Source of the DNA: Anaerolineae bacterium
GTDB taxonomy: Bacteria > Chloroflexota > Anaerolineae > S140-20
DNA length: 64,000 nt
Assembly (NCBI GenBank): GCA_027021705.1
Contig: JALUTT010000048.1
Span: forward strand, 32,001 to 96,000
Reading direction: 5' to 3'
Shown: in pieces, positions 1-64,000 of the stretch
How the letters are laid out: the number at the start of each line of letters is the position of its first letter
Numbering within the stretch: the stretch's first letter is position 1
Notes under the pieces: generated by a model
Seen by the model: only the letters and a program-made list of their open reading frames with translations
Database searches by the model: none
What the model was told of the DNA's origin: nothing
Position numbers and translations under genes: made by a program

Positions 1-558
1 GCCGAAGTCGTAGCCCCAGACCCGGTCGTAGATGACCTCGCGGGTGAGGACCTGGCGGGGGTGGCGCATGAAGAGCTCCAACAGTTCGTACTCCTTGGCC
101 GTGAGGTCAATGACCCGCTTCCCCCGCCGGGCCCGCCGGGTGCCGGTGTCCAGGACCAGGTCGGCGAAGTGGAGCACCTCCGCCGCCGGCGGCCCCGCCC
201 GACGCAACAGCGCCCGGATCCGGGCCAGCAGCTCGTCGAAGGCGAAGGGCTTCACCAGGTAGTCGTCGGCGCCGGCGTCGAGGCCGGCCACCCGGTCGGA
301 GACGCTCTCCTTGGCCGTGAGCATCAGGATGGGGACGTTGCTGGCAGCCCGGAGCCGCCGACAGACCTCCAGCCCATCCAGACCCGGCAGCATCCAATCG
401 AGGATGACCAGGTCGGGCGGGTAATCGCGAGCCGCTTCCAGCCCTTCGGGCCCATCGTAGGCCAGGGTGACCCGATACCCCTCGTAGACGAGCCCCCGCT
501 GAAGGGTGCTGGCGATACCGGTGTCGTCCTCGATCACCAGAATACGCTCACCGGTCAT
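1..558 (-). CDS. OmpR/PhoB-family response regulator (MprA-like), 3' end outside window
   Basis: Manual translation from ATG at 558: [12 protein letters not shown]...[23 protein letters not shown]...PILMLTAK...[10 protein letters not shown]...[10 protein letters not shown]...[17 protein letters not shown] (REC plus winged helix). Missing from the ORF track because it is truncated. Confidence 0.93.
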
Positions 559-581
559 AGTTCCCCCCTTTCGCAAGGGGA

Positions 582-610
582 ATTATAGCCGGAAGTGGGG
601 GGAGGGGCAA
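582..610 (-). promoter_or_regulatory. sigma70-type promoter of the response regulator
   Basis: Minus strand TTGCCC (610-605), 17 bp spacer, TATAAT (587-582), 23 bp before the ATG. Confidence 0.65.
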
Positions 611-652
611 GGGGCAAGGGGCAAGGGGCAAGGGGCAAGGGGCAAGGGGCAA
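604..652. repeat. Perfect heptamer tandem repeat (GGGGCAA)x7
   Basis: Seven exact copies read directly. Confidence 0.97.
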
Positions 653-740
653 GTGACTACCTGACCACCTGACCAAGTGACCACGTGACCAAGTGACCAC
701 GTGACCAAGCGACCACCCGACCACCCGACCAAGCGACCGG
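653..740. repeat. Degenerate octamer tandem repeat (NNGACCAM), about 11 units
   Basis: gtgactac ctgaccac ctgaccaa gtgaccac gtgaccaa gtgaccac gtgaccaa gcgaccac ccgaccac ccgaccaa gcgaccgg. Confidence 0.93.
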
Positions 741-744
741 ATGC

Positions 745-1551
745 TCAGGGGCGAGCGCTGAGGGCTTCGCGGCGGAGCAGGTTCAGGAACTCCACCGATT
801 TCAACTGCCGCTCCAGGTGGTGGACGATGTAGCGCCGGAGGACCCGCTCCAGTTCGGCGTGGCGGGAGCCGGAGAGCCGGAGGCGTGAGGCGGCCTCCCC
901 CCTGTGGGTCTGCAGGTACTGGAGCACCTTCAGGCCGGCCGTGGAAAGGGTTAGCGGTGGGGGGCGATGGATGGTGCAGACGGCACAGACCACGCCTCCC
1001 TCGGCCGGGCTGAAGCCCAACGGGGGTCTGCGCTCCTCCCCGTTCACGTCCAGGTGGGTCAGGAGGCGGCCACAGCGGACGCAGGCGTGCAGTTCGGGGC
1101 GAAGCCCGGCCTCCCCCAGCAGGTGAAGCTCATAGGCCCGGGCCACGGGCCGCAGGTCAGGAGCCGTGCAGAGCAGGTCGAGGGTCTCCGTGAGCAGGTG
1201 GAAGAGGGCCGGCTCTTCCTCGCCCTCGGCGGTGAACTGGTTCAGGAGTTCGGCGACGTAGTGGGCGTAGGTGGCCCGCACCAGGTCCTCCCGCAGAGGT
1301 AGGTAGGCGGCGACCGTCTCTGCCTGGCTGATGAGGTCCAGGGAACGCCCCCGGGCGAGGAGCAGTCGGACGCGGGTAAAGAGTTCCAGGTGGCCGGCCT
1401 TCCGGCTGCGGGGTTTGCGGACGCCCTTGGCCACCGCCCGCAGCTTCCCCCGCTCTCGGGTGAAGAGGGTGAGAAGCCGGTCGGCTTCCTGCCAGTTCTG
1501 GCGTCGCAGGACAACGGCCTCGACGCGATAGAGGCGTATCCGTTCGGGCAC
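745..1551 (-). CDS. recO: DNA repair protein RecO
   Basis: EAVVLRRQNWQEADRLLTLFTRERGKLRAVAKGVRKPRSR OB-fold; CxxC...CxxC zinc finger. Confidence 0.96.
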   Translation of the reverse strand: MPERIRLYRVEAVVLRRQNWQEADRLLTLFTRERGKLRAVAKGVRKPRSRKAGHLELFTRVRLLLARGRSLDLISQAETVAAYLPLREDLVRATYAHYVAELLNQFTAEGEEEPALFHLLTETLDLLCTAPDLRPVARAYELHLLGEAGLRPELHACVRCGRLLTHLDVNGEERRPPLGFSPAEGGVVCAVCTIHRPPPLTLSTAGLKVLQYLQTHRGEAASRLRLSGSRHAELERVLRRYIVHHLERQLKSVEFLNLLRREALSARP

Positions 1552-1594
1552 GGTCCTCTCAGCTTTCTAGCGATCCATAGTCCGCGGTCCGTAG

Positions 1595-1716
1595 TGTTCA
1601 CCCTCCCGCAGGTTAGGCGCGTTTCCGACGGGAAACCGTGCTTCCAATAGCCCATCGGGGCTGAAAGCGCCCTAGACCGGTGACCTGCGGGAGGGTAGGC
1701 TGAATAGATACGCTAG
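1595..1716 (+). repeat. ~120-bp palindromic interspersed element (MITE/REP-like), copy 1
   Basis: Terminal inverted repeats CCCTCCCGCAGGT...ACCTGCGGGAGGG; near-identical to 21615-21726 (inverted) and 60855-60975. Confidence 0.9.
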
Positions 1717-2099
1717 GGGAGCTTATCGGCACCAAAGGGGGCCGGCAGCAGTTGATCCAGCGTCGTCTCCCGATAGGCCCCGCTCGCGTCGGCGATGATG
1801 ACCCGCAGGTGGGGGGCGAACTCGTGCAGGATCTGGCGACAAGAGCCGCAGGGGGTCCCCCCGTTTGAGGTGACGACGGCGATGGCCTCGAACTCCCGCT
1901 CCCCTTCTGAGACCGCCTTGACCACCGCCGTGCGCTCTGCACAGGTTCCCAAGGGATAGACGGCGTTCTCCACGTTCGCCCCTGTGTAGACCTGTCCTGA
2001 CCGCGTCAGCAACGCCGCCCCTACCCTGTACCCCGAGTAGGGGGCGTAAGCCCGCTCCCGGGCCAGGGTGGCCCGGGCCACCAGGTCCTCAGCGCTCAT
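1713..2099 (-). CDS. cdd: Cytidine deaminase
   Basis: AYAPYSGYRVGAALL, GANVENA, CAER, PCGSCRQ zinc motifs; alternative start at 2105. Confidence 0.95.
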   Translation of the reverse strand: MSAEDLVARATLARERAYAPYSGYRVGAALLTRSGQVYTGANVENAVYPLGTCAERTAVVKAVSEGEREFEAIAVVTSNGGTPCGSCRQILHEFAPHLRVIIADASGAYRETTLDQLLPAPFGADKLP

Positions 2100-3426
2100 G
2101 GTCATCGTCCTGCCCCTCACTCGTTGGAGGGCCGGCCCTCCGGTGCACACGCACCTTGCGGATGCGCCGACCGGCTACCGACACCACTTCGAACCGCAAC
2201 GGACCGAAATCGAAGGCCTCCCCCTGGACCGGCACTCTCCCCAACCGGCTGTAGACGAACCCGCCCAGCGTGTCTCCCATCTCCGTGGGCATCTCGACGC
2301 CCAGCAGGTGTCCCACATCATCCAGGGCGATGCGGGCGTTGAAGATGTACTCCTCCTCCCCCACCTGCTCGTAGAGGGGCTCCTCCGCATCATACTCATC
2401 CTGAATCTCGCCCACGATCTCCTCGACGATGTCCTCCACCGTCACCAGTCCGGCCGTCCCCCCATATTCGTCCACGACGATAGCCATATGGGTCCGCTGC
2501 TGCTGCATCTCCTCCAGCAACTCGTCCACCTTCTTGGACTCAGGGATGAAGTAGGCCCCCCGCAGCAACTGCCTCAGAGGGAGGTCACGCCGGTTGTCCC
2601 GCCACAGCGGCAGGAGGTCCTTGGCGTAGAGGATACCGACGATGTTGTCAATGGTCCCTTCGTAGACAGGGATGCGGGAGTGGCCCGCTTCGATGATCTT
2701 ATTCACCGCCTCGTCCAGGGGGGTGTGGACCTCCAGGGCCACGATGTCTATCCGGGGCACCATGATCTCGCGGGCGATGGTATCGCTCAGGGCGAAGACG
2801 GAGTGGATCATCTCGGCCTCGTCTTCCTCGATGGTCCCCTCTTCCTCGCCGGCATCCACCAGGGTCATAATTTCCTCTTCCGTGATGAAAGCCATCCCCC
2901 CGACAGACTCGCCCCCCATCAGGAGCGAGAGGCGATCGCTGATCCAGATGGTGGGGCCGATGAGGGGAAGGAAGAGGGTGGACAGGAGGGAAAGAGGACG
3001 GGCGAAGAAAGAAGCGATCTCGTCGGCGTAGCGGGCTGCCACGGCCTCAGGGACCAGTTGGCCCAGGATAAGCAGGGCGAAGGCCAGGATGAGCACGATG
3101 AACCCCACCGCCAGGGGCTGAGCGATGGTCACCGGCACCCCGAGGTCGGTCAGGTACTGCCGCAACGGCGGAGTCAGGGTCAGGGCGGCGACGGCCACCG
3201 CCATCGCCGCCGTCAGCACAATGCCGATCTGCGTCGTCGCCAGCAGCCGGCTGGGCTTTTCCACCAACCGAGCAACAATAGGCGACTCCGCCCCCCTCTG
3301 TCCGATCCGCTCGCCCAGCCGCCCTCTACGCAGGTTGATCAGGGCCGAACGGCCGGCGGAGAAAAGCGCTTCGATCAGGACGAGGAGCGCGATCAGGAGC
3401 AAGCCCCTCGTACTGTCAGGATCCAC
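2089..3426 (-). CDS. HlyC/CorC (CNNM-CBS-CorC) family membrane protein
   Basis: TM DUF21 region, EIMVPRIDIV, GHSRIPVY, VVDEYGGTAGLVTVEDIVEEIVGEIQDEYD; GTG start after GAGGAG. Confidence 0.92.
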   Translation of the reverse strand: MDPDSTRGLLLIALLVLIEALFSAGRSALINLRRGRLGERIGQRGAESPIVARLVEKPSRLLATTQIGIVLTAAMAVAVAALTLTPPLRQYLTDLGVPVTIAQPLAVGFIVLILAFALLILGQLVPEAVAARYADEIASFFARPLSLLSTLFLPLIGPTIWISDRLSLLMGGESVGGMAFITEEEIMTLVDAGEEEGTIEEDEAEMIHSVFALSDTIAREIMVPRIDIVALEVHTPLDEAVNKIIEAGHSRIPVYEGTIDNIVGILYAKDLLPLWRDNRRDLPLRQLLRGAYFIPESKKVDELLEEMQQQRTHMAIVVDEYGGTAGLVTVEDIVEEIVGEIQDEYDAEEPLYEQVGEEEYIFNARIALDDVGHLLGVEMPTEMGDTLGGFVYSRLGRVPVQGEAFDFGPLRFEVVSVAGRRIRKVRVHRRAGPPTSEGQDDDHER

Positions 3427-4801
3427 GGTTCTCCTCGCTTCCCGGTGCCCCCGCACCCTCTACCGACCGGCGCACCCGGGCGGGGACGCCGTAGGCCAGG
3501 CTACCGGGGGGAATGTCGCGGGTGACGACGGCCCCCGCTCCCGTCCTGGCCCCCTTGCCCACCCGCACGGGAGCGACCAGCATCGTATCTGAGCCGATGA
3601 AAACGCCGTCCTCGATAACGGTCGGGTGTTTGCGCTCCCCGTCGTAGTTGCAGGTGATAGCTCCGGCCCCGATGTTGACGTTGGCTCCGATGGTCGCATC
3701 CCCCACATAGCTGAAGTGGCCCATCTTGGTGCCCGGCCCCAGATAGCTGTTCTTCACCTCGCCAAAGTTGCCCATATGCACCCCACGGGCCAGGTGAGCC
3801 CCCTTGCGTAGGTGGCTGAAGGGGCCGACGTCCACCCCCTCCTCCAGCGTCGCCCCCTCCACGACCGAGGCCAGGACGATGCACCGGTCCCCCAGGGTGG
3901 AGTCGCGGATGATGGCGCTGGGGCCCAACCGGCACTCCGCCCCGATCCGGGTCTCGCCCTGGAGGTGAGTGTGGGGGTAGATGACCGTGTCCGGTCCGAT
4001 CACGACGTCGGCTTCGATATAGGTGGTGTCCGGGTCCACCAGCGTCACGCCGGCGAGCATCCACCGCTCGTTGATGCGGCGGCGCAGGGCCGCCTCCGCC
4101 TCGGCCAAGTGCACCCGGGTGTTGATCCCCAGCGCCTCCGTCGGGTCCTCCAGAGGAACCCCCTCGACCCGTCTCCCCTCAGCCACGGCCATCGCGATCA
4201 AGTCCGTCAGGTAGTACTCCCCCTTCACGGGATTCCGTCGGAGATGGGGAAGGTGTTCCCAGAGCCAGGCCGCGTCGAAGCAGTAGGTCCCGGTGTTCAA
4301 CTCCCGGATCGTGGCCTGCTCCGGCGTCGCGTCCAGTTGCTCCACGATGGCCCGGATACGCCCCTGGTCATCGCGCACGACACGGCCAAAGCCTCGGGGG
4401 TCATCCCGCTCAACGGTGAGCAACGTCACGGTGGCCTGGCGGTCCCGGTGCACCTCCATCAGCTTCCGCAGCGCTTCCGCCGTCAGGAGGGGCATATCGG
4501 CATAGGTGACCAGCAGGGTGTCCACTTCCGGGTCCACGGCTGACCGGGCCTGCCGGACGGCGTGCCCGGTGCCCAACTGGGGCTCCTGGACCACGTAGCG
4601 CGCCCGCTCGCCCACAACCCGGCGCACGGCGTCGGCCCCATGACCGACGACGAGGATGGGGGGTAGGGCGGTCAGGGCAGAGGCGGTGTGGACCACGTAG
4701 AGGACCATCGGACGGCCTGCCAGGGGATGGAGGACCTTGGGGAGCCGAGACTTCATCCGGGTCCCCTGCCCGGCGGCCAGAATTACCACGGCCAGGTTCA
4801 T
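3416..4801 (-). CDS. glmU: Bifunctional UDP-GlcNAc pyrophosphorylase / glucosamine-1-P acetyltransferase
   Basis: LAAGQGTRMKSRLPKVLH, QLGTGHA, EYYLTD, hexapeptide repeats, GAITCNYDG. Confidence 0.97.
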   Translation of the reverse strand: MNLAVVILAAGQGTRMKSRLPKVLHPLAGRPMVLYVVHTASALTALPPILVVGHGADAVRRVVGERARYVVQEPQLGTGHAVRQARSAVDPEVDTLLVTYADMPLLTAEALRKLMEVHRDRQATVTLLTVERDDPRGFGRVVRDDQGRIRAIVEQLDATPEQATIRELNTGTYCFDAAWLWEHLPHLRRNPVKGEYYLTDLIAMAVAEGRRVEGVPLEDPTEALGINTRVHLAEAEAALRRRINERWMLAGVTLVDPDTTYIEADVVIGPDTVIYPHTHLQGETRIGAECRLGPSAIIRDSTLGDRCIVLASVVEGATLEEGVDVGPFSHLRKGAHLARGVHMGNFGEVKNSYLGPGTKMGHFSYVGDATIGANVNIGAGAITCNYDGERKHPTVIEDGVFIGSDTMLVAPVRVGKGARTGAGAVVTRDIPPGSLAYGVPARVRRSVEGAGAPGSEENRGS

Positions 4802-4948
4802 AAAGCCTTCTCTCCTCGGTTCCGAGCCACCCGCCCCACCTCCCGCAGGTGCCCCCCATTGCTGTCTTCGGGCACCACGTGGCCTGCGGGGAGGTGACAT
4901 CGGTCAGGTGGCTAGTCCTCGGTTCAGATCACCGACTGTTCAGAGGTT

Positions 4949-4977
4949 ATTATAACCGGCCTGAGAAAGTTGGACAA
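4949..4977 (-). promoter_or_regulatory. sigma70-type promoter for glmU-hlyC-cdd
   Basis: Minus strand TTGTCC-17 bp-TATAAT. Confidence 0.7.
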
Positions 4978-4992
4978 GCCTCCTGGGGGGAA

Positions 4993-6135
4993 TCAGCGCT
5001 GTCGGACCAGGCCGGGAGGACGGCATCGGAAGTCCCGCCCCCGCCACTGGCGTCGGCAAGAGGGGGAGAGGAAATCGTCGGGGCAGGTGAAGCGCTGGGG
5101 CAGGTCCCGCCAGTCCCGAGGCCAATCCTGGGCGTAGAAGGCGGCGTACTCGGCCACGTGGGAGGCCCAATAGGCATCGCTGTGCTCGCCGGGACGTAGC
5201 AGGAACTGATGGGCGATGCCCCGTTCCTCCAGCAGCCGGTCCATCGTCTGGGCACCGCTCCGCAGCCAGTCGGAGCGGCCCACGTCTATGTAGACCTGCA
5301 CCCTCTCGATCCCCGGCGCGTCTGAGGCCAAGTAGAGGGGGTTGTAGGCCGGGATGGCGTTGTCCCAGAAGAGGCCGGGGCTGTGGGCCCCGACGCGGGC
5401 AAAGAGGGTGGGATGGCGCAGGGCGATCTCCAGAGCCCAGAAGCCCCCTCGCGAGAGTCCACCGATAGCCCGCGCCCGACGGGTCTCCCAAGTGCAGAAG
5501 TTATCGGCGATGAAGGGCATCAACTCCTCGACGACGACGGTCTCGAAGGACCCCGGCCCACCGTCGGTCGTGTTGGCGATGCTGCCGGCGTTGGGCATCA
5601 CGATGATGAAGGGGGAAAGCCGGCCCGAACGCACCCCGGCATCCACCGCCTCGTCCAGTCCCAGCACGTCCCACTGGCTGTCGGTGTAGCCCATCCCGTG
5701 GAAGATGTAGAGGACGGGGAAGAGACGGTTGGCCTCGTCGTAGCAGGGGGGCAAGTAGACCCGGTAGCGCATTGAACGCCCCAGCGTCGGACTGTAGAAG
5801 GTGCCCCGAAGCACCTCCCCCTCTTCGTCAGCGCAGACGTCGGCCGCCGTCAGAGGAGACGTCGGAGTAGGCGTCGAAGGTGGCGACACCATCGTCGGCG
5901 TAGGGGAAGGGGAGGGTGTGGACGTCGGCGTCGGCGTCGGCGGCAGGATGGTGGGGGTGGGCGTCGCCGTGGGGGATGAAGTGAGGGTCAGGGAGGGGAC
6001 AAGAGTGGGCACCACCCAGAAGGCCCCCTCCACAGGGTGGGGAACCCGCCCCACCAGGGAGGCGACGCCAATGAGGAGCAGGATGAGCAGGGCTCCGCTG
6101 GTGACCAGAAGGGACTGAGATGACCGGGAGGACAA
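4993..6135 (-). CDS. Membrane-anchored alpha/beta-hydrolase (Fes/enterochelin-esterase-like family) with Pro/Thr linker
   Basis: N-terminal TM helix, PT repeats, YRVYLPPCY, PVLYIFHG, nucleophile GLSRGG, PGEH; TTG start after GAGGAG (ORF is open from 6246). Confidence 0.8.
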   Translation of the reverse strand: MSSRSSQSLLVTSGALLILLLIGVASLVGRVPHPVEGAFWVVPTLVPSLTLTSSPTATPTPTILPPTPTPTSTPSPSPTPTMVSPPSTPTPTSPLTAADVCADEEGEVLRGTFYSPTLGRSMRYRVYLPPCYDEANRLFPVLYIFHGMGYTDSQWDVLGLDEAVDAGVRSGRLSPFIIVMPNAGSIANTTDGGPGSFETVVVEELMPFIADNFCTWETRRARAIGGLSRGGFWALEIALRHPTLFARVGAHSPGLFWDNAIPAYNPLYLASDAPGIERVQVYIDVGRSDWLRSGAQTMDRLLEERGIAHQFLLRPGEHSDAYWASHVAEYAAFYAQDWPRDWRDLPQRFTCPDDFLSPSCRRQWRGRDFRCRPPGLVRQR

Positions 6136-6272
6136 GGCTCCTCTTCCCCCTTTGCCCCTGGAAATACCGGCGTGACGGGGAAACGGCAATAGTGTACCAC
6201 AAAATGGCGGATTGGCAACCCCCCGCTTCGCGGTGATTACCCACAAGGGAGCGAGAGAGTGGTCCGTAGCAG

Positions 6273-6349
6273 GCCGTCCACGAATTTCTCACCAATGCAC
6301 GAATGAGGCGGTCCTTAATTCGTGTATTCGTGCCCCATTCGTGGACGGC
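6273..6349. repeat. Palindromic element built from ACGAAT/ATTCGT units
   Basis: GCCGTCCACGAAT...ATTCGTGGACGGC 13-bp inverted repeat with extra internal CACGAAT/ATTCGTG; related element at 37286-37358. Confidence 0.8.
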
Positions 6350-6378
6350 TAGTCTCCCTAAACTCCAAGACGCATCCG

Positions 6379-6407
6379 TTGACAGGAAATCGCTTTGGCG
6401 TTAAACT
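6379..6407 (+). promoter_or_regulatory. sigma70-type promoter for yjjX and the downstream TA pair
   Basis: TTGACA-17 bp-TAAACT. Confidence 0.75.
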
Positions 6408-6451
6408 ACCCCTCGCCGAGCGACCAGGCCCTCTATCGCAGGAGACGAAGG

Positions 6452-6982
6452 ATGCGCATCGCCGTAGGGTCCACCAATCCGGTCAAGGTGGCTGCCGTCA
6501 CCCGGGTGGTTCGTCGGCTCTGGGGAGAGGCTCACGTGATCTCGCTGGACGTGCCCTCCGGCGTTCGTCCCCAGCCGATGTCCGACGACGAGGCGATCGC
6601 CGGGGCCCGCAACCGGGCCTGGGCCGCCCTGCGCCGGGCTCAGGCCGACCTGGGGGTGGGGCTGGAGGGGTCGGTCGCCGAATCCCCCTACGGCCTCTTC
6701 CTCACCGGCTGGGCCGTCGTCGTCAGCCGGGAGGGGCGGGAGGGGATCGCCGGCGGAGGGCGGCTGGTGCTGCCGGAGGCGGTCGCCCGGCGGGTGCGGG
6801 CCGGTGAGGAGTTGGGTCCGGTGATGGACAAGTTGGTGGGCGAGCGGAACACCAAGCAGGCGCGGGGAGCCGTGGGCATCCTCACCAACGGGCTGATCGT
6901 GCGCACCGCCGCCTTTGAGCAGATGGTCGCCTACGCCTTGGTGCCCTTTCTGCACCCTGAGTGGTATCCTGGAGGGGAATGA
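6452..6982 (+). CDS. yjjX: Inosine/xanthosine triphosphatase (DUF84 family)
   Basis: MRIAVGSTNPVKV, VPSGVRPQP, GARNRA, GVGLEG, ELGPVMD, GAVGILT. Confidence 0.92.
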   Translation: MRIAVGSTNPVKVAAVTRVVRRLWGEAHVISLDVPSGVRPQPMSDDEAIAGARNRAWAALRRAQADLGVGLEGSVAESPYGLFLTGWAVVVSREGREGIAGGGRLVLPEAVARRVRAGEELGPVMDKLVGERNTKQARGAVGILTNGLIVRTAAFEQMVAYALVPFLHPEWYPGGE

Positions 6983-7311
6983 TGACAGAGACCCTTACGT
7001 TGTTGGATGAAATGGACATCCTGGTGGAGGAGGGCATCTACAGGGATCGGGAATCCCTGGTTCGCGATGCCTTCAGGGCGCTTCTGAGAACCAAACCGGA
7101 GTTGCGGGGGCGACTTGCGCTGAGCCTCTACAGGCGAGGACAGGTCTCCCTCGCCCGTGCAGCCGAGATCAGCGGGATGGACAGGGAGAGCTTTAAGGAG
7201 TTGCTGTGGGAAGCGGGTGTGTCCCGTTCCATCGCTCCGGTGGGCGAGGAAGCGGTCCGGAGGGAAGTTGAAAGGCTCATCCATCTGCGTGAAGATCAGG
7301 ATCGGCAATGA
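6979..7311 (+). CDS. UPF0175-family putative antitoxin (RHH plus HTH)
   Basis: LVEEGIYRDRESLVRDAFRALL, LYRRGQVSLARAAEISGM; ATGA overlaps at both ends. Confidence 0.8.
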   Translation: MMTETLTLLDEMDILVEEGIYRDRESLVRDAFRALLRTKPELRGRLALSLYRRGQVSLARAAEISGMDRESFKELLWEAGVSRSIAPVGEEAVRREVERLIHLREDQDRQ

Positions 7312-7808
7312 AGTTCGTGCTCGATACCGACATCCTGAGCATGTTTGCTAAAGCAGAGGCTTTGGGTTGGCTTGGCGAGCTCTTGGGGTGGGAGAACCTT
7401 GTGATGACGCCAGCTATCCGCGATGAGATAGCTGTGCCGTTGCGGTATGGTTATGTCTTTCCTAAAGAAGTGCTCTCTCAGATCGTCGTTATCCCCTTGA
7501 CAGAACGGGCTTTACGCGAGTATGAGCGGTTATGGATGAGCTACCCTTCACTGGGAAGAGGTGAGTTGGAGGCAATAGCACTGTGCAAGACAACCGAGGC
7601 TATCTTCGTCACAAACGACAGGGTTGCGCGGAAAATTGCCCAAAACCAGGGGGTGGAGACCATCTCTTTGCAGACCGTATTGCGGGCATTGTGGGTGAGT
7701 AAAATAGCCAGCAAGGCAGAAGTGCGGGCTTTGTTGGAGCGGCTGAAGATTGTGGATCACCTGGATGTACCGTCGGAGGTGGAAAGGGAGATCTTCTCCG
7801 AGGGCTGA
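7308..7808 (+). CDS. PIN-domain protein (DUF3368/VapC-like putative toxin)
   Basis: FVLDTDIL, TPAIRDEI, LGRGELEAIAL, FVTNDRVAR acidic PIN motifs. Confidence 0.85.
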   Translation: MKFVLDTDILSMFAKAEALGWLGELLGWENLVMTPAIRDEIAVPLRYGYVFPKEVLSQIVVIPLTERALREYERLWMSYPSLGRGELEAIALCKTTEAIFVTNDRVARKIAQNQGVETISLQTVLRALWVSKIASKAEVRALLERLKIVDHLDVPSEVEREIFSEG

Positions 7809-7819
7809 AGCTCTGCTCT

Positions 7820-8614
7820 TTACTCGGCGGATTGATGAGCCTTCAACCAATGGAGCTCTTCCTCCGACAGAGGGGGCGGTGGGGGTGGCTGGGTATAGTC
7901 AATGGAAAGCTCATACGCAGCCTCGTCGTAGACGGCGTCCAGGGCCTGGCCCAGCTCCAGGGGAACGTCGGGGTCGGGGGAACGGAGAGGAACCGGGAGG
8001 ACGGGCAGCGGGTCCCGCAGGGAGATCGGCCACACTTCCATCGTGCCGGCACCGGCGCGGATGAGCGTGATCCGGTAGGCCGTGTCGGGGATGCGCGGAT
8101 GGGGGAAGGGGCGCTGCCCCCGGCGTATCAGGTCAATTTCCAGGATGTGGACGCCGGCCCGCTGCAACCGTTCGGCCTTCTTGCGGTAGGCGCTCAGACC
8201 GGGTTCGCGCTTGTTGACGGGGGAGAGGATTTCGATGGAAGTCACCAGCTCGTTGTGGGCCACGTCGCGGACTTCCACGGTGACCAGCCGCACCTTCACC
8301 GGTCGTATCACCGGAACAGCGATGGGGGCCGGGGTGATGGCGATGGCCTCTCCCGCCCCCACTCCGGGAGGCTCCGGCATCGCGTCTCGTTCGCCCGGTC
8401 GGCGCGTCGTCACCACCTCGACGTCGGGGTAGAGGATGCCGATCTCCAGCTCCGGCGTCGGGTCCTCCACCAGGTAGATGTCAAGCCGGGCCACGTAGCG
8501 CGGGCGAAGCCGGGGTGTCAGTTGGCGGCTGATCTCGGTGGCGAGGCGGTGGTGGAAATCGGGCCACAGGTAGCCCTCCAGGTAGGGATCCATGCCCGGA
8601 AAGGGTGAGGGCAT
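7820..8614 (-). CDS. DUF4058 family protein (Uma2-like nuclease fold)
   Basis: MPSPFPGMDPYLE, WPDFH, PDVEV, IEILSPVNK, EIDLIRRG. Confidence 0.88.
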   Translation of the reverse strand: MPSPFPGMDPYLEGYLWPDFHHRLATEISRQLTPRLRPRYVARLDIYLVEDPTPELEIGILYPDVEVVTTRRPGERDAMPEPPGVGAGEAIAITPAPIAVPVIRPVKVRLVTVEVRDVAHNELVTSIEILSPVNKREPGLSAYRKKAERLQRAGVHILEIDLIRRGQRPFPHPRIPDTAYRITLIRAGAGTMEVWPISLRDPLPVLPVPLRSPDPDVPLELGQALDAVYDEAAYELSIDYTQPPPPPPLSEEELHWLKAHQSAE

Positions 8615-8727
8615 CGTCGCCTCCTCACGCCGGAAAGTAAGGGCGGCACTGGTGGTCGCCCCCTACTGTGCGATTCGGCCCCTCCAGTATACCACGGAAC
8701 GGGGGGCCTTGCAACGATGGGAGGGAG

Positions 8728-9930
8728 ATGGACGCGCAGGCTGTTCCACCTCAACTGATCCTGATCCACTACGCCGAGATCGGGCTGAAGGGGGAGAACC
8801 GGCGCTTCTTCGAGCGTCAACTGATGCGCAACATCGAGGCCCAACTGGACGGCCTGGACGTGGCCGGCCTGAAGCGGATGTCGGGCCGGCTCCTGCTCCG
8901 CTTGGGTGAGTCCCGTCCGGTGGAGGCGGTCACCCGGCGGCTGGCCCAGACCTTCGGCATCGCCTACGTGGCCCCCGCCTACGGCCTCCCCCGGGACGTA
9001 GAGGCGATGAAGGAGGTCATCGGCCGGCGGGTACGCCAGCGGGCCTTCGCCTCCTTCAAGGTTGCGACCCGGCGCACCGACAAGCGCTTTCCCCTCACCT
9101 CCGTCGAGCTGAACCGGGAGATCGGCGCCCACGTCCAGCACCTGACGGGGGCGGCGGTGAACCTGCGCCGGCCCGAGCTCACCATCCACATCGAGATCCT
9201 CTACGACAGCGCCTTCTTCTACTTCGAGCGGATTCCGGGGCCGGGCGGGCTGCCGGTGGGGGTGAGCGGGCTGGTGGGGGTCATGCTCTCGGGGGGGATT
9301 GACTCGCCGGTGGCGGCCTGGTACGCCCTCAAGCGGGGTTGCCGGGTGCTCCCCATCCACTTCCACAGCGGCCCCTTCGGGAACTGGATGGCGGCCGCCG
9401 ACAAGGCCCGGGCCCTGGTCGTCCGGCTGGCCCCCTGGGGGGCGGAACCCCACCTCTACGTCGTCCCCATCGGGGAGATCCAGCGGCGGATCACCCTGCT
9501 GGCGCCGGCCGAGTACCGGGTGCTCCTCTACCGACGGCTCATGGTCCGGGTGGCCGGGGAGCTGACCCGTCGCCACGGCGGCAAGGCCCTGGTCACCGGC
9601 GACAACCTGGGCCAGGTCGCCTCCCAGACGCTGGAGAGTCTGACGGTGGTCAACGCGGCGGCCGGCACGATGCCCATCCTGCGCCCCCTCATCGGCCTGG
9701 ACAAGCAGGAGATCATCGAGCGGGCCAGGGCCATCGGCACCTACGAGACCTCGATCCTGCCCGGTGAGGACTGCTGTTCCTTCCTGATGCCCCGCCGGGT
9801 CGCCACCCGCCCCACGTTGGAGGCGATCGAGGAGGCCGAGAGCCGGTTGGACGTGGCGGCGATGGTCAGCGAAGCCCTGGACCGGGCGGTTCTGGAGCCG
9901 ACGCCCCGGCCCCATCCAGCACCCGGCTGA
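8728..9930 (+). CDS. thiI: tRNA 4-thiouridine synthase ThiI (no rhodanese domain)
   Basis: YAEIGLKGENR, THUMP domain, PP-loop LSGGIDSPVA, GQVASQT, EDCC. Confidence 0.95.
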   Translation: MDAQAVPPQLILIHYAEIGLKGENRRFFERQLMRNIEAQLDGLDVAGLKRMSGRLLLRLGESRPVEAVTRRLAQTFGIAYVAPAYGLPRDVEAMKEVIGRRVRQRAFASFKVATRRTDKRFPLTSVELNREIGAHVQHLTGAAVNLRRPELTIHIEILYDSAFFYFERIPGPGGLPVGVSGLVGVMLSGGIDSPVAAWYALKRGCRVLPIHFHSGPFGNWMAAADKARALVVRLAPWGAEPHLYVVPIGEIQRRITLLAPAEYRVLLYRRLMVRVAGELTRRHGGKALVTGDNLGQVASQTLESLTVVNAAAGTMPILRPLIGLDKQEIIERARAIGTYETSILPGEDCCSFLMPRRVATRPTLEAIEEAESRLDVAAMVSEALDRAVLEPTPRPHPAPG

Positions 9931-10534
9931 CCCGCCAGACGTGGGCCATCCGCTGCAGCGCGGTGAAGTTGGCCAGCACTGCCACCACCCAGAGGGCCAG
10001 CCGGGGGTAGCCCAGGAGCAGCCCCACCCCCATCACGAAGACCCGCTCAATCCGGGTGAGCAGGCCCACTTTGCAGGGGAGCCCTAGCCCCTCGGCCCGG
10101 GCACGGGCGTAGCTCACCATCAGGGAGCCCACGATGGCCGCGTAGATCAGCAGCACCTCCCCCCTGGCCCCCTGCCCGATGTAGTGGACCAGGAGGCCGA
10201 AGAAGACCACCGCCTCGCTGAAGCGGTCCACCGTCGAGTCCAGGAAGGCCCCGAAGCGGCTCTGCCGGCCCGTCAGGCGGGCCAGCGCTCCATCCAGCGC
10301 GTCGAAGGGGGCCACCAGCAGGAGCAGCAGCCCGCCCAATTGGAGCATCCCCCGGGCCAGCGTCCAGGCCACCACCCCCGTCAGCAGGAACCCCAGCGCC
10401 GTGAGCAGGTTGGGGGAGGCCCCCAGCCGGTCCAGCACGGCGGCGATGGGGACCAGGACGATCTGGGCCTGTCGCCGTAACCAGGCTTCCACCGGTCGTT
10501 CCCGACCCTTCTCACCTTGCCTCTCCCTGTCCAT
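9866..10534 (-). CDS. pgsA: CDP-alcohol phosphatidyltransferase, probable phosphatidylinositol-phosphate synthase
   Basis: SPNLLT, DALDGALAR...GAFLDSTVDR, SYARARAEGLG; clustered with ino1. Confidence 0.85.
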   Translation of the reverse strand: MDRERQGEKGRERPVEAWLRRQAQIVLVPIAAVLDRLGASPNLLTALGFLLTGVVAWTLARGMLQLGGLLLLLVAPFDALDGALARLTGRQSRFGAFLDSTVDRFSEAVVFFGLLVHYIGQGARGEVLLIYAAIVGSLMVSYARARAEGLGLPCKVGLLTRIERVFVMGVGLLLGYPRLALWVVAVLANFTALQRMAHVWRVSRVLDGAGASAPEPPGPGLR

Positions 10535-10567
10535 CGTTCCCTCCGATAACGTGTGACGTGTTGCGCA

Positions 10568-11710
10568 TTACCGGTTGCGTTTGGCCATCGTCGCTTCGTA
10601 GAAGGCCAGTACCCGTCGGGCGATCTCGTCCCAACTGTAGGCGGCCGCCTTGATCTGCCCTTGGCGCCCCATCTCCGCCCGCCGTCGTGGGTCCTGGAGC
10701 AGCCGCACGATCACCGTGGCCAGAGCCTCGGGGTCCTGGGGCGGCACCAGCAGCCCCTGGACGCCGTGGTCCAGCACCTCCCGGTAGCCCTCGATGTCCG
10801 AGGCGACGATGGGGAGGCCGGAGGCCATCGCCTCCAGGAGGACGATACCGAAGCTCTCGTAGCCCGTCGAAGGGGCGCAGAAGAGGTCGGCGGTGCGGTA
10901 GTAGCGGGGCAGCATCTCATCGGAGACAGGGCCGACAAAGCGGACGCCGTGGAGGCGACGTTTGCGGGCGTAGATCAGGAACGGGCGCTTCTGCTTTTTC
11001 GTATAGGCACCCACCACCAGGAGGCGGGCGTTGGGGATCGCCTCCCGCACGAAGCGGAAAGCCCGCAGGAGGTATTTGAACCCCTTCCGCTTCTCCAGCC
11101 GCCCCACGAAGAGGATGTTGGGCCGGCCATCCCGATAGCGGGCGATGGGCCGGATGGTCGGGTCGCCGAAGGCGGCCACGTCAATGCCGTTGGGGATGAT
11201 GACGTATTCGCCGGGGAAGTAGCGGAGGTTGAAGCGCAGGGCGGCCCGCGAGACCGCGATCCGTCCGTCCAGCCGGTCCACCAGGTGGCGAAGCATCGGG
11301 CGCACGTACTCGAGGGCCAGGTTATCGTCGGCCCGGTACTCATGGAAGGTGGCGACCATTGTGGTCCGGGGGGCTACATCGCGCAGGTAGAGAAAGTTTA
11401 TGGAGATGAGGGGGGAGAGGGGGTTGTGCAGGTGGACGATGTCGAAGTTCCCCTCCTCCAGCAACCGGCGCACCCGGGGCAGGCTGCGGGGCGAGAGGCT
11501 GATGCGCGAGCGGGAACCGCCCGAGGGCACGCCGATGATGTGGCCGGAGGGGCTGTAGACCCCCTCGGGGACAGGCGCGTCGGCCGGCACCGGCGCGACG
11601 ACCCGGACCTCGTGCCCCCAGCGGCGGAAGCGCTCGGCCAAGTGGGCCACGTGGTTGTTCACCCCACCGGGGTGCAGGTAGTCGTAGGGGGAGACCAGCG
11701 CGATCTTCAT
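10568..11710 (-). CDS. pimA: GT4 glycosyltransferase, PimA-like phosphatidylinositol mannosyltransferase
   Basis: MKIALVSPYDYLHPGGVNNH, VATFH, IPNGID, ESFGIVLLEAMA; flanked by pgsA-like and patA-like genes. Confidence 0.72.
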   Translation of the reverse strand: MKIALVSPYDYLHPGGVNNHVAHLAERFRRWGHEVRVVAPVPADAPVPEGVYSPSGHIIGVPSGGSRSRISLSPRSLPRVRRLLEEGNFDIVHLHNPLSPLISINFLYLRDVAPRTTMVATFHEYRADDNLALEYVRPMLRHLVDRLDGRIAVSRAALRFNLRYFPGEYVIIPNGIDVAAFGDPTIRPIARYRDGRPNILFVGRLEKRKGFKYLLRAFRFVREAIPNARLLVVGAYTKKQKRPFLIYARKRRLHGVRFVGPVSDEMLPRYYRTADLFCAPSTGYESFGIVLLEAMASGLPIVASDIEGYREVLDHGVQGLLVPPQDPEALATVIVRLLQDPRRRAEMGRQGQIKAAAYSWDEIARRVLAFYEATMAKRNR

Positions 11711-11773
11711 CGGTCGGCCCCGGACGTAAGGCGGTGAGACGCAGACGGTAGATGAGAGACCATAGCGACCTCG

Positions 11774-12652
11774 CTATCGGCTGAGACGCTGGCGGGCGAT
11801 CTGCCAGATGGGGGTGGTCAGCCACCACTGACCCGGCTCCTGAGCGATCGCCTTTTCCATGCGAGTAAGCACCTGCTGGAGGAACCAAGCCGTCCGCTCC
11901 TCCCGGCTGAGCCCCGTCGGCGGGAAGAGGGGGGGGTAGAGGTGGGCCACGGCCCGGCCGGCCGGCAGCCGGTGGGAGACGGCCAGCAGGATCGGCGCTT
12001 GGGCCTGGGCGGCCAGCCGGGCGTAGCCGGTGGGGAGCCAGGCCGGTTCGCCGAAGAACTCCAGCACCTCTCCGCTGTCGGTCGTGTCCCGGTCCATCAC
12101 CAGCCCCACCATCTCCCCCCGGCGCAGCGTGCGGAAGACCTCCAGCACCGGGCCGCCGACGGGGATCAGGCGCAACCCGTGGGCCGTGCGCAGCCGGTAG
12201 ACGTACCGGTAGAGCACCTCCGGCTTCAGGCGCTCGAAGAAGCCGGTGAGCGGCACGCCCAGGGAAGCGACCACGTGGGCGAAGACCTCCGGGTTCCCGC
12301 AGTGGGCGGTCACCAGGACCACCCCGCGACCGGGAGCCATCGCGGCCTCCAGGTGCTCCCACCCCTCTATCTCGATCAACGCCCGGATGGCGGCGACGGG
12401 CAGGGCCGGCAGGCGGAAGAGGTCGTAGTGATTCAGCACCAGGGTGCGGAAGACCTGACGGGCTGCCGCTTCCACCACCTCGGAGCCGGCCCCGGGCCCC
12501 AGGACGTGGCGCATATTGTCCCGCACCGCCTCGGCCCGGGGCGAGATGCGGTAGACCAGGCCGGAGAGCCGCTCGCCCAACCGGTAGCCCCAGTCGAAGG
12601 GAACCCGGGGGGCCAGGAAGCCCATCAGCCGAAACAGGACGTAGGTCAGCAT
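11774..12652 (-). CDS. PatA/LpxL-family lipid acyltransferase
   Basis: EGWEHL, GRGVVLVTAHCGNPE, GLVMDRD, FFGEPAWLPTG, PGQWW. Confidence 0.85.
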   Translation of the reverse strand: MLTYVLFRLMGFLAPRVPFDWGYRLGERLSGLVYRISPRAEAVRDNMRHVLGPGAGSEVVEAAARQVFRTLVLNHYDLFRLPALPVAAIRALIEIEGWEHLEAAMAPGRGVVLVTAHCGNPEVFAHVVASLGVPLTGFFERLKPEVLYRYVYRLRTAHGLRLIPVGGPVLEVFRTLRRGEMVGLVMDRDTTDSGEVLEFFGEPAWLPTGYARLAAQAQAPILLAVSHRLPAGRAVAHLYPPLFPPTGLSREERTAWFLQQVLTRMEKAIAQEPGQWWLTTPIWQIARQRLSR

Positions 12653-12760
12653 AGGCTACTCAGGGCTCGAAGGGGGGAAACCACGGATGCTGCGGACGGG
12701 CTATCCCCCGCCAACCCGTTTTCCACGCTCCTGACGAATCTGCGATCCGGTGGGGCGGGG

Positions 12761-13885
12761 CTAGGAAGATGGCTGCTCCAGCGGGAGGGTGATCTCTTCG
12801 TCCACCTGACCGGCGATGAAGGCCTCTAGACGCCGATGGGCCTCCTCGTCGGTGTATTGGACCGGCGGCGACTTCATAAAGCAGGCCGAAGGGGCCAAGA
12901 TCGCCCCGCTCATCCCCCGATCCAGAGCCAGCTTGCAGCATCGGATGGCGTCAATCATCACACCAGCCGAGTTAGGCGAGTCCCACACCTCCAATTTCAC
13001 CTCCATGCTCAGGGGGAGGTCGCCGAAGGTCCGCCCCTCCAGCCGGATATAGGCCCACTTGCGGTCGGTCAGCCAGGGGACGTAATCACTGGGGCCGACG
13101 TGGATGTTCTCCTCGCCGATCTCGTACTCGATCTGGCTGGTGACCGCCTGGGTCTTGGAGACCTTCTTGGACTCCAGCCGGTCCCGCTCCAGCATGTTGT
13201 AGAAGTCCATATTGCCCCCGAAGTTGAGCTGGTAGGTGCGTTCGATGCGCACCCCCCGCTCCTGGAAGAGACGGGCCAGCACCCGGTGGACGATGGTCGC
13301 GCCCACCTGGGACTTGACATCGTCGCCGATGACGGGCAGCCCCCGTTCTCGGAAGCGGCGTTGCCAGTAGGCCTCGCGGGCAATGAAGACGGGGATGCCG
13401 TTGACGAAGCCGCAACCGGCATCCAGCACCTGCTCCACGTACCACTTGGTCGCCATCTCGCTCCCCACGGGCAGGAAGTTGACCACCACGTCGGTCTGCG
13501 TCTCTCGGAGGATCCCCACAATGTCATCGGTCGCTCCAGGGGCTTTGGCGATGGTCTGGGAGAGGTAGCGGCCCAGCCCGTCGTGGGTCATCCCCCGGTA
13601 GACGGGAACGTTCAGGTGGGGGACCTCGGCAAAGCGCACGGTGTTGTTGGGTGGCACGAAGATGGCCTCCGAGAGGTCCTTCCCCACCTTGTTCACGTCA
13701 ATGTCGAAGGCCGCCGTGAACTCGATGTCCCGGATGTGGTAGCCGCCGAGGCGGGGGTGCATCAGCCCGGGAACGAAGGCGTCATCGGGGGCATCTTGGT
13801 AGAAGAAGACGCCCTGGACCAGGGCCGAGGCGCAGTTGCCAATGCCGATGATCGCAACGCGGACCTTTCCGTCGTTCTTGCCCAT
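12761..13885 (-). CDS. ino1: myo-inositol-1(3)-phosphate synthase
   Basis: [46 protein letters not shown]; alternative GTG start at 13894. Confidence 0.96.
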
Positions 13886-13890
13886 AGGCT

Positions 13891-14229
13891 TCACGCTCCT
13901 TTCTGGTGGGATTGGGGGGGGTGCAGAAGGGACTCCAGGAGCTGCTGGTAGTGGGCGATCTGAGAGCGGTCGAGGGAGTAGTAGCTCTCCCGCCCCACTC
14001 GGCGCACCTGGACGATGCGGGCCTGCCGCAGCCGGCGCAGGTGCCAGGAGACGAGGGGCTGGCTGATGCGCAATCGGTCTGCCAGTTGGGAGACGGTCAA
14101 CTCCTCGGCTGCAGCCAGCGCCCGGATCATCCGCAGCCGCCAGATCTCCTTGAGGGCGTAGAAGTAGCGGGCCAGTTCCCGCAGCTCCGATTCTGTTCCT
14201 GTTCGTCGGACGGTCGAAGGTGGGGACAT
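13891..14229 (-). CDS. ArsR/SmtB-family transcriptional regulator
   Basis: [13 protein letters not shown]...[29 protein letters not shown]...GRESYYSL. Confidence 0.9.
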
Positions 14230-14247
14230 CTTTGCCTTGGGGGATCC

Positions 14248-14292
14248 ATAAACGCTTGTTTATATGTTACCCCAAAAAGGGAAGATCGTCAA
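14248..14292 (-). promoter_or_regulatory. arsR-ino1 promoter with palindromic operator
   Basis: Minus strand TTGACG (14292-14287)-17 bp-TAACAT (14269-14264), directly followed by the ATAAAC-N4-GTTTAT palindrome (14248-14263). Confidence 0.7.
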
Positions 14293-14317
14293 GGGCAGGG
14301 GTGGGTCGGTGGGGCTA

Positions 14318-14346
14318 TTGCTTTCCCGGCTGTGCTGAGGTATCAT
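14318..14346 (+). promoter_or_regulatory. Candidate sigma70-type promoter of the signalling cluster
   Basis: TTGCTT-17 bp-TATCAT, divergent from the arsR promoter. Confidence 0.55.
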
Positions 14347-14575
14347 AAAGGGGCTTGAGGATTCCCCTTGGGGAGGGCGTCGGATGGCGAAGGGGGCCGG
14401 GTTGGCGGGCACAACAAAGTGGTAATCAAATCGTAACCGAACTGTTACCCTGATGGACCGTCCCCATGTTACGATGAAGGCACCCTGTGGGTCCACCTCT
14501 CTGCTGTGGCGGTGGACTGGGGGGGCACCGAGGTTATCCCGATCGGCACCTATTTCAGGAGAGTGAGGCGGAGCC

Positions 14576-14959
14576 ATGACCGGCGCTACCATCTTGTATA
14601 TCGAAGACAACTTCGAGAACCGCGTTCTGGTCAGACGGGTTCTAGAGGCCTCGGGATACCAGGTCCTGGAGGCGGAGGACGGTCTGACCGGCATAGCCGT
14701 CGCGGAGGAACGCCGCCCGGATCTCATCCTGATGGACATCAACCTGCCCGAGGTAGATGGTTACGAAGTCACCACCCGTCTGAAACAGACGCCAGACCTT
14801 GCCCATATCCCGGTGATCGCGTTGACGGCCAACGTGATGCGAGGCGATCGGGAGAAGAGCCTGGCCGCCGGCTGCGACGGGTACATCCAGAAGCCCATAG
14901 ACGTAGATGCTCTCCCTGACCAAATTGCCGCTTTTCTGAAGCAAAGGAGCGAAGGATGA
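14576..14959 (+). CDS. Single-domain response regulator (DivK/CheY-like)
   Basis: ILYIEDN, PDLILMDINLP, IPVIALTAN, GCDGYIQKPID. Confidence 0.93.
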   Translation: MTGATILYIEDNFENRVLVRRVLEASGYQVLEAEDGLTGIAVAEERRPDLILMDINLPEVDGYEVTTRLKQTPDLAHIPVIALTANVMRGDREKSLAAGCDGYIQKPIDVDALPDQIAAFLKQRSEG

Positions 14960-15429
14960 TGCCCCATCCGCAGACGCAGCCACCGTCTTCTTCAGCCTCA
15001 AACCGCCCTCGCCGACGGGTTGGGATTGCTCCCCAGGATGCCCACGTGTTGGTGGTTGAGGACAACCTGAACAACTTCCTGCTCATCACCCGTCTGCTGG
15101 CCTATCTGGGCGTCAAACAGTGTGAGTGGAAGGCTTCGGGGTGGCAGGTTCTCGAATTTGCCGATGCGATGCCTCAGGTGGACCTGATCCTGATGGACAT
15201 CCACATCCCCGATGAAGACGGCTATCAAGCCCTGGCCCGTCTGCGGGCTGAACCCCGTTTCCAGGACACCCTCATTGTGGCCGTCACTGCCGAGGCGACG
15301 GAGGACAACCTGCAGCGGGCCCGGCGGGCCGGCTTCGACGGCTTCATCGGCAAGCCCATTGATCCCGACCGCTTCCCCGATCAGATCCGACGCATCCTGC
15401 GTGGCGAAGAGATTTGGGAGTTGGGCTGA
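14956..15429 (+). CDS. Single-domain response regulator (CheY-like) with N-terminal extension
   Basis: VLVVEDN, DLILMDIHIP, VAVTA, GFDGFIGKPID; overlaps the previous stop. Confidence 0.92.
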   Translation: MMPHPQTQPPSSSASNRPRRRVGIAPQDAHVLVVEDNLNNFLLITRLLAYLGVKQCEWKASGWQVLEFADAMPQVDLILMDIHIPDEDGYQALARLRAEPRFQDTLIVAVTAEATEDNLQRARRAGFDGFIGKPIDPDRFPDQIRRILRGEEIWELG

Positions 15430-15448
15430 CCCCGCCGGGAGACAGGGC

Positions 15449-17926
15449 ATGGGCGACTCGGTGACGGCTCATCGGTCTTCCTCCCCTACGGCCAGAGCCG
15501 GGATGCGGGGGGGGCTGGGGCGCACACTCCTCAGCGCTTTTCTTGTTCTGGCTATCGTCCCGCTCAGCGTCGTCAGCTTCCTGGCCTCCGTCCAGGGGCG
15601 GCGCAACTTGGAGCGGGAGTTGAGGGAGCGGCTGATGGCCGTCACCACCCTTCGGGAGCAGCAGATTCAGGACTGGGTGACTGCCCAGCAGCAAGTCCTC
15701 GCCATGCTGTGCAGTGAGCCCACATTGATCGAGGCCGCTGAGGCTCTGGCAAACCCGCCCAGCGATCCAGAAATCCGGACCGCGATGCGCCGCCGTTTCC
15801 TTCAGATCATCAACCAGTACCCTGATCTTGAGCGCTTGCTCCTCCTCTCCCCCGAGGAAGGGCGGGTGCTGGTTGCTTCTGAGGCCTGGAAGGAAGGTCG
15901 GCGCTACAACGATGCGGCCCTGGTGGCAAAGGGGGGCGCTGGGCCCTACACCTACATCTCTCCGGGGACCGACTCCGGTGCCCCTACCCTGGTCCTGGTC
16001 CGGCCCGTCCGGGATGGGGAGCATCGGCGGGTGGGAACCCTGGTAGCCCACCTGCGTCTGGAGGCCCTGGGCAGGATCTTGGCGGAGAGCGTTGGGCTGG
16101 GCAGCACGGGACGCACCTATCTGGTGCTCCCTTCGGGGGAGATCCTGACCCAGGAGGGCTTTCTAACCGGTCAGGATGGTCGGCCGGCCATCCTCAATCC
16201 TGCCGTGGAGGCCGCTTTGCGGGGGGGGAACGGTATCGCCACCTACAAGAACGAAGCCGGTATCCTTGTGATCGGGGTTCACCGCTGGCTGCCCGACCCG
16301 GGGATCGCTCTGATCACGGAGCAGGCCCAGTCGGAGGCCTTCTCCCGCTCTGACGACCTGGCTGCAGCCCTCATCGCCACGGCCCTAGGTGCGGCTCTGC
16401 TGACTGCCATCATCGCTACCGTTGTCACTCGCCAGATCACCCGTCCCATCGTCCGGTTGACGGAGATGGCGGTTCAGATCGCCTCTGGTGACCTGGATCA
16501 GCGGGTCCCGGCCACCCGCCGCGACGAGATCGGCATCCTAGCCCGCGCTTTCAACATCATGACCGCCCGCCTCCAGGTCCTCTACGAGAGCCTGGAGCAG
16601 AAGGTCGCGGAACGAACCCGCCAACTCCAGGAGGCCAACGCCGAAATCCGCTACCAGGCGATCCAGTTGGCCACCAGCGCCGAGGTCGGGCGAATCGTCA
16701 CGTCCATTTTGGACCTGGAGAGCCTGCTTCCCCAAGTCGTTGAACTGATCCGCGATGCCTTCTCCGCCTATCACGTTTCCCTCTTCCTGACGGACGAAGA
16801 TGGGAAGTGGGCCCTCTTGCGGGAGGGGACGGGCGCGCTGGGAGAGCGGTTGAAGCGGGAGGGGTATCGCCTGCCGCTGGATGAGAGCAACTTGGTGGGA
16901 CGGGCCATCAACCGACGTGAGCCCTGCTTGGCCGTTGGGGAGGAGCGCCGAATCTTGGCCGACGTCGAGACCTTTCCTTACACCCAGGCCGAGTTGGTTA
17001 TCCCCCTCATCGTCCGGGATCGCCCCATTGGGGCGCTCAGCGTGCACAGCCTGGAGGAGGATGCCTTCGCTGGCTCCGAGGTGATGGTCCTGCAGACGCT
17101 GGCCGGCCAGGTGGCCATCGCCATCGAGAATGCTCGGGCCTATGCCCTGGAGCGGGAGGCCGCCGAGCAACTGCGGGAGCTAGATCGCTTCAAGACCCGT
17201 TTCCTAGCCAACATGTCCCACGAGTTGCGGGAACCCCTTAACACCATCATCGGCTTCTCCCGGGTGTTGCTCAAGGGGATTGATGGCCCCCTCAACGAGA
17301 TCCAACGGCAGGACATTACCTTTATCCACGACGCGGGCCAGCACCTGCTGGGCCTCATCAACGACATCCTGGACATCGCCGCCATCGAGGCGGGCAAGAT
17401 GGAACTGACGATCCGGGAGGTGAACCTGCGTGCGCTGTTGCAGAGCGTGATGGCGACGGCCAGCGCTCTGGTGCGCGGTCGCCCCATCGAACTCCAGTAC
17501 GACGTCGCCCCCGACCTGCCCGTCGTCCACGCCGATCCCCAACGGCTGCGTCAGGTGATCCTCAAGCTCCTCTCCAACGCAGCCCAGTTCACCGAAGAGG
17601 GAAGCATCACTCTGCGGGCCTGGAGTGAGGACGAGCAGGTCTTCATCAGCGTCAGCGACACGGGCATCGGCATTCCTGAGGCCGATCGGGATCGGATCTT
17701 CGAGCAGTTTCAGCGCCTGGACGGGAAGGGATCCCCCCACCTGGGGGGGGTTGGGCTGGGCTTGGCCCTGAGCAAGGAGTTCGTAGAGATGCACGGCGGC
17801 CAGATCTGGGTGGAGAGCGGCGTGGGCCGGGGTTCTACCTTCACCTTCAGCCTTCCCGTCCGCCCCATCCGATCGGGGGACCAGACCGTGACGGACGGGG
17901 TCCAGAGAGACGGGGTGTCCCTATGA
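15449..17926 (+). CDS. Membrane sensor histidine kinase (TM-Cache-TM-HAMP-GAF-HisKA-HATPase)
   Basis: FLANMSHELREPLN H-box, LLSNAAQFT, DTGIGI, GVGLGLAL; start inferred (ORF is open from 15212). Confidence 0.93.
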   Translation: MGDSVTAHRSSSPTARAGMRGGLGRTLLSAFLVLAIVPLSVVSFLASVQGRRNLERELRERLMAVTTLREQQIQDWVTAQQQVLAMLCSEPTLIEAAEALANPPSDPEIRTAMRRRFLQIINQYPDLERLLLLSPEEGRVLVASEAWKEGRRYNDAALVAKGGAGPYTYISPGTDSGAPTLVLVRPVRDGEHRRVGTLVAHLRLEALGRILAESVGLGSTGRTYLVLPSGEILTQEGFLTGQDGRPAILNPAVEAALRGGNGIATYKNEAGILVIGVHRWLPDPGIALITEQAQSEAFSRSDDLAAALIATALGAALLTAIIATVVTRQITRPIVRLTEMAVQIASGDLDQRVPATRRDEIGILARAFNIMTARLQVLYESLEQKVAERTRQLQEANAEIRYQAIQLATSAEVGRIVTSILDLESLLPQVVELIRDAFSAYHVSLFLTDEDGKWALLREGTGALGERLKREGYRLPLDESNLVGRAINRREPCLAVGEERRILADVETFPYTQAELVIPLIVRDRPIGALSVHSLEEDAFAGSEVMVLQTLAGQVAIAIENARAYALEREAAEQLRELDRFKTRFLANMSHELREPLNTIIGFSRVLLKGIDGPLNEIQRQDITFIHDAGQHLLGLINDILDIAAIEAGKMELTIREVNLRALLQSVMATASALVRGRPIELQYDVAPDLPVVHADPQRLRQVILKLLSNAAQFTEEGSITLRAWSEDEQVFISVSDTGIGIPEADRDRIFEQFQRLDGKGSPHLGGVGLGLALSKEFVEMHGGQIWVESGVGRGSTFTFSLPVRPIRSGDQTVTDGVQRDGVSL

Positions 17927-18783
17927 CCACCGTGATCGCGGTAGCCAACCACAAGGGCGGGGTTGCCAAGACCACCACCTGCCTCTCGTTGGGGGGAGGG
18001 TTGGTGGAGCAGGGACAACAGGTGCTGCTGGTGGACTTGGATCCTCAAGCCCACCTGACCGCCTCCTTGGGTATCAAGCCGGAGGGACTGCGCCGTAATG
18101 TGGGCGATGTTCTGTTGGGGCAGCGCTCCCTCGTGGCCGTCAGCCGGGAGACCTCTGTCCGAGGGCTGGATCTGGCCCCGGCTAACCAAGAACTCTTCGT
18201 CCTCGACAAGGTCCTGTACGGACGCCGAGGGTACGAATATCGGCTGCGCGAGGACCTGGACCGGATGTCCGAGCACCTTTACGACGTGATCCTGATAGAC
18301 TGTCCACCGACCTTTGGGACGTTGACCCTCAATGCCCTCACGGCCGCCGATCTGCTCATCGTTCCGGTCCAGTGCGAGTACTACGCCGTCCGCTCGCTCC
18401 ATCAGGTGCTGGAAATGGTCACCCTGGTGCGGCGCAAGACCAACCCCCGGCTTGGCTACCGGCTGCTGGTGACGCTCTTCGACGTGCGCAACAAGGTCCA
18501 CCGGCTGCTCCTGGAGCAACTGCGGGCCCGGTTTTCGGAGACGCTCTTCCAAACCGTCATCCAGGTGGACACGAAGCTGCGGGAGAGCCCGGCCTTTGCC
18601 TTGCCGGTCACCCACTACGCCCCCCGTACTCGGGCTGCGCATCAGTACCGGGCTCTGGCTCAGGAGACGATGGAGGTGGTGGCCCCTCGGACCTCCAGCG
18701 TCCCGACCGTAGCGCAGCCTGCCCAGCCAGAGCCGTCGTCGGTGCGTGAGCCGGTCATCGTGGGAGGCGGGATCGAACCGTAA
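17923..18783 (+). CDS. ParA/Soj/MinD-family ATPase (no adjacent parB)
   Basis: Deviant Walker A NHKGGVAKTT, LVDLDPQAH, IDCPP, IVPVQCEY. Confidence 0.93.
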   Translation: MTTVIAVANHKGGVAKTTTCLSLGGGLVEQGQQVLLVDLDPQAHLTASLGIKPEGLRRNVGDVLLGQRSLVAVSRETSVRGLDLAPANQELFVLDKVLYGRRGYEYRLREDLDRMSEHLYDVILIDCPPTFGTLTLNALTAADLLIVPVQCEYYAVRSLHQVLEMVTLVRRKTNPRLGYRLLVTLFDVRNKVHRLLLEQLRARFSETLFQTVIQVDTKLRESPAFALPVTHYAPRTRAAHQYRALAQETMEVVAPRTSSVPTVAQPAQPEPSSVREPVIVGGGIEP

Positions 18784-18842
18784 GATAGGGGCGCGGGATA
18801 CGAGCGTGCGACGAGAGGCGCGAGCTTAGGAGTGAAGAGGCA

Positions 18843-21605
18843 ATGCCTGACGATCGGTTAAAGCGTTCCTTGGAAGAGCTCTTCTCCGATCTAACCCCAC
18901 CGGCCCCGGAGGGGGAGCCCGAGGCGGCCATCCCCCCATCTCTGCCTCCTGAGGAACCGCCCTCGAGGCCGGAGGTTGCCCTCCCACCGACTCCGTCGCC
19001 GGAGCCTATATCCGTTGCCCCCATCGAGGAGCCTTCCCCACCCCCCGGATGGATGCAGCGCCTCTCCCCCCGCCACTGGCGGCTACCGGCCCGGCTGTTG
19101 AGCCTTATGCTGCTGGTCACCCTGCTGCCCCTGATGATCCTCTCACTGCTCTTCTTCCGTGAAGGGGCGCGCGTCGTGGAGAACAGCGAGTTGCGCAACA
19201 TGGAGGCCATTGCCACGGGCCTGGCTCACCAGATAGACCAGTTGCTCTCTGATATGACCAGTGTGACCTCTATACCTGCTGATGAGGCTCCTGAGTTCCT
19301 CGTCCGGCTGCCTGCTGACCGAACGGACCTGATCGAGACCCTGCGGATCTTCTACAACGTGCCGGAGGATGTCGAAGCGTACCGGGAGGCTCGGGCCCGC
19401 TTGGAAGCTCTGGGCTTGTTAAAGCCTCTGAAGGCCGTGCATAGGGAGTTCCGAGCGATCCAGGAAGCCTATCACACCTTTGAGTCTATCTGCATCCTGG
19501 ATGACGCTGGCTACTGCCTGGCCGCCACCGACCCCAAGCTGGTTGGCCGTTCCTTTGCCACCAAGCGTTTCTACCAGATGGCGATGGAGGGCCAGGCTTT
19601 TACCTCCGACATCGAACCGGAGCTAGCGACCGGGCGCTTTGGCGTCGCGTTTGCCCGGCCCATCGTCGCCGACGATGGACGAATTCTGGGGGTTCTTGTC
19701 GCTCGCCTGGATGCCACCCCCATCTGGCGGATTCTGGAGGAGGTCTCCCTGGAGCCGGGGAGCTACGCGGTCCTGGTCAACCGGGACGGCATTATCATCG
19801 GCCACTCCGAGCGGGGGAACATCTATCAGAGCCTAGGGCCACTGTCCTCTGCCGTGCAGGAGGAGATCCGTCAGAGCCGCCGTTTCGGCGTGGAGGCGAT
19901 GCGGGACCTGGGGTTGCCTCAGGTTGCCGAGGCGCTGGCAGCCGCCAAGGGTCCTGGGCACATCCAATACCAGCGGGGAGATCAAGTGGAGTTCATGGGG
20001 TTCGCTCCCCTCCAGCAGCACACCTGGGTGGTGGGTGTGGTCAAACCCCAAGCCCAGTTGCTGGCCCCGCTGGGCGCTTTGGCCAACCGAGCGCTGGTGA
20101 TCGCCCTGGTCGTCGGGCTGATCGCCGGCGGTCTGGCCCTCCAGTTCAGTCACACGATCACCCGCCCTATCCTCCGGCTAACCGAGGTCGCCACCGCCAT
20201 CGCCAGCGGGGACTTGCGGCGAGAGGTGCCCATCGAGCGGGAAGATGAGATCGGTCTGCTGGGTCGGGCCTTCAACCGGATGGCGGCCCAACTGCGGGAG
20301 TTGATCGGAGGGTTAGAGGCCACGGTGGCCGAACGGACTCGGGCCCTTCAGGAGGCCAACTACCACCTCCAGAAGCGGGCCATCTACCTGGAGGCCAGCG
20401 CCGAGGTAGCCCGGGCCATCACCTCCATCCTCGACGTGGACCAGATGCTCCAGCGGACGGTAGACCTGATCCAGGAGCGGTTTGGCTTCTACCACGTTTC
20501 CATCTTTTTGGTGGACGAGGCGGAGGAGTGGGCTGTGGTACGGGCCTCGACGGGAGAGGTGGGGCGGATTATGATGGAAAAGCCCCACAAGCTGCGGGTG
20601 GGTGGACGCAGTATGGTGGGATGGACGGCGGCCCACCGGCAGCCCCGCATCGCCCTGGACGTGGGGGCCGATGCGGTCCACTTCGACAACCCGCTGCTGC
20701 CTCACACCCGTTCGGAGATGACGCTCCCCTTGATGATGCGGGGGCGGCTCCTGGGCGTGCTGGACGTTCAGTCCACCGAAGAGGCGGCCTTCGACGAGGA
20801 TGACGTGCGGGTGCTGCACAGCCTGGCCGACCAGATCGCCATCGCTCTGGAAAATGCCCGCCGGGTCTCCGACGAGGCAGCCCTGCTGGAGGCGACCAGC
20901 CCTCTCTACCGAGCCAGCCGCCGGTTGACGGAAGCGGTCTCCGCCGACCAGGTGGCAGAAGCCTTCATCGCCTCGGTGGTTGCCACCGAAGCCGATGGAT
21001 GCCTCGTCGGGCTTCTGGAGCCGCCGGATAGCGAAGAGCCGGATGCGGTCCACTTCATCGGCTCCTGGGGACGGGATGGAGTGGCCCCTGTCCCCGCCGG
21101 CTCCCGCTTCCCCCTCTCGGCCAGCCCTATCTCCGTCGCCTTCCTGTTGGAGCGTCAGGTGCTGTCCGAGATCGTCGAGGCTACCTCGCTCTCGCCCGAT
21201 CAGATCGCCTACCTGCAACGGGTGGGGGTGCAGGCGCTGATCAACATCCCCCTTCAGGGCGGCAAGAGGAAGATCGGCTTCGTCACCATCTTCCGAAAGC
21301 GCTCAGGCTCTTTCTCGGAGGCCACCCTGCGCCTGTACGAAGCCCTGAGCGGTCAAGTGGCAGTGGCCCTGGAGCGGGTGTGGCTCCTAGAGATCGCCCG
21401 TCGGCAGGCCGAGGAGGAGGCGGCACTGCGCGCCCTCGGCGATCGCCTGGCCCGGGCGGTGGATATGGAAGTGCTCCTCCAGAGCGCCGCCGAGGGGTTG
21501 GAACAGGCCCTGCGGGCCGGAGGGGTCTACATCGAGCTAGGCCCGGCACCGTTGGATGCGGACCTGCCGGGAAATGGGCGGGGAGGGGACAAGCGCCCAT
21601 CTTGA
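18843..21605 (+). CDS. Kinase-less receptor 1: Pro-rich N-terminus, TM-Cache-TM-HAMP-GAF-GAF
   Basis: HAMP EREDEIGLLGRAFNRM; core GAF GFYHVSIFL...PRIALDVGADAVHFDNPLLPHTRSEM; no H-box, GGDEF or EAL motif seen. Confidence 0.85.
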   Translation: MPDDRLKRSLEELFSDLTPPAPEGEPEAAIPPSLPPEEPPSRPEVALPPTPSPEPISVAPIEEPSPPPGWMQRLSPRHWRLPARLLSLMLLVTLLPLMILSLLFFREGARVVENSELRNMEAIATGLAHQIDQLLSDMTSVTSIPADEAPEFLVRLPADRTDLIETLRIFYNVPEDVEAYREARARLEALGLLKPLKAVHREFRAIQEAYHTFESICILDDAGYCLAATDPKLVGRSFATKRFYQMAMEGQAFTSDIEPELATGRFGVAFARPIVADDGRILGVLVARLDATPIWRILEEVSLEPGSYAVLVNRDGIIIGHSERGNIYQSLGPLSSAVQEEIRQSRRFGVEAMRDLGLPQVAEALAAAKGPGHIQYQRGDQVEFMGFAPLQQHTWVVGVVKPQAQLLAPLGALANRALVIALVVGLIAGGLALQFSHTITRPILRLTEVATAIASGDLRREVPIEREDEIGLLGRAFNRMAAQLRELIGGLEATVAERTRALQEANYHLQKRAIYLEASAEVARAITSILDVDQMLQRTVDLIQERFGFYHVSIFLVDEAEEWAVVRASTGEVGRIMMEKPHKLRVGGRSMVGWTAAHRQPRIALDVGADAVHFDNPLLPHTRSEMTLPLMMRGRLLGVLDVQSTEEAAFDEDDVRVLHSLADQIAIALENARRVSDEAALLEATSPLYRASRRLTEAVSADQVAEAFIASVVATEADGCLVGLLEPPDSEEPDAVHFIGSWGRDGVAPVPAGSRFPLSASPISVAFLLERQVLSEIVEATSLSPDQIAYLQRVGVQALINIPLQGGKRKIGFVTIFRKRSGSFSEATLRLYEALSGQVAVALERVWLLEIARRQAEEEAALRALGDRLARAVDMEVLLQSAAEGLEQALRAGGVYIELGPAPLDADLPGNGRGGDKRPS

Positions 21606-21614
21606 TTCCCTCGA

Positions 21615-21726
21615 TATTCAGCCTACCCTCCCGCAGGTCACCGGTGGAGGGCGCTTTCAGCCCCGATGGGCTATTGGGAAGCACGGTTTCGCGTCGGAAA
21701 CGCGCCTAACCTGCGGGAGGATGAAC
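21615..21726 (-). repeat. ~110-bp palindromic interspersed element, copy 2 (inverted)
   Basis: Reverse complement of 1596-1706 with few differences; a degenerate partial copy follows at ~21826-21890. Confidence 0.9.
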
Positions 21727-21945
21727 CGTTGCGAATCGTCGGTGTCCGTATCGCGTTAAATCCGGTAGTGGTAGATGAGGGCCCCTTGGGAACGGGAGGT
21801 AGCGGCATGGGGGCGACAGCGGTTATCATCCTCCCGCAGGTCACGCGCTGCCCGGTGGTAGCAATAGCTCATCGGCGGCGGCCTGGGATGCCCTTCAGGC
21901 CGTGGGGAGGACCTGTGGGAGAGTCCCTGAAAAAGGAGCTGTCCC

Positions 21946-22605
21946 ATGATCTCTCGTCCCCTGTCTCGAGAACGATACGTCCTGCTCACCCTCGCCCTGG
22001 TGCTGGCTTACAACTTCTCGGCCTCGCTTGTGGGATGGGGGTGGATCACCGCAACGGTCATCTCGTTCGGCGTGGTCGCCCTCAACGTTGCCTACACCTA
22101 CCGGTATCGGGATGGGCTGATCGGTCGCCTCGTGCTCTTCGGCCTGGCCGCCGGGTTCACGGAGCTGCTGGCCGATTGGTACCTGGTGGTCTTCACGGGT
22201 ACCCTTGTCTACAACCCAGGGGGACCCTTTCTGGTGCGTTCACCGCTCTACATGCCCCTGGCGTGGAGCGTGGTGCTGGTCCAGTTGGGGTTCATTGGCC
22301 ACTGGCTGACCCGGCGGATCGGGCTACCGGCAGCGATGCTGGCCAGCGGCTTGATCGGCGCGGTCAACATTCCGCTTTACGAGGAGTGGGCCCGGAGCGC
22401 CCAATGGTGGACTTACCAGGATACGCCGATGTTCAGCGCGACGCCCTACTACATCATCCTTGGCGAGTTCCTCATTACCCTGGTGCTTCCCTTTATCCTG
22501 AGGGAAGTCGAGCGTCGTTCGCCCCTCCAAGTGGTGTTGCTGGGGATCGGACAGGGCTTGTGGATCTGGTTTTCGTATGCCTTGGCCTTCGGGCTGGTCG
22601 GCTGA
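21946..22605 (+). CDS. Uncharacterised multi-pass membrane protein (possibly DUF6989-like)
   Basis: About six hydrophobic helices; AAGGAG RBS; motifs ELLADWYLV, PLYMPLAW, LYEEWA, WWTY. Confidence 0.7.
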   Translation: MISRPLSRERYVLLTLALVLAYNFSASLVGWGWITATVISFGVVALNVAYTYRYRDGLIGRLVLFGLAAGFTELLADWYLVVFTGTLVYNPGGPFLVRSPLYMPLAWSVVLVQLGFIGHWLTRRIGLPAAMLASGLIGAVNIPLYEEWARSAQWWTYQDTPMFSATPYYIILGEFLITLVLPFILREVERRSPLQVVLLGIGQGLWIWFSYALAFGLVG

Positions 22606-22651
22606 TGGGGTCGTGTTGATGGGGTCTTGATGGAGCCGTTGGAGACGACGC

Positions 22652-24361
22652 ATGGCTACAGGACCGCGATTTCACTCGCTCTCACCTGAAGAAGAAGAAA
22701 GGCGTCTGGAGCTGTTGCAGATCATTCTGATCGGTCAGGCCGTCGGGGCTGCCCTCATCGGGCTAGCGGTGATCGCGGTGTGGTACTTCAACCCCTCCCC
22801 GCTCACCTTCATCACCATCTTCCCGCCCTGGTTGGCGCTGCCCATCTGCGCCTTTGCCTACTGGCTGGCCCGACGAAAGCGCCTTTACCTCGCCACCTAC
22901 TTCTACATCATCACCACCGTCTTCCTGGTGGCCAGCGGCATCTACCTGGTGGGAGGCGCTCAGGGGCCGATGGCCTACTTCTTCATCTGGTTCATCCTGG
23001 TGGCCGGGATGCTCATTGACGTGCGGGCCGCCTTTGAGGTCGCTGCCCTGGTCACCGCCATTTACCTCTTCTTCACCTTGGGGGAGTTGGGAGGATGGAT
23101 TGTGCCACCGATGGACGTCTACCAGCGGGTGGCCGAGTACATCTTCCCCGGCTTCGCGATGTTGCTCTTTTGGCTGGTGGCCCTGCTGACCCGTCTCTTC
23201 AGTGGCAGCTTGCAATCGGCCCTGGACAAGGCTCGGCAGTTGACCGCTGAGTTGCAGGCCCACCGGGAGGAGCTGGAGGAGCAGGTCGCCCTGCGCACGG
23301 CGGACCTGGAGCGCCGGGCCGTGCAGATCCAGGTGGCGGCGGAGGTCGCCCGCGATGCCACGGCGGTTCTCGACGTTGAAGCGCTGATGCGCACCACGGT
23401 GGAGCGGATTGGCGAGCGTTTCGGCTTCTACCATGTCGGTATCTTCCTGCTGGACGAGGGGGGCGAGTACGCGGTGCTGCGGGCAGCCTCCTCGGAAGGG
23501 GGCAAGCGGATGCTGGCCCGGGGCCACAAGTTGAAGGTGGGGGAGGAGGGCATCGTCGGTTACGTGGCCGAGACCGGCCGGCCCCGCATCGCCTTGGACG
23601 TGGGGGAGGATGCGGTTTGGTTTGACAACCCGGACCTGCCTCACACCCGTTCGGAGATGGCGTTGCCGCTGAAGGTGCGCGGGCGGGTCATCGGCGTGCT
23701 GGACGTGCAGTCCACCCAGGAAGCCGCCTTCAAAGAGGAGGACATCCCGGTGCTCCAGCTCCTGGCCGATCAATTGGCTACCGCTCTGGAGAACGCACGC
23801 CTCTTCGCTCAGGCCCGGTCGAGCCTGGAAGAGCTGAGCCGTCTCTACCAGGCGATGACGGGAGAGGCCTGGCGACGGTTCACAACCTCCTGGCCGGACC
23901 TGCGCCGATTCCAGCGGGGAGCCGACGCGGTGCCGGAGGAAGCCTGGCGGGACCTCTTCGCCCAGGCCCGTTCCCAGGGACAACCGGTGAGGGGGTTCTG
24001 GGAGAATGGTGAGGGGGGCTGGTACCTGTTGGCTGTGCCGGTCAGGCTGCGCAACGTGCCCATTGGGGTGGTGGGATTCCATCGTCCTCAAGAGGCCGGC
24101 GAGTGGCGCAGGGAGGAGATCGTCTTCGCCGAGAGCTTGGCCGAACGGGTTGCCCTCTCCCTGGAGAACGTTCGACTCTTCGAGGAAGCCCAACGCCGCG
24201 CCCAGCGGGAGCAGTGGATCAGTCAAGTGACCGCGCGGATGCAGCGTTCTCTGGACTTGGAAACGGTGATGCGGGCGGCCGTGCGAGAGATCGGTCAGGC
24301 CATCGGGGCTGCCAAGGTGCAACTGCGGTTGAGGACGGATGGTCTGGAGCAGGAAGGGTGA
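22652..24361 (+). CDS. Kinase-less receptor 2: ~6 TM plus GAF plus C-terminal module
   Basis: Hydrophobic N-terminus, coiled coil, core GAF, tail RAQREQWISQVTARMQRSLDLE. Confidence 0.87.
   Translation: MATGPRFHSLSPEEEERRLELLQIILIGQAVGAALIGLAVIAVWYFNPSPLTFITIFPPWLALPICAFAYWLARRKRLYLATYFYIITTVFLVASGIYLVGGAQGPMAYFFIWFILVAGMLIDVRAAFEVAALVTAIYLFFTLGELGGWIVPPMDVYQRVAEYIFPGFAMLLFWLVALLTRLFSGSLQSALDKARQLTAELQAHREELEEQVALRTADLERRAVQIQVAAEVARDATAVLDVEALMRTTVERIGERFGFYHVGIFLLDEGGEYAVLRAASSEGGKRMLARGHKLKVGEEGIVGYVAETGRPRIALDVGEDAVWFDNPDLPHTRSEMALPLKVRGRVIGVLDVQSTQEAAFKEEDIPVLQLLADQLATALENARLFAQARSSLEELSRLYQAMTGEAWRRFTTSWPDLRRFQRGADAVPEEAWRDLFAQARSQGQPVRGFWENGEGGWYLLAVPVRLRNVPIGVVGFHRPQEAGEWRREEIVFAESLAERVALSLENVRLFEEAQRRAQREQWISQVTARMQRSLDLETVMRAAVREIGQAIGAAKVQLRLRTDGLEQEG
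23448..23721 (+). repeat. 274-bp near-identical intragenic repeat, copy A
   Basis: Matches 25704-25977 except two C/T differences by manual comparison. Confidence 0.9.
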
Positions 24362-24364
24362 GAC

Positions 24365-26596
24365 GTGGAGCGTGAGGAGAGAGAGCCTATGGAGGAGGCT
24401 GTGAATCGGTCGCCTGTGCGCCTATCCTTCGGATTACACGGGACCCTGGCGGTCAGGTTGGTCATCACCTTCATCCTCTTCGCCATCGTGCCCGTTCTTG
24501 TGGTGGGGGTGCCGGCGGCCTTCTGGTCCATCGCCCGCACCGAGCAGGGAGCTCTGGCCTCCCTGGAGGCCAGCGCGGTCCGGCAGGCCGAGGCACTGGA
24601 GGGCGCTATCCAGGATTGGCAGGCAGCGGTGGATGCCCTGGCGGCGGACCCAAAGGTGGCCATCAACCTTCAGGTTATGATGGGAATGGTAGAGGCCGAT
24701 GCACGCAAAGAGGCCCACGACAACCTGGTCTATCGCCTCGAACAGTTCCTGGCCGGCCACCAGAGCTTCCAGGATGCGATCATCGTGGATCTCGAGGGCA
24801 CCGCTCTCCTCTCCACGGCCTCCTATCGGGAAGGGGAAGACCTGAGCGCCGATCCTGCCGTGGCGTGGGCGCTGGGCCTGCCCATTCTCTCCAAAGCCGC
24901 CGTTCACTGGGGACCTGAGCAGCGGACCCCCGTCGTTGCTGTGCCGCTCCGCTTCTCCGCCGGTGATACTCGGGCCATCTTCGTGGCCTGGCTGGACGAC
25001 GATGCCGTGGCCCGTCTGCTCCAGGGGGCTGCCGTCACCTCGTTGTCCAGCCGGACCTATCTCTTCAGTCGCGAGGGGATGGTGGGGGCTGTGCCCGCCC
25101 TCGGCCCATCGGCGGCCGTCTCCTTTGGCTCCCCGGAGATTATGAGGGCTGCCCTGGTCGGCGGGTCAGGCGTTGCCAAGTACCGGAACGACGATGGGGT
25201 GGTGATGCTGGGGGCTTACCGTTGGCTGCCCACCTTGCGGATGGGGCTCCTGACGGAGGTCCCCCGCCAGGTGGTCGTAGAAGGCGTGATGGGCGCCATC
25301 GGCCGGGCCGTTGGTCTGCTCTACGTAGTCGGTTGGATAGGGCTGGTCGTCGCCGTCGCGATGGCCCGCAGCATCTCGATGCCTCTGGTGCGGCTGGCCC
25401 AGGCTGCCGAGCAGGTGGCTCAAGGGGACTTGAGCGTGCGCGTGCCCAGCGGGGGCCGGGATGAACTGGGGCTGCTGGTCCGAGTCTTCAACACGATGAC
25501 GGCCCAGTTGGAGCAGAGCGTCGGTGCCCTTGAGGAAGAGGTGGCGGCTCGCACGGCCAGCCTGCAGCGACGCACCTCCCAACTGGAGGCCACCATTGAG
25601 GTCACCCGTGTAGCCGCCTCGACGTTGGAGATGGACCACCTCCTCCAGCGCGTGGTGGACCTCATCTCCGAGCGCTTTGATTTCTATCACGCTGGCATCT
25701 TCTTGCTGGACGAGGGGGGCGAGTACGCGGTGCTGCGGGCAGCCTCCTCGGAAGGGGGCAAGCGGATGCTGGCCCGGGGCCACAAGTTGAAGGTGGGGGA
25801 GGAGGGCATCGTCGGTTACGTGGCCGAGACCGGCCGGCCCCGCATCGCTTTGGACGTGGGGGAGGATGCGGTTTGGTTTGACAACCCGGACCTGCCTCAC
25901 ACCCGTTCGGAGATGGCGTTGCCGCTGAAGGTGCGCGGGCGGGTCATCGGCGTGCTGGATGTGCAGTCCACCCAGGAGGCTGCCTTCACCCAGGAGGACA
26001 TCACCGTCCTCCAGGTGCTGGCCGACCAGGTGGCCATCGCCATTGACAACGCTCGCCTCTTCCAGGAGGCCCAGGAGAACCTGCAAGAGCTGGAGAGCCT
26101 CTACGGGCGTTACAGCCGGGAGGCCTGGGAGCGGTTGGGGCAGACCTACCCCATCGTCGGTTATCGCTACGACCCGTCGGGCCTTTCGCCCATCTTCGGC
26201 GACGGTGCCGGGGAGGGTGAGGCCGACGAAGAGGCTCCGATCCGCATCCCTCTAGAGGTGCGGGGGCAGGTGATCGGGACACTTGAGGTCTGGCCCGAGC
26301 AGGAGGCCCTGATCTCCGATCAGATTACCCTGCTCAAGGCGGTTGGGCTTCGGATCAGCCAGGCGCTGGAGAGTGCCCGTCTCTTCCAAGAGACGCAGCA
26401 GCGGGCCTGGCGCGAGCAGATGCTCCACCAGTTGACCGCCCGGTTCGCCCGTTCCATTGATCTGGATACGGTGCTGCAGACGGCGGTGCGTGAGTTGGCG
26501 CAGTTGCCTCACGTCGCCGAGGCCTCCATCCACGTGAGCCCCCCGGAAGTCCCTCCCCCGGCGAATGGGGGTGAGGAGGTAGCCCAGGATGAGTGA
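24365..26596 (+). CDS. Kinase-less receptor 3: TM-Cache-TM-HAMP-GAF plus C-terminal module
   Basis: GRDELGLLVRVFNTM HAMP; core GAF; tail RAWREQMLHQLTARFARSIDLD; alternative ATG at 24389. Confidence 0.86.
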   Translation: MEREEREPMEEAVNRSPVRLSFGLHGTLAVRLVITFILFAIVPVLVVGVPAAFWSIARTEQGALASLEASAVRQAEALEGAIQDWQAAVDALAADPKVAINLQVMMGMVEADARKEAHDNLVYRLEQFLAGHQSFQDAIIVDLEGTALLSTASYREGEDLSADPAVAWALGLPILSKAAVHWGPEQRTPVVAVPLRFSAGDTRAIFVAWLDDDAVARLLQGAAVTSLSSRTYLFSREGMVGAVPALGPSAAVSFGSPEIMRAALVGGSGVAKYRNDDGVVMLGAYRWLPTLRMGLLTEVPRQVVVEGVMGAIGRAVGLLYVVGWIGLVVAVAMARSISMPLVRLAQAAEQVAQGDLSVRVPSGGRDELGLLVRVFNTMTAQLEQSVGALEEEVAARTASLQRRTSQLEATIEVTRVAASTLEMDHLLQRVVDLISERFDFYHAGIFLLDEGGEYAVLRAASSEGGKRMLARGHKLKVGEEGIVGYVAETGRPRIALDVGEDAVWFDNPDLPHTRSEMALPLKVRGRVIGVLDVQSTQEAAFTQEDITVLQVLADQVAIAIDNARLFQEAQENLQELESLYGRYSREAWERLGQTYPIVGYRYDPSGLSPIFGDGAGEGEADEEAPIRIPLEVRGQVIGTLEVWPEQEALISDQITLLKAVGLRISQALESARLFQETQQRAWREQMLHQLTARFARSIDLDTVLQTAVRELAQLPHVAEASIHVSPPEVPPPANGGEEVAQDE
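25704..25977 (+). repeat. 274-bp near-identical intragenic repeat, copy B
   Basis: See 23448-23721. Confidence 0.9.
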
Positions 26597-28820
26597 TGGG
26601 AAGAAGACCAAGGAGCAGCTGATCGGAGAACTGCAGAAGCTACGCCGGCAGATCGCCGAGCTGCGAGAAGAGCGTCAGCGGACCGAGACGGAGCTCCTCC
26701 AGTGCTATCAGAGCCAGGAGGTGCTGAACGCTCTCTTCCAGCTCTCCTTGGAAGAGGCGACGTTGGAGGAGCAACTGGAGCGCGCTCTGGATGTCATCTT
26801 CACCACGCCCTGGCTCTCTATGTTGCCCAAGGGCAGCATCTTCCTCGTCGAAGATGATCCGGAGGTGCTGGTCCTGAAGGCGCAGCGGGGGCTGCCCCCA
26901 TCGCTGCAGACCAAGTGTGCCCGGCTTCCCTTCGGGCGCTGTCTCTGTGGCCGGGCCGCTGCCAGTGGCGAACTCCAGTTTGCCGACTGCGTGGACCACC
27001 GCCACGAGCACACCTACGAGGGCATCTCACCCCACGGGCACTACAACGTCCCGATCCTGCTAGAGGGTGAGGTGGTGGGTGTCCTCAACCTCTACGTCGA
27101 GGAAGGACACCGGCGGGATGAGCGGGAAGAGACTTTCCTGAAGGCGGTGGCCGGCACCCTCGCCAGCCTGATCAAGCGCAAGCGCGAAGAAGAAGAGCTG
27201 CGGCGAAGCCACCAGAGCCAGGAGGTGCTGAACGCTCTGATGCGCCTCTCTCTGGAGGAGACCTCGCTGGAAGAGCAGTTGGAGCGAGCCCTCGACGTGA
27301 TCCTCTCCACCCCCTGGCTCCCCGCGCTGCCGAAGGGGGGCATCTTCCTTGTGGAGGGGGATTCCGGCGAAATCGTGTTGAAGGCCCAGCGGAACCTAGA
27401 CGATCCGTTGCTGACCCTGTGCGCTCGGGTGCCCTTTGGCCGCTGCCTCTGTGGTCGGGCGGCGGCGAGCGGCAAGATCCAGTTTGCGGACAGGGTGGAC
27501 GACCGCCACGAGATCCACTTTGAGGGGATGGCCCCTCACGGCCACTACAGCGTTCCCATCGTCTTGGACGATAGGGTGGTGGGCGTGATCGTCGCCTACG
27601 TGGAGGAAGGGCACCGGCCGAACAGACAGGAGGAAGCCTTCCTGGAGGCAGTGGCGAACACGCTGGCCGGCCTGATCAAGCGCAAGCAGGCGGAAGAAGC
27701 GCTGCAGCGGGCTCACGATGAGTTGGAGCGACGGGTCGAGGAGCGCACCCGCGATCTGGAGCACAGAGCTGTACAGCTTCAAGTGGCCGCTGAGGTGGCC
27801 CGCGACGCGGCCACAGCCTGGGAACTGGATACCCTGTTGGAGCGGGCCGTCAACCTCGTTCGCGACCGATTCGGCTTTGACCACGTGGGCATCTTCCTGA
27901 CGGACGAGCGGGGCGGGTATGCTCTCTTGAAGGCGGCGACGGAGGAGATGGGCCGCCAGTTGCTGGAACAGGGATACAAGCTGAGGATCGAAGATGGGGG
28001 CCTCGTCGGATCCGCCATCGCTACCGGCGAACCCCAGGTCGCCCTTGATCTCGAGGCGGACGGCGAAGCTGCTGAGGTCCCCTTGCTCCCCCACACCCGG
28101 TCGGAGGTGGTCCTGCCGCTCAAGGTGGGGGATCAGATCATCGGTGCCCTTGATGTGCGCAGCACCGATAGCGCCGTCTTTGGGCAGGATGACGTGGCGG
28201 TCCTGCAGATCGTGGCCGACCAGTTGGCGGTGGCCATCGAGAAGGCGCACCTGCTCCACGAGATGGAGCAGACGGTCCACGAACTGGAAGCGGCCTATGG
28301 GCGTTACACCCAGGAGTCGTGGCGTGCCTTCGTCCAGAGCGCTGGACAGCCCTACGGCTACCGGTACCGAGGGTTGGATGTCGAACGGACCACGGAGCTG
28401 CACCCGGAGGCGCGGGAAGCCCTGCAGCAGGGCCGTTCGGTGGTCACCATCCTCCAGCCAGAGGTGGAAGACGGTCAGCAGAACGCCGTCAGCGCTCTGG
28501 CTGTGCCCGTCAAGCTGCGCGGTCAGGTGATCGGGGTCCTCAACCTGCGCTTCGAGGACAAAACCATCCTGCCGGAGACCATTTCGCTGGTAGAGGAGGC
28601 AGCCGGTCGGTTAGCCCTCGTGCTGGAGAGCGCCCGCCTCTTCAGCGAGGCCCAGGCCCGTGCTGAGCGCGAACGCCTGATCGCCGACATCACGCACCAG
28701 GTGTGGGCGGCGCGGGATTTCCAGCAGATTGTCGAGACGACCTTGCGTTCTTTGAGTCAGGTGCTCGGGGCCTCAGAGGCCGTCGTCCGTCTCCAGACCA
28801 ACGGGCAGCAAGAGGGGTGA
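26589..28820 (+). CDS. Kinase-less receptor 4: cytoplasmic, two Cys-rich GAF domains plus GAF plus C-terminal module
   Basis: Duplicated CAR(L/V)PFGRCLCGRAA and HGHY motifs; no TM segment. Confidence 0.87.
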   Translation: MSDGKKTKEQLIGELQKLRRQIAELREERQRTETELLQCYQSQEVLNALFQLSLEEATLEEQLERALDVIFTTPWLSMLPKGSIFLVEDDPEVLVLKAQRGLPPSLQTKCARLPFGRCLCGRAAASGELQFADCVDHRHEHTYEGISPHGHYNVPILLEGEVVGVLNLYVEEGHRRDEREETFLKAVAGTLASLIKRKREEEELRRSHQSQEVLNALMRLSLEETSLEEQLERALDVILSTPWLPALPKGGIFLVEGDSGEIVLKAQRNLDDPLLTLCARVPFGRCLCGRAAASGKIQFADRVDDRHEIHFEGMAPHGHYSVPIVLDDRVVGVIVAYVEEGHRPNRQEEAFLEAVANTLAGLIKRKQAEEALQRAHDELERRVEERTRDLEHRAVQLQVAAEVARDAATAWELDTLLERAVNLVRDRFGFDHVGIFLTDERGGYALLKAATEEMGRQLLEQGYKLRIEDGGLVGSAIATGEPQVALDLEADGEAAEVPLLPHTRSEVVLPLKVGDQIIGALDVRSTDSAVFGQDDVAVLQIVADQLAVAIEKAHLLHEMEQTVHELEAAYGRYTQESWRAFVQSAGQPYGYRYRGLDVERTTELHPEAREALQQGRSVVTILQPEVEDGQQNAVSALAVPVKLRGQVIGVLNLRFEDKTILPETISLVEEAAGRLALVLESARLFSEAQARAERERLIADITHQVWAARDFQQIVETTLRSLSQVLGASEAVVRLQTNGQQEG

Positions 28821-28851
28821 GTGGCAACGGGGCGTGTGAAGGGGTGATGTT

Positions 28852-31806
28852 ATGACGCTGACCGATACCGTCATTCTGTGGACTATTGCAGCGGCCAACC
28901 TCTTGCTGGGGGGGTACATCTTCGTGATGGACCCGCGTCATCGGGCCAACCGCTATCTGAGCGGGATGCTCCTGCTGGGGGCTCTCTACAATTTCGCCCT
29001 GGGGAGCATGGCGCGAGACCTCTTCCCAAAGCCCCAGCTTTGGCCCTTCTACGTGCTGGTGATTACGCTGCCGGTCATCAGCCCGATGATGGTTTTGAGC
29101 ACCATCGCTCTTTTGCAACCGATCTGGTTGGACAGCGGATGGGGGCGATGGATGGCGCGTCTCCTGCACCTCCTGATCCTGCTCCCTCCGCTGCTGGTTC
29201 TGCGCGATGAGCTCGGCCCTGGCCGCCTCTACTTCGCTCCTCCCGCTTCCTACGCCGGGGGCTACGTCGCTCCTCGGGCCTACCTCCAGCAGCCCTTGGG
29301 CTGGATGCTCTTCCTGCTCAGTGAGCGCTGGATCTCGCTGATCGCCCTGGCCACCATCCTCGTCACCCTCCTCTCGAGACGGGCATCTCCTCGTGTCCGA
29401 CGCCTGGCCAGCGGGCTGCTCGTCACCCACTTGGCCGTCACGGCACTCTTCCTGGGAGGACGCAGCCTTCTCCCCATCCCTTCCTTTTGGATTGCCTCGT
29501 TGGGCAGCGCCATCCTGGCCCTGATCTACACCCTGGTGGCCCTCCCTGGCTACCTCTCGAATGCCTTCTTCGAGCGATGGATCGCCAACATCCCGGTGGG
29601 ACGCAAGATGCTGTTGGTTAACAGCGTCCTGTCGGTGGCCGCCATTCTGATGGGGATCGGGGTGATGTGGAGCACAGAGGCCAGTCGCCGGATCCTCCGG
29701 GAGAAGCTGGATGCCGAGCAGACCAAGCTCTACCGGCTTAGCAAAATCGAGTCGTCCCTGCGGGAACTCCAAGGGCTCCACCTGCGCTTCTACGACCAGT
29801 GGCTGACGGCGAACCCCGATGTCCAGAATTTCGATTTCCTGCTGGTCCGCTATCAGGTACCTATGGGGAACGTCCTCGACCTCCTGGATCAGGACCTGGA
29901 GTGGCTCTACGGGGTGGAGGAGGATGAGCCGGCCGACGTGATGGAGATCGCTGCGATAGAGTCCCGTATGCAAGCCTATCGCCAGAGCCTGGCCGGCCTG
30001 ATTCAGAGCATGCGGATGGTGGGGCGGGTTGGACGGGAGGGGACCGCACGGCTACAGGCTATGAGCGACCTGGTGGAGGCCAACGGGTTGAGCACCATCT
30101 TGGAGACGGTGCACAGGGTCTGGCACTACCAGGATGCCTACCTGTTGAATCCGACGGACGATCAGGCCGAGGTGATCCAGGACGAGGTGGACCGGTTGAC
30201 GACCAGCATAGCGGCCCTCTCGGCGGATCAGCTTTCCGATCAGGATCGCGCCCACTTGAACACCTTGCTGATCGAATACCGCCAGCAGTTCCAGCAGTTC
30301 ATTGAGCTCCGTGCGGATGCCTCAGCGCACCTGGCCAGTCTGGAACGCGACAGCGAAGAGGCTCTTATGGCCCTGGAACGGCTGCGTTCCTACGAACAGG
30401 CCGAGTTCAACGAGTTGATGCGGGCCCTCAACGCCCGTCAATTGACCACCCGAGCCATCGTGCTGGGTATCCTGGCCCTGAGCCTCATCGCCACCTACTT
30501 CTTCAGTTGGAACATAGCCGACCAGATCAGCCGGCCCGTCCAGGTCCTGGCCGAGGTTGCTTCCCGGCTGGGGGCCGGGGAGCTGGACGCGCGGACCGGG
30601 ATGCGGCGGCAGGACGAACTGGGGGTGGTGGCCCTCCGGCTCGATCAGATGGCGGATCAGCTCCAGGGTCTCTTGAGCGACTTGGAGATTCAGGTGGCCG
30701 AGCGAACCCGGGCCCTGGAACGGCGGGCTACCCAGATCCAGGCAGTGTCCGAGGTGGGACGGGCTGTGGCTGCAGTGCGCCATCTGGATCAGCTGCTGGA
30801 CCGGGTCGTCCACCTTATCTCCGAGCGGTTCGGCTTCTACCATGCCGGCATCTTTCTGATGGATGAGGAGGGCCGCTGGGCGGAACTCCGCGCTGCCAGC
30901 AGCCCTGGCGGTCAGCAGATGCTGGCCCGGGGCCATCGGCTGGCGACGGGTGACACCAGCATCGTCGGTTGGGTGGCTCAGCACCGGCAGCCCCGCATCG
31001 CTCTAGACGTGGGGGAGGATGCCGTCTGGTTTGACAACCCCGACCTGCCCCAGACGCGCTCGGAGATGGCCCTGCCCCTCATCGCTGGTGGGGAACTGCT
31101 GGGCGTGCTCGACGTGCAGAGCACCGAGGCAGGGGCCTTCAGCGAGGAGGACGTCGAGGTTCTCCAGCTTCTGGCCGATCAGGTCGCCATCAGCATCGTC
31201 AACGCCCGCCTCTTCGTCCGGATGCAGGAGGCGCTCCAAGAGGTGGAAACGCTGAACCGGCAGCTTACCGGGCGGGCGTGGGAGGAGTTCGTCCGCGCCA
31301 CGGGCCTTCCCCCTGGCTACCGCTATCGGGCAACCCGCCTGGAGCCCCTCCGCGACGGTTCGGAGGATCCCGTCCTGGACCAGGCTGCCAAGCGCCAGCG
31401 CGTCGTAGTGGTCCAGCAGGATGGGCAGGCGGAGATGGCACTGCCCCTGGTGCTGCGAGGGCAGGTGATCGGTACCCTCGGCTTCCGGCGTCAGGACGGT
31501 CAGAGTTGGGATGCGAGAACCGTAGAGGTCGCCCAGGCTATCGTCGAGGAGATGGTTCGCGCCCTGGAAAGCGCCCGCCTCTTCGAGGAAGCCCAGGCCC
31601 GCGCCGCCCGCGAGCAGGTGACGGCTCGGGTCGTCGCCCGCATCCGCGAGTCGTTGGACCTGGACACCGTGCTGCGGACGGCCGCTCAGGAGATGCAGAG
31701 GGTGCTCAACCTGGCGGAGGTCGAGGTGCGAGTCGGCGGGGACAGGACGTCAGGACAGGCAGAGGATCAGCCCCCTGCTGAGCGGGGCGAGGGAGGGACC
31801 CGATGA
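28852..31806 (+). CDS. Kinase-less receptor 5: multi-TM domain, helical bundle, HAMP, GAF, C-terminal module
   Basis: About 7-8 TM at the N-terminus (DPRHRANR, reminiscent of HisKA-7TM starts), QDELGVVALRLDQM HAMP, core GAF. Confidence 0.85.
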   Translation: MTLTDTVILWTIAAANLLLGGYIFVMDPRHRANRYLSGMLLLGALYNFALGSMARDLFPKPQLWPFYVLVITLPVISPMMVLSTIALLQPIWLDSGWGRWMARLLHLLILLPPLLVLRDELGPGRLYFAPPASYAGGYVAPRAYLQQPLGWMLFLLSERWISLIALATILVTLLSRRASPRVRRLASGLLVTHLAVTALFLGGRSLLPIPSFWIASLGSAILALIYTLVALPGYLSNAFFERWIANIPVGRKMLLVNSVLSVAAILMGIGVMWSTEASRRILREKLDAEQTKLYRLSKIESSLRELQGLHLRFYDQWLTANPDVQNFDFLLVRYQVPMGNVLDLLDQDLEWLYGVEEDEPADVMEIAAIESRMQAYRQSLAGLIQSMRMVGRVGREGTARLQAMSDLVEANGLSTILETVHRVWHYQDAYLLNPTDDQAEVIQDEVDRLTTSIAALSADQLSDQDRAHLNTLLIEYRQQFQQFIELRADASAHLASLERDSEEALMALERLRSYEQAEFNELMRALNARQLTTRAIVLGILALSLIATYFFSWNIADQISRPVQVLAEVASRLGAGELDARTGMRRQDELGVVALRLDQMADQLQGLLSDLEIQVAERTRALERRATQIQAVSEVGRAVAAVRHLDQLLDRVVHLISERFGFYHAGIFLMDEEGRWAELRAASSPGGQQMLARGHRLATGDTSIVGWVAQHRQPRIALDVGEDAVWFDNPDLPQTRSEMALPLIAGGELLGVLDVQSTEAGAFSEEDVEVLQLLADQVAISIVNARLFVRMQEALQEVETLNRQLTGRAWEEFVRATGLPPGYRYRATRLEPLRDGSEDPVLDQAAKRQRVVVVQQDGQAEMALPLVLRGQVIGTLGFRRQDGQSWDARTVEVAQAIVEEMVRALESARLFEEAQARAAREQVTARVVARIRESLDLDTVLRTAAQEMQRVLNLAEVEVRVGGDRTSGQAEDQPPAERGEGGTR

Positions 31807-33698
31807 GCCAAGCGCAGCGTGGTCGTCGCCATCCCATCGGTGTGATCCGCCGGATGCTCAACCGTTTCCCCACCCTGACGGTTCGTTTCCGGCTACGACT
31901 GCTCTTCATCAGCATGGCCATCGCCCTGGTGGTCGCCGTGGGGAGCGGTTACCGGGCCTTCAATCGGATGCACAGCGACGTGACGGCCATCAACGTCGCC
32001 GGGTCCCAGCGGATGCGCGTCTTTAAGCTCGCCTTTCTGGCCCACCGCTTCTACAATTCGACCAATCCCGATGAGCGAGTGGCAGCTATCGCCGATATGG
32101 GAGAAGAGATTGCCCGCTTCGACACCTACCTGGTGGGCCTGCGGAACGGCGATCCCGATCTGGGGCTTCGACCGGCGACCAACGCGGCGGTGATAGATGC
32201 CCTGGAGCGAAGTGCCGAGGCCTGGCAGCGATACCGGGAGACCCTGATGGACTATCTGGCGGTCCAGGACCCCGACAAGATGTTTGAGCTCCTGGGGCGG
32301 ATAGACAATCAGGCCCGCCCGTTAGTGACCCAGGTAGACGCCGTTGTGCAGGCCCTGGAGGTCCAGGTTCAGGCCGATGCCCATCATAGCCAGGTCTTGC
32401 TGGGGATTGCCCTGGCGTTGGGCTTGCTGGTGATGGTCGGCGCTTCTCTGACCATCCGGATGATCGGCCGTGACCTGACCCAGTTGACTATGGCCGCTGA
32501 GCAGATGGCCGGCGGTGACCTGAACGTGCGGGCGGCAATAGTTCACCAAGACGAGATCGGCATCATCGGGCAGACGTTGAACCGAATAGTTGCGCGCCTG
32601 AAACAGACGCTGGAAGGGCTGGAACAACGGGTGGCCGAGCGTACTCGGGAACTGGAGCGCCACTCTGCCTATCTGGAGACCTCGGCCGAGGTGGGCCGTG
32701 CAGCCACTTCGATCCTGGATATGGAGAGGCTGATCCACCAGGTGGTTGAGATGATCCGCGATCGCTTTGGCCTTTACGCCGTGGACCTCTTCCTGGTGGA
32801 CCCGACGGGAGAGTGGGTGGAGGTGCAGGCCAGCGCCAGTGGGCCGGGCCAGGAGGTGTCGGCTCAGGAGAGACGGCTGCGGGTTGGGGAGGATTCGACG
32901 GTGGGCTGGAGCATCGCCAATGCTGCGATGCGGGTCACGCCGGTGGAACGACCCGGTGATGTCGCCGAGGCGGTCCTGCCCCTTCACTTTCGGGACCAGG
33001 TATTGGGCGCGTTGAGGGTTCGGAGCCTGCAACCTGACCTCTTTGATCAGGACTTCACCACCGTGTTGCAGACGATGGCCGATCAGATCGCCATCGCCAT
33101 TAGCAATGCCCGTCTCTTCCAACAAGCTCAAGCGGCCCTGGAGGCGGAGCGTCGGGCCTACGGGGAGATCAGCCGGGAGGCGTGGGCTCAGGTGCTCCAG
33201 GCCCGACCCGATTGGGGATACCTATGCACTGCCCACGGCCTCTACCCGACCGATGGCCCGTGGTCTCCAGAGATGGTCCAGGCCAGGCAGACGGGCCAGA
33301 TCGTCCAGAACGATGGGGAAGTCGTAGCCGTGCCGGTAAAGATTCGAGGGCAGGTGGTGGGCGCGGTGCGGTTCCGCAAGCCGAAGCAAGCGGGAGGGTG
33401 GACGACGGACGAACTGACGCTGGTGAAGACGCTGACGGAGCAGTTGGGGGTGGCCCTGGAGAGTGCCCGCCTGTACCAGGATTCCCAGCGTCGGGCCCTC
33501 CGAGAGCGGCTGACGGGTGAGGTCACAGCCCGCATCCGCGAGACATTGGACCTGGAGATGATGCTGAAGACGGCCGCGCAAGAGGTTCGCCAGGCCCTGG
33601 GGCTGCCGGAGGTAGTGATCCGGCTGACGGGCCAACCGGGCAACGGTGCCGGAACCGGGGACGTGGCTTCTGGGGCCACGGAGGAGGTGGAGCCGTGA
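31803..33698 (+). CDS. Kinase-less receptor 6: NarX/PilJ-type sensor domain, HAMP, GAF, C-terminal module
   Basis: P-box-like AINVAGSQRMRVFK after TM1; HQDEIGIIGQTLNRI HAMP. Confidence 0.86.
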   Translation: MSQAQRGRRHPIGVIRRMLNRFPTLTVRFRLRLLFISMAIALVVAVGSGYRAFNRMHSDVTAINVAGSQRMRVFKLAFLAHRFYNSTNPDERVAAIADMGEEIARFDTYLVGLRNGDPDLGLRPATNAAVIDALERSAEAWQRYRETLMDYLAVQDPDKMFELLGRIDNQARPLVTQVDAVVQALEVQVQADAHHSQVLLGIALALGLLVMVGASLTIRMIGRDLTQLTMAAEQMAGGDLNVRAAIVHQDEIGIIGQTLNRIVARLKQTLEGLEQRVAERTRELERHSAYLETSAEVGRAATSILDMERLIHQVVEMIRDRFGLYAVDLFLVDPTGEWVEVQASASGPGQEVSAQERRLRVGEDSTVGWSIANAAMRVTPVERPGDVAEAVLPLHFRDQVLGALRVRSLQPDLFDQDFTTVLQTMADQIAIAISNARLFQQAQAALEAERRAYGEISREAWAQVLQARPDWGYLCTAHGLYPTDGPWSPEMVQARQTGQIVQNDGEVVAVPVKIRGQVVGAVRFRKPKQAGGWTTDELTLVKTLTEQLGVALESARLYQDSQRRALRERLTGEVTARIRETLDLEMMLKTAAQEVRQALGLPEVVIRLTGQPGNGAGTGDVASGATEEVEP

Positions 33699-35422
33699 GG
33701 GACCTCAACAAGCTTCAAGCCATATCCACAGAGGTACAGGCTCCTGATGAGGGAGAGCAGGGAGGAGGGCTTGGGAAGATGCCGCTCTTTGAAGAGGTGA
33801 CATCCTTTCCTCCCTTCCTGCTCATTGTGGTCTTCATCGTCCTGGTCTCCGAGGCGATCGTGAGCCTTCTGTTCGCCAGCCTGCCCGTGCAGGGAGTGCT
33901 TGCCCGGCTCGTCCTTCACACCTTGGTGCTGATCGGACTGATCAGTCCCGTTCTCTACCTACCGGTGGTCCGCCCGCTCGTCCGGCGGATGGCCGAGTAC
34001 AGGCAGATGGTGGAGAGGATGCAGCGGTTCGTTAATGCCGTTGAGCAGGCAGCCGAAGCCATCGTTATCACCAACCGCGAGGGGGTGATCGAGTACGTCA
34101 ATCCCGCCTTTGAGCGGGTCACGGGCTATCGCGCAGAAGAGGCGGTGGGGAAGACGCCGCGCATCCTGAAATCGGGCCAGCACCCGCCGGGGTTCTACGA
34201 GAAGCTCTGGGAGACCATCACCGCCGGCGAGGTCTTCCAGGCCGTCTTCGTGAACAGGCGGAAGGATGGGGAGCTATACTACGAGGACCGGATGATCGCC
34301 CCGATGAGGGATGCAAAGGGACAGATCACCCACTTCATCGCGACGGGCCGGAACATCACCCGGCGCAGGGAGTTGGAGGAGCGGCTGAACGCGGTCTACC
34401 GGCTGGGCCAGGAGCTGACGTTGCTCCACGACGAGGCGGCCATCATCTATCGAGCGCTGGAGGCTGCTGTCCAGGTGCTCCGGTGCGAGATCGCCGGCTA
34501 CGCCTCGGTGGACGAGACGACGAAGACGCTGACCTATCATTACCGCTTGATCCAGGGTCAGGTCGAGGCGGTCAGCTTCTCCCTGCCCCTGACCGCCAGG
34601 GAGGAGATCGGGGTGATCGCCGCCCAGAGCGGTCAGATCGTCAGGACCTCTGACGTGAGCTCCGACACCTCCTTCGCGCTCGTTCCGGAGGCGCTCTCCC
34701 ATCGTGCTGGGTTGTGTGTGCCGATGAAGGTAGGAGGACAGGTGATCGGTGTGTTGGGTGTCGCCAGATTTGAACCGGAGCCCTTTACGGCAGCCGACGA
34801 ACGGTTGCTACAGACCTTGGCCGACCAAGCTGCCGTGGCTCTGGAGAATGCCCGGCTTGTTGCCGAAGCCCAGGAGGCCCTGGAGGCCCTGCGCCGTGCT
34901 TACGGCGAACTGAGTCGGGAGGCCTGGGCCGGCTTGCTCCGCGTCCGGCCCGACCTAGGCTTCCGAAGCACGGAGCAGGGGGTTACCAGCGCGGAGGATG
35001 TGTGGCGACCAGAGATGGAAGAGGCCATCCGGGAGGGGAAGACGGTTCAGGCCAACGGTACCGGTGGGGATACCCGGCTCCCCCTCGCCATCCCCATCAA
35101 GGTACGAGGGCAGGTCGTGGGGGTGTTGGACACCTACAAGCCCAATGACGCAGGCGTGTGGACTCCGGAGGAGGTCACGCTGCTGGAGACGATCGCCGAG
35201 CAGTTGGGTGTGGCCCTGGAAAGCGCCCGGCTGTTCGAAGAGACCCGGCGTCGGGCCTGGCGGGAGCAACTCATCAGTCAGATCACCGCCCGCATCCGGG
35301 AAGCCAGCGATGTCGAGGGGGTGTTGCGGACGGCGGCCGAGGAGCTGGGCAGGGCCTTGAACGCTGCCCGTTCCCACGTCGCCCTCCAGGTGCCCGAAGA
35401 CTCGGAGTCCGCAGGTTCGTGA
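33695..35422 (+). CDS. Kinase-less receptor 7: 2 TM, PAS, GAF, C-terminal module
   Basis: AVEQAAEAIVITNREGVIEYVNPAFERVTGY...GKTPRILKSG...NRRKDGELY PAS/PAC. Confidence 0.87.
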   Translation: MRDLNKLQAISTEVQAPDEGEQGGGLGKMPLFEEVTSFPPFLLIVVFIVLVSEAIVSLLFASLPVQGVLARLVLHTLVLIGLISPVLYLPVVRPLVRRMAEYRQMVERMQRFVNAVEQAAEAIVITNREGVIEYVNPAFERVTGYRAEEAVGKTPRILKSGQHPPGFYEKLWETITAGEVFQAVFVNRRKDGELYYEDRMIAPMRDAKGQITHFIATGRNITRRRELEERLNAVYRLGQELTLLHDEAAIIYRALEAAVQVLRCEIAGYASVDETTKTLTYHYRLIQGQVEAVSFSLPLTAREEIGVIAAQSGQIVRTSDVSSDTSFALVPEALSHRAGLCVPMKVGGQVIGVLGVARFEPEPFTAADERLLQTLADQAAVALENARLVAEAQEALEALRRAYGELSREAWAGLLRVRPDLGFRSTEQGVTSAEDVWRPEMEEAIREGKTVQANGTGGDTRLPLAIPIKVRGQVVGVLDTYKPNDAGVWTPEEVTLLETIAEQLGVALESARLFEETRRRAWREQLISQITARIREASDVEGVLRTAAEELGRALNAARSHVALQVPEDSESAGS

Positions 35423-35509
35423 TGCGGTTCTCCTGGGCTTGCCAGCGTGGCGATCCGGCGGGTGGGGAGATCGCGGATTGACCCGGAGCACCGGAAGAAG
35501 GTACAGGGT

Positions 35510-37243
35510 ATGACGATGCAAGAAGAGATCCAGGAGCTGCAGGTAGAACTGGCCGCATGGCGCGAACGATTGGTTCGCGGTCTGTTGCGCGCCAGCCTGG
35601 TGGTGGGGGCTCTCGCCCTGGTCGCCGGCCTGATCAACGCCGTCACGGCTCGGGCCGTTCTGCTGGTCGTCATCTACGTGGCGGCCTACCTGGCGATGCT
35701 GGTCATCACCTTTGCCTCCCGTCTGCCCTACCTCCTGCGGGCCGGCGTCTTCCTGTTCCTCCTCTACGGGTTGGGGCTGGTGGGCCTGCTGGAAAGCGGG
35801 CTGAGCGGCGATGGACGGGTCTTCCTGCTCACCTTCCCCGTCGTGGCGACAGCCCTCCTGGGCCAGCGGGCCGGCATAGTCAGCCTGGGGCTGAGCCTGG
35901 TGACCCTGATAGGGGTGGGATGGGGGATGACCACAGGACTCCTGGACATCTCTGTGGAACAGATGGCCAACTCCACCGATCCCACCGCTTGGTTCAGCGG
36001 CAGTGTGGTCTTCTTGCTCCTGGCCCTGGCGATGCTTATCCCCACCGCTCACCTCTTGCGGGGGCAGGTCTTTGCCGCCCAGTTTGCCCGGCAGAACCGG
36101 GCCCTTCAGGAGGCCCAGGCCGCCCTTGCCGAAGTCCACCGCCAGCAGGAGGAGGCCAACGAGCGGTTGCGCCAGGCGCTGGAGGAGAGCGCACAGCGGG
36201 CTGGTCAGCTTCAGGTCATCACCGAATTGAGCCACGCCATCGCTCAGATCCGGGACCTGGATCGCCTGCTGTCGGAGGTCACCCACCTCATCGCCGATCA
36301 CCTGGGCTTCTACCACGTCGGCATCTTCCTGCTGGACGAGTCCGGTCGTTACGCGGTGCTCCAGGCAGCCAACAGTGAGGGTGGACAGCGTATGCTGGCC
36401 CGGGGGCACAAGCTGGAAGTTGGCGTTCAGGGCATCGTCGGGTACGTTACGGGGACGGGGAGACCCCGCATCGCCCTGGACGTGGGGGCCGATGCTGTCC
36501 ACTTCGATAACCCCGATCTGCCGGAGACCCGTTCGGAGGTGGCCCTGCCCCTTCGGATCGGGGAAGAGGTGATCGGGGCGTTGGATGTGCAGAGCAAAGA
36601 GACGGCGGCCTTTACCCAGATGGACGTCGTCGTCCTGCAGATGCTGGCCGATCACGTAGCCATCGCCATTGAGAATGCCCGGCTTCTCCGGCGGGTTCAG
36701 GAGGCGCTGCAGGAGGCCCGGGAGGCCCAGCGGCGCTACGTGGAGCGGGAGTGGTCGCTCTACCTCCGGCGTAGGCCCCGCCTCGAGGCCGCCTATGTGC
36801 CTATGGCCGCCCCGTCAGAGCCACCGCCGCGCACCGCTATTGAAGAAGCCCTGCGTAAAGGGGAGATGGTAGCCCTCTCGGGTGACGGTCGCCCCGCCTT
36901 CCTGGCCGTGCCCATCAAGCTGCGGGGGCAGGTCATCGGGGTCATAGACCTGCAGACAGCCGAGGAGGGCCGTCCCTGGACCGAGGATGAGATCGCGCTG
37001 GTCCGGGCCATCAGTGATCAGATGGCCTTGGCCCTGGAGAACGTGCAGCTCTTTGAGCAGACGGTGCGCCGGGCCGAGCGGGAGCATCTGGTCACCCAGA
37101 TCAGTGGGAAGATCCGCGCCTCGACCAATCTGGAGGCGATTGTGCAGACGGCTGCTCAGGAGCTGGCGCGCGCCCTGGGGACATCGCGGGTCCTGGTCCG
37201 CCTGGGGGTGGAGGAGGATGGGAAGCGGGGCATTGAGGGGTGA
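35510..37243 (+). CDS. Kinase-less receptor 8: ~6 TM plus GAF plus C-terminal module
   Basis: Hydrophobic N-terminus, core GAF PRIALDVGADAVHFDNPDLPETRSE, tail RAEREHLVTQISGKIRASTNLE. Confidence 0.86.
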   Translation: MTMQEEIQELQVELAAWRERLVRGLLRASLVVGALALVAGLINAVTARAVLLVVIYVAAYLAMLVITFASRLPYLLRAGVFLFLLYGLGLVGLLESGLSGDGRVFLLTFPVVATALLGQRAGIVSLGLSLVTLIGVGWGMTTGLLDISVEQMANSTDPTAWFSGSVVFLLLALAMLIPTAHLLRGQVFAAQFARQNRALQEAQAALAEVHRQQEEANERLRQALEESAQRAGQLQVITELSHAIAQIRDLDRLLSEVTHLIADHLGFYHVGIFLLDESGRYAVLQAANSEGGQRMLARGHKLEVGVQGIVGYVTGTGRPRIALDVGADAVHFDNPDLPETRSEVALPLRIGEEVIGALDVQSKETAAFTQMDVVVLQMLADHVAIAIENARLLRRVQEALQEAREAQRRYVEREWSLYLRRRPRLEAAYVPMAAPSEPPPRTAIEEALRKGEMVALSGDGRPAFLAVPIKLRGQVIGVIDLQTAEEGRPWTEDEIALVRAISDQMALALENVQLFEQTVRRAEREHLVTQISGKIRASTNLEAIVQTAAQELARALGTSRVLVRLGVEEDGKRGIEG

Positions 37244-37285
37244 GGTGACGAGGGCCGAGGGATGGGGTGAGGGGGAGCCACCGGT

Positions 37286-37358
37286 CGTCAACGAATGCGG
37301 GGAATGGGCCACCGCCGGCATCGGGCCTGTTCGTTTATTCGTTGGACATTCGTTGACG
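37286..37358. repeat. Palindromic ACGAAT/ATTCGT element, second copy
   Basis: CGTCAACGAATG...CATTCGTTGACG 12-bp inverted repeat with internal TTCGTT units. Confidence 0.75.
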
Positions 37359-37384
37359 GTGTACTATAGGAAGGGGAGACAACG

Positions 37385-38659
37385 ATGTTCCGAAGTGCCC
37401 GAACGATGAGGTTGCTGGTCGTTCTGTTCCTGCTCCTGCCTTTCGTCAGCGCTTGCCGTTCGGAACCACCGCCGCCGGCCGAGGTAACGATCGGGGTGAT
37501 CTACCCCTTCAGCGGGAGTCTGGAGGCCACAGGGGCTGACATCCGCCATGGCATCGAACTGGCCGTTGAGATCATCAACGGGGAGTTCAAGCTGGAGATG
37601 CCCCTGGCCTGGACGGCGGGCCTCCCCAACTTGCGGGGGGCGAAGGTGAAGGTCATTTACGCCGACCACGCAGGCGATCCCGACCAAGGAGTCGAGGCAG
37701 CCCGGCGGTTGATCGAGGAGGAGAAGGTGGTGGCTCTGGTGGGGTGCTACAACAGTAGCGTGACCGCTCCCGTCAGTCAGGTGGCCGAGGCGGCCAGTGT
37801 GCCCTTTTTGAACCCCGACTCCACGTCGCCCACCCTGACCCAACGGGGGTTCCGCTGGTTCTTCCGCACCACCGCCGATGATGCTATCTTCGTGCGCAAC
37901 TTTTTCGACTTCCTGGCCGATCTGCAGCAGGAGCGGGGCATAGCCCTCGGTTCGGTAGCCATCGTCTACGAGAACACCCTCTTTGGCACCGGCGTCGGGC
38001 AGTTGGAGCGCCGGTACGCCCAGGAGGCCGGACTCAAGGTCGTGGCCGATGTCCCCTACTCGGCCAACGCGACCAGCGTGGAGGCCGAGGTCCAGCGGAT
38101 CATCGCTTCCGGTGCCTCCCTGGTGATGCAGAGCTCCTACGCCCAGGATGCGATCCTGTATATGCAGACCTACAAGGCGATGGGCTACCGTCCCCAGGCG
38201 CTCCTGGCGATGGATGCCGGCTTCATCAGCCCGGTCTTCATCGAGACGCTGGGGGACGATGCCAATTACATCCTCAGCCGGGAGGTTTGGGCTCCAGACC
38301 TGGGGGAGACCCGGCCCCTGATCCGTCAGGTCAACACGCTCTTCCGGGGGCGCTACGGGACCAATATGACGGGCAACTCGGCCCGCGCCTTCACGGGCCT
38401 CATCGTCCTGGCCGATGCCATCAACCGGGCCGGCTCGACAGAACCCGAGGCTATCCGCCAGGCCCTTCTGGAGACCGACATCCCGGCCGAGCAGTTGATC
38501 ATGCCCTGGAAGGGCGTCCGTTTCGATTCCGAGACCGGTCAGAACACCCTGGCCCAGGGCATCATCGTCCAGATTCAGGACCGGGCTTACTACACCGTTT
38601 GGCCCTGGGACCTGGCAACGCGGGAGTTGATCTGGCCGATGCCCGATTGGGAGGAGTGA
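37385..38659 (+). CDS. Branched-chain-amino-acid-type (LivJ family) solute-binding lipoprotein, no permease nearby
   Basis: Lipobox VSAC; IGVIYPFSG, GIELAVEIING, WFFRTTADD, VLADAINRAGSTEPEAIRQAL. Confidence 0.9.
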   Translation: MFRSARTMRLLVVLFLLLPFVSACRSEPPPPAEVTIGVIYPFSGSLEATGADIRHGIELAVEIINGEFKLEMPLAWTAGLPNLRGAKVKVIYADHAGDPDQGVEAARRLIEEEKVVALVGCYNSSVTAPVSQVAEAASVPFLNPDSTSPTLTQRGFRWFFRTTADDAIFVRNFFDFLADLQQERGIALGSVAIVYENTLFGTGVGQLERRYAQEAGLKVVADVPYSANATSVEAEVQRIIASGASLVMQSSYAQDAILYMQTYKAMGYRPQALLAMDAGFISPVFIETLGDDANYILSREVWAPDLGETRPLIRQVNTLFRGRYGTNMTGNSARAFTGLIVLADAINRAGSTEPEAIRQALLETDIPAEQLIMPWKGVRFDSETGQNTLAQGIIVQIQDRAYYTVWPWDLATRELIWPMPDWEE

Positions 38660-38662
38660 GCG

Positions 38663-40933
38663 ATGGCTGAGCGACCCGCACGATCCCGCCGCCGGCGCAG
38701 TCTGGCACGGCGACTCGCCCAGGCCCTTGTCCTGACCACGGTGCTCCCGCTGCTGGTCGTGGGCGTGATGCTGGTCCTGGTCAGCCGTAATGTCCAGATC
38801 CAACACGTGATCGCCCTCCACCAGGAGATCGCCGAGGAGGCGGCTCTCACCATCTCGTCCTACTTGGACAACGCCGAGAACGTGCTAAGCGCCTTCGCCC
38901 ACACCCACGATCTCACGGCTCTGGACCTGCCCTCTCAGCAGTCTGCCCTGGAGGAGCTTCTGTTCAGCCAGCCGGATGTGTTTGAGGACCTGGCCCTGCT
39001 GGACCGCTCCGGTCGGGAGGTAGTGCGGGTTTCGCACTTCCACACCTTCTTGCCCGATGAGTTGGAGGACCGGGCCGAGACCGAGGCCTTTCAGCAGGCC
39101 ATCAAGGGCGAGGTTTACACGGCTGGGGAAGCCTACATCTCGCCCTACAGCTCCCTGCCGGTGATGACGATGGCGGTTCCCGTCCTTTCCGAGGCAGGTG
39201 AGCCTGTTGGCGTCCTGATCGCCGAGGTCAGCCTCAAGACGATGTGGGACACCGTGGCTCGTGTCCAGGCGGGGCTGGCCGGCTATGCCTATATTGTGGA
39301 CCGGTCGGGACACATTGTGGGGCACACGCGGGTGAGCCGCTACTTCCGGCTTCAAGAACGGGACCTGACCTTCATCCCGCTGGTCCGGGATCTGGTGGAG
39401 GGTCGGGAGCCGGTATCTCACCTCTACAAGGGGCTGGAGGGCGAGCGGGTCATCGGGGTTCTGGCACCCATTGAGGGTACCAATTGGGCGGTCGTCGTCG
39501 AGGTCCCCACCCGTGAGGCTTTCGCCAGCCTGCGGCGTATGGTCTACCTGTTCATCGGCACCCTGGTGGTAGCAGCGTTGATGGCCGGTGGGTTGGGGCT
39601 TCTGCTGCCCCGGCGCATCATCCGCCCACTCCGCCTGCTGCAGGAGGGCGCTGCGGCCATTGGGGCCGGACGGCTGGAGCACGTCATCCAAGTGCGGACC
39701 AACGACGAGCTAGAGGACCTGGCCGAGGCCTTCAACACGATGGCGGCCCGGCTGCAGGAGAGTCGGGCCCAACTGGAGCGCTGGGGCCAGGAGTTGGAAC
39801 GGCAGGTAGAGGAGCGGACGGCCGAACTGGCCGAGGCCTCGGAGCGCCTCCACCGCCGCGCCGACCAGCTTCAGGCCATCGCCGAGGTCGGGCGTGCCAT
39901 CACCCTGGTCAGTGACCTGGACCAGATGCTCACCCAGATCACCCAACGCATCAGCGAGCGCTTTGGCTTCTACCACGTGGGAATTTTCCTGCTAGACGAG
40001 GTGGGAGAGTACGCCATCTTGCGGGCGGCGAATAGCGAGGGGGGGCAACGGATGCTGGCCCGGGGGCACCGGCTGAAGGTGGGCGAGAAGGGCATCGTGG
40101 GCTACGTTACCAGCACTGGCGAGCCTCGTATCGCCCTCGATGTCGGTGAGGATGCCGTCTGGTTCGACAACCCAGACCTGCCCCTCACCCGCTCCGAGTT
40201 GGCCCTGCCCCTAAGGGTGGGTGGCGAGATCATTGGGGCCTTGGACGTGCAGAGCACCGAGGAGGCCGCGTTCACCGAGGAAGATGTCGCCGTGCTCAGC
40301 ATGCTGGCCGACCAGGTGGCCGTCGCCATCCAGAATGCCCGCCTGCTCGCCCGCACTCAGCAGGCCCTGGCCGAGGTGGAGGAGACCCATCGCCAGTACC
40401 TGCAGCGGGAGTGGCGGGAGATCACAGCCCAGCGCGGACCGTTGGTCTACGAGTACACCCGCGCCGGGACGCCTCCTGTGAGGGAAACCCTCCTTCCCGA
40501 GATGAAGCGGGCGATGGAGGAGGGCGAGGTCGTTGCCGTGCCCATCTCCGATGGGGATGGTGGGGATGGGGCGACCGCGGGATCGGCCTTGGCCGTCCCC
40601 ATCAAACTGCGAGGGCAGGTCATCGGTGTGATAGACCTGCAGGAGATTGGAGATGGTCGGCAGTGGACGGAGGAGGAGATCGCCCTCGTGCAAGCCATTA
40701 GCGATCAGATGGCCCTGGCAGCGGAAAACGTCCGCCTGTTGGAGGAGACGGAACGCCGTGCTGTGTGGGAGCATCAGGTCCAGGCGATCACCTCCAAGAT
40801 CCGCCGTTCGCCCGATCTGGCGACCATTCTCCAGACGGCAGTGGAAGAGTTGGGGCGGGTCCTGAGAGCCGACCGAGCCCTCGTTCGTCTGAGAGTAGAG
40901 ACTCCAGAGACGGACCAAGAGCTGGAGGAGTGA
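38663..40933 (+). CDS. Kinase-less receptor 9: TM-dCache-TM-HAMP-GAF plus C-terminal module
   Basis: YAYIVDRSGHIVGH Cache motif, TNDELEDLAEAFNTM HAMP, core GAF. Confidence 0.87.
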   Translation: MAERPARSRRRRSLARRLAQALVLTTVLPLLVVGVMLVLVSRNVQIQHVIALHQEIAEEAALTISSYLDNAENVLSAFAHTHDLTALDLPSQQSALEELLFSQPDVFEDLALLDRSGREVVRVSHFHTFLPDELEDRAETEAFQQAIKGEVYTAGEAYISPYSSLPVMTMAVPVLSEAGEPVGVLIAEVSLKTMWDTVARVQAGLAGYAYIVDRSGHIVGHTRVSRYFRLQERDLTFIPLVRDLVEGREPVSHLYKGLEGERVIGVLAPIEGTNWAVVVEVPTREAFASLRRMVYLFIGTLVVAALMAGGLGLLLPRRIIRPLRLLQEGAAAIGAGRLEHVIQVRTNDELEDLAEAFNTMAARLQESRAQLERWGQELERQVEERTAELAEASERLHRRADQLQAIAEVGRAITLVSDLDQMLTQITQRISERFGFYHVGIFLLDEVGEYAILRAANSEGGQRMLARGHRLKVGEKGIVGYVTSTGEPRIALDVGEDAVWFDNPDLPLTRSELALPLRVGGEIIGALDVQSTEEAAFTEEDVAVLSMLADQVAVAIQNARLLARTQQALAEVEETHRQYLQREWREITAQRGPLVYEYTRAGTPPVRETLLPEMKRAMEEGEVVAVPISDGDGGDGATAGSALAVPIKLRGQVIGVIDLQEIGDGRQWTEEEIALVQAISDQMALAAENVRLLEETERRAVWEHQVQAITSKIRRSPDLATILQTAVEELGRVLRADRALVRLRVETPETDQELEE

Positions 40934-41890
40934 GTGGTGTCTTCCTCGCTTACCTGGGAAGCTTTTGCTCGGATGCCTTTGCCGGAAGTTGCGACGCTGG
41001 TCGGTCAGAGGCTGCGCAGCCTTCTGGTCGTCGCCGATGGCACGCAGCGCTGGTTCGTCTGCGAGAAGAAGTCGGGTAATGTCTTGTCCCAGACCTACTG
41101 GAGCGAGTACATGGAGGTGGTCAGCCGCCAGTATGCTGCCTTGCTGCACCTCCTTTTCACCCACGGCGTTCCTACCATCTTCGAGCCGCTGGTGATGCCC
41201 GTGGGGCGGAGCGAGGAGGAACTGAAGCGAGGGCTGGCCAACCTACCGCGCATTGTGGCCGACAAACCGTTCCGAGAGCTTTACGAGGAACTGGACATCC
41301 GGGTTCGCTTCTACGGCCCTTGGATGTCACTTCTGGAGGAGGTGGGACGACCGGACTTATGGGAGGTCTTGAACCGTCTGACCGAGGAAACGGCTCATCA
41401 CTGGCGTCACCGGCTCTTCTGGGGGATCTACATACCGGGGATCTCTCCCCAAGAAGAGATGGTCCGCTTCACGGTGGAGCGGGCTCGATCTGGGGCGGGG
41501 TCTGTGAGCCGAGAACAGTTGGTGGTTGCCTATTACGGTGAGCCTGTTGAACCTGTGGAAGTCGCGATCCTGTTGGCGGGACAGCCCCGGGCTGCCAGCT
41601 ATCTTCCCCCCTTTCTGGGGGATGATGCCGACTTTTACTTCACCGTCAACTCCCCGCTGGGGATGGACGCGCTGCAGTTGCGGGCCATCCTTTACGACAA
41701 GCTGTTCGCCCGTCGAGAGGCGGCCCGAGAGTACACGCGCCTCTCCCCCCAGGGGTTGGCGGAGATCCGTGAACTTTACGAACAGAATAGAGGGCACACG
41801 CTGGGCATAGGCCGCTGGTCGGAAACGGGTCAGTTCTGGTACCCGCTCCCTCAGGTGAACCTCCCTCCCACGCTCATGCCGGGGACGTAG
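40934..41890 (+). CDS. Rv3378c-like diterpene synthase / tuberculosinyl-transferase family protein (cis-prenyltransferase-like fold)
   Basis: Co-linear with the recalled M. tuberculosis Rv3378c sequence: FARMPLPEVATLV, DGTQRWF, LLFTHGVPTI, VRFYG, HRLFWG, SREQLVVAYYGE, FYFTVNSP, LRAILYD, LGIG...GQFW. Confidence 0.85.
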   Translation: MVSSSLTWEAFARMPLPEVATLVGQRLRSLLVVADGTQRWFVCEKKSGNVLSQTYWSEYMEVVSRQYAALLHLLFTHGVPTIFEPLVMPVGRSEEELKRGLANLPRIVADKPFRELYEELDIRVRFYGPWMSLLEEVGRPDLWEVLNRLTEETAHHWRHRLFWGIYIPGISPQEEMVRFTVERARSGAGSVSREQLVVAYYGEPVEPVEVAILLAGQPRAASYLPPFLGDDADFYFTVNSPLGMDALQLRAILYDKLFARREAAREYTRLSPQGLAEIRELYEQNRGHTLGIGRWSETGQFWYPLPQVNLPPTLMPGT

Positions 41891-41949
41891 GAGGTAGGTG
41901 GCGGGGCGCAAGGGGCTAGTTGCAAGTTGCAAGGAGTAGGTGGCAAGTC
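41887..41949. repeat. Degenerate heptamer tandem repeat (GYAAGNN-like), 9 units
   Basis: gtaggag gtaggtg gcggggc gcaaggg gctagtt gcaagtt gcaagga gtaggtg gcaagtc. Confidence 0.65.
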
Positions 41950-42013
41950 GGGGGCGGGAGCCCCATGAGTTGTCGTTTTGCCGGGAGTTGTACAACAAAA
42001 GGAGGCGCGGAAA

Positions 42014-43543
42014 ATGGCACGGATAGACCTCGTTGCGGAAGCGGAGGCGTTGCTCAAGGCGATGGACATGGGGGATATGGGACCCTCAATCTACGATGCG
42101 GCTTGGGTGGCCCGTCTGAAGGACCCGGGGAGTGGAGAACCGCTCTTCCCGGGGGTTCTGGAATGGATTCGCCAGTCCCAGCATCCCGATGGGAGCTGGG
42201 GGAGCGAAGTCGAGTACTACCCGGATCGGATTATCTCGACGCTGGCGGCCCTCGTAGCCTTGATGGAGCACAGCCCGCGCGCGGGGAATGGTCGGGCAAT
42301 TGGGCGAGGGCTGGCTTATCTGGAGAAGACGTGGCCGTTGGTTCAGGGGGTTCCCCATCTCACTGTGGGATTTGAGGTCATTGTCCCCACCTTGTTGGAG
42401 GAAGGGGGGCGGCTGGGATTACCTTTGAACGGCTGGATGACGGAGGCGCAGCGGATGCGTCTCGAGCGGTTGCGGCGGATACCGCCAACGATGATCTACT
42501 CGCCTAAAAGCACCATCTCCTTCTCGCTGGAGTTCTTGGGAGATTACCTGGATGTCGCTCGGGCGAGGGAAACTCTGTTGTTGCCCAATGGTTCCATTGC
42601 CAATGCGGTTGCCAGCACTGCTTACTTTGCCGCTCGAACTTACGAGGAGAAGACGCTGATTTATCTTGACCATCTGCTTTCTGCTCAGGGGGAGCACAAT
42701 GTTCCCTTTGTGCATCCCTTCGAAGTCTTCGAGCGGAACTGGGTGCTTTACAATCTTCATTTGGCTGGACTATTGGACCAGGTGGTCCATGCTGCTCGTC
42801 CCCACCTAATGTATCTTTACAAGGCTTGGGAGGAGGACGGCTTGAGTTTCTCTGCTGAGTGCCCGTTAAAGGATTTGGACGATACTGCGATAGGCTACTT
42901 GCTCCTGAAGTCTTATGGCTTCGATGTTGATGCTCAAGCGTTTGCTCTTTACGAGAGGGATGATTTCTTTGAATGTTATCCTTTTGAAATGCACACAAGC
43001 GTGGGCACCAATGCGCATACTCTCCACGCATTAACAGTTTTCCCTCGTAAGCAGCAAGAGGAGGTTAAGGCTAAAGTCTTCTCTTACCTTCAGTCTCAGA
43101 AGGTACAAGGAGCATATTGGTTTGACAAGTGGCATGTTTCACCTTACTATGCGACTGCTCAGGTGATCTTTGCGGTTGTCTTGCTCGAGAGGGAGTGGGT
43201 TGAGGATAGTATTCTCTGGATTGAAAGTACTCAGCGCTTGGATGGGGGATGGGGGTTCTATGGGGTATCTACGGTGGAAGAAACAGCACTGGCTTTGCAG
43301 GGGCTCTTGGCCTATGCTAATGCTGGTGGGAATGTGGCGTCGGAGGTGATCCATCGGGGTGCTTCTTTCCTTCACCGAGCTTTGGAAACCGATGCGAGAT
43401 TACCGGCGCTCTGGATTGGAAAAGGGTTGTATCGTCCTATTCATATCATTCGTTCTTCTATCCTTAGCGCTTTAGCAATGTATGAAGCTTGGTGTCCAAG
43501 GAGTCAGAAGCTGGTTGGAGGCTCAGCCTTTTCACAGGTGTGA
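42014..43543 (+). CDS. Class II diterpene cyclase (Rv3377c / Haur_2145-like, beta-gamma prenyltransferase fold)
   Basis: SIYDAAWVARL, QHPDGSWG (QW), STLAALVAL, VGFEVIVP, catalytic DxDD (DLDDTA), WFDKWHVSPYYAT, QRLDGGWG, EETALAL, LWIGKGLY; GGAGG RBS. Confidence 0.92.
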   Translation: MARIDLVAEAEALLKAMDMGDMGPSIYDAAWVARLKDPGSGEPLFPGVLEWIRQSQHPDGSWGSEVEYYPDRIISTLAALVALMEHSPRAGNGRAIGRGLAYLEKTWPLVQGVPHLTVGFEVIVPTLLEEGGRLGLPLNGWMTEAQRMRLERLRRIPPTMIYSPKSTISFSLEFLGDYLDVARARETLLLPNGSIANAVASTAYFAARTYEEKTLIYLDHLLSAQGEHNVPFVHPFEVFERNWVLYNLHLAGLLDQVVHAARPHLMYLYKAWEEDGLSFSAECPLKDLDDTAIGYLLLKSYGFDVDAQAFALYERDDFFECYPFEMHTSVGTNAHTLHALTVFPRKQQEEVKAKVFSYLQSQKVQGAYWFDKWHVSPYYATAQVIFAVVLLEREWVEDSILWIESTQRLDGGWGFYGVSTVEETALALQGLLAYANAGGNVASEVIHRGASFLHRALETDARLPALWIGKGLYRPIHIIRSSILSALAMYEAWCPRSQKLVGGSAFSQV

Positions 43544-43561
43544 GCATAGGAGAACCAGAAT

Positions 43562-46500
43562 ATGAGGGAGAGATTAGTAGAAGCGCTAACGGTCCAACCA
43601 GATGACCTGTTGCGGATCCGGCCATTGCTGGAAGTTATGCTTAAAGGGTTAATTGTGGCTACAGCGGCAGGTACGGTGGTTTTCGTTGGGGCTGCCGTGA
43701 TAGGTCAGCGTGGGTTCTGGGTGCTCAGCGGGCTTAACCTGCTTATGCTGATCGTGATGATTGGCATAGGGAGGCTGAACCAGCGAGGGCATACCAATGC
43801 GGCCATCCATACTCTGCTAGCAGTGATTACCCTTTACGTCACTGTAGCATCACCGCCGGGTTTCCTAGTGGCTGGACCGGAGCTAGCAGTCTATGCCGTA
43901 CCGATTACTGCTGCGGGGTTGCTGCTTACACCAGCGGCTGCGGGCTTCTGGGCGGTGATCACCACGATAGCCGCCTTGGCTCGCATGATAGTAGTCACCC
44001 TGTTCCTCGATGTGGTGGTCAGTCCCATAGCCCTCACCCTAGGGGTCATCGTGCTTTATTTGCTGGCCCTCTCCACCTGGCTCTTCGCCCGTTCCCTTCA
44101 GCAGGCCAACCGGAACCTGCGCCGGCGGATCGGGCAGATCCAGACGGGGGCCGAGATCAGCCGGGTGGTCACGGCAGCCCTCGAGCCCGGCCTGATCCAA
44201 TGGCCGGCCGTCCAGTTGATCCAGACCGGCTTCGGTTACTACCACGTCGGCTTCTACGTCCTCGACCCTGAAGGGCGTTGGGCCGTCCTCACGGAGGCGG
44301 CCGGCGAAGCTGCCGATCGTATGAAGCAGGAAGAGCATCGCCTGCCCTTGGACGGCTCTACCGTCGTCGCCGCCGCCTTCGCCCAACGGGCCCGCCAGAT
44401 GCTCGTCCTCGGCGAGGAAGGGCCATACAGCCCCAACGGACGCCCTCTTCAGCCCAACGATCGCTTCCTACCCCAGACCCGGGCGGAGTTGGCGCTGCCC
44501 CTCCAGGTGGGGGAGCGGCTCCTGGGCGTGCTGGATGTGCACAGCACCCAGCCTCTCCCCTTCCCCGACGAGGAGATCGAGGCCCTGGAGGGCATCGTGG
44601 GGCAGGTCGCCGTGGCCCTGGAGAATGCCCACCTCTTCGAGGACCTTCACCAACGCCACCAGGAGCTGCGGGAACTCCATCAGCAGACGGAGCGCCGGGC
44701 TCGCTACCTGGAGGCTACCGCCGAGTTGGCCCGGGCGGTCAGTTCGCTGCTCGATCTGCAAGCTCTGCTGGATCGGGCGGTTAACCTCATCAGCGAGCGG
44801 TTCGGCTTCTACCACGCCGGTATCTTCCTGGTGGACGAGGCCGGCGAGTGGGCCGTGCTCCAGGCGGCCAACAGCGAGGGCGGACAGCGTATGTTGGCCC
44901 GGGGGCACAAGCTGCGCGTGGGTGAGCAAGGCATCGTCGGCTGGGTCACCCACGCCGGAGAACCCCGCATTGCCCTGGACGTGGGTGAGGATGCCGTTCA
45001 CTTCGACAATCCCGACCTGCCCAACACCCGCTCGGAGATGGCTCTCCCCCTCAGGGTGGGAGACCGGGTGATCGGAGCCCTGGACATCCAGAGCACCCGA
45101 GAGGCCGCCTTCAGCGAGGAAGACGTGGCGGTCCTCCAGACTTTGGCCGACCAGATCGCCATCGCTATCGAGAATGCCCGCCTCTTCCAAGAGACCCAGA
45201 GGGCCCTGGAGGAGGTGCAGACCCTGCACCGCTACTACCTGGCCCAGGCGTGGGAGCAGTTCACCCGGCAGCGCAGAGACCTCAGCGCGGAATACCGCCG
45301 CCTGGGCGTGCCCCCTCTGGAGAGAGCGTGGTCTCCCGAAATGGAGATAGCCCTGGCTCAGGAGCGCCCTGTGGTCTTGACAGACCTGGAAGCGGAGCTA
45401 CTGGGCGGGGATGGACAGGAGGGGAATCGGGACGACGGAACCGATGGTCGCTCTGCGCTGCCGGCCCGTTCTGTCCTAGCCGTCCCCATCAAGCTGCGCG
45501 GCGAGGTAATCGGTGTCCTGGACTTGCAGGCGACAGAGGAGTCCCGCCGCTGGACCGACGAAGAGGTGGCGATGGTCGCCGCCGTGGCCGACCAGATGGC
45601 CCTGGCTCTGGAGAACGCCCGGCTTCTGGAGGCCGAGCGGGATCAGCGCCAAGTCTCCGAAGCGCTGCGGGAGGCCGCCGTGGCCCTGAGCAGCACCCTG
45701 GAGTTCGACGATCTGGTCCAACGCATCCTGGAGCAGATCAGCCGGGTCGTCCCCGGCGATGCCAGCAACCTGATGCTCATCGAGGGAGACGAGGTGCGGG
45801 TCGTGGGGCGCCGGGGTTACGAGCACTTCCAGTTTGTGGACCTCCTGCGTGAGCGCCGGGTTCCTCGGGATACCCTCAACACCCTGCGCAAGATGGCAGA
45901 GACAGGCCGTCCCGTCGTCATCCCGGACACGGCTTCCGATCCCGACTGGCGTCTCCTACCCGGTTCGGAGTGGATCCGCTCTTACGTGGGAGCGCCCATC
46001 CAGGTTCGGGGGGAGATCATCGGCCTCCTGAACGTGGATAGTGCGACACCGGGCTTTTTCACCCAGGAGCACGCTGACCGACTGGCGGCTTTCGCTGCCC
46101 AGGCAGGCATCGCCCTTCAGAACGCCCGGCTCTTCGAAGAGACCCGACGACACGCCCGTGAGGTCCGCCAGCTCTACCAGTTGGGTATGGCCCTTAGCGC
46201 CACCCTGGACCTGGAAGAAGCGCTCCAGACGGTGGCCGATGGGGCTCGGGAACTCCTCGAGGCGTCCAGCGCGGCGGTCTACTACTGGGATGAAGGGACG
46301 CAGCGTTACACCTACCGCTTTAGCCTGGGGGAGACTCACCTCGATGCCGAGGGCCTTTTCCAGGAACCCCGCCCCGGTGGGATGACCGAGACGATCCATC
46401 GTACGGGCGAGCCTGTCCTGGTCGAAGACGTCCGTCTGGATCCCCGGGTTGCCTCTCACGTCGTAGAGGCGGGGGTCCGCTCCTTCGTCGGCGTCCCCAT

Positions 46501-48373
46501 CCAGGTGGGCGGGCGTCGCATCGGTGTGGTCTTCGCCAATGGAGAGCAGCCCGGTCAGTTTGGCGAGCACGAGCAGAACCTGCTCACCTTCCTGGCCAGC
46601 CAGGCGGCCATCGCCTTGCAAAATGCCCGTCTCTTCGAGGAAGTCCAGACCCGCGCCCGCCACGAGCACGCCTTGCGCGAGATCACCGCGGTCATCAACA
46701 CCAGCGAGAGTTTGGTGGAGGAACTCCCCGTCATCGCCGGACACCTCCGGCAGTTGGTGCCCGTGGACACCCTCGCCCTGACCATCTACGTACCGGGGGA
46801 GTCCGAGTACACCCTCTTCGCCGTGGAGGTGAGCGGGGAAAGGACTCCCTTTGCCCAGAGGGGTGCCCGACTCCCGGTAGAGGGCACCGGCCCTGGGTGG
46901 GTCCTCACCCACGGCGAGCCGTGGATAGACGACGATCTCCGCCAGCAGCTTTCCTTTGTCGAGGATGAGCACGTCCTTGCCCAGGGATTGCGCTCCCGGG
47001 CGATCCTTCCCCTCCGGGTCGGCGAACGGGTCATCGGCACCCTCAACCTTGCCAGCACCCAGCCCGGGGTGTTTACCGAAACCGATCTTCCTCCCCTGCG
47101 GCTGATCGCCGGTCAGATGGCCCTGGCCCTGGAGCGGGTCCGCCTCTTCGAGGAGACTCAGCAGCGGGCCCGAGATCTGGACAAGCTCTACCAGGCGACG
47201 CGGGTCATCAGCACTGAACTGGACTTGGAGCCGCTGGCGGAGAAGCTGGCAGAAGAGGCTCGGAATCTGGTGGAGGCCCATTACAGCGGCATCCTGATCT
47301 TCCATCCCAATCCGGACCAGCCGGTCTATTTCAAGACGGCCGGCGTGGACCTCGATCGCTTCCAGTTGTCGGGTCGGCCCGAGGGCAAAGGGGTGTTGGC
47401 CGCCATCCTCGAGGGGGAGGCGGTCCGGCTGGACGACATCTCGAAGCACCCCCGTTCCGTCGGTCTGCCGCCGGAGCACTTCCCCCTCAAGCGGCTGTTG
47501 GGCTTGCCTATCGTCTACCACGGTCAGGTGCGGGGCATCTTGTTGGCAGGACGTGATGCCAATGGTGCTCCTTTCACCGAGGCGGACTTCTCCTTGCTCC
47601 AGGCTCTGGCAGCTTCGGCGGCCGTCGCCGTGGAGAATGCTCGGCTCTTCCTCAAGACCCAGGAGGCGTTGGCGGAGACGGAGGTTCTCTACCGGGCCAG
47701 CCGGGCCATCGCTGTGGCCCAGACGCCCGAGGACGTGTTGCGGGCCTTCACCGATCACATCGTCACACCGGAGATTGGCCGTTGCGTCCTGGCCCTGATA
47801 GATCCTGGCAGCCCGCCGGACCAACGGGAAGTAGAGATCGTCGCTGCGTGGGAGCCGGGGGTGGAACGACCGGCTGTGGTTGGAAACCGCTGGAACGCTT
47901 CTCAGATCCCCTTAATAGACCGGATCGGCCAGGATCCTCTGGTCATCTCCGACGTGGAGACCGCCTCAGAGATGGACGAGGTCTCCCGCCACATCTTCCT
48001 AGACATCCTGGGGATTAGGGCGTTCATCGCCATCCCCATGCTGGTCGGTGAGCGGCTGCTGGGCTGGCTGCTGGTCGAATCCCTGGAGGGGCCTTACGAG
48101 TTCAGCGAGCGGGAGAGGCGGCTCTACGAGGCCCTGGCCGGACAGGCTGCCGTCGCTCTGGAGCGCCAGCGTCTCTTCGAAGAGGCTCAGAGGCGGGCTC
48201 GCCGCGAGCGGCTGATCCGGGAGATCACCACCAAGGTGCGTGCCGCCACCGATGTGGACACGATCCTGCAGACCGCCCTTCAGGAGATCAGCCAGGCGTT
48301 AGGGACCACCCACGCGGCGATCCGCTTGGGAGTCCAAAGCCCAGAGTTTGGAAATGGAGGCTCGGAGAGGTAG
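43562..48373 (+). CDS. Kinase-less receptor 10: ~6 TM plus about 8 GAF domains plus C-terminal tail
   Basis: Hydrophobic N-terminus; repeated ALENARL GAF ends; tail RARRERLIREITTKVRAATDVD; no output motif seen. Confidence 0.87.
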   Translation: MRERLVEALTVQPDDLLRIRPLLEVMLKGLIVATAAGTVVFVGAAVIGQRGFWVLSGLNLLMLIVMIGIGRLNQRGHTNAAIHTLLAVITLYVTVASPPGFLVAGPELAVYAVPITAAGLLLTPAAAGFWAVITTIAALARMIVVTLFLDVVVSPIALTLGVIVLYLLALSTWLFARSLQQANRNLRRRIGQIQTGAEISRVVTAALEPGLIQWPAVQLIQTGFGYYHVGFYVLDPEGRWAVLTEAAGEAADRMKQEEHRLPLDGSTVVAAAFAQRARQMLVLGEEGPYSPNGRPLQPNDRFLPQTRAELALPLQVGERLLGVLDVHSTQPLPFPDEEIEALEGIVGQVAVALENAHLFEDLHQRHQELRELHQQTERRARYLEATAELARAVSSLLDLQALLDRAVNLISERFGFYHAGIFLVDEAGEWAVLQAANSEGGQRMLARGHKLRVGEQGIVGWVTHAGEPRIALDVGEDAVHFDNPDLPNTRSEMALPLRVGDRVIGALDIQSTREAAFSEEDVAVLQTLADQIAIAIENARLFQETQRALEEVQTLHRYYLAQAWEQFTRQRRDLSAEYRRLGVPPLERAWSPEMEIALAQERPVVLTDLEAELLGGDGQEGNRDDGTDGRSALPARSVLAVPIKLRGEVIGVLDLQATEESRRWTDEEVAMVAAVADQMALALENARLLEAERDQRQVSEALREAAVALSSTLEFDDLVQRILEQISRVVPGDASNLMLIEGDEVRVVGRRGYEHFQFVDLLRERRVPRDTLNTLRKMAETGRPVVIPDTASDPDWRLLPGSEWIRSYVGAPIQVRGEIIGLLNVDSATPGFFTQEHADRLAAFAAQAGIALQNARLFEETRRHAREVRQLYQLGMALSATLDLEEALQTVADGARELLEASSAAVYYWDEGTQRYTYRFSLGETHLDAEGLFQEPRPGGMTETIHRTGEPVLVEDVRLDPRVASHVVEAGVRSFVGVPIQVGGRRIGVVFANGEQPGQFGEHEQNLLTFLASQAAIALQNARLFEEVQTRARHEHALREITAVINTSESLVEELPVIAGHLRQLVPVDTLALTIYVPGESEYTLFAVEVSGERTPFAQRGARLPVEGTGPGWVLTHGEPWIDDDLRQQLSFVEDEHVLAQGLRSRAILPLRVGERVIGTLNLASTQPGVFTETDLPPLRLIAGQMALALERVRLFEETQQRARDLDKLYQATRVISTELDLEPLAEKLAEEARNLVEAHYSGILIFHPNPDQPVYFKTAGVDLDRFQLSGRPEGKGVLAAILEGEAVRLDDISKHPRSVGLPPEHFPLKRLLGLPIVYHGQVRGILLAGRDANGAPFTEADFSLLQALAASAAVAVENARLFLKTQEALAETEVLYRASRAIAVAQTPEDVLRAFTDHIVTPEIGRCVLALIDPGSPPDQREVEIVAAWEPGVERPAVVGNRWNASQIPLIDRIGQDPLVISDVETASEMDEVSRHIFLDILGIRAFIAIPMLVGERLLGWLLVESLEGPYEFSERERRLYEALAGQAAVALERQRLFEEAQRRARRERLIREITTKVRAATDVDTILQTALQEISQALGTTHAAIRLGVQSPEFGNGGSER

Positions 48374-48454
48374 TCCCGGAGTCCTCGTCCTGGTGTGGTG
48401 AGCCGAGGACAAGAGTAGGAAGTTCAGAGTTCTGAGGTACAGGTGAGGGGAAAA

Positions 48455-51400
48455 ATGGCCGACTCAACCCACTCAGCCCACCCACAAGACCTCCTCGACC
48501 GGCTCCTGTCCATCGTCGCTGGGATAGACGAGGGGGAGCAGCGTGAGGCCCTGCAGCAGCCGTTGGAGGCGCTGCGGAAGGCGCTTGCCGTCTCCTCGGA
48601 TCGGAGCCGTCGCCTCTACGAGGCCAGTCGGGCGATCAGCCTGGCCGCCGATATGGCTGAGGTGGGACGGGCTCTGATGGACTTCATCGCGACCTGTGAC
48701 GTGGATGTGGGCCGGCTCTTTCTCTTCCGGGCGGATCCGTCTGGTGAGCCGGTTGAGATCGAGATGCGCGAGGGATGGAAGCGGAGCGGTGAGCCCTCTC
48801 AGGTTCCCTACGGCACCCGTTTCCCGCTGGCCGATTACCCTCTGCGTGAGGCTATGCAGCCTGACCAGGTCTTCATCTGCTCCGATGTGGGGACGGATCC
48901 CCGGTTGAATGAGACCATCCGGGCGATGATGCTCGCCTCCGAACTGCACTCCTTCATCATCGTCCCGATGACGGTGGAGAGGCGGTGGTTGGGTGCCATT
49001 CTCGTAGGACGGGAGGTCCCCTCCACGTATGATGAAGGGTTGGTCTACGCCCTCTGGACGCTGGCCGGACAGGCTGCGGCCACGCTGGAGAACCGCCAGC
49101 TCCTGGCCGACTTCCAAGGAACAGCCGAGCAGATGGTCCTGCTCAACCAAATCCTCCAGACGGCTACGACGACCCTAGACCTCCGGGAGGCCCTCGATTC
49201 CATTGCCCGACAGACGGCCCTGGCGCTGAACAGGATGTGCGGCATCTTTCTTCTCGAGGAAGATGGCGAGCACCTGCGGGTGGGCTGCTTGTGGGGACCC
49301 GATGGCCATACCCACACGTCTGAGGAGGCCCTCGTCTTCCCTCTCTCAGAGAATCCCGGTATGGAGGCAGCCGTTCGGGAGCAGAAGACCCAGGTCCTTG
49401 ACCAGGTTCAGACCCGTGCCCGGGGAACAGCCCGCCACCTGGCCCAACTCTCCCGGGCGGAGACGGCCGTCTACGCCCCCTTGCTGACCCGAGAGCGTGT
49501 GGTGGGGGTGCTGGAGGTCTCCGCCCCCGTCGGCCATCCCCCCTTCACGCCGGAGCAGATCGGCACGGTCTCCACCATTGCCCGCCAGATGGGTATCGTG
49601 GTGCAGAATGCTCGACTCTTCCAGGAAACCCAGGCCGCTCTGGAGGAGACAGACCTGCTCCTGGAGACCAGCCGGGCCCTGGCCCTCGCCCTGACCCCCC
49701 AGGAGGTGGCCGATCTCCTGGCAGAGCGCTTGATGGCCACAGGCGTTGACCGTTGTAGCGTGGTTCTCTGCGATACCTACGGAGAGGATGGGCTCCCTCA
49801 GTGGGCGGAGGTGATGGCCATCGGCGACGTGGACCCGGAGAGGCGAAAGCTGGGCCTGCACTACCGCTATCCCATCGAAACCTACCCTACGATACAGAAG
49901 TTCCTCCGTGCTCCAGAAGCCTTCGTGGTGACCGATGTGCGCACCGATCCCCGCCTCACCGAGGAGGAGCGAATCTATATGGAAAATATCGGGGGGGTGG
50001 CTTTCATCGCCGTCCCGATGGTGCGCCGGGGACAGGTCCTGGGCTACATCTTCGCCGAACACAGCCATCCCTATACCTTCAGTCAGCGGGAGCTTTCCCT
50101 GTACCAGGCGATGGCCGATCAGGCAGCCGTGACGCTGGCCAACATGCGTCTCTTCGAGCGGGTTCAGCAAGGGTGGCGCGAGACCGAGGTCCTCTATCAG
50201 GTTGGCCGCTCCTTGGTCGCTGCCTCTTCCTTGGAGGAACTGCTGGAGTGTGCGGCCCAACCGGCCATCGAGGCAGGGGCGTCGGCCGCCAGCCTCTACC
50301 TCTTCGACCCGAATGAGGCGGAGCAACCGGAGTGGGGCATCCTGGCCGCCCACTGGCAGCGCGAGGGTGATCCTCCCTTCCCCGTGGGTACTCGGCTCTA
50401 CTTGGCCGATTTCCCCTTCACCCAGCTCTTCCTGGCGGATCCCCAGACCCCTTACCTGATCGGGGATATGGAGGCGGCCGAGCAGGTGGATGAGACTACC
50501 CGGGATGTGGCCCTGCAACTGGGGGTGCGAGCGCTGGTTGTCATCCCCTTGGTGACCCGGGAGCGTCGGATTGGTATCCTGGCCATTCCCTGGGATGAGC
50601 CCCACCAATTCAGTGAGGAAGAGGAGCGGCTCTATCGGGCGCTGGGACCGTTGGCAGCGCCGGTCACGGAGAGCTTGCGCCTACTGGAGGACACACGGCG
50701 TCGGGCACTCCAGTTCCAGACCGTGACGGAGGTTGCCCAGGCGGCCAGTACCATCCTGAACCTGGATGAGTTGCTCTCCCAGTCGGTGGAGTTGATCAGG
50801 GAGCGCTTTGACCTCTACTATGCCGGTATCTTCCTGGTGGATGAATACGGGCAGTGGGCGGTGCTGCGGGCGGGCACCGGCGAGGCCGGCCGGGCGCAGA
50901 TCGAGGCCGGTCACCGGCTGGAGGTGGGGGGCAACTCGATGATCGGCTGGTGCACGGCCCACGGAAAGCCCCGGGTAGCCCTAGACGTGGGGAAGGAGGC
51001 CGTGCGCTTTGAGAACCCCTACCTGCCCGATACCCGCTCGGAGATGGCCCTGCCCCTCATCAGCCGGGGGCAGGTGATCGGTGCGATGACCATCCAGTCC
51101 ACCCAGGTCGCTGCCTTCACCGACGAGGATGTCACAATCCTCCAGGCTCTGGCCGACCAGTTGGCCGCGGCCATTCAGAATGCCCGTCTCTTCGAGCAGA
51201 CCCAGCAGGCCCTGCAGGAGGTCAGCCGGGTTCACCAGCGTTACATCCGTGAGGCCTGGGAGGAGTACACAGCCCATCGTCAGCGTCCGACAGGCTACTT
51301 CCTGGGCCCCGACGGCATCACGGCTGCCGACGTCTGGCGACCGGAGATGGCCTTGGCGGTGGAGCGGGAGGACCTGCTGATCCTCTCCGAGGCCGACGAC

Positions 51401-54400
51401 GAAGTAGTTGGCGGGAAGAACGGAGATGAACGCCCCAAGGCAGCCCTGGCTGTGCCCATTAAGCTGCGCGATCAGGTGATCGGGGCGCTGGACTTCTTCG
51501 AGCCCGATGAGGCCCGGGAATGGGATGAGGATGACATCGCCATCGTAGAGGCGGTGGTGGATCAGGTTGCCCAGGCTCTGGAGAGCGCCCGCCTCTTCGA
51601 GAAAACCCAGACCCAGGCCAGCCGGCTGGCCCTCCTGAACGAGATCACAGCCCGCCTGAGCACGGCCCTGGATCGGGATGAACTCTTCCGTATCTTGAGT
51701 CAGGAACTGGGCCGCATCCTTCCTTTCCACCAGCTCCACATCGCCCTCTACGACCCTCAGCGGGATTCCGAGCACTGCCGGCTGATCCCTCTAGGGAAGG
51801 AAGCCTTCCACGCGGTGCAGACCTTCCCCGTCGAGGATAGCCTGATGGGAGAGGTGTTGCAGAGCGGTCGTCCTCTGTTGTTGAAAGACCTCGCCCTCTC
51901 GTCGGAAGAGATGGGGTCGAACCACCAAGACCGCCGCTATCTCCTCCAGACGGGCGTTCGCTCGGCGATCTTCGTCCCCCTGGGAACCCATGGGCGCCAA
52001 CTAGGGGTGCTGAGCGTGGGCCATGCAGAGGCCGGCTTCTACACCCAGGATGACCTGGCCCTCTTCCAGCAGGTTGCTGCTCAGGTGGCCGTTGCCCACG
52101 AGAACGCCCGCCTCTTCCACGAGACGCGGCGTCGGGCCCGTCAGTTGCAGGACCTCTACGATGCCGGGCTTGCCCTCTCCTCCATCGCCTCGCTGGAGGA
52201 GGTGATGGAGCGGGTTGCTCAAGCGGCTCAGAAGCTGACCCAGGCCAGCCTGACCACGGTCTTCGTCTACGATGAGGACCTGGGTCGCTATCGTCGGGCC
52301 GCCGCGGCCGACGCGCCGGAGCGGCTGGCCTCCTCGCCGGTCATCTACCCCCGTCGGGGAGGCTTCACCGACAAGATCGCCCGCAGCGGTCGCCCCCTCG
52401 TCGTCCCCGATGTCGAGGCCGATCCCGACGTGAACCCGGGTGCTCTGGAGTCGGGGATGCACTCCCTGGTGGGAATTCCGATGCAGATGATGGGACAGGA
52501 GGCCATCGGGGTCATCTTCTGTGCCCATACCGAGAAGCATTACTTCACCGAGGAGCACGTGGAGACCCTCTCCTTCCTGGCCGTCCAGGCGGCGATCGCG
52601 CTGCAGAACGCCCGATCCTTCGCCCAAGTGGAACGCCGGCGGCTGCAACTGGAGACCGCGGCCGAGGTCGCCCGGGTGACCACCGCCGTTCTGGACCTGG
52701 ACGAGCTGCTGGAGCGGACGATCAGCCTGCTCCAAGAGCGGTTTGGCCTCTACTATGCGGGCATCTTCCTGCTGGACGAGACGGGGTCGTGGGCGGTGTT
52801 GCGGGCCGGAACCGGAGAGGCTGGTCGTCGGATGGTGGAGCGTGGACACCGGCTGCAGGTAGGCGGCAATTCGATGATCGGCTGGTGCACGGCCCATGGA
52901 GAGCCCCGCGTGGCCCTGGACGTGAGCAAGGAACGGGTGCGCTTCATCAACCCGCTGTTGCCCGACACCCGCTCGGAGATGGCCCTGCCCCTCATCAGCC
53001 GGGGGCGGGTGATCGGCGCGATGACCATCCAGTCCGATCAGACCGAGGCCTTCTCCCGGGCCGACGTCGCCACCATCCAACTGATGGCCGACCAGTTGGC
53101 CAACGCCATCGAGAACGTCCGGCTCTTCCAGGAGACCCAGACCAGCCTGGTGGAGACCGAGGCCCTCTATCGGGCCAGCCGGCGGGTGGGGGAGGCCCAG
53201 TCCATCGAAAGCGTCCTAGAAGGTGCGGCAGAGTTGGCCGAGGTTCTGATCCCGGAGGCCGGCAGCATCTCCATCAGCCTGATTACCCGCTGGGACGAGG
53301 CCGGAGAGCCGACGGCTGCCGACATTCACGTCCTCTCCCTGGGCACGGGCCAGCGGATCCCGCTGCCGACCCTCACCGATTTTCCCATCACCGATCGGGA
53401 GACGGCGAGGATGGTCCTGGGCGAGCCCGAAGCAGTCGTCATCTACGCCGATGCCGACGATCCCACCTGTTCTATGCCCGAGGAGGTGCGGGAGGTGATG
53501 CACAACAGCGGCACCCGGGGAATGGTCACGCTGGGCCTGCTCGCCCGAGGCCGCTCCTTGGGATTCCTCTCCTTCAGCAGTTCGGCGCCACTCACCGAGT
53601 TCCCGGAACGTCACGTCCGGCGTCTCCGCACCCTGGCCGACCAGATCGCGGTGACCCTGGACAACCTGCAGCTCTTCCGGCAGACTACGGAGGCGCTGGA
53701 AGAGACCCAGACCTACTATGACATCAGCCGGCAACTGCTGGAGGCCCAGACGGTGGAAGAGGTGCTGGCGGCTGCGCTGGCCTTTCTGCAGGAGCCGGAT
53801 GTGGACAGTGCCAGCATCTTCCTGGTGGGTGGACCGCCGGAGGCCCTATGGCTGGAGCGGGTTGCGGTCAAGGGCATTCGGGAGAGGACCGAAGCCCCGC
53901 TGGGCGATCGGATCCCGATGGACCTGTATGGACTAGATCGCCTGCTCGCTCCCGGTCGTACGGTTGTGGTCGAGGATGTGGCCCGCGATACCCGGATTAC
54001 GGAGCCGCTGCGGGAGATGTTGACAGAGTTGGGAAAGCGGGCCGTCGTCTTCGTGCCGATGCAGACGGGGCAGCAGCTGGTAGGGACTTTGCTGGTTGCC
54101 CAAAACTATCCCTACCGCTTCTCCAAACGTCAGATCCGGCTCTACGAGGTTGTGGCGGCCCAGACATCGGTAGCCTTGGAGAACCGGCGCCTGCTGGAGG
54201 AGACCCGACGGCGGGCCGTCCAGTTGGAGGCAGCGGCCAAGGTGGGGCGTTCGGCCACCTCCATCCTGGAGCGCGAGCAACTGCTGCCGGCCGTCGTCGA
54301 GTTGATCCGCGACCACTTCGGCTACTACCACGCTCAGATCTTCCTGATAGACGAGACGGGGCGGTGGGCGGAACTCCAGGCCAGCACCGGTGAGATCGGC

Positions 54401-56242
54401 AGGATATTGCTGGAGCGAGGACATGCTCTGGAGGTGGGCAGCGACTCGGTGATCGGCTGGGTGACCCGTTATGGGCAGCCCCGCGTCGCCCGCGTGGGCG
54501 AGGACCGGGTTCACTTCCGCAACGAACTCCTGCCTGATACCCGGGCCGAGTTGGCCATCCCTCTCATCCTGGGAGGCCGCGTCATCGGAGCCTTGGATGT
54601 GCAGAGCACCGACCCCGAAGCTTTCGGCGAGGACGAGGTCGCGGTGCTTCAACTCGTGGCGGACCAGATCACCATCGCCATCGAGAACGCTCGCCTCTAC
54701 GACGAGCAGAAGCGGGTGGCCGAGAAGCTGCGCGAGGTGGATCGGCTGAAGTCTCAGTTCCTGGCCAATATGTCCCACGAGTTGCGGACACCGCTGAACT
54801 CCATCATCGGCTTCTCGCGGGTGATCCTCAAGGGCATTGATGGTCCCCTCACCGACCTGCAGCGGCAAGACCTGGAAGCGATTCACAACAGTGGTCAACA
54901 CCTGCTAGGGTTGATCAACGACATCCTGGACCTCTCCAAGATCGAGGCAGGTCGGATGGAGCTGGTCTTCGAGGAGGTCAACCTCTACGACATCATCGAA
55001 GGCGTGATGGCGACGGCCAAGGCGCTGGTCAAGGACAAGTCCATCGAGCTGCGCAAGGAAGTTGCCGAGGACCTGCCGACCATTATCGCCGACGGCAAGC
55101 GGATCCGTCAGGTGATGCTCAACCTGCTCTCCAATGCGGCCAAGTTCACCGAAGAGGGATACATCTGCTTGCGAGCCCAGGCCGACGACCGCTACGTGAC
55201 CATCAGCATCGAGGACACCGGGATCGGTATCCCGCCGGAGAAGCACGAGGAGATCTTCCAGGAGTTTACCCAGGTGGATGCCTCTACGACACGCCGTTAC
55301 GCGGGAACGGGCCTGGGGCTGCCCATCAGCCGCCACTTCGTCGAGATGCACGGCGGGCGGATCTGGGTGGAGAGCGAACTGGGGAAGGGTTCGACCTTCT
55401 ACTTCACGCTGCCCATCCGTGGACCCAAGCAGGAGGAGGAGCCTTCTGAGGGCGAGGGTGTGGCCGTAGAGGTGGGGAAGAAGCTGATCCTGGTGGTAGA
55501 TGACGACGAGAGCGTCATCACCCTCTACAAGCGCTATCTGGACAAGCGTGATTACCAGGTCGTTGGCCTGACAGAGAGTCAACAGGCACTCCAGTGGGCG
55601 ATGAACCTGAAGCCCTATGCCATCATCCTGGACATCCTAATGCCGCGCAAGGATGGCTGGAGTGTAATCCAGGAATTGAAGTCCACGCCGGAGACCCGGG
55701 ACATTCCCGTGATCATCTGCAGCATCGTGGGTGATACCGGTCGGGGCTTCAGCTTGGGGGCTGCTGACTACTTGGTCAAGCCGATTATGGAAGACGAACT
55801 GCTCAATGCGCTGTCCCGGCTAGACGGACAAGCCCAAGAGAAAGTCCTGATCATTGACGACAACCCTGACGACATCCAGTTGCTGCGCCGCATCCTGGAG
55901 GAGGGGCAGGGGTGCATGGTGCTGGAGGCCAGCAACGGTGCTGACGGCATCGCCCTGATCCAGGCCGAGCGTCCTAATCTGGTCATCTTGGACTTGATGA
56001 TGCCGGAGGTGGATGGCTTCGCCGTGTTGGAGGCGGTTAAGGCCAATCCCTCTACTCGGGATATCCCTATCATCGTGGTGACGGCGAAGGACCTCTCCGA
56101 AGAGGATCGCCAACGGCTTGCAGGACGCACCATCTCTCTGTTGCAGAAAGGGATCTTTCAGCAGGAGGAGCTGCTCGAGGATGTGGCTGAGGCTTTGGCC
56201 CGGTTGACGGCTAACCAATCCCGGTCCCAAGAGCAGGCGTAG
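48455..56242 (+). CDS. Giant cytoplasmic hybrid histidine kinase (about a dozen GAF domains, HisKA, HATPase, two REC)
   Basis: FLANMSHELRTPLNSIIGF, NLLSNAAKFT, DTGIGI, GTGLGLPI; REC1 ILDILMP and REC2 ILDLMMP. Confidence 0.93.
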   Translation: MADSTHSAHPQDLLDRLLSIVAGIDEGEQREALQQPLEALRKALAVSSDRSRRLYEASRAISLAADMAEVGRALMDFIATCDVDVGRLFLFRADPSGEPVEIEMREGWKRSGEPSQVPYGTRFPLADYPLREAMQPDQVFICSDVGTDPRLNETIRAMMLASELHSFIIVPMTVERRWLGAILVGREVPSTYDEGLVYALWTLAGQAAATLENRQLLADFQGTAEQMVLLNQILQTATTTLDLREALDSIARQTALALNRMCGIFLLEEDGEHLRVGCLWGPDGHTHTSEEALVFPLSENPGMEAAVREQKTQVLDQVQTRARGTARHLAQLSRAETAVYAPLLTRERVVGVLEVSAPVGHPPFTPEQIGTVSTIARQMGIVVQNARLFQETQAALEETDLLLETSRALALALTPQEVADLLAERLMATGVDRCSVVLCDTYGEDGLPQWAEVMAIGDVDPERRKLGLHYRYPIETYPTIQKFLRAPEAFVVTDVRTDPRLTEEERIYMENIGGVAFIAVPMVRRGQVLGYIFAEHSHPYTFSQRELSLYQAMADQAAVTLANMRLFERVQQGWRETEVLYQVGRSLVAASSLEELLECAAQPAIEAGASAASLYLFDPNEAEQPEWGILAAHWQREGDPPFPVGTRLYLADFPFTQLFLADPQTPYLIGDMEAAEQVDETTRDVALQLGVRALVVIPLVTRERRIGILAIPWDEPHQFSEEEERLYRALGPLAAPVTESLRLLEDTRRRALQFQTVTEVAQAASTILNLDELLSQSVELIRERFDLYYAGIFLVDEYGQWAVLRAGTGEAGRAQIEAGHRLEVGGNSMIGWCTAHGKPRVALDVGKEAVRFENPYLPDTRSEMALPLISRGQVIGAMTIQSTQVAAFTDEDVTILQALADQLAAAIQNARLFEQTQQALQEVSRVHQRYIREAWEEYTAHRQRPTGYFLGPDGITAADVWRPEMALAVEREDLLILSEADDEVVGGKNGDERPKAALAVPIKLRDQVIGALDFFEPDEAREWDEDDIAIVEAVVDQVAQALESARLFEKTQTQASRLALLNEITARLSTALDRDELFRILSQELGRILPFHQLHIALYDPQRDSEHCRLIPLGKEAFHAVQTFPVEDSLMGEVLQSGRPLLLKDLALSSEEMGSNHQDRRYLLQTGVRSAIFVPLGTHGRQLGVLSVGHAEAGFYTQDDLALFQQVAAQVAVAHENARLFHETRRRARQLQDLYDAGLALSSIASLEEVMERVAQAAQKLTQASLTTVFVYDEDLGRYRRAAAADAPERLASSPVIYPRRGGFTDKIARSGRPLVVPDVEADPDVNPGALESGMHSLVGIPMQMMGQEAIGVIFCAHTEKHYFTEEHVETLSFLAVQAAIALQNARSFAQVERRRLQLETAAEVARVTTAVLDLDELLERTISLLQERFGLYYAGIFLLDETGSWAVLRAGTGEAGRRMVERGHRLQVGGNSMIGWCTAHGEPRVALDVSKERVRFINPLLPDTRSEMALPLISRGRVIGAMTIQSDQTEAFSRADVATIQLMADQLANAIENVRLFQETQTSLVETEALYRASRRVGEAQSIESVLEGAAELAEVLIPEAGSISISLITRWDEAGEPTAADIHVLSLGTGQRIPLPTLTDFPITDRETARMVLGEPEAVVIYADADDPTCSMPEEVREVMHNSGTRGMVTLGLLARGRSLGFLSFSSSAPLTEFPERHVRRLRTLADQIAVTLDNLQLFRQTTEALEETQTYYDISRQLLEAQTVEEVLAAALAFLQEPDVDSASIFLVGGPPEALWLERVAVKGIRERTEAPLGDRIPMDLYGLDRLLAPGRTVVVEDVARDTRITEPLREMLTELGKRAVVFVPMQTGQQLVGTLLVAQNYPYRFSKRQIRLYEVVAAQTSVALENRRLLEETRRRAVQLEAAAKVGRSATSILEREQLLPAVVELIRDHFGYYHAQIFLIDETGRWAELQASTGEIGRILLERGHALEVGSDSVIGWVTRYGQPRVARVGEDRVHFRNELLPDTRAELAIPLILGGRVIGALDVQSTDPEAFGEDEVAVLQLVADQITIAIENARLYDEQKRVAEKLREVDRLKSQFLANMSHELRTPLNSIIGFSRVILKGIDGPLTDLQRQDLEAIHNSGQHLLGLINDILDLSKIEAGRMELVFEEVNLYDIIEGVMATAKALVKDKSIELRKEVAEDLPTIIADGKRIRQVMLNLLSNAAKFTEEGYICLRAQADDRYVTISIEDTGIGIPPEKHEEIFQEFTQVDASTTRRYAGTGLGLPISRHFVEMHGGRIWVESELGKGSTFYFTLPIRGPKQEEEPSEGEGVAVEVGKKLILVVDDDESVITLYKRYLDKRDYQVVGLTESQQALQWAMNLKPYAIILDILMPRKDGWSVIQELKSTPETRDIPVIICSIVGDTGRGFSLGAADYLVKPIMEDELLNALSRLDGQAQEKVLIIDDNPDDIQLLRRILEEGQGCMVLEASNGADGIALIQAERPNLVILDLMMPEVDGFAVLEAVKANPSTRDIPIIVVTAKDLSEEDRQRLAGRTISLLQKGIFQQEELLEDVAEALARLTANQSRSQEQA

Positions 56243-56244
56243 GT

Positions 56245-56300
56245 CCCCGCCGAGGTGGGAAAGGATAGCATCGTTGTGCTTCCACCCCGCCGAGGTGGGA
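56245..56300 (+). repeat. 16-bp direct repeat CCCCGCCGAGGTGGGA x2, 40-bp period
   Basis: Exact copies at 56245-56260 and 56285-56300; each can form a CCCGCC-GA-GGTGGG mini-hairpin. Confidence 0.8.
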
Positions 56301-56362
56301 TCTACCGGCAACTGGACCTTATCCCCCAAAAGTGCGCGCGGAAGGAAGGAGTCAAAGAAGCC

Positions 56363-58027
56363 ATGGGCAAGAATCACTTTTGGCTGAAGTGCCCGCAATG
56401 CGGCCATCGTTTCCTCTACAAAGGGCTCGTAACAGCCTGCCCTCGTTGCAGCCACGCCTGGCTGGACGTCGAGTACGATTACGACGCTCTGGCCCCCCGT
56501 CTGCGCCAACTGTTGGAGAGCCGCCCCTTTACCAGCATGTGGCGGTATCGGGAACTGCTCCCGGTGCTCCACGACGAGAACATCGTGACGATGGGGGAAG
56601 GCGGAACACCGCTGCTCCACAGCCAGCATCTGGGAATGATGCTAGGGCATCCCTACATCTACGTGAAGGACGAACGGCAGGGACCGACGGGCTCCTTTAA
56701 GGATCGTCAGGCTTCCCTGGCTATCTCCCTTATGAAGGAGAACGGGATCACAGAGGGTGTATTGGCTTCGACGGGCAATGTTGCCATCTCCTACTCCGCC
56801 TACTCAGCCCTGGCCGGCATCAAGCTCTGGGCCTTTGTCACCAGCACGGTGCCGGCCGACAAGATGCGCGAGGTTGCCCTCTATGGCACGGAGGTGATCA
56901 AGGTTACGGCGACCTACGATCAGACCAAGGAAGTGGCGGCCCGCTTTGCTCAGCACAAAGGGCTCTACCTGGATCGAGGCATCCGCGCTTTTGCCAGCCG
57001 ACAAAGTATGAAGACCATCGCCTACGAGATCGCTGAGCAGTTGGGCTGGCGGGCCCCCGACTGGTACATCCAGGCCGTCAGCGGGGGCCTCGGCCCTGTC
57101 GGCGTCTGGCAGGGCTTCGAGGAACTCTACCGGATGGGGCTGATCCCCAACCTGCCCAAGCTGGCCAGCATCCAGGTGACCGGCTGCGCCCCGATGGTCC
57201 ATTCCTTCCGCAAGGGGCTGGCCGAGGTGGAGCCCGTGCTCAACCCGCAGACCCTCATCGCTACGGTGGCGACGGGTAATCCAGGACCGGCCTATCCCTT
57301 CCTGCGGCGCGTCGTGCTGGAGCACGGAGGGGCCTTCGAAGAGGTCACCGACGAAGAAGCGTTCCGGGCGATGCGGGTGATGGCCCGAATGGAAGGGCTT
57401 TCTATGGAACCGGCTGCCGCTATGGCTTTCGCCGGTCTCTTCAAGCTGATCCAGAAGGGGATCATCCGTAAGGATGAGATCGTCGTCGTCAACTGCTCGG
57501 GTCACACCTTTCCCGTGGAGAAGCACCTGCTGGACGAGGAGTGGGTCCACAGCCTGGAACTGCCCTCGGAAATGGTCGCCGAGCCAGGGCCGGCTGTTCT
57601 AAAGGAAGAGGGGCTTCTGGCCTCGCTGGAACGGCTGGACGACCGGGTGCGGAGTGTGGCCATCATTGACGATGAGCCCGATGCCGTCCGCCTGCTGCGG
57701 CGGATCATCCAGGCCAAAGGCGGCTACCAGATCTACGAAGCCTATGATGGTCGCCAGGGCCTCCAGCTCATCCGCGAGAAGCGGCCTGACCTGGTGCTGC
57801 TGGACCTGATGATGCCGGGGATGGACGGCTTTGCCGTCCTGACGGCGATGAAGGAGGACCCTCAGATCGCGACCATCCCGGTGATCGTCATCACGGCCAA
57901 GGACCTGACCACTCAGGAACGGCGTTGGTTAAGCGGGAAGGTGGAGTCCCTGCTGCAGAAAGGATCCTACATGGACCTGGATGCCCTGGATGCGCTGGTT
58001 GGCGAGCTCTCGACGGCGGTAGGCTGA
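56363..58027 (+). CDS. Threonine-synthase-like PLP enzyme fused to a C-terminal receiver domain
   Basis: CxxC...CxxC, SMWRYRELLP, MGEGGTPL, PTGSFKDR, ASTGN, SGGLG; then IIDDEPD...PDLVLLDLMMP...VITAK. Confidence 0.9.
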   Translation: MGKNHFWLKCPQCGHRFLYKGLVTACPRCSHAWLDVEYDYDALAPRLRQLLESRPFTSMWRYRELLPVLHDENIVTMGEGGTPLLHSQHLGMMLGHPYIYVKDERQGPTGSFKDRQASLAISLMKENGITEGVLASTGNVAISYSAYSALAGIKLWAFVTSTVPADKMREVALYGTEVIKVTATYDQTKEVAARFAQHKGLYLDRGIRAFASRQSMKTIAYEIAEQLGWRAPDWYIQAVSGGLGPVGVWQGFEELYRMGLIPNLPKLASIQVTGCAPMVHSFRKGLAEVEPVLNPQTLIATVATGNPGPAYPFLRRVVLEHGGAFEEVTDEEAFRAMRVMARMEGLSMEPAAAMAFAGLFKLIQKGIIRKDEIVVVNCSGHTFPVEKHLLDEEWVHSLELPSEMVAEPGPAVLKEEGLLASLERLDDRVRSVAIIDDEPDAVRLLRRIIQAKGGYQIYEAYDGRQGLQLIREKRPDLVLLDLMMPGMDGFAVLTAMKEDPQIATIPVIVITAKDLTTQERRWLSGKVESLLQKGSYMDLDALDALVGELSTAVG

Positions 58028-58053
58028 GCCCGGAGAGACGGCACGGTAGAACG

Positions 58054-58137
58054 CGGGGTAGTGGCTCATCTCCATCGGACAGTCAGCGGGGTTGGTTCCC
58101 CCGGCCGATGGGATGGGCCGACTACCCCGTTGTTCTT
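58054..58137 (+). terminator. Long GC-rich hairpin ending the signalling cluster, possible terminator
   Basis: CGGGGTAGT-GGCTCATCTCCATCGG...CCGATGGGATGGGCCG-ACTACCCCG followed by TTGTTCTT. Confidence 0.5.
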
Positions 58138-58140
58138 GCC

Positions 58141-58169
58141 TTGACACTCCTCGCTTCTTCCCTTACAAT
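58141..58169 (+). promoter_or_regulatory. sigma70-type promoter of the R-M operon
   Basis: TTGACA-17 bp-TACAAT. Confidence 0.8.
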
Positions 58170-58220
58170 TCCATCGGCTGCAGGGAGCCCTTCCAGGGCC
58201 GATGAAGCAGGAGGTTCCTA

Positions 58221-59573
58221 GTGTCTACCGTGATTCAACGGTTTGCGGAACAATCAGCTACCCAGGGTGCAACCCAAGCCCGTGAGGCGCTTGAGGCACG
58301 TTATCTCCCCTACTTTGAGGAACGGCTACGCTTGCGTCAGTTGGTTACCTATGTGCCCAATAAAACTGCGCCCATTCATCGGTGGTTCCAGTACAAAGAG
58401 GGTTTCTCTTTCCGGCTTGTCGAGCTCTTTCTACGCGAGTTCAAGGCGGACCCGGACCGCTATCGGGTCTTTGATCCCTTCGTCGGTTGCGGCACAACCC
58501 CTTTGGTTGCCAAGCAGATGGGCTTCGGAGCGTGGGGTATTGACATCCTGCCGGTAGCCGTTTTCGTCGCCCGGGTGAAGCTCCGTGGCTCAGAGATGTA
58601 CGATCTGTCCCGCTTGCGATCGGAGATCGAGCGGCTGTTGTCCACGCCTTTCCATCCCCCTGCTCTCTCTGCCCCCCAAGACATACAGATTATCCGGTTA
58701 GCCTACGACCCTGCGATCCTTGAAGAGATTCTCTTTTTCAAGGAGGAAATCCTGCGGGTTGAAGATGAGACGCTCCGGGAGTTCCTGCTGCTGGGGCTTA
58801 TGAGCATTCTTGAGAAGGTGAGTTACACCAGCAAAGATGGTCAGTATCTGCGACTACGGCGGGATAAGGAGATACCCGCCGTGCGGGATGTCCTGCGCTC
58901 TCAGTTGGAGATGATGTACGATGATCTGGCCGGCCGACCAGCGCAATTGGAATTCCCCGGCTTTAGGGTGGGAAGGGCTGACGGTCGTGGTGGTAAACGA
59001 TGTTACGTCGCTCAAGCGGATGCTCGCTCCTTTGCCGATGCATTTGACGACTATGCCGACATCATTATCACCTCTCCGCCCTACCTCAATCGCTACGATT
59101 ACAGCCGCATCTACAGCTTGGAGTTGTGCTTACAGTTTGTCAATGAGTTTGAGGAATTAAAGCGGGTGCGTCATAGCCTTTTGCGATCCCACATTGAGTC
59201 CCGCAAACCGCCGACCGACGATGTCCATCACCCGGCTTTGGTGGAGATACTGGACAACTTGGCAGGACAGGACCTGAACAACCCGCGTATCCCGGTGATG
59301 ATCAAAGGGTACTTTGAAGATATGAACCAGGTACTGGGGCAACTGGCTCAGGTATGCCGCTCGGGGGCACGGGTGGCGTTGGTCGTCGCCAATGCTCGGT
59401 TCCACGGCGAGCTCATCCCCGTTGACCTCTTGCTCTCTGATTTGGCGAGGGAGAACGGATTTGAGGTCGAGCGCGTCATCATCACACGCTACAAGGGCAA
59501 CTCCAGCCAGCAGATGGGACGTTTCGGTCGCGTGGCAGTGCGAGAGAGCATCCTCATTTGGAGGCGAGCTTAG
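58221..59573 (+). CDS. Site-specific DNA methyltransferase, N4-cytosine type
   Basis: PIHRWFQYKEGFS, motif I FDPFVGCGTT before motif IV TSPPY; AGGAGG RBS. Confidence 0.9.
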   Translation: MSTVIQRFAEQSATQGATQAREALEARYLPYFEERLRLRQLVTYVPNKTAPIHRWFQYKEGFSFRLVELFLREFKADPDRYRVFDPFVGCGTTPLVAKQMGFGAWGIDILPVAVFVARVKLRGSEMYDLSRLRSEIERLLSTPFHPPALSAPQDIQIIRLAYDPAILEEILFFKEEILRVEDETLREFLLLGLMSILEKVSYTSKDGQYLRLRRDKEIPAVRDVLRSQLEMMYDDLAGRPAQLEFPGFRVGRADGRGGKRCYVAQADARSFADAFDDYADIIITSPPYLNRYDYSRIYSLELCLQFVNEFEELKRVRHSLLRSHIESRKPPTDDVHHPALVEILDNLAGQDLNNPRIPVMIKGYFEDMNQVLGQLAQVCRSGARVALVVANARFHGELIPVDLLLSDLARENGFEVERVIITRYKGNSSQQMGRFGRVAVRESILIWRRA

Positions 59574-59576
59574 ACG

Positions 59577-60818
59577 ATGGCTCGACGTCGCCACAGGAAG
59601 CGGATTGCTGAGCAGCAAACCGGCTATCTGGCAGAGCAACCGCTGCCATCCTTTGCCAGTACCCCCGACGAGATCCAGCGTGCGGTAGAGCGCAACTCCA
59701 TCAAGCGTGGCCTTTTCTTCATCCAAAACCTGGTGAGCCTGAATTTCTCCGCCCTCATCCGGCGCGTTGAGCAGCTCGCCCGGGAGTACGATAAAGAGGA
59801 ATGGGCCGAGAAGGCGTCTTGGCTCTGGATTGAGACCGATGCCCTGAAGGCACTGGACGCCTGTCAGCCCCCTGTGCCCTACCCCTGCTACTTCTGCACG
59901 CCTGATATCCTGATCCAGCATCCAGAGCTCGTGATGTACTATCGCAACGTGGCGATGGTCTCGCGAAAGGTGATGAACGACATGGGGCTGAGCACTAGCA
60001 TGTATGAGGCTGGTCAGGTGCCACCCCCAGACGTCGCGCTCGATCTGGCCCGGCATTTCAACCGCATGATCAGTGCCCTGGTGGTCACCAACCCCGTGAC
60101 GCCTCGGCGTCACCTGGAGATGGCCTACGCCAATCTGGGCGCAAGCTTCGATGGTTCCTGGCGCAACGAGGTAGGCAGACTGGCCTATGTTGAGGTCATC
60201 ACGCCTCTGCTGCTCCACCTGCACAGTCTGGGCCATCTGCACAGCGTGGTCTACACCCTCAAGGGGCCGGTCTTCGCGTCCGGCGGTGAGACTCTCCATT
60301 CCCGTGCGTCTCAAGAGTTGATCGTGGACGAGCAGACCGATCTGGAGGTAGCGCTGAGGCATCTGGAGGAGCAGCGGGTGGTATACCGGGAGGTCCGGCT
60401 GCGGAACGGGAACCGCCTTCTCCTAAATCGCCAAATCACCTGGTACGGTGCCGATGGCGAAGCCTACCGGATCGGCCCCGATTTGCTCTCGTCGGGCGAC
60501 GGGGCAGACATCTTGTGGGGAGGCGAATTGAAGGGCGGAGCTGACCCCGCCGGCTCGGATGAGCACTGGAAGACCGCGACGCGAACTTTCGAGCGGATCC
60601 TGTTGGCCTGCGAACGCACAGGTCGTCCAAAGCCACCTCTTTCATTCATTGCGACCATTCTGGTCGAGCGGGTGGCACGCGAGGCTGCCGACTGGTTGAA
60701 AGAGGGTAAGTTGGTCTCGGTGTACAACCTCACACAAATCGCCGAGGATCCTGCCAAACAGCAGCAGTTCCTGAATGACCTCACCACGTTCCTTGGCTAT
60801 CCGGCCCCCGCCGGATAG
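59577..60818 (+). CDS. Type II restriction endonuclease (XcyI / AvaI-BsoBI-like)
   Basis: Starts 3 bp after the MTase; GSWRNEVG, PDLL, GELKGGADPAGSDEHWKTA. Confidence 0.8.
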   Translation: MARRRHRKRIAEQQTGYLAEQPLPSFASTPDEIQRAVERNSIKRGLFFIQNLVSLNFSALIRRVEQLAREYDKEEWAEKASWLWIETDALKALDACQPPVPYPCYFCTPDILIQHPELVMYYRNVAMVSRKVMNDMGLSTSMYEAGQVPPPDVALDLARHFNRMISALVVTNPVTPRRHLEMAYANLGASFDGSWRNEVGRLAYVEVITPLLLHLHSLGHLHSVVYTLKGPVFASGGETLHSRASQELIVDEQTDLEVALRHLEEQRVVYREVRLRNGNRLLLNRQITWYGADGEAYRIGPDLLSSGDGADILWGGELKGGADPAGSDEHWKTATRTFERILLACERTGRPKPPLSFIATILVERVAREAADWLKEGKLVSVYNLTQIAEDPAKQQQFLNDLTTFLGYPAPAG

Positions 60819-60854
60819 CCCTGTATCGGCTGACATCGTTTGCCAGGAGGTAAC

Positions 60855-60975
60855 TGTTCACCCTCCCGCAGGTTAGGCGCGTTTCCGACGCGAAACCGTG
60901 CTCAAATAGCCCATCGGGGCCGAAATCGCCCTCGACCGGTGACCTGCGGGAGGGCAGGCTGAATGGATACGCTAG
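60855..60975 (+). repeat. ~120-bp palindromic interspersed element, copy 3
   Basis: Near-identical to 1595-1716, including the terminal GATACGCTAG. Confidence 0.9.
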
Positions 60976-60983
60976 GAGGTCCT

Positions 60984-62750
60984 ATGCACCGCATCCATCG
61001 CCACCTTTTTATCCTGCTGGTTGTCCCGTTTCTCCTCGCCGCCTGCGCCCGGCCCACCCCCGAGACCCGGGTGGAAGTCGTCAAAGAAACGGTGATCGTT
61101 ACCCGCGTGGTGCGGGAGACCGTTGAGGTAACCCGGCGGGTGGATGTCACCACGACGCCGCTCCCGGCCCCTTCTAAGGTCACCCTGGACCTGAACTTCG
61201 GGGCCGACGTGACCACGCTGGACCCCCAAACGGCCGAGGACCCCGATTCCATTGACGTGATCGAGAACCTCTTCGTGGGGCTGACCCGCTACAACCCAGA
61301 GACGGGCAGGGTGGAGCCGGCCCTGGCCGACAGTTGGGACATCTCCGACGACGGCCTTACCTGGACCTTCCGTCTGCGGGACGATGTGACCTGGGTGCGC
61401 TACAATCCGGTGGACGATGCCGTCGAGCAGATCCGCCCTGTGGTCGCCGCTGACTTCTTGAACGGCCTGCGTCGCCTCTGTCACCCGACCAATACCTCCT
61501 ACTACGCCGGCGTGGTTGCTCCCTTCATCAAGGGTTGTCAGTCGCTGCGCGATAAGGCCCCGGCGGAGTTCCGGGAGGAAGATTGGGACCTGCTGGGCGT
61601 GGAGGCCCCTGAGGACAACCTCCTGGTCATCGAACTGGAAGTCCCCTTCTCCCCCTTCCTCTCGGTGCTGACGATGTGGCCCCTGCGCCCCATCCCCCAG
61701 GAGGTGATAGACCGCTTTGGCGAGCGCTGGATTGAGCCGGGCGTCATCCTGACCAACGGCCCCTTCCTGCTCCGCCAGTGGGTGCACGGGACCCGGATGA
61801 CGCTGGAGCGCAACCCCTTCTGGCCGGCCGACTGGCCGGGCAACGTGGAGGTGGTTCAGATCTACTTCCACGATCCGGTCACGGCGGCTGCTTGGTGGCA
61901 GGAGGGCCGGCTGGACCTCCTGGCAACGGATCAGGTGGGAACGCCTGATCTGGTGGCGACGCCGACGGCTTTCTTCTTCGCCTTTGCCTACGACAAGGAA
62001 CCCTTCGACAACGTCGGAGTCCGGCGGGCCTTCTCGGCCGCGCTGGACCGGGAGGCGCTGGTCCGGGAGGCTCTGAAGGGAGCCGGTCTGCCCATGCGCC
62101 ACCTCACTCCCCCCGGGCTCTTCGGTGCTCCCCCCCGCGACGAGGTAGGCGTGGGCTTCGACCCCCAGTTGGCCCGCAAGGCGCTGGAGGAGGCCGGCTA
62201 CCCCGACTGCCAGGAATTCCCCCAGGTCACCCTCGCGGTGCTGAAGGACTCTCCCTCCTGGGCAGCGGCCGTGGAGTTCGCCATCGCCCGCTGGCAAGAG
62301 GTGCTGGGCTGCCCTGCCGACCGGTTCCAGGTCGTGTCCCAGGACTGGGACACCCTGTTGACCATGGTCTCACCCGACGCGGAGACCGAGGCCCGTCCCC
62401 ACCTGTGGACCTACGGCTGGGAGGCCGACTACCCCGACGCCAACAACTGGCTGGGCGACCTGCTCTGGTGCGAGGTGCCGGTCAACCAGCTCAAGCGGCC
62501 CTGTGAGGAGACGGACGACCTGATCGTCCAGGCGCGGGTGGAGCGAGACCCGGACAAGCGGCTGGAGCTCTATCGGCAGATCGAGGAGCAGTTCTTCGGA
62601 CCCGAGGGGGAGTTCCCCATCATCCCCCTCTGGGTGGGCGTCCAACCGGTGGCCCGGCAGTCCTGGCTGACCTACTCCCCGGCCGTCTTCGGTGGGGAGC
62701 GGTACGACCTCTACCGGCTGGACTGGAAGGCCAAGCTGGCGGGGCCTTAG
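60984..62750 (+). CDS. Peptide ABC transporter substrate-binding lipoprotein (OppA / family 5)
   Basis: Lipobox LAAC, TLDPQ, NLFVGLT, PALADSWDISDDGLTWTFRLR, TNGPF, PFDNVGVRRAFS, WEADYPDANNWL. Confidence 0.92.
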   Translation: MHRIHRHLFILLVVPFLLAACARPTPETRVEVVKETVIVTRVVRETVEVTRRVDVTTTPLPAPSKVTLDLNFGADVTTLDPQTAEDPDSIDVIENLFVGLTRYNPETGRVEPALADSWDISDDGLTWTFRLRDDVTWVRYNPVDDAVEQIRPVVAADFLNGLRRLCHPTNTSYYAGVVAPFIKGCQSLRDKAPAEFREEDWDLLGVEAPEDNLLVIELEVPFSPFLSVLTMWPLRPIPQEVIDRFGERWIEPGVILTNGPFLLRQWVHGTRMTLERNPFWPADWPGNVEVVQIYFHDPVTAAAWWQEGRLDLLATDQVGTPDLVATPTAFFFAFAYDKEPFDNVGVRRAFSAALDREALVREALKGAGLPMRHLTPPGLFGAPPRDEVGVGFDPQLARKALEEAGYPDCQEFPQVTLAVLKDSPSWAAAVEFAIARWQEVLGCPADRFQVVSQDWDTLLTMVSPDAETEARPHLWTYGWEADYPDANNWLGDLLWCEVPVNQLKRPCEETDDLIVQARVERDPDKRLELYRQIEEQFFGPEGEFPIIPLWVGVQPVARQSWLTYSPAVFGGERYDLYRLDWKAKLAGP

Positions 62751-62768
62751 TGCATAGGGAAGGAGGAT

Positions 62769-63380
62769 ATGGGCAGGCGTAGACGTCCTCCCATTCCGGT
62801 GACGCTGGTCTTACCAGCCGAGCCGCCGACCCAGGAGGAGATTGATGCCATCTTGATGGCCGCCGACGCCATCGTTGGCCAGGCAGGCCGGAGCGGACTG
62901 GTGCTCATCCTCAACGGGTCACGTAGCAAGAAGGTGCGGGAATGGGAGTGGGATAAGCTGCCGGACTACGGGGTGCTCAAACACCTGACGGCTGAGCAGA
63001 TCGCCCGCAAGGTGGATTGGTGCATCCACCACCGCTGGCTCCGGCTGGAACACAATCCCAACGGCATCCCCTTGCTCTACCACTCGGCGAAGGGGTGGGA
63101 ACAGGTCAAACGTCTCTGGGTGAAGCGACTGCTGGGGTGGTTTGGGGCCTGGCAGGAGGCCGGTCAGCCCAAAAAGGTCTGGCCTCGCCTAGAGACCATC
63201 CACCGGGAGATCAAGCTGATGCTCCTGGCCGCTATCCGGGATCAAGAACGGCACGATCTCGTTCCCGTCCTTCGGGCCTGGTTTCCCCACGAGGTGCGGG
63301 CGGTGCGCAAGGCGATCAACCGGACCCTGCAGGACTTGGGGTATCAGCCCCTTCTCCATCCCCGTTCGAAGCGGCGGTAA
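62769..63380 (+). CDS. Stand-alone RQC-like winged-helix protein
   Basis: AILMAADAIVGQAGRSGLVLILNGSRSKK...YGVLKHLT...VDWCI resembles the RecQ RQC domain; GGAGGA RBS. Confidence 0.7.
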   Translation: MGRRRRPPIPVTLVLPAEPPTQEEIDAILMAADAIVGQAGRSGLVLILNGSRSKKVREWEWDKLPDYGVLKHLTAEQIARKVDWCIHHRWLRLEHNPNGIPLLYHSAKGWEQVKRLWVKRLLGWFGAWQEAGQPKKVWPRLETIHREIKLMLLAAIRDQERHDLVPVLRAWFPHEVRAVRKAINRTLQDLGYQPLLHPRSKRR

Positions 63381-64000
63381 CGGCGATGGCCTCGCGGTAG
63401 ACGGCGACGATCTCGGCGGTCTTGTGGGCCCAGGTCTGGTCGGCCACGGCGTCGGCGATGCGCCGGCGCTCGGCCATGGTGACCGGTCGGTGGAGCATCC
63501 GCAGGACCGCCTCGGCCAGTTCCCGACTGAAGGGCTCCTCGTCCTGGGGCAAGGGCTTCCCCCTCGCGTCCACGGCAATAGGGCGCACCAGCTCGGCCAG
63601 GCCGGCGGCCCGCAGCTCCGCCGGCACGAAGGTCGGCGGCCCGCCTCGGTCCGTGGCGATCACCCGCAGCCCTGAGGCCAGCGCTTCGATGAGCACCAGC
63701 CCGAAGGGCTCCTCCACCGAGGGCAGGACGAAGAGGTCGGCCACGTTCATCAGCCGGCTCACATCCTCGTAGCGGGCCTTGCCCGGCAGCAGCACCTCCC
63801 CTTCCAGCCCCAGCCTGTGCACCAGCGCCTCCAGCCGCGCCCGTGCCTCCGGCGGTCCCTCCCCCACGATCAGCGTCGCCACCGGTTCGGGGAAGGCCCG
63901 GTGGTAGTGGGCCGCCGCCCGGATGAGGTAGGGCAGCCCCTTGTAGTCGGCGAACTTGCTGACGCAGAGGACGATCCGGGCCTTGGGATTGGGCAGCCGG
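63316..64000 (-). CDS. GT4 glycosyltransferase, 5' end outside window
   Basis: VLCVSKFADYKG, ADLFVLPSVEEPFGLVLIEALASG, ATDRGGP. Confidence 0.88.
   Translation of the reverse strand, partial: RLPNPKARIVLCVSKFADYKGLPYLIRAAAHYHRAFPEPVATLIVGEGPPEARARLEALVHRLGLEGEVLLPGKARYEDVSRLMNVADLFVLPSVEEPFGLVLIEALASGLRVIATDRGGPPTFVPAELRAAGLAELVRPIAVDARGKPLPQDEEPFSRELAEAVLRMLHRPVTMAERRRIADAVADQTWAHKTAEIVAVYREAIAVTAASNGDGEGADTPSPAGSG

Follow-up and report, generated by a model that had tools for sequence, protein, structure and literature searches.

How do ten sensory proteins without a recognisable output domain pass on what they detect? This question is raised by a 43 kb operon of an uncultured Chloroflexota bacterium, at positions 14576-58027 of the window, i.e. 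the whole 64 kb stretch of DNA analysed here. From the listing of open reading frames and Pfam searches we obtained 20 co-directional genes. Ten of them encode sensors that lack an output domain and two encode histidine kinases, alongside genes for two single receivers, a ParA ATPase and the fusion of a threonine-synthase-like enzyme to a receiver. This agrees with the array described in the original prediction, which had been made from the sequence alone. Its gene content stands, except that the sixth gene is the DUF6989 gene at 21946-22605 and not the ORF at 21666-22619, which has no family match and looks out-of-frame. Most neighbouring genes overlap or are separated by 0-87 bp, and the two widest gaps measure 340 and 141 bp. 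They are, in order:

14576-14959, + strand: REC1, single-domain receiver of 127 aa (Response_reg, 97 bits)
14956-15429, + strand: REC2, single-domain receiver of 157 aa (Response_reg, 73 bits)
15449-17926, + strand: membrane sensor histidine kinase, dCache-HAMP-GAF-HisKA-HATPase (Pfam, domains called on the ORF from 15212; two TM-like segments)
17923-18783, + strand: ParA/MinD-type ATPase (AAA_31, 167 bits; CbiA; MipZ; KGGVAKTT P-loop)
18843-21605, + strand: receptor 1, dCache-HAMP-GAF-GAF-tail (Pfam; tail 21384-21563, 64 bits)
21946-22605, + strand: DUF6989 membrane protein (PF22497, 139 bits)
22652-24361, + strand: receptor 2, PilS-like 6TM-GAF1-GAF2-tail (Pfam; six TM-like segments; tail 24176-24340, 85 bits)
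24365-26596, + strand: receptor 3, dCache-HAMP-GAF1-GAF2-tail (Pfam; tail 26381-26554, 87 bits)
26589-28820, + strand: receptor 4, soluble, two Cys-rich GAFs-GAF1-GAF2-tail (Pfam, four GAF stretches; no TM-like segment; tail 28638-28802, 76 bits)
28852-31806, + strand: receptor 5, multi-TM-HAMP-GAF1-GAF2-tail (Pfam; eight TM-like segments; tail 31579-31770, 78 bits)
31803-33698, + strand: receptor 6, PilJ/NarX-like sensor-HAMP-GAF1-GAF2-tail (PilJ, 44.5 bits; HAMP; GAF; tail 33471-33632, 81 bits)
33695-35422, + strand: receptor 7, TM-PAS-GAF-GAF2-tail (PAS, 68 bits; GAF; tail 35231-35389, 86 bits)
35447-37243, + strand: receptor 8, MASE11-GAF1-GAF2-tail (MASE11, 89 bits; GAF; tail 37049-37213, 80 bits)
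37385-38659, + strand: periplasmic solute-binding protein (Peripla_BP_6, 192 bits)
38663-40933, + strand: receptor 9, dCache-HAMP-GAF1-GAF2-tail (Pfam; tail 40736-40900)
40934-41890, + strand: Rv3378c-type (UPPS-fold) diterpene synthase homologue (PDB 3wqk family, E 6e-23; no Pfam match)
41978-43543, + strand: class II diterpene cyclase homologue with DLDD motif (PDB 6vpt, E 1.3e-66; copalyl-diphosphate synthases)
43562-48373, + strand: receptor 10, multi-TM-8 GAFs-tail (Pfam, eight GAF stretches, no output; tail 48173-48337, 82 bits)
48443-56242, + strand: soluble giant hybrid kinase, 12 GAFs-HisKA-HATPase-REC-REC (Pfam; no TM-like segment)
56255-58027, + strand: PALP-REC, threonine-synthase-like PLP enzyme with C-terminal receiver (PALP, 217 bits; Response_reg)

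The assembly is supported by contigs from two runs of another study, which are collinear with the array and about 99% alike; one of 10,546 nt covers 25948-36493, and one of 7,139 nt begins at 36466. Nothing reached the Rfam gathering score in the 64 kb window, and the region 21560-21960 held a chance-level match alone. The array includes three further non-signalling genes, namely those for the solute-binding protein and the diterpene-synthase pair (40934-43543). The solute-binding protein is probably the ligand-binding partner of receptor 9, encoded by the next gene. Such genes also lie inside the related arrays of G001, G005, G011 and G012, and their presence within five arrays, including the present one, argues for the receptors being working ligand sensors. 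The diterpene-synthase pair recurs within the G005 array, as does a DUF6989 gene; the homologue at 40934-41890 is a passenger or an accessory. Local GC at 41978-43543 is 54%.

Nine of the ten receptors are membrane proteins, as judged from TM-like segments. GAF, GAF_2 and GAF_3 scored above the Pfam cut-off in all ten, and no kinase, cyclase, phosphodiesterase or DNA-binding family was found in them at E≤0.01, the kinase domains HisKA and HATPase_c being absent at the same threshold. The search for a cryptic output was extended to an AlphaFold2 model and Foldseek comparison of one C-terminal module, and to the coding room behind the stop codons. The model (receptor 9, aa 395-756; pLDDT 90.6) found solved GAF domains as its structural matches, and its GAF1-helix-GAF2 unit matched the tandem GAFs of PDE2, PDE5, PDE6 and CyaB2 with Foldseek E values of 5e-11 to 1e-9. 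Most receptors have no coding room behind the stop, with the next gene overlapping or beginning 0-31 bp away in seven of the ten. No cryptic output was thus seen with Pfam in any of the ten receptors or with NCBIfam in one, as the original prediction had it.

The prediction had further proposed that the receptors are joined by shared GAF modules. GAF modules are indeed shared, but the defining common element is a truncated GAF, a conserved tail of 55 residues at the C-terminal end of every one of the ten receptors, with the stop behind it. By homology this tail corresponds to the first third of a GAF. In hhalign it aligned with the connector helix, alpha1 and beta1 of GAF1 only (47 columns, probability 90.5%, E 1.4e-6), compared with a probability of 0.2% against a DHp profile, and we therefore rejected a degenerate DHp. 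A complete alpha/beta GAF core is lacking in the tail, and the protein ends 1-59 residues later. When the tail HMM was applied to the 5.19 Mb genome, translated in six frames into 53,824 ORFs, the ten domain scores of 64-87 bits all belonged to the ten receptors, and the next single domain scored 25 bits; strong matches are thus confined to this locus. On 12 related contigs the tail stands at the C-terminus of all 51 ORFs that have it, and in 80 further loci at that of 62 out of 65. Over 63 sequences, its mean top-residue frequency is 0.53, against 0.57 for GAF1 and 0.36 for the GAF2 core, and conservation directly behind it collapses to 0.17. Within the tail, a basic patch of R304, R305 and R308 is conserved (0.68-0.79). 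A third of a GAF domain followed by a stop is what one might expect of decaying kinase remnants, i.e. truncations of the pseudogene type or artefacts of the assembly. Such a view is already contradicted by open frames of 569-1,603 aa, by a stop position that is conserved among the relatives counted above, by the constraint on the tail and by the collinear independent assembly, and we give it hardly any credence.

The relation of the tail forms to kinases is illustrated by close relatives, and receptor 9 has homologues both with and without a kinase. P0008, which has the tail, and P0006, which is a kinase, are 80% identical over about 870 aa and diverge exactly at the start of the tail or HisKA, so that the tail occupies the place of the transmitter (HisKA-HATPase-REC). 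The Anaerolineae hybrid kinases P0006 and P0010, of about 1,250 aa, also resemble receptor 9, with 52-55% identity over 94-98% of the receptor length. Kinases of this type share with the receptors dCache, HAMP, GAF1, GAF2 and the junction after the GAF alpha5 helix; they then continue into GAF3-HisKA-HATPase-REC, whereas the receptors stop after the 55-aa GAF stub and, unlike these kinases, have neither a phospho-acceptor nor an ATP-binding domain. Such pairs, in which one sensor exists both with the tail and as a kinase, could also be understood if the kinase-less proteins were inhibitory decoys, truncated paralogues that damp kinase output by forming dead heterodimers with GAF kinases through the GAF1-GAF2 stalk or by competing for a common GAF ligand. 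The giant kinase carries an internal GAF1-GAF2 cassette as in the receptors, and in the solved structures matched by our model, the regulatory segments of PDEs and CyaB2, tandem GAFs serve for dimerisation. A decoy would have no need of a conserved tail, however, whereas the constraint on the tail equals that on GAF1; the receptors have kept intact sensor domains of diverse kinds and solute-binding proteins of their own, and a helix-to-helix pairing of membrane receptors with a soluble kinase would be awkward. We consider decoys quite unlikely.

The tail profile also matches the N-termini of internal GAFs in many multi-GAF proteins, from which we conclude that the tail has no fold of its own. 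Against 1.84 billion representatives it gave 11,627 matches, a number that is not a census of the receptor family: the top of the list consists mostly of multi-GAF proteins with several internal partial matches, and by our own count the match is C-terminal in about 40 of the best 150 of the 11,627. Natural tandem repeats of GAF2 plus tail occur in six of the six proteins read. The idea that the tail is the N-terminal piece missing from a small GAF2 (circular permutation) is unlikely as a general rule, with the tail also standing behind full-size GAFs in receptors 1 and 10, P0008 and P0011, and with kinase forms having GAF2 without a tail. Intramolecular packing of the tail is possible in the model, given a pLDDT of 92-96 up to residue 350.

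GAF1 resembles the PtsP/fRMsr type of small-molecule-binding GAF, and tandem duplication with local gene conversion is visible in its DNA, which is 94% identical over 300 nt between receptors 2 and 3. Both observations would suit receptors that are functionally unlinked to their neighbours, i.e. tandemly amplified GAF ligand-binding membrane proteins clustered by duplication only, with a role of their own such as ligand buffering, scaffolding or an unrecognised GAF1 activity. The remaining receptor pairs are 60-81% identical in GAF1, and gene conversion, fitting receptors 2 and 3 alone, was rejected as the whole cause of the high GAF1 similarity. Free methionine-R-sulfoxide reductase (fRMsr) chemistry is excluded for GAF1, as the receptor GAF1 sequences have no cysteine; among the receptor GAFs, Cys motifs occur solely in the two N-terminal GAFs of receptor 4, which resemble fRMsr and PtsP GAFs. 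Duplication also leaves unexplained why the flanking genes (REC1-REC2, the kinases, PALP-REC and ParA) are kept across at least seven families and a second class. Unlinked receptors are therefore improbable in our judgement.

Among 401 Chloroflexota genomes, tail proteins and a REC2 orthologue occur together in 31, although 24 of these come from one family, so that the counts overstate independence. REC2 orthologues were present in 33 genomes, including these 31, and the exceptions were two genomes with REC2 only and four weak cases with the tail only; REC2 is thus the best marker of the system. PALP-REC was found in all 31 genomes. The conserved order is REC1-REC2-kinase-ParA-receptors-hybrid kinase-PALP-REC, with 2 to 19 receptors per genome (ten here). 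REC1 orthologues of 56-70% identity adjoin related arrays, and kinases orthologous to the giant kinase close them. The original prediction could have failed if receptors, kinase and ParA did not co-occur in related genomes, and this is clearly not the case: many Chloroflexota genomes contain receptors, REC2, PALP-REC and ParA together and in synteny. The complete genome G016 encodes REC1, REC2, a hybrid kinase with its own HAMP, and PALP-REC, and has neither a tail receptor nor a cluster ParA. We conclude that the kinase works without receptors. Because G016 has only this core, receptors and ParA seem to be additions to a two-component core. The complete genome titled 'Aggregatilineales bacterium SYSU G02658' (CP146238.1) encodes REC2 and, behind it, at least four GAF proteins that carry the tail at the C-terminus, with lower scores.

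The ParA ATPase has a deviant Walker A motif, KGGVAKTT, that is invariant in eight orthologues, including K11 and K16; no NCBIfam equivalog model matched at its cut-off. ParA orthologues of the cluster type are restricted to genomes that encode tail receptors: one is present in 26 of the 31 genomes carrying the system, each time beside a tail gene, versus none of 370 others, and in another genome comparison in 8 of 13 versus none of 28. This distribution, together with the joint lack of both components in G016, raises the alternative that the receptors signal to ParA and not to the kinases. Ligand state would then change the stub, which would bind ParA or stimulate its ATPase, and the output would be ParA-dependent positioning of receptors or other cargo, with kinases and receivers forming a separate pathway or acting upstream. 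Partners of ParA-type ATPases often use basic helices, and the basic patch of the tail would fit that habit. In five of the 31 receptor-bearing genomes no such ParA was found, however, and the membrane location of nine of the ten receptors fits poorly with nucleoid-based ParA transport. A signal that ends at ParA seems unlikely to us.

Both kinases have HisKA (the DHp with the phospho-acceptor His) and HATPase_c according to Pfam. Their transmitters are 56% identical over 388 aa without gaps, and the DHp helix is nearly the same, which suggests common partners. A single Hpt protein is encoded in the genome (C34:22257-22538). Response_reg scored above the Pfam cut-off in REC1, REC2, both receivers of the giant kinase and that of PALP-REC, and the receiver residues were recognised on visual inspection of the translations: the acidic pocket (DD/ED), the phospho-Asp (LxDxxMP), T/S and the Lys (KP). 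A scheme in which the giant kinase would offer each receptor one docking GAF was rejected, since kinase size and receptor number do not scale: G005 has 19 receptors and a kinase of just 1,022 aa. The best NCBIfam model for PALP-REC was NF006050 (262 bits, cut-off 303), and TIGR00260 gave 163.6 bits (cut-off 167.1). PALP-REC matched threonine synthases in the PDB at E 1.7e-49, and its translation contains the SFKD lysine motif. The genome has three further ThrC-like genes (32-36% identity), so that the PALP-REC copy is probably not the housekeeping enzyme.

We favour a lineage-specific many-receptor extension of a two-component system, and give this reading about an even chance of being correct. 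From the observed parts, their conservation, their co-occurrence and the exchange of cassettes, we infer every contact and the direction of signal flow as follows. The core would combine REC1 and REC2 with a histidine kinase rich in GAFs and a threonine-synthase-like enzyme whose own receiver gates it. The add-on would be a set of sensors that varies between genomes; these have lost their transmitter, the protein ending instead with a helical GAF stub that is conserved, and a ParA of their own is usually encoded nearby. Each receptor would act as a dimeric sensor, in which ligand-induced helix movements travel through HAMP and the tandem GAF stalk into the stub at the C-terminus. Contact with the shared kinases would be made by this stub, by the conserved GAF1 or by both, and would raise or lower kinase autophosphorylation. 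The kinases would phosphorylate REC1, REC2 and the PALP-REC receiver, so that the output would be protein-protein and metabolic and not transcriptional, while ParA would organise or position the receptor assemblies. A more elaborate joint reading, a receptor-array signalling machine without any chemotaxis parts, we regard as doubtful, though worth stating. Dozens of kinase-less membrane receptors may join through GAF stalk and stub into ParA-organised clusters, and these may dock the soluble giant GAF kinase. The receiver-gated enzyme may make or remove a small-molecule ligand of the GAF1 pocket, which is almost invariant among all the receptors, and this loop may provide feedback or adaptation in place of methylation.

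The Chloroflexota are a large phylum of filamentous bacteria, most of which have not been cultured. The textbook form of two-component signalling pairs one sensor with one kinase, and to our knowledge the chemosensory array is the only well-known machine in bacteria that connects many receptors to one kinase. We read the present array as a new form of two-component signalling and possibly a new kind of receptor array. A second, unrelated wiring of many receptors into few kinases would, if true, be a new organising principle. The GAF stub would be a portable output cassette that replaces the transmitter at a fixed junction, ParA would have a new job, and thousands of proteins annotated merely as 'GAF domain-containing protein' would be explained. 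In agreement with the original prediction, which knew of no characterised system of this kind, we found no description of a kinase-less GAF receptor array in the literature outside subscription journals. Passages of PMC8199190 deal with NarX-like kinases of Chloroflexi only and do not describe the system.

A similar organisation is that of chemosensory arrays with ParA-like positioning ATPases (cf. PMC5706961). The likeness lies in many receptors of variable input with one conserved cytoplasmic end, few kinases, single-domain receivers, and an enzyme-receiver fusion and ParA-type ATPase within one locus. The organisation without MCP and CheW was upheld genome-wide: the MCP signalling domain PF00015 was found neither in the ten receptors nor elsewhere in the genome (94.9% complete), and the CheW/CheA coupling domain PF01584 had no matches, while control genomes gave matches. 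Here, in contrast to chemosensory arrays, the kinases are of the HisKA type. As adaptation enzymes of the methylation type (methyltransferase and methylesterase) are absent too, the chemotaxis-like organisation originally proposed holds in its logic only. In chemosensory arrays (MCP-CheW-CheA-CheY), the ParA-like positioning ATPases include PpfA/TlpT and ParC/ParP. Convergence of many inputs on few receivers is also known from relays, in which the Bacillus kinases KinA-E feed Spo0F and the Vibrio kinases LuxN, LuxQ and CqsS feed LuxU, but there each input protein owns a kinase. PDE2, PDE5, PDE6 and CyaB2 have helix-linked tandem GAFs like the receptors, and these regulate a C-terminal effector that is a catalytic domain on the same chain, whereas the receptor chain ends in a stub. 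NreA is a stand-alone GAF protein that acts on the kinase NreB as an auxiliary or third-component sensor. In this pair the sensing protein is a GAF domain, and the receptors of the array would likewise be kinase-less sensors that influence a separate kinase through direct contact; NreA-type sensors are single accessory proteins, whereas the arrays described here comprise up to 19 paralogous membrane receptors that share a C-terminal cassette and lie in an operon with ParA.

The stretch (G000:C48:32001-96000) belongs to a 5.19-Mb assembly of 183 contigs, which is 94.9% complete with 4.5% contamination. The ORF listing placed 20 genes within 14576-58027, all on the + strand.

Genes of the operon in order, with Pfam assignments for all but the terpene-synthase homologues
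REC1 (+), single-domain receiver
REC2 (+), single-domain receiver
15449-17926 (+), membrane kinase, dCache-HAMP-GAF-HisKA-HATPase; the start is likely the first Met after the REC2 stop
ParA/AAA_31 ATPase (+)
18843-21605 (+), receptor 1
21946-22605 (+), DUF6989 membrane protein
Receptors 2 to 8 (+), with receptor 4 at 26589-28820
Peripla_BP_6 solute-binding protein (+)
38663-40933 (+), receptor 9
40934-43543 (+), two terpene-synthase homologues
Receptor 10 (+)
48443-56242 (+), soluble 2,599-aa giant kinase with 12 GAF stretches, HisKA, HATPase_c and two receivers
PALP-REC (+), PALP enzyme with a C-terminal receiver

The flanks are unrelated, with inositol-lipid genes upstream on the minus strand. 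Directly downstream, at 58221-60818, lie DNA methylase-like and BsoBI-like restriction endonuclease genes with a GC content of 57%. An ORF at 21666-22619 was rejected as a gene, being without a family match and reading like an out-of-frame ORF. Contigs from two runs of another study are collinear with the array over 25948-36493 and 36466-40999 at ~99% identity, so the array order is no assembly artefact; these contigs break at the repeated GAF1 stretches (the first of the tandem GAF domains preceding the receptor tail). Besides the copy here, a DUF6989 membrane protein is encoded within the receptor array of a genome from another family (L005:5878-6627, - strand). The gene pair at 40934-43543, also inside the array, encodes homologues of an Rv3378c-type diterpene synthase (first gene, E 6e-23 to the solved enzyme) and a class II diterpene cyclase (second gene, E 1.3e-66 to PDB 6vpt, with a DLDD motif). 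One further genome has this pair within its array (G005:C1:68435-71091, L006/L007). In the window, a local GC content of 54% against ~65% suggests horizontal acquisition. The 340-bp gap after receptor 1 is filled by a dispersed repeat of ~115-120 nt with 12-bp terminal inverted repeats (CCTCCCGCAGGT...ACCTGCGGGAGG), present at 21615-21735 (+) and 1596-1706 (-). It has at least 41 copies in the genome at 93-97% identity (40 of 333 candidates scored), and its depth is ~50-fold higher in metagenome contigs. No Rfam family matches it, and its fold z-score is -1.4. The repeat resembles elements of the MITE type.

By Pfam, the inputs of the ten receptors are dCache, PilS-like 6TM, other multi-TM, PilJ/NarX-like, PAS, MASE11 or Cys-rich GAF domains. 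A crude hydropathy scan called transmembrane-like segments in nine of the ten, none in receptor 4 or the giant kinase, and two in the first kinase. The N-terminus of receptor 4 (26691-27705) consists of two tandem 504-nt copies with 72-74% DNA identity, each encoding a coiled coil and a Cys-rich GAF (CLCG motif). This GAF resembles those of PtsP and free-Met-sulfoxide reductase, so the input of receptor 4 may be redox or methionine-sulfoxide. The original observation that the receptors lack a recognisable output domain was borne out: at E<=0.01, none of the ten matches a Pfam family of kinases, cyclases, phosphodiesterases or DNA-binding proteins.

Instead, alignment of the last 400 residues revealed a common ending in all ten receptors, comprising a strongly conserved GAF1, a helix, a smaller GAF2 (full-size at this position in receptors 1 and 10) and a 55-residue tail with the consensus LFEEAQRRAxRExLxxxITARIRxSxDLETxLQTAAxELxQALGAxxVxVRL. 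The stop codon follows 5-21 residues past the tail. A tail HMM run on the six-frame translation of the genome recovered the ten receptors at 64-87 bits and no other single domain above 25 bits. In profile-profile comparison, the tail aligns with the GAF1 connector helix, alpha1 and beta1 (probability 90.5%, E 1.4e-6, 47 columns); a relationship to the kinase DHp was rejected (probability 0.2%). Residues 395-756 of receptor 9 were modelled with AF2 (63-row alignment, mean pLDDT 90.6); the model contains GAF1, a 52-residue helix, GAF2 and a long helix (276-320) turning into a short one (325-339), with confidence of 92-96 up to model residue 350. Foldseek matched it to the tandem-GAF regulatory segments of PDE5, PDE2 and CyaB2 and to PtsP-/fRMsr-type single GAFs, and returned no other kinds of match. 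From the profile alignment and the model, we conclude that the tail is a GAF stub, predicted to form a helical hairpin; it represents no new fold and conceals no enzyme.

Across 63 sequences, the commonest residue at a position reaches a mean frequency of 0.53 in the tail, 0.57 in GAF1, 0.36 in the GAF2 core and 0.17 in the ten residues after the tail. All 51 tail ORFs of 12 related contigs carry the tail at their C-terminus, as do 62 of 65 from a further 80 loci. As judged from sequence, the tail is retained by selection. GAF1 DNA of receptors 2 and 3 (23398-23697 and 25654-25953) is 94% identical over 300 nt and 99% over 85 nt, through local gene conversion or very recent duplication. Since this is confined to that pair, other paralogue pairs having 60-81% DNA identity, GAF1 protein conservation is not mere homogenisation.

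Homologues of receptor 9 exist in two forms, kinase-less proteins of ~720-770 aa and hybrid kinases of ~1,250 aa; the tail ends all eight kinase-less homologues inspected. P0008 (tail form) and P0006 (kinase form) share 80% identity over ~870 residues and diverge exactly at the end of a GAF alpha5 helix, the former continuing into the tail and the latter into HisKA. The tail thus occupies the position of a transmitter. Internal GAF N-termini of many multi-GAF proteins also match the tail profile, which fits an origin of the tail by truncation of a GAF. Rare proteins carry two tandem units of small GAF2 plus tail (six of six inspected: P0138, P0154, P0232, P0269, P0242 and P0147), which may reflect the duplication-permutation history of this GAF type.

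The two operon kinases are 56% identical over 388 aa without gaps, and their almost identical DHp helix suggests common receiver partners. Phospho-acceptor residues are kept in the translations of all five operon receivers. One Hpt protein was found in the genome, outside the window (G000:C34:22257-25144 region; 108-aa frame, 63.8 bits); its gene adjoins that of an 846-aa multi-GAF protein, and it is a candidate phosphotransfer partner of the hybrid kinase. Neither MCP nor CheW was found in the genome, in agreement with the proposed system without chemotaxis parts, and the operon genes include no DNA-binding regulator. The probable routes of output are the single-domain receivers and the threonine-synthase-like enzyme, which keeps the PLP lysine motif and scores below NCBIfam cut-offs. 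From the suggested common partners of the kinases, the receivers, the absent MCP and CheW and the lack of a DNA-binding regulator, we infer that the receptors are auxiliary sensors. They would contact the shared kinases with their stalk and stub and so influence them, and ParA would organise them. Rival readings are that the receptors signal to ParA, that they are inhibitory decoys, or that nothing links them to the neighbouring genes.

Tail matches (E<=1e-5) occur in 20 of 41 relatives, 13 of which have several copies clustered in an array, G005 reaching 19 in 50 kb. On 12 mapped contigs the recurring order is REC1-REC2-(sensor kinase)-ParA-receptors-(GAF hybrid kinase)-PALP-REC; the array of G001 is collinear with the window, and solute-binding genes lie within the arrays here and in G001, G005, G012 and G011. 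Of 401 phylum genomes, 35 match the tail at E<=1e-12, 33 encode a REC2 orthologue and 31 combine both, the exceptions being two weak REC2-only and four single weak tail-only genomes. A full-length PALP-REC fusion is encoded by all 31 and by nine other genomes. Cluster-type ParA (E<=1e-62) occurs in 26 genomes, all within the 31, and each adjoins a tail gene. The 31 are of limited independence, 24 of them coming from one family; in all they cover seven families and a second class. Public Chloroflexota genomes contain at least 461 stretches with a REC2 relative, from lineages that include Anaerolineae, Thermoflexia, Ardenticatenia and Aggregatilineales. The 401-genome survey and the 12 contig maps thus show co-occurrence of receptors, REC2, PALP-REC and ParA in related genomes. 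The complete genome G016 encodes REC1-REC2 with a 1,941-aa HAMP-GAF hybrid kinase, and PALP-REC elsewhere, and has no kinase-less receptor or cluster ParA. On the gene content of G016, receptors and ParA therefore resemble an addition to a two-component core.

We found no description of this receptor-kinase-ParA arrangement in the literature; Chloroflexi NarX-like kinases are the subject of the Chloroflexi passages in PMC8199190. Our analysis contributes the restriction of strong tail matches to a single locus of this genome, the exchange of tail for transmitter at a fixed junction, the rejection of kinship with the DHp, the co-occurrence table over 401 genomes, the receptor-less core of G016 and an independent assembly check.

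Follow-up and report, generated by a model that had tools for sequence, protein, structure and literature searches.

Ten sensor proteins without an output domain (R1-R10), encoded within one gene cluster of an Anaerolineae genome, share a C-terminal pattern that is far above chance. All ten end in a tail of about 50 residues that corresponds to the opening part of a GAF domain and stops at a constant point, and in R2-R9 this tail is preceded by a shortened, tryptophan-marked GAF (Trp unit). Our preferred reading, to which we give a probability of roughly 45%, is that the tail would act as a self-contained tip cap and as the constant output end of the receptors toward the hybrid kinase of the cluster. 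It builds on the observed domain composition, homology, conserved cut point, predicted fold, coevolution and gene neighbourhood, to which the dimeric state, the docking and the direction of signalling are added as our interpretation.

The window analyzed here (the whole stretch of 64,000 nucleotides, ~65% G+C) contains a single long gene cluster at positions 15212-58027, all on one strand, as delineated from the list of open reading frames (ORFs) and Pfam matches (Table 1). The cluster ATPase was assigned to the ParA/MinD type by its Pfam match to the deviant Walker A P-loop family, with the NCBIfam models for ParA, RepA and MinD matching only below their curated cut-offs. R1-R10, which come after the ATPase in the cluster order, combine sensor domains with GAFs; HisKA/DHp and HATPase were absent from all ten in the Pfam scan, and these proteins thus do not qualify as sensor histidine kinases. 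Their sensor heads are variable (Cache, PAS, MASE11, PilJ-like and 6TM), most of them contain a HAMP domain, and R10, a membrane protein, has 8 GAF stretches. Several neighboring genes overlap by 4-8 bases or abut (R3/R4, R5/R6 and R6/R7). Interspersed among the receptors are genes for a DUF6989 protein, a periplasmic binding protein and two terpenoid enzymes. A terpene-nucleoside-type enzyme pair is encoded within the cluster, and such a pair is present in two of the four clusters that were examined in full. The ORF at 21666-22619 (317 aa, no Pfam hit) was set aside as probably not a gene, the DUF6989 protein being encoded by an overlapping ORF in another frame (21946-22605); the product of the ORF set aside is unrelated to the 318-aa protein at 40934.

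Table 1 Features of the gene cluster and of the receptor C-termini, in positions of the window
Feature	Position	Strand	Evidence or remark
Membrane histidine kinase, dCache-HAMP-GAF-HisKA-HATPase	15212-17926	+	opens the cluster
ParA/MinD-type ATPase	17923-18783	+	Pfam AAA_31 6.3e-49, CbiA 4.1e-16
R1 tail (divergent), after complete GAF	21396-21545	+	tail HMM E 6e-5
R2 Trp unit (shortened GAF)	23819-24184	+	own HMM iE 1.4e-43; AF2 model R2 209-569
R2 tail	24185-24337	+	tail HMM 6.5e-23; then 7 residues, stop 24359-24361
R3 module	26072-26542	+	Trp unit 26072-26389, tail 26390-26542; HMM
R4 module	28269-28802	+	Trp unit 28269-28646, tail 28647-28802; HMM
R5 module	31225-31740	+	Trp unit 31225-31587, tail 31588-31740; HMM
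R6 module	33129-33632	+	Trp unit 33129-33479, tail 33480-33632; HMM
R7 module (also folded alone)	34871-35392	+	Trp unit 34871-35239, tail 35240-35392; HMM
R8 module	36698-37210	+	Trp unit 36698-37057, tail 37058-37210; HMM
R9 module	40358-40897	+	Trp unit 40358-40744, tail 40745-40897; HMM
R10 internal Trp unit	45197-45631	+	HMM iE 1.1e-33
R10 tail, after complete GAF	48182-48334	+	tail HMM 1.3e-17
Giant hybrid histidine kinase, 2599 aa: 12 GAF stretches, HisKA, HATPase, 2 REC	48443-56242	+	Pfam
Giant kinase internal Trp unit, then complete GAF, no tail	51203-51601	+	HMM iE 1.3e-33
Threonine-synthase-like PLP enzyme (ThrC-like) fused to receiver domain (PALP-REC)	56255-58027	+	co-occurs with the module

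The region 23830-24361, which a sequence-only reading of this DNA had singled out as the shared C-terminal module, is the 3' end of the 569-aa ORF of R2 (22652-24361). It does correspond to the last 176 residues of R2, but its first position is one base out of frame and the module starts at ~23816. Across R2-R9 the C-termini consist of a Trp-marked unit of ~120 aa and a tail of ~50 aa, which align with a mean column identity of 47-48% and invariant columns at the Trp, the Pro of LAVP, the Gly of GQVIG and the RA.RE motif. HMMs of both halves, built on this alignment, were scanned over the 30,405 six-frame ORFs of the whole genome. The tail HMM matched R2-R10 at E values from 1.3e-17 to 1.8e-24 and R1 at 6e-5, with the stop codon 5-21 residues past the tail match in each of the ten; outside these, two ORFs reached 1e-3, and the best single stretch was no better than 0.08. 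The full-length Trp unit was limited to R2-R9 (1.8e-31 to 6e-47), R10 (one copy, 1.1e-33) and the giant kinase (one copy, 1.3e-33), and the ordinary GAFs of the genome matched the C-terminal half of the Trp-unit HMM only (positions about 60-120). The window thereby holds 10 tails and 10 Trp units. Alignment and genome-wide scanning bear out what the sequence-only reading had described, namely the Trp unit plus tail at the ends of R2-R9, the tails at the ends of R1 and R10 (both of which come after a complete GAF), the internal Trp units of R10 and the giant kinase (both ~1e-33) and the common cut point of the ten tails.

Related genomes were used to follow the module and its cut point. The full-length module was found in 13 of 41 of them, in clusters of several to about twenty genes. 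With the tail HMM, DNA from 11 related genomes gave 65 ORF hits, among which overlapping loci are counted twice, and in 62 of the 65 the stop lies 4-59 residues past the tail; the remaining three are one hit cut by the end of its locus and two weak rows from one gene. Similarly, of 250 full-module matches among all the sequences collected, 218 are terminal (70 residues or less from the C-terminus), and the other 32 are internal Trp units with a whole GAF behind them. By both counts, the truncation point is conserved in homologues, as had been anticipated. A search with the tail profile alone returned 139 proteins at E <= 1e-5, and HATPase was lacking in 116 of 120 among the matches listed. Named tail bearers among these listed matches are mostly annotated as 'GAF domain-containing protein', with three 'PAS domain S-box-containing protein' entries and one 'hypothetical protein', and most of the sources given for the listed matches belong to Chloroflexi or Anaerolineae, a single record being Blastocatellia. 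Among the best 150 proteins of the representative library, no fewer than 24 end in the module, in a profile search that is dominated by giant multi-GAF proteins and gives no clean size for the tail family. Every relative in a named record (46 loci) is a Chloroflexota MAG, most of them Anaerolineae, Anaerolineales and Thermoflexales, a taxonomic range that is a lower bound because the single-protein scan reaches close relatives only. Literature searches, which covered open-access full texts, gave no account of the module or of the system.

The same neighbourhood of genes was seen again in all three related clusters annotated (G001, G005 and G012). The order in G001 is histidine kinase, ParA-like gene, receptors with a binding protein among them, a long multi-GAF tail bearer, hybrid histidine kinase and PALP-REC. 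G005 has all of these gene types but no small histidine kinase before the ParA-like gene, which is located some way into the receptor array, and the stretch fetched for G012 holds receptors, hybrid histidine kinase and PALP-REC only. A ParA-like gene adjoins module genes in 10 further loci. Of the related genomes, 12 of the 13 module-positive ones and 2 of the 28 module-negative ones have the PALP-REC fusion, a comparison in which the two groups are split by an E-value threshold set after seeing the data and the genomes are not independent of each other.

The tail profile was aligned by hhalign to the linker+GAF repeats of the giant kinase itself, and columns 2-54 of the tail paired with columns 2-54 (of 175) of the repeat (93.5%, E 2.4e-7, 53 columns). 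On their own, 15 of 47 tails also matched Pfam GAF (best E 0.0018). Because of these matches the tail is assigned as the connector helix, first helix and first strand of a GAF; its homology is to the N-terminal part of GAF repeats, in agreement with the opening helices and first strand that the sequence-only reading had recognized. Internal GAF heads fall below the tail HMM (best stretch 0.08), and the terminal heads are therefore a specialized subset. Pairwise identity among 47 sequences, drawn from 12 genomes, amounts to 0.42 for both the stalk and GAF1, 0.38 for the back-folded helix and 0.18-0.36 for the Trp unit, and it collapses to 0.14 right past the tail strand. The extension after the strand has a median length of 7 residues, is rich in Gly, Ala, Glu, Asp and Pro, and is mildly acidic. 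Judged by its conservation, the tail is under selection of its own.

AlphaFold2 (AF2) models were built with a 47-row alignment and had a mean pLDDT of 90.7 for R2 residues 209-569 and 90.5 for the R7 module alone. The tail was modeled as helix, helix and extended segment at block-mean pLDDTs of 66-95, the values toward the end of R7 being 93, 80 and then 57 at the very end, and those of R2 87 and then 66. Mean-field coevolution was computed over 201 terminal modules (Neff 175). Tail-internal couplings made up 15 of the top 30 versus 1.9 expected, a signal that is inflated because the set is small, phylogenetically related and best aligned in the tail, and tail-to-body couplings made up 5 versus 9.2 expected. 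Couplings between the stalk and the back-folded helix follow the pattern of an antiparallel hairpin (i+j about 317), with the strand coupling to both helices. For the models, the packing of the last segment was read from pLDDT, DSSP and alignment ranges only.

The last ~176 residues of R2-R9 make up a constant two-part module, Trp unit and then tail, in which the tail corresponds to the start of a following GAF in a multi-GAF protein, stopped a few residues past the strand. We propose that the tail would fold by itself into a stalk helix, a second helix folded back on it and an extended segment packed on both, would not complete the Trp unit, and would form a small cap at the membrane-distal tip of a rod-shaped receptor dimer. 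HAMP domains point to dimers, and dimers are expected here because most of the receptors contain one. Signals would pass from the variable sensor heads via the helices to the cap, which could control the hybrid kinase of the cluster through protein contact within a ParA-organized assembly. The giant kinase is the likely partner of the receptors. With the same GAF1 plus Trp-unit cassette ahead of its kinase core, it would pass phosphate to the ThrC-like receiver protein, and this PALP-REC fusion is likely the end of the phosphorelay. What speaks against docking to the kinase is that the giant kinase has no obvious complementary socket, its first GAF being complete (residues 68-216 versus profile positions 1-136 of 136).

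A cap that did no more than stabilize the end of the coiled coil would produce identical sequence signals, and a purely structural role is the main rival. The tail would then end and stabilize a dimeric coiled coil, like the connector and first helices of a following domain at tandem-GAF junctions, and coupling to the kinase would run elsewhere, either through side-by-side contacts of the GAF1 + Trp cassettes or through a common small ligand of the conserved GAF1. GAF1 is indeed the most conserved region, is common to receptors, R10 and kinase, and is a textbook GAF (R2 GAF1 versus 3trc: Z 22.2, rmsd 2.2, 165 residues). By coevolution the tail is self-contained, its couplings to the body staying below expectation, which also fits a structural role, as does the terpene-nucleoside-type enzyme pair within the cluster, although only two of four fully examined clusters have such a pair. 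However, a mere cap would have no need to preserve, in many genera, a signature that sets it apart from internal heads, nor to retain the strand, and we consider a purely structural role rather unlikely. A cap that controls the kinase is the reading we prefer.

The unit that precedes the tail is best explained as a shortened GAF, in which the back half is kept (short helix, LAVP...GQVIG beta hairpin and last helix) and the front half is replaced by an extended connector helix, with the near-invariant Trp, and a small sheet-closing hairpin. Module residues 56-133 alone align to columns 83-175 of the 175-column linker+GAF profile, i.e., its last 93 columns (98.3%), and the first 55 residues (the Y..EAW helix and the small hairpin) have no counterpart in the GAF profile. 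By this alignment and the genome scan, the Trp unit does not match a GAF domain (Pfam PF01590 / PF13185) over its full length. In the exhaustive structural search, the listed top matches to the module reached Z scores up to 8.8 with only 77-102 residues aligned, compared with Z 22 over 165 residues for GAF1, and the matches begin ~40-50 residues into single-domain GAF structures. That the Trp unit is without the usual early GAF elements, as noted from the sequence at the outset, is thus supported by both the profile alignment and the partial structural matches. A Foldseek search with the module alone gave no match at E <= 0.001 (best E 2e-3). The R7 model runs from a 34-residue incoming helix through two short strands, a short helix and two long strands, and continues with helices of 46 and 15 residues before an extended end that takes no part in beta pairing; with 4-5 short strands in total, its top structural matches are GAF-fold or GAF-like (IclR, SpoVT and CodY) and weak. 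The coevolution pairs 40-100 and 43-98 indicate that the small first strand of the Trp unit pairs with its last strand, so that the sheet is closed and no slot is open.

This closed sheet bears on the possibility that the orphan head acts in trans, docking like a plug into the head-poor GAF body (the Trp unit) of another chain, be it kinase or receptor, which would join receptors to the kinase or into chains. Every cluster holds both heads and head-poor bodies, the two are equal in number in the window, and all six cluster kinases examined have at least one Trp unit and no tail. Two adjacent Trp units are found in the kinases of G005 and G033, the G005 pair directly before HisKA. Yet the small strand that closes the Trp-unit sheet is seen in both AF2 models as well as in the coevolution pairs, strong tail-to-body couplings are few, and none of the six kinases examined starts with a GAF back half. 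Tails and bodies also differ in number in the stretches fetched from other clusters (17 versus 19 in G005, 7 versus 8 in G001 and 9 versus 6 in G012), as they do in three partly fetched clusters, and a one-to-one head-to-body stoichiometry, or daisy chain, was dropped as a rule because the counts are unequal outside this window. We regard docking of a head into a body in trans as improbable. A homodimer prediction for the R7 module (two copies, own alignment, without controls) scored 0.00 versus a mark of 0.42 and carries no weight either way.

A very small chance is left to circular permutation within one chain, in which the tail would fold back and its strand would complete the sheet of the preceding Trp unit. 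The Trp unit is ~40 residues shorter than a GAF repeat, which is roughly the size of the tail, and only the GAF back half is recognizable in it by sequence, both of which fit such a rearrangement. Conversely, monomer models of two paralogues (R2 and R7) place the last strand in no beta ladder (2 of 2), so that neither the models nor coevolution have the C-terminal strand pairing within the sheet of the preceding unit, and a continuous 46-residue helix runs between body and tail. The three structural alignments that reach the tail (PDE5A GAF-A/B, 3mf0_A, 159 residues, rmsd 4.6; Cph2, 4bwi_B; Cph1 GAF-PHY, 8w26_A) superpose it on the head of the next domain. They suggest that the modeled tail sits where that head sits in tandem proteins, away from the preceding body, because the aligned chain ranges run on past the first domain. 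The tail also stands behind complete GAFs, in R1, R10, four of the nine tail bearers of G012 and many homologues, and Trp units with no adjoining tail are present in R10 and the kinases. With the strand unpaired in two monomer models, coevolution internal to the tail and the sheet closed, the circularly permuted or strand-swapped GAF that the sequence-only reading had put forward finds no support. An evolutionary leftover, i.e., a stub without a function of its own after truncation of multi-GAF genes, would fit the homology of the tail to the junction and head of internal GAFs, but is scarcely credible given one cut point and a distinct signature kept in >200 proteins of many Anaerolineae lineages and a tail conservation that equals that of GAF1 and drops sharply right past the strand.

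What is new here is that permutation in cis is disfavored, that, by the evidence of coevolution, the tail is self-contained and the Trp-unit sheet closed, and that the kinase of this cluster has no headless socket. Output-less sensor proteins usually go unexplained in annotation, and more than 100 of them here have in common a constant end that can be defined and a gene neighbourhood that is conserved. Should the tail be a docking surface, it would be part of a new signaling architecture in a large, mostly uncultured bacterial class, and a 50-residue peptide module would offer a handle on the convergence of many receptors on one kinase. A fragment of a common domain can persist as a functional unit and be missed by domain-based annotation.

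Among the closest known systems are the tandem GAFs of PDE2A, PDE5A and PDE6 (GAF-A/GAF-B) and CyaB2 and the GAF-PHY unit of phytochromes, which likewise combine a complete GAF, a long connector helix and a GAF-like unit; the best matches to the whole model are 8w26 (Cph1 GAF-PHY) and PDE5A GAF-A/B, and the receptor tail superposes on the second-domain head in the three structures named above. In contrast to tandem GAFs, the second unit of the receptors is shortened, a third is cut past its first strand, and no catalytic or kinase domain follows. Chemoreceptor arrays, built from MCP, CheW and CheA, are in some cases positioned by ParA-like ATPases (ParC and PpfA). The present cluster resembles them in its paralogous rod-like receptors with variable heads and one constant membrane-distal tip, and in having one shared kinase and a ParA-type ATPase. 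It differs in that the tip is GAF-derived and that no MCP signaling domain, CheA, CheW or methylation enzyme was found in Pfam scans of 18 cluster proteins and of 57 proteins from the three related clusters. In the stressosome (RsbR paralogues, RsbS and RsbT), sensor paralogues with variable N-termini and a conserved C-terminal assembly domain act on one kinase. By analogy, the receptors here may likewise be sensor paralogues with variable N-termini and a conserved C-terminal end that feed one kinase; no STAS domain was found here, however, and the kinase is a two-component hybrid histidine kinase. In its logic, the proposed receptor cap would parallel the conserved chemoreceptor tip or the STAS core of the stressosome, with a GAF fragment as its building material. 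For control by contact, PMC8498467 describes the RetS-GacS multikinase network, in which a histidine kinase is controlled by direct protein contact and not by phosphotransfer, RetS acting via DHp-DHp; unlike RetS, the receptors here have no DHp. It is possible, if doubtful, that Anaerolineae connect many sensors to one kinase in a third way, in addition to chemoreceptor arrays and the stressosome: enzyme-less rod dimers would offer, at the tip, an orphan GAF head as the surface that controls the kinase, a ParA-type protein would act as organizer, and a shared hybrid kinase with the GAF1 + Trp cassette would integrate the inputs and phosphorylate a receiver-fused PLP enzyme.

One type of GAF domain (F.FYH.GIFL..., ...TRSE.ALPL...), the complete GAF that precedes the Trp unit and is here termed GAF1, was common to all ten receptors (R1-R10) and the giant hybrid histidine kinase. 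Its conservation was unusually high, with a pairwise identity of 0.50 among R2-R9, and the unusual retention of these residues across receptors and kinase suggests that their GAF1 domains may share a ligand or partner.

Features of the receptor cluster and its flank (window positions unless residues are stated)
Feature	Position	Strand	Remark
ParA/MinD-type ATPase	17923-18783	+	between first kinase and R1
DUF6989 protein	21946-22605	+	between R1 and R2; Pfam 1e-40
Terpenoid enzyme 1	40934-41890	+	318 aa; full-length relation to solved 'Diterpene synthase / RV3378C' entries
Terpenoid enzyme 2, class II diterpene cyclase	41978-43543	+	521 aa; match to 6vpt_A 'Cyclase'
Threonine-synthase-like PLP enzyme with C-terminal receiver domain	56255-58027	+
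Restriction-modification pair (probable)	58221-60818	+	directly 3' of cluster
GAF1	R1-R9; R10 residues ~400-545; giant kinase residues 750-918

The Trp unit, the shortened GAF of the receptors' C-terminal module, was found as two side-by-side copies in kinases of two related clusters (L013:3552-6617 and L021:1963-5580, both on the minus strand). In one of the two, the kinase of the related genome G005, the paired Trp units stand immediately ahead of HisKA, and the unit can therefore be the last transmitter element preceding a kinase core. Elsewhere in the genome under study, contigs C28, C59, C5 and many others encode dozens more multi-GAF proteins, the longest of 2531 aa; one on C28 (1783 aa) contains a Trp-like unit and some tail-like stretches, all of them weak.

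Homologues of the ParA/MinD-type ATPase (43-63% identity) directly adjoin module-bearing genes in 10 further loci, and also lie next to such genes in the clusters of G005 and a second related genome, G001. The PLP-receiver fusion scored under every cut-off against the NCBIfam models; it occurred in 12 of 13 module-positive versus 2 of 28 other related genomes, groups that were separated by an E-value threshold set after the data were seen and that consist of non-independent relatives. Both the G005 cluster and locus L026 contain homologues of the DUF6989 protein; a longer ORF overlapping its gene (21666-22619) is probably spurious. The probable restriction-modification pair comprises a BsoBI-like endonuclease and a weak DNA methylase match, in a stretch of lowered G+C content (0.57).

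Reduced G+C (0.54) also marks the two terpenoid enzymes, both of which are kept in the G005 cluster (32% and 39% identity). The first aligned over its full length with 3wqk (E 6e-23), its nearest Atlas cluster being annotated 'Diterpene synthase family protein', and the second matched its cyclase entry at E 1.3e-66. We speculate that a ligand for the conserved GAF1 might be made by these enzymes of the cluster itself; the product of their mycobacterial relatives is a terpene nucleoside.

Follow-up and report, generated by a model that had tools for sequence, protein, structure and literature searches.

The window analysed here, a 64,000-nucleotide stretch of one contig of an Anaerolineae bacterium, contains a pair of genes (A and B) that resemble Rv3378c and Rv3377c of Mycobacterium tuberculosis and lie between two genes of a GAF receptor array. 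With a probability of about 0.55, this diterpenoid pair belongs to a conserved module in which the other half, a sensor headed by a six-helix membrane domain, senses the product of the pair, the GAF array having been rewired to this domain. Judging from the comparisons below, the pair is linked to that one sensor domain and not to the GAF array as such. The features concerned are:

15212–56242, + strand: receptor array, co-directional, the only large one in the genome, with 12 tail-module genes (Pfam, genome-wide HMM scan)
38663–40933, + strand: receptor 9, dCache_1-HAMP-GAF with a C-terminal half-GAF/tail module (Pfam, module alignment); its stop abuts the start of A
40934–41890, + strand: A, GTG start, 318 aa, Rv3378c family (PDB phmmer, 12 homologues, conservation over 99 sequences)
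41891–42013, + strand: A-B spacer, 123 nt; the ATG of B has GGAGG 8 nt upstream
42014–43543, + strand: B, class II diterpene cyclase of the Rv3377c subfamily, 509 aa from ATG (PDB, Pfam, conserved columns)
42640–44060, + strand: dimorphic low-GC3 segment of about 1.4 kb, running through B residues 210–509, across the 18-nt spacer and into rec10 as far as about residue 166
43562–48373, + strand: rec10, 1603 aa, six-helix domain and 8 GAF domains, no kinase domain (Pfam)
43562–44120, + strand: sensor domain of rec10, with six membrane helices; the histidine kinases encoded after B in other Chloroflexota have a homologous domain at their N-terminus (HMM, hhalign, model)
48443–56242, + strand: hybrid histidine kinase, 2599 aa, about 12 GAF domains, HisKA, HATPase and 2 REC (Pfam)
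56255–58027, + strand: fusion of a threonine-synthase-like PLP enzyme and a receiver, at the array end (Pfam, NCBIfam)

The placement of the pair inside the array, first proposed from the sequence of the window, was confirmed: the genes on either side encode GAF receptors (Pfam), and the TGA of receptor 9 is directly followed by the start codon GTG of A, without any spacer. Only 18 nt separate B from rec10, no terminator-like sites were found in the gaps, Shine-Dalgarno motifs are present, and co-transcription is presumed. The hybrid kinase is likely the output of the array. The lack of a GGPP synthase in the window, also noted originally, extends to the whole contig, the only PF00348 matches of the genome scan being on two other contigs (G000:C120 and C156).

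Gene A, for which neither Pfam nor NCBIfam has a family, matches the Rv3378c chains in PDB over residues 9–294 of its 318 (phmmer; 3wqk, E 6.1e-23), i.e. from end to end, and retains 24 of the 28 near-invariant columns of the family; its product is presumed to be a diterpenyl-diphosphate-using transferase or phosphatase, the Rv3378c family having the cis-prenyltransferase fold. Chan et al. are said to have proposed in 2014 that the Tyr residues Y51 and Y90 of Rv3378c act in catalysis, and the positions of D34, Y51 and Y90, which we take to be the catalytic residues, were compared in A. D35, Y59 and R39 are retained, the equivalents of D34 and Y51 (Y59) being thereby kept, whereas only one of the two Tyr is present, as Glu96 occupies the position of Y90; this position is Tyr in 97 of the 99 homologues, and Glu is unique among the 99 sequences. 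In addition, Gln38 stands at the position of Arg37, which is Arg in 94 of the 99. Because of these two replacements, the activity of A may be changed or lost. The Asp of the DGTxRW motif, singled out in the original prediction, is indeed present (ADGTQRW at residues 34–40, with DGTQRW in place of DGTRRW), but it is not conserved in the family, being Asn in 85 of the 99 homologues and Asp in 4 including A, and on this alignment it does not define the Rv3378c family. An ORF at 21666–22619 (317 aa, no family) was rejected as a second A, as it has no similarity to A and a GC3 of 0.51 compared with about 0.8 in real genes.

The open frame of B begins at TTG 41978 (41978–43543, + strand, 521 aa), but ATG 42014 is the likelier start; it has the GGAGG 8 nt upstream and agrees with the protein P0015 (509 aa). 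Among solved structures B is closest to Rv3377c (6vpt, E 1.3e-66, residues 32–502), the similarity extending over the full beta-gamma didomain cyclase, with weaker PDB matches to PtmT2 (5bp8, E 3.4e-34) and Tpn2 (7xkx, E 3.1e-29), and Pfam detects SQHop_cyclase_C (2e-16). The likeness to the Rv3378c/Rv3377c pair recognized earlier therefore holds for both genes, as do the predicted intact motifs of the cyclase: DLDDT is at residue 299 (TTG-frame numbering), its central Asp, the general acid of the DxDD-type motif, being present in 97 of 97 aligned relatives including B, and QW-like motifs are at 66 (QSQHPDGSW) and 419 (QRLDGGW). The (D/E)KW motif is intact as DKW, a Tyr is aligned to Y328, and LWIGKGLY places a Tyr at the Y479 position and a Gly at the A475 position; the roles of these residues are those described for the halimadienyl diphosphate synthase in PMC9585517, in which mutagenesis identified Y479 as the base. 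B retains 53 of the 56 family-conserved columns. Its predicted activity is conversion of geranylgeranyl diphosphate (GGPP) to a bicyclic diphosphate, probably of the halimadienyl/tuberculosinyl type.

The window pair shares with the 1-tuberculosinyladenosine pathway of M. tuberculosis the gene order (transferase first, cyclase second) and, in B, the acid of the DxD motif and the Tyr equivalent to Y479. It differs in i) an identity of only about 30%, with Glu for Y90 and Gln for R37 in A, ii) the complete motif of B (DLDDT), that of Rv3377c being DxDTT, and iii) the fusion of the locus to sensory genes. According to PMC11476799, the M. tuberculosis locus is constitutive and largely unregulated, and attempts to identify orthologues outside mycobacteria were unsuccessful. 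Within the Chloroflexota, Haur_2145-2147 of Herpetosiphon aurantiacus likewise includes a class II cyclase, associated with O-methylkolavelool (PMC5704754, PMC9814783), and canonical Chloroflexota loci often have an ICMT-family methyltransferase. However, according to PMC9814783, Haur_2145 falls among gibberellin-type ent-CPP synthases and outside the Rv3377c subfamily, the one to which B belongs; the two are set apart by this published clustering.

Could the locus be decaying or repurposed, A having lost catalysis and the genes persisting for some role other than diterpenoid formation? The unique Glu96 and the departure of Gln38 from a near-invariant Arg would agree with this, as would the long branch of B in the tree (0.96) and the tailoring genes of canonical loci, which were not found in this genome with the queries used. 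We nevertheless regard decay as very improbable, since near-invariant columns are largely kept in both proteins, neither gene has frameshifts or stops, a 92%-identical relative of A (P0003) has the same Glu, and DLDDT, DKW and the Tyr base are retained in both haplotypes of B described below.

One scan of species-representative genomes yielded 90 Chloroflexota loci. Where both A and B are present (88 loci), B is followed in 61 by a same-strand kinase gene starting no more than 600 nt away, mostly with a gap of 0–30 nt. These histidine kinases are headed by a membrane domain of about 190 aa with six helices, the canonical output being PAS-HisKA-HATPase. In an even sample of the class (401 genomes, 44 with the cyclase and 54 with the sensor domain), the domain was present in 28 of the 44 cyclase genomes versus 26 of the 357 others, and its best match adjoins the cyclase in 26 of the 28 genomes having both. 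The domain is not bound to the A-B pair, since 26 genomes carry it with no cyclase found, some of them with strong scores. Neighbours at canonical loci are an ICMT-family methyltransferase (often), GT87, a FemAB-like protein and MacB/FtsX and ABC genes; at the window locus there are no ICMT, GT87 or FemAB-like neighbours. We found no literature on Rv3378c in Chloroflexi or on a diterpene cyclase with a histidine kinase in Chloroflexi. A 2022 survey counted 126 'terrabacterial' cyclase relatives, and its text, as distinct from its supplementary neighbourhood network, contains neither 'histidine kinase' nor 'sensor' (PMC9814783).

The window shares with this canonical operon A, B and a six-helix domain directly downstream, with which rec10 begins. 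Using an HMM built from 54 sensor-domain sequences, with the window and the array loci left out, rec10 ranked first among the 12,984 ORFs of the genome (E 7.4e-19, positions 4–185 of 203); it was also the sole match in the genome to the A2 profile (E 8.8e-20), and hhalign aligned its domain to the sensor domain with a probability of 96.8%. In contrast to the canonical operon, what follows the domain is not PAS-HisKA-HATPase but eight GAF domains, within a receptor array, the kinase being encoded by the next gene (48443–56242). The sensor domain has no family in Pfam or NCBIfam. The model of the rec10 domain (pLDDT 88.7) has six helices and a long exit helix (155–199), and in this predicted architecture resembles the hexahelical domains of class III adenylyl cyclases (AC5, AC9 and M. 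tuberculosis Rv1625c/Cya) and of Pseudomonas aeruginosa ImcA. In the VIA fold comparison, adenylyl-cyclase-type 6TM domains gave Z scores of 13.9, 12.8, 12.2 and 12.0 over 149–190 aligned residues, followed by 8.7, a Z of about 13 being one that can arise among helical bundles. For helical bundles, a likeness of this size is borderline; sequence similarity is not detectable, the output domains differ, and Foldseek with the sensor-domain model found nothing in PDB at E ≤ 0.001. In membrane adenylyl cyclases, the 6TM domains have been reported to act as lipid receptors (PMC11606603, PMC12505454).

Under the favoured reading, in which both the product of A-B and its sensing are inferred, B would cyclise geranylgeranyl diphosphate to a bicyclic diphosphate and A would remove or transfer the diphosphate, giving an alcohol or an adduct. 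The six-helix domain would then sense the lipophilic product in the membrane, directly or via its effect on the bilayer. In most genomes the domain drives a PAS histidine kinase; in this lineage a cassette of A, B and the sensor domain is lodged in a GAF array that existed before it, flanked by a receptor on each side, and eight GAF domains are fused to the sensor domain. Because of this position and this fusion, the diterpenoid cue may feed the hybrid kinase of the array.

The adjacency of cyclase and sensor is equally compatible with a sensor that regulates the pathway and with one that reads its product. The six-helix domain might respond to another membrane or envelope cue, such as temperature, fluidity or stress, and the kinase or array would then adjust the production of a structural membrane diterpenoid, with co-location keeping regulator and target together. 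The same adjacency data apply to such control, to which the envelope-type neighbours in canonical loci and the 26 genomes with the domain and no cyclase found also lend weight. It is a possibility that we consider doubtful, as no DNA-binding regulator is attached in the window, the enzymes are upstream and not downstream of the sensor, and the joint replacement of the cyclase C-terminus and the sensor input domain described below, with A and the GAF part staying alike, is left unexplained.

A different question is how the pair came to lie in the array. Receptor 9 has an ortholog (44% over its full length) in a syntenic array of a genome of the same family (G001:C52), in which the PLP enzyme-receiver fusion (69%) also has an ortholog and to which the C-terminus of the hybrid kinase is 64% identical (G001:C52:62184-64154). 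This array contains neither A nor B and no rec10 ortholog at the corresponding position, the canonical A-B-kinase locus of G001 being elsewhere in that genome; relative to the G001 array, the A-B-sensor cassette is inserted. Vertical inheritance of the window pair within the family was not supported, since G001 and G002 group elsewhere (support 100) and the window branch is long, although because of this length the placement of B in the tree is itself unsure.

These relationships would also be compatible with a chance landing, in which horizontal transfer brought a mobile biosynthetic cassette, together with a fragment of its neighbour, into a large array prone to recombination, without any functional link to the receptors. 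The pair lies against tail-module GAF receptors in just 5 of the 42 cyclase-bearing genomes examined, and a GAF-domain HMM matched at 5 of the 86 loci around A homologues, so that linkage to GAF genes in general is rare; receptor genes are abundant in the window's genome (64, or 3.6% of the genome); and the window pair is not grouped with G001 and G002 and has an atypical composition. We consider a chance landing unlikely, however, as the pair sits in the single large array among 47 receptor clusters of the genome, and four other genomes of two further lineages (G005 and G099; G366 and G263) also place it against such receptors, on both sides in the first two and on one side in the others. In every case the adjoining receptor carries the same six-helix domain (HMM), and the tree suggests at least two or three origins of the array linkage. 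Finally, rec10 is an in-frame fusion, which a relative (P0135) also has and which persists in two haplotypes.

The two haplotypes coexist in vent metagenomes, both being present in runs X1-X3, and were compared using the proteins P0016 (type-2 cyclase), P0017 and P0135. Within the low-GC3 segment (GC3 0.50–0.60 vs about 0.8) protein identity is about 64% inside 100%-identical flanks. In B, residues 1–209 are identical (209/209) and residues 210–493 agree at 183 of 284 positions (64.4%); in rec10, residues 85–166 are 64.6% identical between the types, compared with 90.4% beyond, while A is 100% and the GAF part of rec10 about 90% alike. In contigs, the segment is marked by contig breaks and a diverged joint of the same length. 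When metagenome contigs were scanned with B, the only matches were the contig of the window itself (L138) and relatives at 36–44% identity; the second haplotype was not among them and was recovered by protein search. An assembly chimera was ruled out as the source of the low-GC patch, the depth in X1 being 60.2 over the patch and 73.8 and 74.4 over the flanks, and identical pieces occurring in a second study; from these depths, most X1 genomes with these flanks carry the patch. In nature, the sensor domain is exchanged together with the C-terminus of the cyclase, as one unit, a pattern seen so far only at the window locus.

In quorum-sensing pherotype loci such as comQXP of Bacillus subtilis and agrBDC of Staphylococcus aureus, the enzyme that makes the signal adjoins a membrane sensor, and different types coexist. 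The two-haplotype pattern resembles such polymorphism: in this one case, a hypervariable segment with coexisting types spans part of a synthase and a sensor input domain, being sharply bounded, beginning inside the synthase gene and ending inside the membrane input domain. Unlike comQXP and agrBDC, the window locus has no peptide precursor, the putative signal is a diterpenoid and only two types are known. In 20 close pairs, sensor-domain identity is low (0.67 versus 0.82–0.87), which is weak evidence, as the pairs are not independent and membrane helices often evolve fast. Only tentatively might the self-made diterpenoid be a cell-to-cell or self cue whose cyclase and receptor co-diversify into pherotypes, two of which coexist in hydrothermal-vent populations, and which has been plugged into the GAF array. 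The original prediction of a self-produced signal is strengthened by the phylum-wide adjacency, the sensor domain of rec10 and the two-haplotype segment; its argument from a position among receptors is limited in that homologous pairs beside GAF receptors, although found in G005, G099, G366 and G263, represent a minority state.

Their fixed association with a membrane sensor suggests that Rv3377c/Rv3378c-type pairs outside mycobacteria have a physiological role. If the diterpenoid is the ligand, bacteria would have a new class of paired lipid signal and receptor, and the window would be a natural case in which an input domain was redirected from a kinase to a GAF array. Should the pherotype reading be true, the locus would be a terpenoid counterpart of agr and comQXP and a free-living relative of the 1-TbAd pathway of tuberculosis bacteria. 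The system is experimentally tractable, as it involves a single enzyme pair, a single receptor domain and two natural types.

Within the array of co-directional GAF receptor genes of the window, five genes are relevant here:

38663-40933, rec9, receptor upstream of A
40934-41890 (+), A, Rv3378c-family protein of 318 aa with a GTG start, between GAF-domain receptor genes
41978-43543 (+), open frame of B, Rv3377c-type class II diterpene cyclase, between GAF-domain receptor genes
43562-48373, rec10, receptor with a six-helix membrane domain, after B
48443-56242, hybrid kinase, the last kinase of the receptor array

The original prediction that an A/B pair is embedded in the receptor array was borne out by the ORFs, by matches to PDB chains of Rv3378c and Rv3377c, and by the GAF receptor neighbours. 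As had also been claimed, the TGA of rec9 (40931-40933) directly abuts the GTG of A, with no spacer (40933/40934) and with GGAGGAG just 5' of the GTG. The start of B is most likely the ATG at 42014, which has GGAGG 8 nt upstream and agrees with the stored protein P0015 (509 aa), while rec10 starts 18 nt past the B stop and is preceded by AGGAG. No terminator-like sites were found in the gaps between rec9, A, B and rec10; three were detected in 11 kb (6.3 expected), all within coding sequence. The genome assembly (5.19 Mb, 183 contigs) encodes its polyprenyl synthases on contigs C120 and C156, in keeping with the reported absence of a GGPP synthase from the window, and not on the window contig.

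A matched no Pfam or NCBIfam family. In a search of solved chains, the proposed homologies to Rv3378c and Rv3377c were both found: residues 9-294 of A align with Rv3378c (3wqk, E 6.1e-23), and the closest solved relative of B is Rv3377c (6vpt, E 1.3e-66, residues 32-502), other bacterial class II cyclases matching far more weakly (5bp8, 3.4e-34; 7xkx, 3.1e-29). From the fetched loci, 97 cyclases and 99 A homologues were aligned, with columns of at least 95% conservation taken as conserved; B retains 53 of 56 such columns and A 24 of 28. B contains DKW and the central Asp of DLDDT (found in 97/97 cyclases), with Gly at the position of Rv3377c A475 and Tyr at those of Y479 and Y328. Mutagenesis identified Y479 as the base yielding the halimadienyl product (PMC9585517), and a 2022 survey using the same two positions judged most subfamily members to be halimane formers (PMC9814783). 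The product of B is predicted, with moderate strength, to be a halimadienyl-type diphosphate.

The position of the DGTxRW aspartate of A, stressed in the original prediction, is Asn in 85 of the 99 homologues and Asp in only 4. A has Gln38 at the position of Rv3378c R37 (Arg in 94/99) and Glu96 at that of Y90 (Tyr in 97/99), being the sole protein with Glu among the 99; the same Glu is present in P0003, which is 92% identical to A and attributed by its source to a Chloroflexi MAG. The mechanism proposed for Rv3378c by Chan et al. in 2014 reportedly involves two Tyr residues. The pair is real, B looks functional and A is intact but atypical; decay of the pathway, a reading on which both the substitutions in A and the columns retained in B bear, is the least probable of those considered.

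In a one-genome-per-species scan, 90 loci contained an A relative; the top 80 all come from Chloroflexota MAGs (27-37% identity), and 69 of these 80 have a cyclase homologue, mostly directly downstream. The cyclase is encoded by 44 genomes in an even sample of 401 from the window's class; one of the 44, G388, is unpublished, and no result given here rests on it. Label-free clustering of every ORF up to 5 kb from the pair gave a canonical order of FemAB-like/GNAT, ICMT-family methyltransferase or GT87, A, B and histidine kinase. A same-strand ORF of the kinase cluster starts less than 600 nt past B in 61 of the 88 loci with the full pair (several of the remaining 27 stop at a contig edge), and the gap between B and the next gene is mostly 0-30 nt. 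This canonical kinase (~565 aa) has a ~190-aa N-terminal region of no known family, designated here the sensor domain, followed by PAS, HisKA and HATPase domains. Our literature search found no published description of this linkage of operon and kinase. Upstream of A in loci L003-L133, genes for an ICMT-family membrane methyltransferase (38 loci), a GT87-type glycosyltransferase (36) and a FemAB-like/GNAT protein (50) were observed; none of the three was detected in the window genome (tblastn, 1e-5).

A sensor-domain HMM was built from 54 distinct N-terminal regions of canonical kinases, with the window and array-linked loci excluded, and was searched against the window genome (12,984 six-frame ORFs, minimum length 150 aa). 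The top match was rec10 (E 7.4e-19, HMM positions 4-185 of 203) and the second another receptor of the window array, 22652-24361 (E 7.3e-13), with no other ORF below 8e-4; a 27-sequence profile, A2, matched rec10 only (8.8e-20), and hhalign gave 96.8% probability over 173 columns between rec10 and the sensor domain. In the 401 genomes, the domain occurs in 54 (28 of the 44 cyclase-bearing genomes and 26 of the remaining 357), and the best match adjoins the cyclase in 26 of the 28 genomes with both, as determined from coordinates in genomes whose kin are not independent. This distribution and adjacency tie the pair to the six-helix sensor domain, which is its functional partner, here fused to a GAF receptor of the large array: rec10 (1603 aa) consists of the sensor domain and eight GAF domains, with no kinase domain. 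We give a probability of about 0.55 to the hypothesis that the sensor domain reads the A/B product. The main rival, in which the sensor would control how much of a structural diterpenoid is made, shares with it the adjacency of enzymes and sensor and is considered possible but doubtful.

The gene at 21946-22605 (+) encodes a 219-aa polytopic membrane protein, DUF6989 (Pfam E 1e-40), and ends 47 nt upstream of 22652-24361, the only other receptor of the genome that carries the six-helix domain associated with the pair. The DUF6989 gene is possibly a second ligand-related gene. Its protein has one paralog, on contig C161, and none in the fetched loci. The longer ORF that overlaps this gene, 21666-22619, has a GC3 of 0.51 and is probably non-coding.

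An AlphaFold2 model of the sensor domain (31-row alignment; pLDDT 88.7, pTM 0.80) has six membrane helices and a long exit helix. Foldseek gave no match to it at E <= 0.001. The top four matches of an all-against-representatives structural search were six-helix domains of nucleotidyl cyclases, namely ImcA (Z 13.9), AC9 (12.8), AC5 (12.2) and M. tuberculosis Rv1625c/Cya (12.0), followed by a match at 8.7, such Z values being borderline for helical bundles. Two studies describe these cyclase membrane domains as lipid receptors (PMC11606603, PMC12505454), which makes lipid sensing by the sensor domain a reasonable candidate model.

The receptor tail module occurs in 64 ORFs of the window genome, which form 47 clusters and amount to 3.6% of the genome; the only large cluster (12 genes, 15194-56239) contains the pair. 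In G001, which belongs to the same family, an array on contig C52 is syntenic with that of the window, at identities of 48% for the first kinase, 62% for the ParA-like ATPase, 36% for the binding protein, 44% over the full length of rec9, 64% for the hybrid kinase C-terminus and 69% for the PLP-enzyme/receiver fusion. As this array contains neither A, B nor a rec10 ortholog, the A-B-rec10 block lies between rec9 and the hybrid kinase relative to G001, whose own canonical A-B-kinase locus is on C163. A quick LG+G4 tree of 97 cyclase rows groups G001 and G002 apart from the window with support 100; the window stands alone on a long branch (0.96).

The array receptors (window 15212-58027; G001 C52, 29800-65989) share a build of varied sensor, HAMP, GAF, RYxxEAW linker, half-GAF and conserved tail, with no output domain, and the module was matched in 219 of the 401 class genomes (E <= 1e-30). 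A kinase and a ParA-like ATPase open the large array, which ends with the 2599-aa hybrid kinase (~12 GAFs) and a threonine-synthase-like enzyme/receiver fusion, an order kept in G001. Just past it, 58221-60818 (+) encodes a DNA methylase and a BsoBI-like restriction endonuclease at lower GC (0.57).

Homologous pairs beside GAF receptors, which the original prediction proposed to look for, were found as a minority form. The survey covered 42 of the 44 cyclase-bearing genomes (G214 and G219 left out), and the pair lies against tail-module receptors in five: the window genome, G005 and G099, where receptors flank it on both sides, and G366 and G263, where A is followed by three receptors and B is divergent. 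Linkage to GAF genes in general is rare (5 of 86 loci matched). The five cyclases form three tree groups, G005 with G099 (support 100), G366 with G263 (support 97), and the window, and the starred branches force a minimum of two changes. In all five genomes the pair-adjacent receptor carries the sensor domain (G099, 2.1e-20; G005, 4.6e-16; G263, 1.2e-11; G366, 3.1e-5; and rec10). This recurrence marks GAF-array linkage as a repeated minority variant of a general enzyme-sensor module; chance insertion of the pair is unlikely.

Solute-binding proteins of differing families occur among the array receptors of all five genomes (window 37385-38659; L092 13443-14462; L095 1418-2485; L125 4521-5549; L128 4498-5448), which suggests that arrays collect accessory ligand-handling genes. 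In G099 (L095, contig C479), NUDIX-domain and SIS-domain genes at 6248-8511 (-) lie between A and B within the array and may represent tailoring or nucleotide/sugar-phosphate steps. The array cyclase of G005 (genus g6) groups with that of G099, from another family (61% identity, support 100), and not with the congeners G132 and G164, which have canonical pairs, and a truncated canonical-type sensor domain is present at the start of G005 contig C142; the pattern looks like between-family transfer of an array-type cassette.

GC3 falls from ~0.8 to 0.50 in B residues 210-509 and 0.60 in rec10 residues 1-166, then returns to 0.81. The stretch is present in four hydrothermal-vent metagenome runs from two studies, and one of these runs, X1, is possibly its source. 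In run X1 it is tiled by three contigs with breaks exactly at the borders of the low-GC3 patch: 38000-42540 (depth 73.8), 42511-44090 (60.2, no differences from the window) and 44061-46000 (74.4). The main contig of X2 (7139 nt, depth 17.8) tracks the window to 42639 with 40 differences and then has a diverged stretch of equal length, the window version occurring there in short pieces only (depths 3-10); X3 is similar. For P0016, obtained by protein search, the longest contig is also 7139 nt. P0016 is identical to B in 209/209 residues to residue 209 and in 183/284 (64.4%) over 210-493; over the same parts P0017, a protein of a related organism, shows 90.9% and 64.4% identity with B, and 90.9% and 83.2% with P0016. 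P0135, a partial rec10 ortholog, shows 64.6% identity to rec10 over residues 85-166 and 90.4% over 167-613. These comparisons indicate that the window carries a divergent type 1 unit, comprising the catalytic C-terminal part of the cyclase and most of the sensor membrane domain, whereas its closest relatives are type 2; both types coexist in the same samples. Both types of B retain DLDDT, DKW and the Tyr base and differ at the A475 equivalent, where the window has Gly and the others have Ala. The type 1 segment is still closest to P0016 and P0017 (67-68%; all others <=44%), so that the donor belonged to their clade as a member not yet sampled, and presumably shared the B-sensor junction.

The agr and comQXP pherotypes have sharp borders inside the synthase gene and the sensor input domain, and the window segment, a single case here, has the same border pattern within B and the rec10 membrane domain. 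Divergence is likewise greatest in the sensor domain when 20 close pairs of canonical loci are compared (mean identity 0.67, against 0.82 for A, 0.87 and 0.83 for the N- and C-terminal parts of B and 0.82 for the kinase core), which is weak support because the pairs share members and membrane helices frequently drift.

What is new here is the rewiring of the sensor domain to GAF output, together with the co-varying haplotypes; in the portions of the literature reached by a search on the pair, the kinase and Chloroflexi, nothing in print was found on either or on the canonical operon. According to a 2024 study (PMC11476799), orthologues of Rv3376-3378c outside mycobacteria were sought and not obtained, and a plasmid origin was inferred from composition. 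In Chloroflexota, full-length A-B pairs that follow the mycobacterial gene order are common, with 90 loci among species-representative genomes and 211 cyclase proteins at E <= 1e-30; this abundance may bear on the ancestry of the mycobacterial Rv3376-3378c locus.

Follow-up and report, generated by a model that had tools for sequence, protein, structure and literature searches.

Known targets of two-component systems are transcription, second messengers and the enzymes of chemotaxis. Response regulators with an enzymatic output include the CheB methylesterase, the PleD and WspR diguanylate cyclases and the RpfG HD-GYP protein, and the logic expected of them is that phosphorylation of the receiver (REC) domain relieves inhibition or drives dimerisation. 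Among fold-type II PLP enzymes, biosynthetic threonine deaminase (IlvA) and cystathionine beta-synthase carry a C-terminal regulatory module that binds small ligands and tunes activity. PLP autoinducer synthases encoded together with sensor kinases are known from the CqsA/CqsS and LqsA/LqsS/LqsR systems.

Here we describe a gene for a threonine-synthase-like PLP enzyme fused to a C-terminal REC domain, found in a 64,000-nt stretch of an Anaerolineae contig (the window). Like CheB, PleD/WspR and RpfG, the fusion protein joins a phosphorylatable REC to an enzyme and is encoded beside its kinase; unlike them, it has a PLP amino-acid enzyme as output and its REC is C-terminal where theirs is N-terminal. 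Its order, a PALP domain followed by a C-terminal module, recalls IlvA and cystathionine beta-synthase, although the module would here be a switch operated by kinase-fed phosphorylation. CqsA and LqsA resemble it in that the gene of a PLP enzyme lies beside sensor kinases and response regulators; they differ in being fold-type I, in having no REC fusion and in having a known product. The closest enzymes by structure are the class I threonine synthases (2ZSJ from Aquifex, 1UIM/1V7C from Thermus, 2D1F from M. tuberculosis, 6CGQ/6NMX from B. subtilis), which have the same fold, a sequence similarity of E 1.5e-49 to 5.2e-43 and both SFKDR and ASTGN in common with the fusion. Unlike them, the fusion has an N-terminal zinc ribbon, a C-terminal REC and replaced motifs, and falls in a separate clade. 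The zinc-ribbon threonine-synthase-like enzymes (PRK08197; TIGR03844) combine a zinc ribbon with a threonine-synthase-like PLP domain as the fusion does, and none of them has a REC.

The fusion gene and its protein

The features of the locus are collected in Table 1. The open frame that contains the fusion gene spans 56255-58027, or 590 aa counted from GTG. ATG 56363 is the likely start because the alignments of fusion homologues begin at residues 2-9 of the 554-aa form, and GGAAGGAG, a ribosome binding site, stands 8-15 nt before it; on the same two grounds a start at GTG 56255 is less likely. The reading frame and ATG start given in the original prediction are borne out by these data. Six successive genes lie in one common frame. 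A single giant read-through protein was considered and rejected, the spacers holding several in-frame stops and RBS-like sites of their own. Searches of the spacer between kinase and fusion gave no Rfam match and no terminator-like site, and its predicted folding was modestly better than that of shuffled sequences (z -2.16).

Table 1. Features in and around the fusion gene, in window coordinates
Feature	Position	Strand	Description and basis
8-GAF protein	43562..48373	+	1603 aa, without kinase domain; in the same row of same-strand sensor genes; Pfam
Hybrid histidine kinase, putative phosphodonor	48443..56242	+	2599 aa; 11-12 GAF stretches, HisKA, HATPase_c, two REC; Pfam
Spacer, kinase stop to fusion start	56243..56362	+	120 nt; RBS; identical 16-mers at 56245-56260 and 56285-56300
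Fusion gene	56363..58027	+	554 aa + stop; zinc ribbon, threonine-synthase-like PLP domain, linker, REC; ORF, RBS, Pfam
Zinc ribbon, four Cys (C10, C13, C26, C29)	56390..56449	+	Sequence reading; family alignment
Fold-type II PLP domain, residues 75-378	56585..57496	+	Pfam PALP, K113 conservation, AF2 model, fold matches
Interdomain linker, residues 383-429	57509..57649	+	Low pLDDT; EEGLLxSLExLD stretch kept just before REC
REC, residues 430-536	57650..57970	+	Pfam Response_reg; conserved phosphorylation residues
Methylase and BsoBI-like endonuclease (restriction-modification cassette)	58221..60818	+	Downstream boundary; Pfam

The original prediction had read the protein as a complete fold-type II PLP enzyme, with an SFKDR lysine and an N-terminal zinc ribbon, joined to a C-terminal REC that keeps the acidic pair, the phospho-Asp and the Thr, and both halves of this description hold up. 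The zinc ribbon has the pattern C10-x2-C13 ... C26-x2-C29, each cysteine being present in 42/42 aligned fusion proteins. Pfam PALP (PF00291) matches residues 75-378 with E 3.4e-64 (217.4 bits against a cut-off of 35) and covers profile positions 1-294 of 295. SFKDR occupies residues 111-115 and contains the PLP lysine K113 (codon 56699-56701), which is kept in all 42 sequences, and the ASTGN at residues 135-139, which we take to be the substrate-carboxylate loop, is almost as strict (S136, G138 and N139 in 42/42, T137 in 41/42). The AF2 model of the PLP domain is confident. In Foldseek its best matches are threonine synthases, from E 4.8e-26 (2zsj) to 1.5e-24, with a strong match also to the cysteate synthase CapA2 (9K3C, E 2.7e-24) and others to serine racemase and threonine deaminase. 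By its full-length PALP match and its fold the enzyme half therefore belongs to the fold-type II PLP proteins.

The receiver half is identified both by score and by residues. Pfam Response_reg (PF00072) matches residues 432-534 at 79 bits (E 3.7e-22; cut-off 30.2), and the domain has the acidic pair D436/D437, the phospho-acceptor D481 (codon 57803-57805), T511 and K533. Across the alignment of 42 fusion proteins these positions are kept as D/E436 in 41, D437 in 41, D481 in 42, T/S511 in 42 and K533 in 41. In the AF2 model pLDDT falls below 50 in linker residues 382-414 and in the REC tail (528-554), and a search of the model for a confident REC-PALP contact found none. A long linker, predicted to be disordered, and a model in which the domains make no confident contact are what might be expected if the enzyme were constitutive and its REC a mere decoy or localisation tag tying it to the kinase complex. 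We nevertheless hold this to be highly improbable, because phosphorylation residues kept in 41-42 of 42 sequences would be superfluous in a passive tag.

Occurrence and conservation of the family

The fusion gene is real and conserved across Anaerolineae. A domain-architecture search, a check suggested in the original prediction, showed PF00291 together with PF00072 in 120/120 homologues among the matches listed, at 62-97% identity. Among 401 genomes sampled from the class, 118 have the fusion (E<=1e-90), spread over 63 of 216 genera, and the phylum sample adds 8 genomes from outside Anaerolineae. Contigs from two runs of another study cover 55600-57817 and 56480-58200 without indels and bridge the domain junction; they differ from the window inside the ORF by 28 changes, of which 27 are synonymous and which are distributed over both domains. 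Taken together, these observations lead us to reject a sequencing or assembly artefact, and the family is under purifying selection. The earlier statement that fusions of REC to metabolic enzymes are uncommon calls for a qualification: a PALP-REC or threonine-synthase-REC protein was not described in the literature searched, but this fusion is common within one class.

Stand-alone relatives are rare and their clusters are mostly singletons; a search with one of them (P0129) brought up fusion loci. A scan of the genome contigs, which largely matched a generic REC pattern, gave a full-length relative in one of 80 loci (L006). Other domain arrangements were seen around the family. Among related zinc-ribbon threonine-synthase-like proteins one is a fusion with a PadR DNA-binding domain and others have a C-terminal LeuA allosteric domain, and one metagenomic protein of 492 aa (P0143) has HATPase_c followed by PALP. 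A single kinase-PALP-REC chain in one locus (L143) was not confirmed, the first ~600 aa of its 1296-aa open frame being without a Pfam domain.

Chemistry of the PLP domain

Members of the family are named 'threonine synthase' by their sources, and one reading of the fusion would be a true threonine synthase isoenzyme under two-component control, through which threonine supply follows the signal. The top sequence and fold matches are indeed threonine synthases, and the fusion falls just 3.3 bits short of the cut-off of the threonine synthase model TIGR00260 (163.8 against 167.1). All the curated cut-offs are nevertheless missed: PRK08197, the best NCBIfam match (residues 7-379), scores 262.5 against 303 and PRK05638 181.4 against 421. 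The cysteate synthase model TIGR03844 likewise gives 120.1 against 324.9. The motifs NSxNPxRxEGQKT and GNAGN, which are presumably the O-phosphohomoserine phosphate site (residue roles from Thermus structures), are present in 2zsj, in 1uim and in the ThrC of this genome, whereas in the fusion DRGIRAFASRQSMKT stands in place of the canonical NSxNPxRxEGQKT, and AVSGGLG in place of PVGNAGN. Basic residues do persist near the lost motif, with R/K in 39/42 sequences at position 208 and in 33/42 at position 213, which is a point in favour of retained threonine synthesis.

Phylogeny and gene content weigh on the other side. A quick phylogeny sets the fusion clade, together with its stand-alone relatives, apart from the canonical threonine synthase side, and both sides of the split have SH-aLRT 100. 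Residues R105, Q116, D204, Y311 and H381 are invariant and specific to the clade. The PRK08197 member proper of this genome (contig C20, 617 bits) reads SFKARG and EPYRLEGKKT and groups away from the fusion, in the opposite half of the tree. A separate housekeeping thrC, which the original prediction had proposed to look for, was found on contig C145 (302.5 bits), and two further threonine-synthase-family genes accompany it in the genome. Within the class the fusion itself was detected in just 118/401 genomes. We consider a threonine synthase isoenzyme very unlikely. From its sequence the fusion enzyme is probably not an O-phosphohomoserine-to-threonine synthase, and the source annotation of the family is probably wrong; the original caution that the activity was not necessarily threonine synthesis agrees with this.

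The most likely reaction of the fusion enzyme would instead be beta/gamma elimination or replacement, with a different amino acid as substrate. There is a precedent of sorts in a ThrC paralogue of Microcystis that has threonine deaminase activity and shows that diverged ThrC copies next to a canonical one are able to do elimination or deamination chemistry (PMC12172450). That protein is cyanobacterial and without a REC.

Kinase, neighbouring genes and the direction of signalling

In 37 of the 45 loci with 1500 nt or more of sequence upstream, the gene immediately before the fusion is a histidine kinase on the same strand (the other 8 have none there), although these loci come from related organisms and the context counts are non-independent events. 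The counts leave out five of 40 genome loci (L119, L127, L137, L141 and L149), where the ORF picker missed the fusion gene. Among 36 genome loci a homologous kinase core was directly upstream in 30, and the gap to the upstream gene was mostly -28 to +132 nt. The 37 kinases have two REC domains in 15 cases, one in 9 and none in 13, so that beside those 13 the fusion is the only receiver. In the window a 120-nt spacer separates the two genes. The suggestion that the fusion is the likely partner or output of the upstream kinase gains weight from this arrangement.

The likeness of the fusion REC to the last REC of the giant kinase, also claimed earlier, holds: over 123 aa, the linker in front of the REC included, the two are 51% identical (E 5e-34), against 30% identity with the first REC of the same kinase. 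The EEGLLxSLExLD stretch also precedes the kinase's last REC.

We consider it reasonably likely that the fusion is a response regulator with a PLP enzyme as its output. As the PLP enzyme is joined to a REC and follows directly after a giant sensor kinase, it is probable that an amino-acid reaction is under the direct control of a signalling pathway. The upstream multi-GAF kinase would phosphorylate D481 in the fusion REC, with the kinase's own, 51% identical terminal REC as a competitor. Phosphorylation would then alter REC packing or dimerisation, and the PLP domain would be switched on or off; C-terminal regulatory domains of other fold-type II PLP enzymes act by such switching. The original interpretation is partly supported, in that architecture and context agree with it; that phosphorylation controls catalysis is what we infer.

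The flow of information might also run the other way, with the PLP domain as an input whose binding of an amino acid or metabolite tunes the gain or loss of phosphate by REC, making the fusion a tunable phosphate sink or branch that would report metabolic state to the kinase network. The receiver sits at the C terminus, where hybrid kinases and CheV-type adaptors have theirs and classical regulators do not, and it closely copies the kinase's terminal REC. Purely ligand-sensing PLP domains, such as those of GabR/MocR, likewise retain a conserved PLP lysine, and the PadR fusion of a related protein recalls such sensor use. Additional REC-kinase genes (14/43 loci) or single-REC genes (6/43) suggest a multi-branch relay. 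We think this unlikely, however, since the 13 of 37 kinases without a REC have the fusion as their only adjacent receiver, and since conservation in the family extends far past PLP binding, the stretches KDER, SFKDRQA, ASTGN, SGGxGP, TGxPG and GHT being invariant or nearly so.

The genes downstream point the same way. An EamA transporter gene occurs within three genes downstream, in either orientation, in 23 of 43 loci, and this recurrence suggests metabolite flux. This co-encoded EamA (DMT) carrier may, in most relatives, take the substrate or product of the enzymatic response regulator across the membrane. The window is among the 20 of 43 loci with no EamA gene nearby, the EamA ortholog of this genome being unlinked to the fusion gene. 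Where relatives have the REC-kinase and/or EamA transporter, it has a restriction-modification cassette with a GC content of 0.573, against about 0.62-0.68 around it, and with a promoter-like site of its own at 58141-58169 (11/12 matches).

A more far-reaching idea, which we rate as decidedly doubtful, is that kinase, PLP-REC enzyme and EamA carrier form an autoinducer system, in which a cue would cause a small amino-acid-derived molecule to be made and the carrier would export it as a signal between cells of filamentous Anaerolineae, the extra REC-kinases closing a feedback loop. If that were true, it would be a new kind of system, one in which the threonine-synthase-like enzyme is itself the response regulator.

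Anaerolineae are abundant in sediments, vents and wastewater sludge, and to our knowledge their signalling is almost unstudied. The fusion family is widespread among them and routinely annotated as 'threonine synthase', and the transporter found repeatedly beside it is a hint of some metabolite or signal. Since switch and enzyme are contained in one soluble protein, the fusion offers a clean test system. If the enzymatic reading is true, a PLP amino-acid enzyme under the control of REC phosphorylation would be a further class of two-component output, one that leads from sensing to metabolism without gene regulation.

Architecture and distribution of the fusion

The fusion gene encodes a zinc ribbon, a pyridoxal-phosphate (PLP) dependent PALP domain (PF00291), a linker and a C-terminal receiver (REC, PF00072). 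The frame is open from 56255 to 58027, and a ribosome-binding site (GGAAGGAG) precedes the ATG at 56363, giving a product of 554 aa; since homologue alignments begin at residues 2-9 of this form, the gene limits of the original prediction are correct. It had also read an SFKDR lysine, an N-terminal zinc ribbon and the acidic pair, phospho-acceptor aspartate and threonine of the receiver from the sequence, and all are present and conserved. Among 42 aligned fusion proteins the four cysteines and K113 are kept in 42/42, as are D481 and a threonine or serine at 511, while D437 and K533 are each kept in 41/42. The structure model (mean pLDDT 81.1, pTM 0.77) is confident for the PLP domain and drops below a pLDDT of 50 at residues 382-414, in the linker, and at 528-554, the tail of the REC.

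Features of the fusion, its surroundings and related genes of the same genome
Feature	Location	Strand	Basis
Fusion gene, 554 aa	56363-58027	+	
Zinc ribbon CxxC...CxxC	C10, C13, C26, C29 of fusion	+	read from sequence
PALP domain, full	residues 75-378 of fusion	+	Pfam E 3.4e-64, far over gathering score
PLP lysine K113, within SFKDR	K113 of fusion	+	read from sequence
REC domain	residues 432-534 of fusion	+	Pfam E 3.7e-22, far over gathering score
REC acidic pair, phospho-acceptor, T, K	D436/D437, D481, T511, K533 of fusion	+	read from sequence
Hybrid kinase, 2599 aa: 11-12 GAF stretches, HisKA, HATPase_c, two REC	48443-56242	+	Pfam
Peripla_BP_6 solute-binding protein gene	37385-38659		
dCache-HAMP-GAF-GAF gene (756 aa) and 318-aa ORF	38663-41890	+	
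521-aa protein gene	41978-43543	+	partial squalene-hopene cyclase match (60 bits, C-terminal domain)
Identical 16-mers	56245-56260, 56285-56300		
Promoter-like site	58141-58169		near-consensus TTGACA-17-TACAAT
Methylase (N6_N4_Mtase) and BsoBI-like endonuclease, restriction-modification pair	58221-60818, after fusion gene		Pfam
Canonical thrC	contig C145		TIGR00260, 302.5 bits
True PRK08197 'threonine synthase', motif SFKARG	contig C20 (locus L003)		617 bits
Zinc-ribbon threonine-synthase-like gene	contig C107 (locus L002)		TIGR00260, 203.5 bits

The possibility that the fusion is a sequencing artefact can be set aside. Two sequencing runs of a different study yielded contigs spanning 55600-57817 and 56480-58200, which differ from the window at 13 and 21 bases and have 0 indels; they thus cross the PALP-REC junction without relying on the likely source run. 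Within the ORF, 27 of 28 variant changes are synonymous and are spread across both domains, a signature of purifying selection acting on the fusion frame. A homologue search gave 7971 matches at E<=0.001 among 8000 candidates scored, and the proposed search for this domain pair found both domains in 120/120 of the best listed homologues (best 120 of 7971), with lengths of 507-614 aa and identities of 62-97%. Names, where given among these 120, are 'threonine synthase', 'pyridoxal-phosphate dependent enzyme' or 'hypothetical protein', and the few NCBI-named entries are Anaerolineae/Chloroflexi MAGs.

At E<=1e-90 the fusion has a match in 118/401 sampled genomes of the class (a count that includes the unpublished genome G388), corresponding to 84/274 high-quality genomes and 63/216 genera. 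A laxer threshold of 1e-60 matches 207/401 and also catches plain threonine synthase (TS)-like paralogues. In a phylum-wide sample, 40/401 genomes match at 1e-110, 8 of them outside the class. Six genomes (G107, G161, G214, G306, G375 and G384) match the query in two pieces meeting at about residues 225-235 in one stop-free frame. For five the family consensus accounts for this by about 20 inserted residues that follow the AEQL helix; in G375 the pieces (residues 5-227 and 225-548) directly abut, a pattern that fits a small local rearrangement and not an insertion.

Relationship to threonine synthases

Class I threonine synthases are the closest matches both in sequence and in fold, with 2zsj found at E 1.5e-49 by sequence and at E 4.8e-26 by Foldseek; the zinc-ribbon cysteate synthase CapA2 (9k3c) follows at 2.7e-24, and serine racemase and threonine deaminases at about 1e-17 to 1e-16. 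The fusion reaches no curated equivalog cut-off among PRK08197 (262.5 vs 303), TIGR00260 (163.8 vs 167.1) and cysteate synthase (120.1 vs 324.9). Where canonical TS (2zsj, 1uim and the genome's own ThrC) carry an N-S-x-N-P-x-R-x-E-G-Q-K-T block and a G-N-A-G-N loop, the fusion has DRGIRAFASRQSMKT and S-G-G-L-G. Residues N154, S155, R160 and N188 of these TS motifs, counted along the alignment to 2zsj/1uim, are presumably the phosphate holders of O-phosphohomoserine in the Thermus thermophilus structures. The replacements are family-wide and not peculiar to the window's protein: KDERxxPTxSFKDRQA, LDxG, E(S/A)MKT, SGGxGP, TGxPGxxY and GHT are common to the fusion clade and a handful of rare stand-alone relatives. 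A quick maximum-likelihood tree built from 48 rows divides into one half with the fusion clade and stand-alone relatives and another with canonical ThrC and other zinc-ribbon TS-like proteins, with SH-aLRT 100 on each side of the split; a clade of 14 fusion rows and the stand-alone protein P0129 has support 97.

The genome holds four TS-family genes, the fusion and three others, among them the separate housekeeping thrC that the original prediction proposed to look for. Several of the four, this number suggests, have functions other than threonine synthesis. Given these other genes, the fusion is, judged by sequence, a specialised TS paralogue and not the housekeeping ThrC. A role as a genuine ThrC isoenzyme controlled by phosphorylation, which its closest matches might invite one to consider, is improbable. 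A diverged cyanobacterial ThrC paralogue beside a canonical copy has threonine deaminase activity (PMC12172450), which is a precedent for elimination chemistry in such paralogues.

Kinase pairing and neighbourhood

The noted resemblance to the last REC of the giant upstream kinase is borne out, with 51% identity over 123 aa of linker and REC against 30% to the kinase's first REC. We called ORFs with a simple picker in regions of about 20 kb surrounding 40 fusion genes of other genomes, and in 23 metagenome loci; L119, L127, L137, L141 and L149, loci where it missed the fusion gene, were left out, giving 52 usable loci (36 genomic, window included, and 16 metagenomic). The immediate upstream gene is a same-strand histidine kinase in 37/45 loci with at least 1500 nt upstream, a count drawn from related organisms and hence not of independent events. 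Two REC domains are found in 15 of these kinases, one in 9 and none in 13; beside those without their own REC, the neighbouring encoded receiver is the fusion. It is improbable that the REC of the fusion, with its retained phospho-acceptor, is a passive decoy. Across the 36 genome loci, kinase core identity to the window's kinase is 31-76% and gaps to the fusion gene are mostly -28 to +132 nt. A 4-nt overlap of kinase and fusion gene, in different frames, is frequent in relatives.

In the window, the spacer between the two genes carries identical 16-mers (CCCCGCCGAGGTGGGA) 40 nt apart and a long predicted hairpin (z -2.16); it matches no Rfam family and lacks a terminator-like T run. Six consecutive plus-strand genes between 38663 and 58027 (starts 38663, 40934, 41978, 43562, 48443 and 56363) share one frame; as the spacers contain several in-frame stops, the agreement appears coincidental (about 1 in 243). 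The first is the dCache-HAMP-GAF-GAF gene, which has no output domain and is preceded by the Peripla_BP_6 gene; directly after its stop comes the 318-aa ORF, for which Pfam and NCBIfam gave no match. The 521-aa protein gene sits in the middle of this sensor gene row. Several relatives (loci L117, at 4633-5965, L118, L125, L152 and L155) have two kinases upstream of the fusion with a Methyltransf_19 (PF04672) methyltransferase between them, in some loci along with a small ORF without family match; other loci repeatedly carry ParA-like ATPases and NMT1/THI5-like binding proteins. Locus L142 of genome G070 (3713-13262) encodes a TPR-GAF kinase, a PALP-REC-REC protein (703 aa), a PRK08197-type TS-like enzyme (SFKARG) and a TPR-PAS-GAF kinase, placing two different TS-family enzymes within one signalling cluster.

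Downstream, 43 loci extend for at least 2500 nt. Their next three genes include an EamA-family transporter, in either orientation, in 23 cases, a REC-HisKA-HATPase protein (about 420 aa) in 14 and a single-domain REC in 6. The EamA transporter matches amino-acid/carboxylate exporter models weakly, below cut-offs. In the window, the restriction-modification pair, with its lower GC (0.573) and its own promoter-like site, occupies the place of the relatives' REC-kinase and/or EamA genes and is thus probably an inserted cassette. The genome's ortholog of the EamA gene lies among unrelated genes on contig C97 and is 65% identical to the EamA beside the closest relative's fusion.

A proposed receiver-controlled PLP enzyme

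The domain architecture and its conservation are directly supported, as are the pairing with a kinase and the association with a transporter. The reading we favour, with somewhat better than even confidence, is a response regulator in which a kinase-phosphorylated REC switches a PLP enzyme whose substrate is other than O-phosphohomoserine, working with an EamA carrier in most relatives. The multi-GAF kinase would phosphorylate D481, with the kinase's own similar terminal REC competing for the same phosphoryl group; phosphorylation may then alter REC packing or dimerisation and so switch the PLP domain. The reaction would be a beta/gamma elimination or replacement, and in most relatives the EamA carrier may move the substrate or product.

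Fold-type II PLP enzymes with C-terminal regulatory modules include IlvA and cystathionine beta-synthase, and the fusion's design fits these. It likewise fits related zinc-ribbon TS-like proteins that bear other modules at the REC position: a LeuA allosteric (LeuA_dimer) domain in 4 representatives of about 620 aa, a PadR DNA-binding domain in one of 499 aa, and two REC domains in proteins P0123 and P0125 and loci L142 and L145. The LeuA_dimer and PadR proteins (P0179, P0189, P0191, P0211 and P0272) lie on the canonical side of the tree, as other regulatory fusions of the same enzyme scaffold. Signal flow in the opposite sense, in which the PLP domain senses a ligand and thereby adjusts phosphorylation of the REC, is conceivable though unlikely.

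A literature search, with subscription journals mostly outside its coverage, found no published description of a PALP-REC or TS-REC fusion. Response regulators with enzymatic outputs are already known, CheB, PleD and RpfG among them; new relative to these is a TS-like PLP enzyme as the output, with the REC placed C-terminally.
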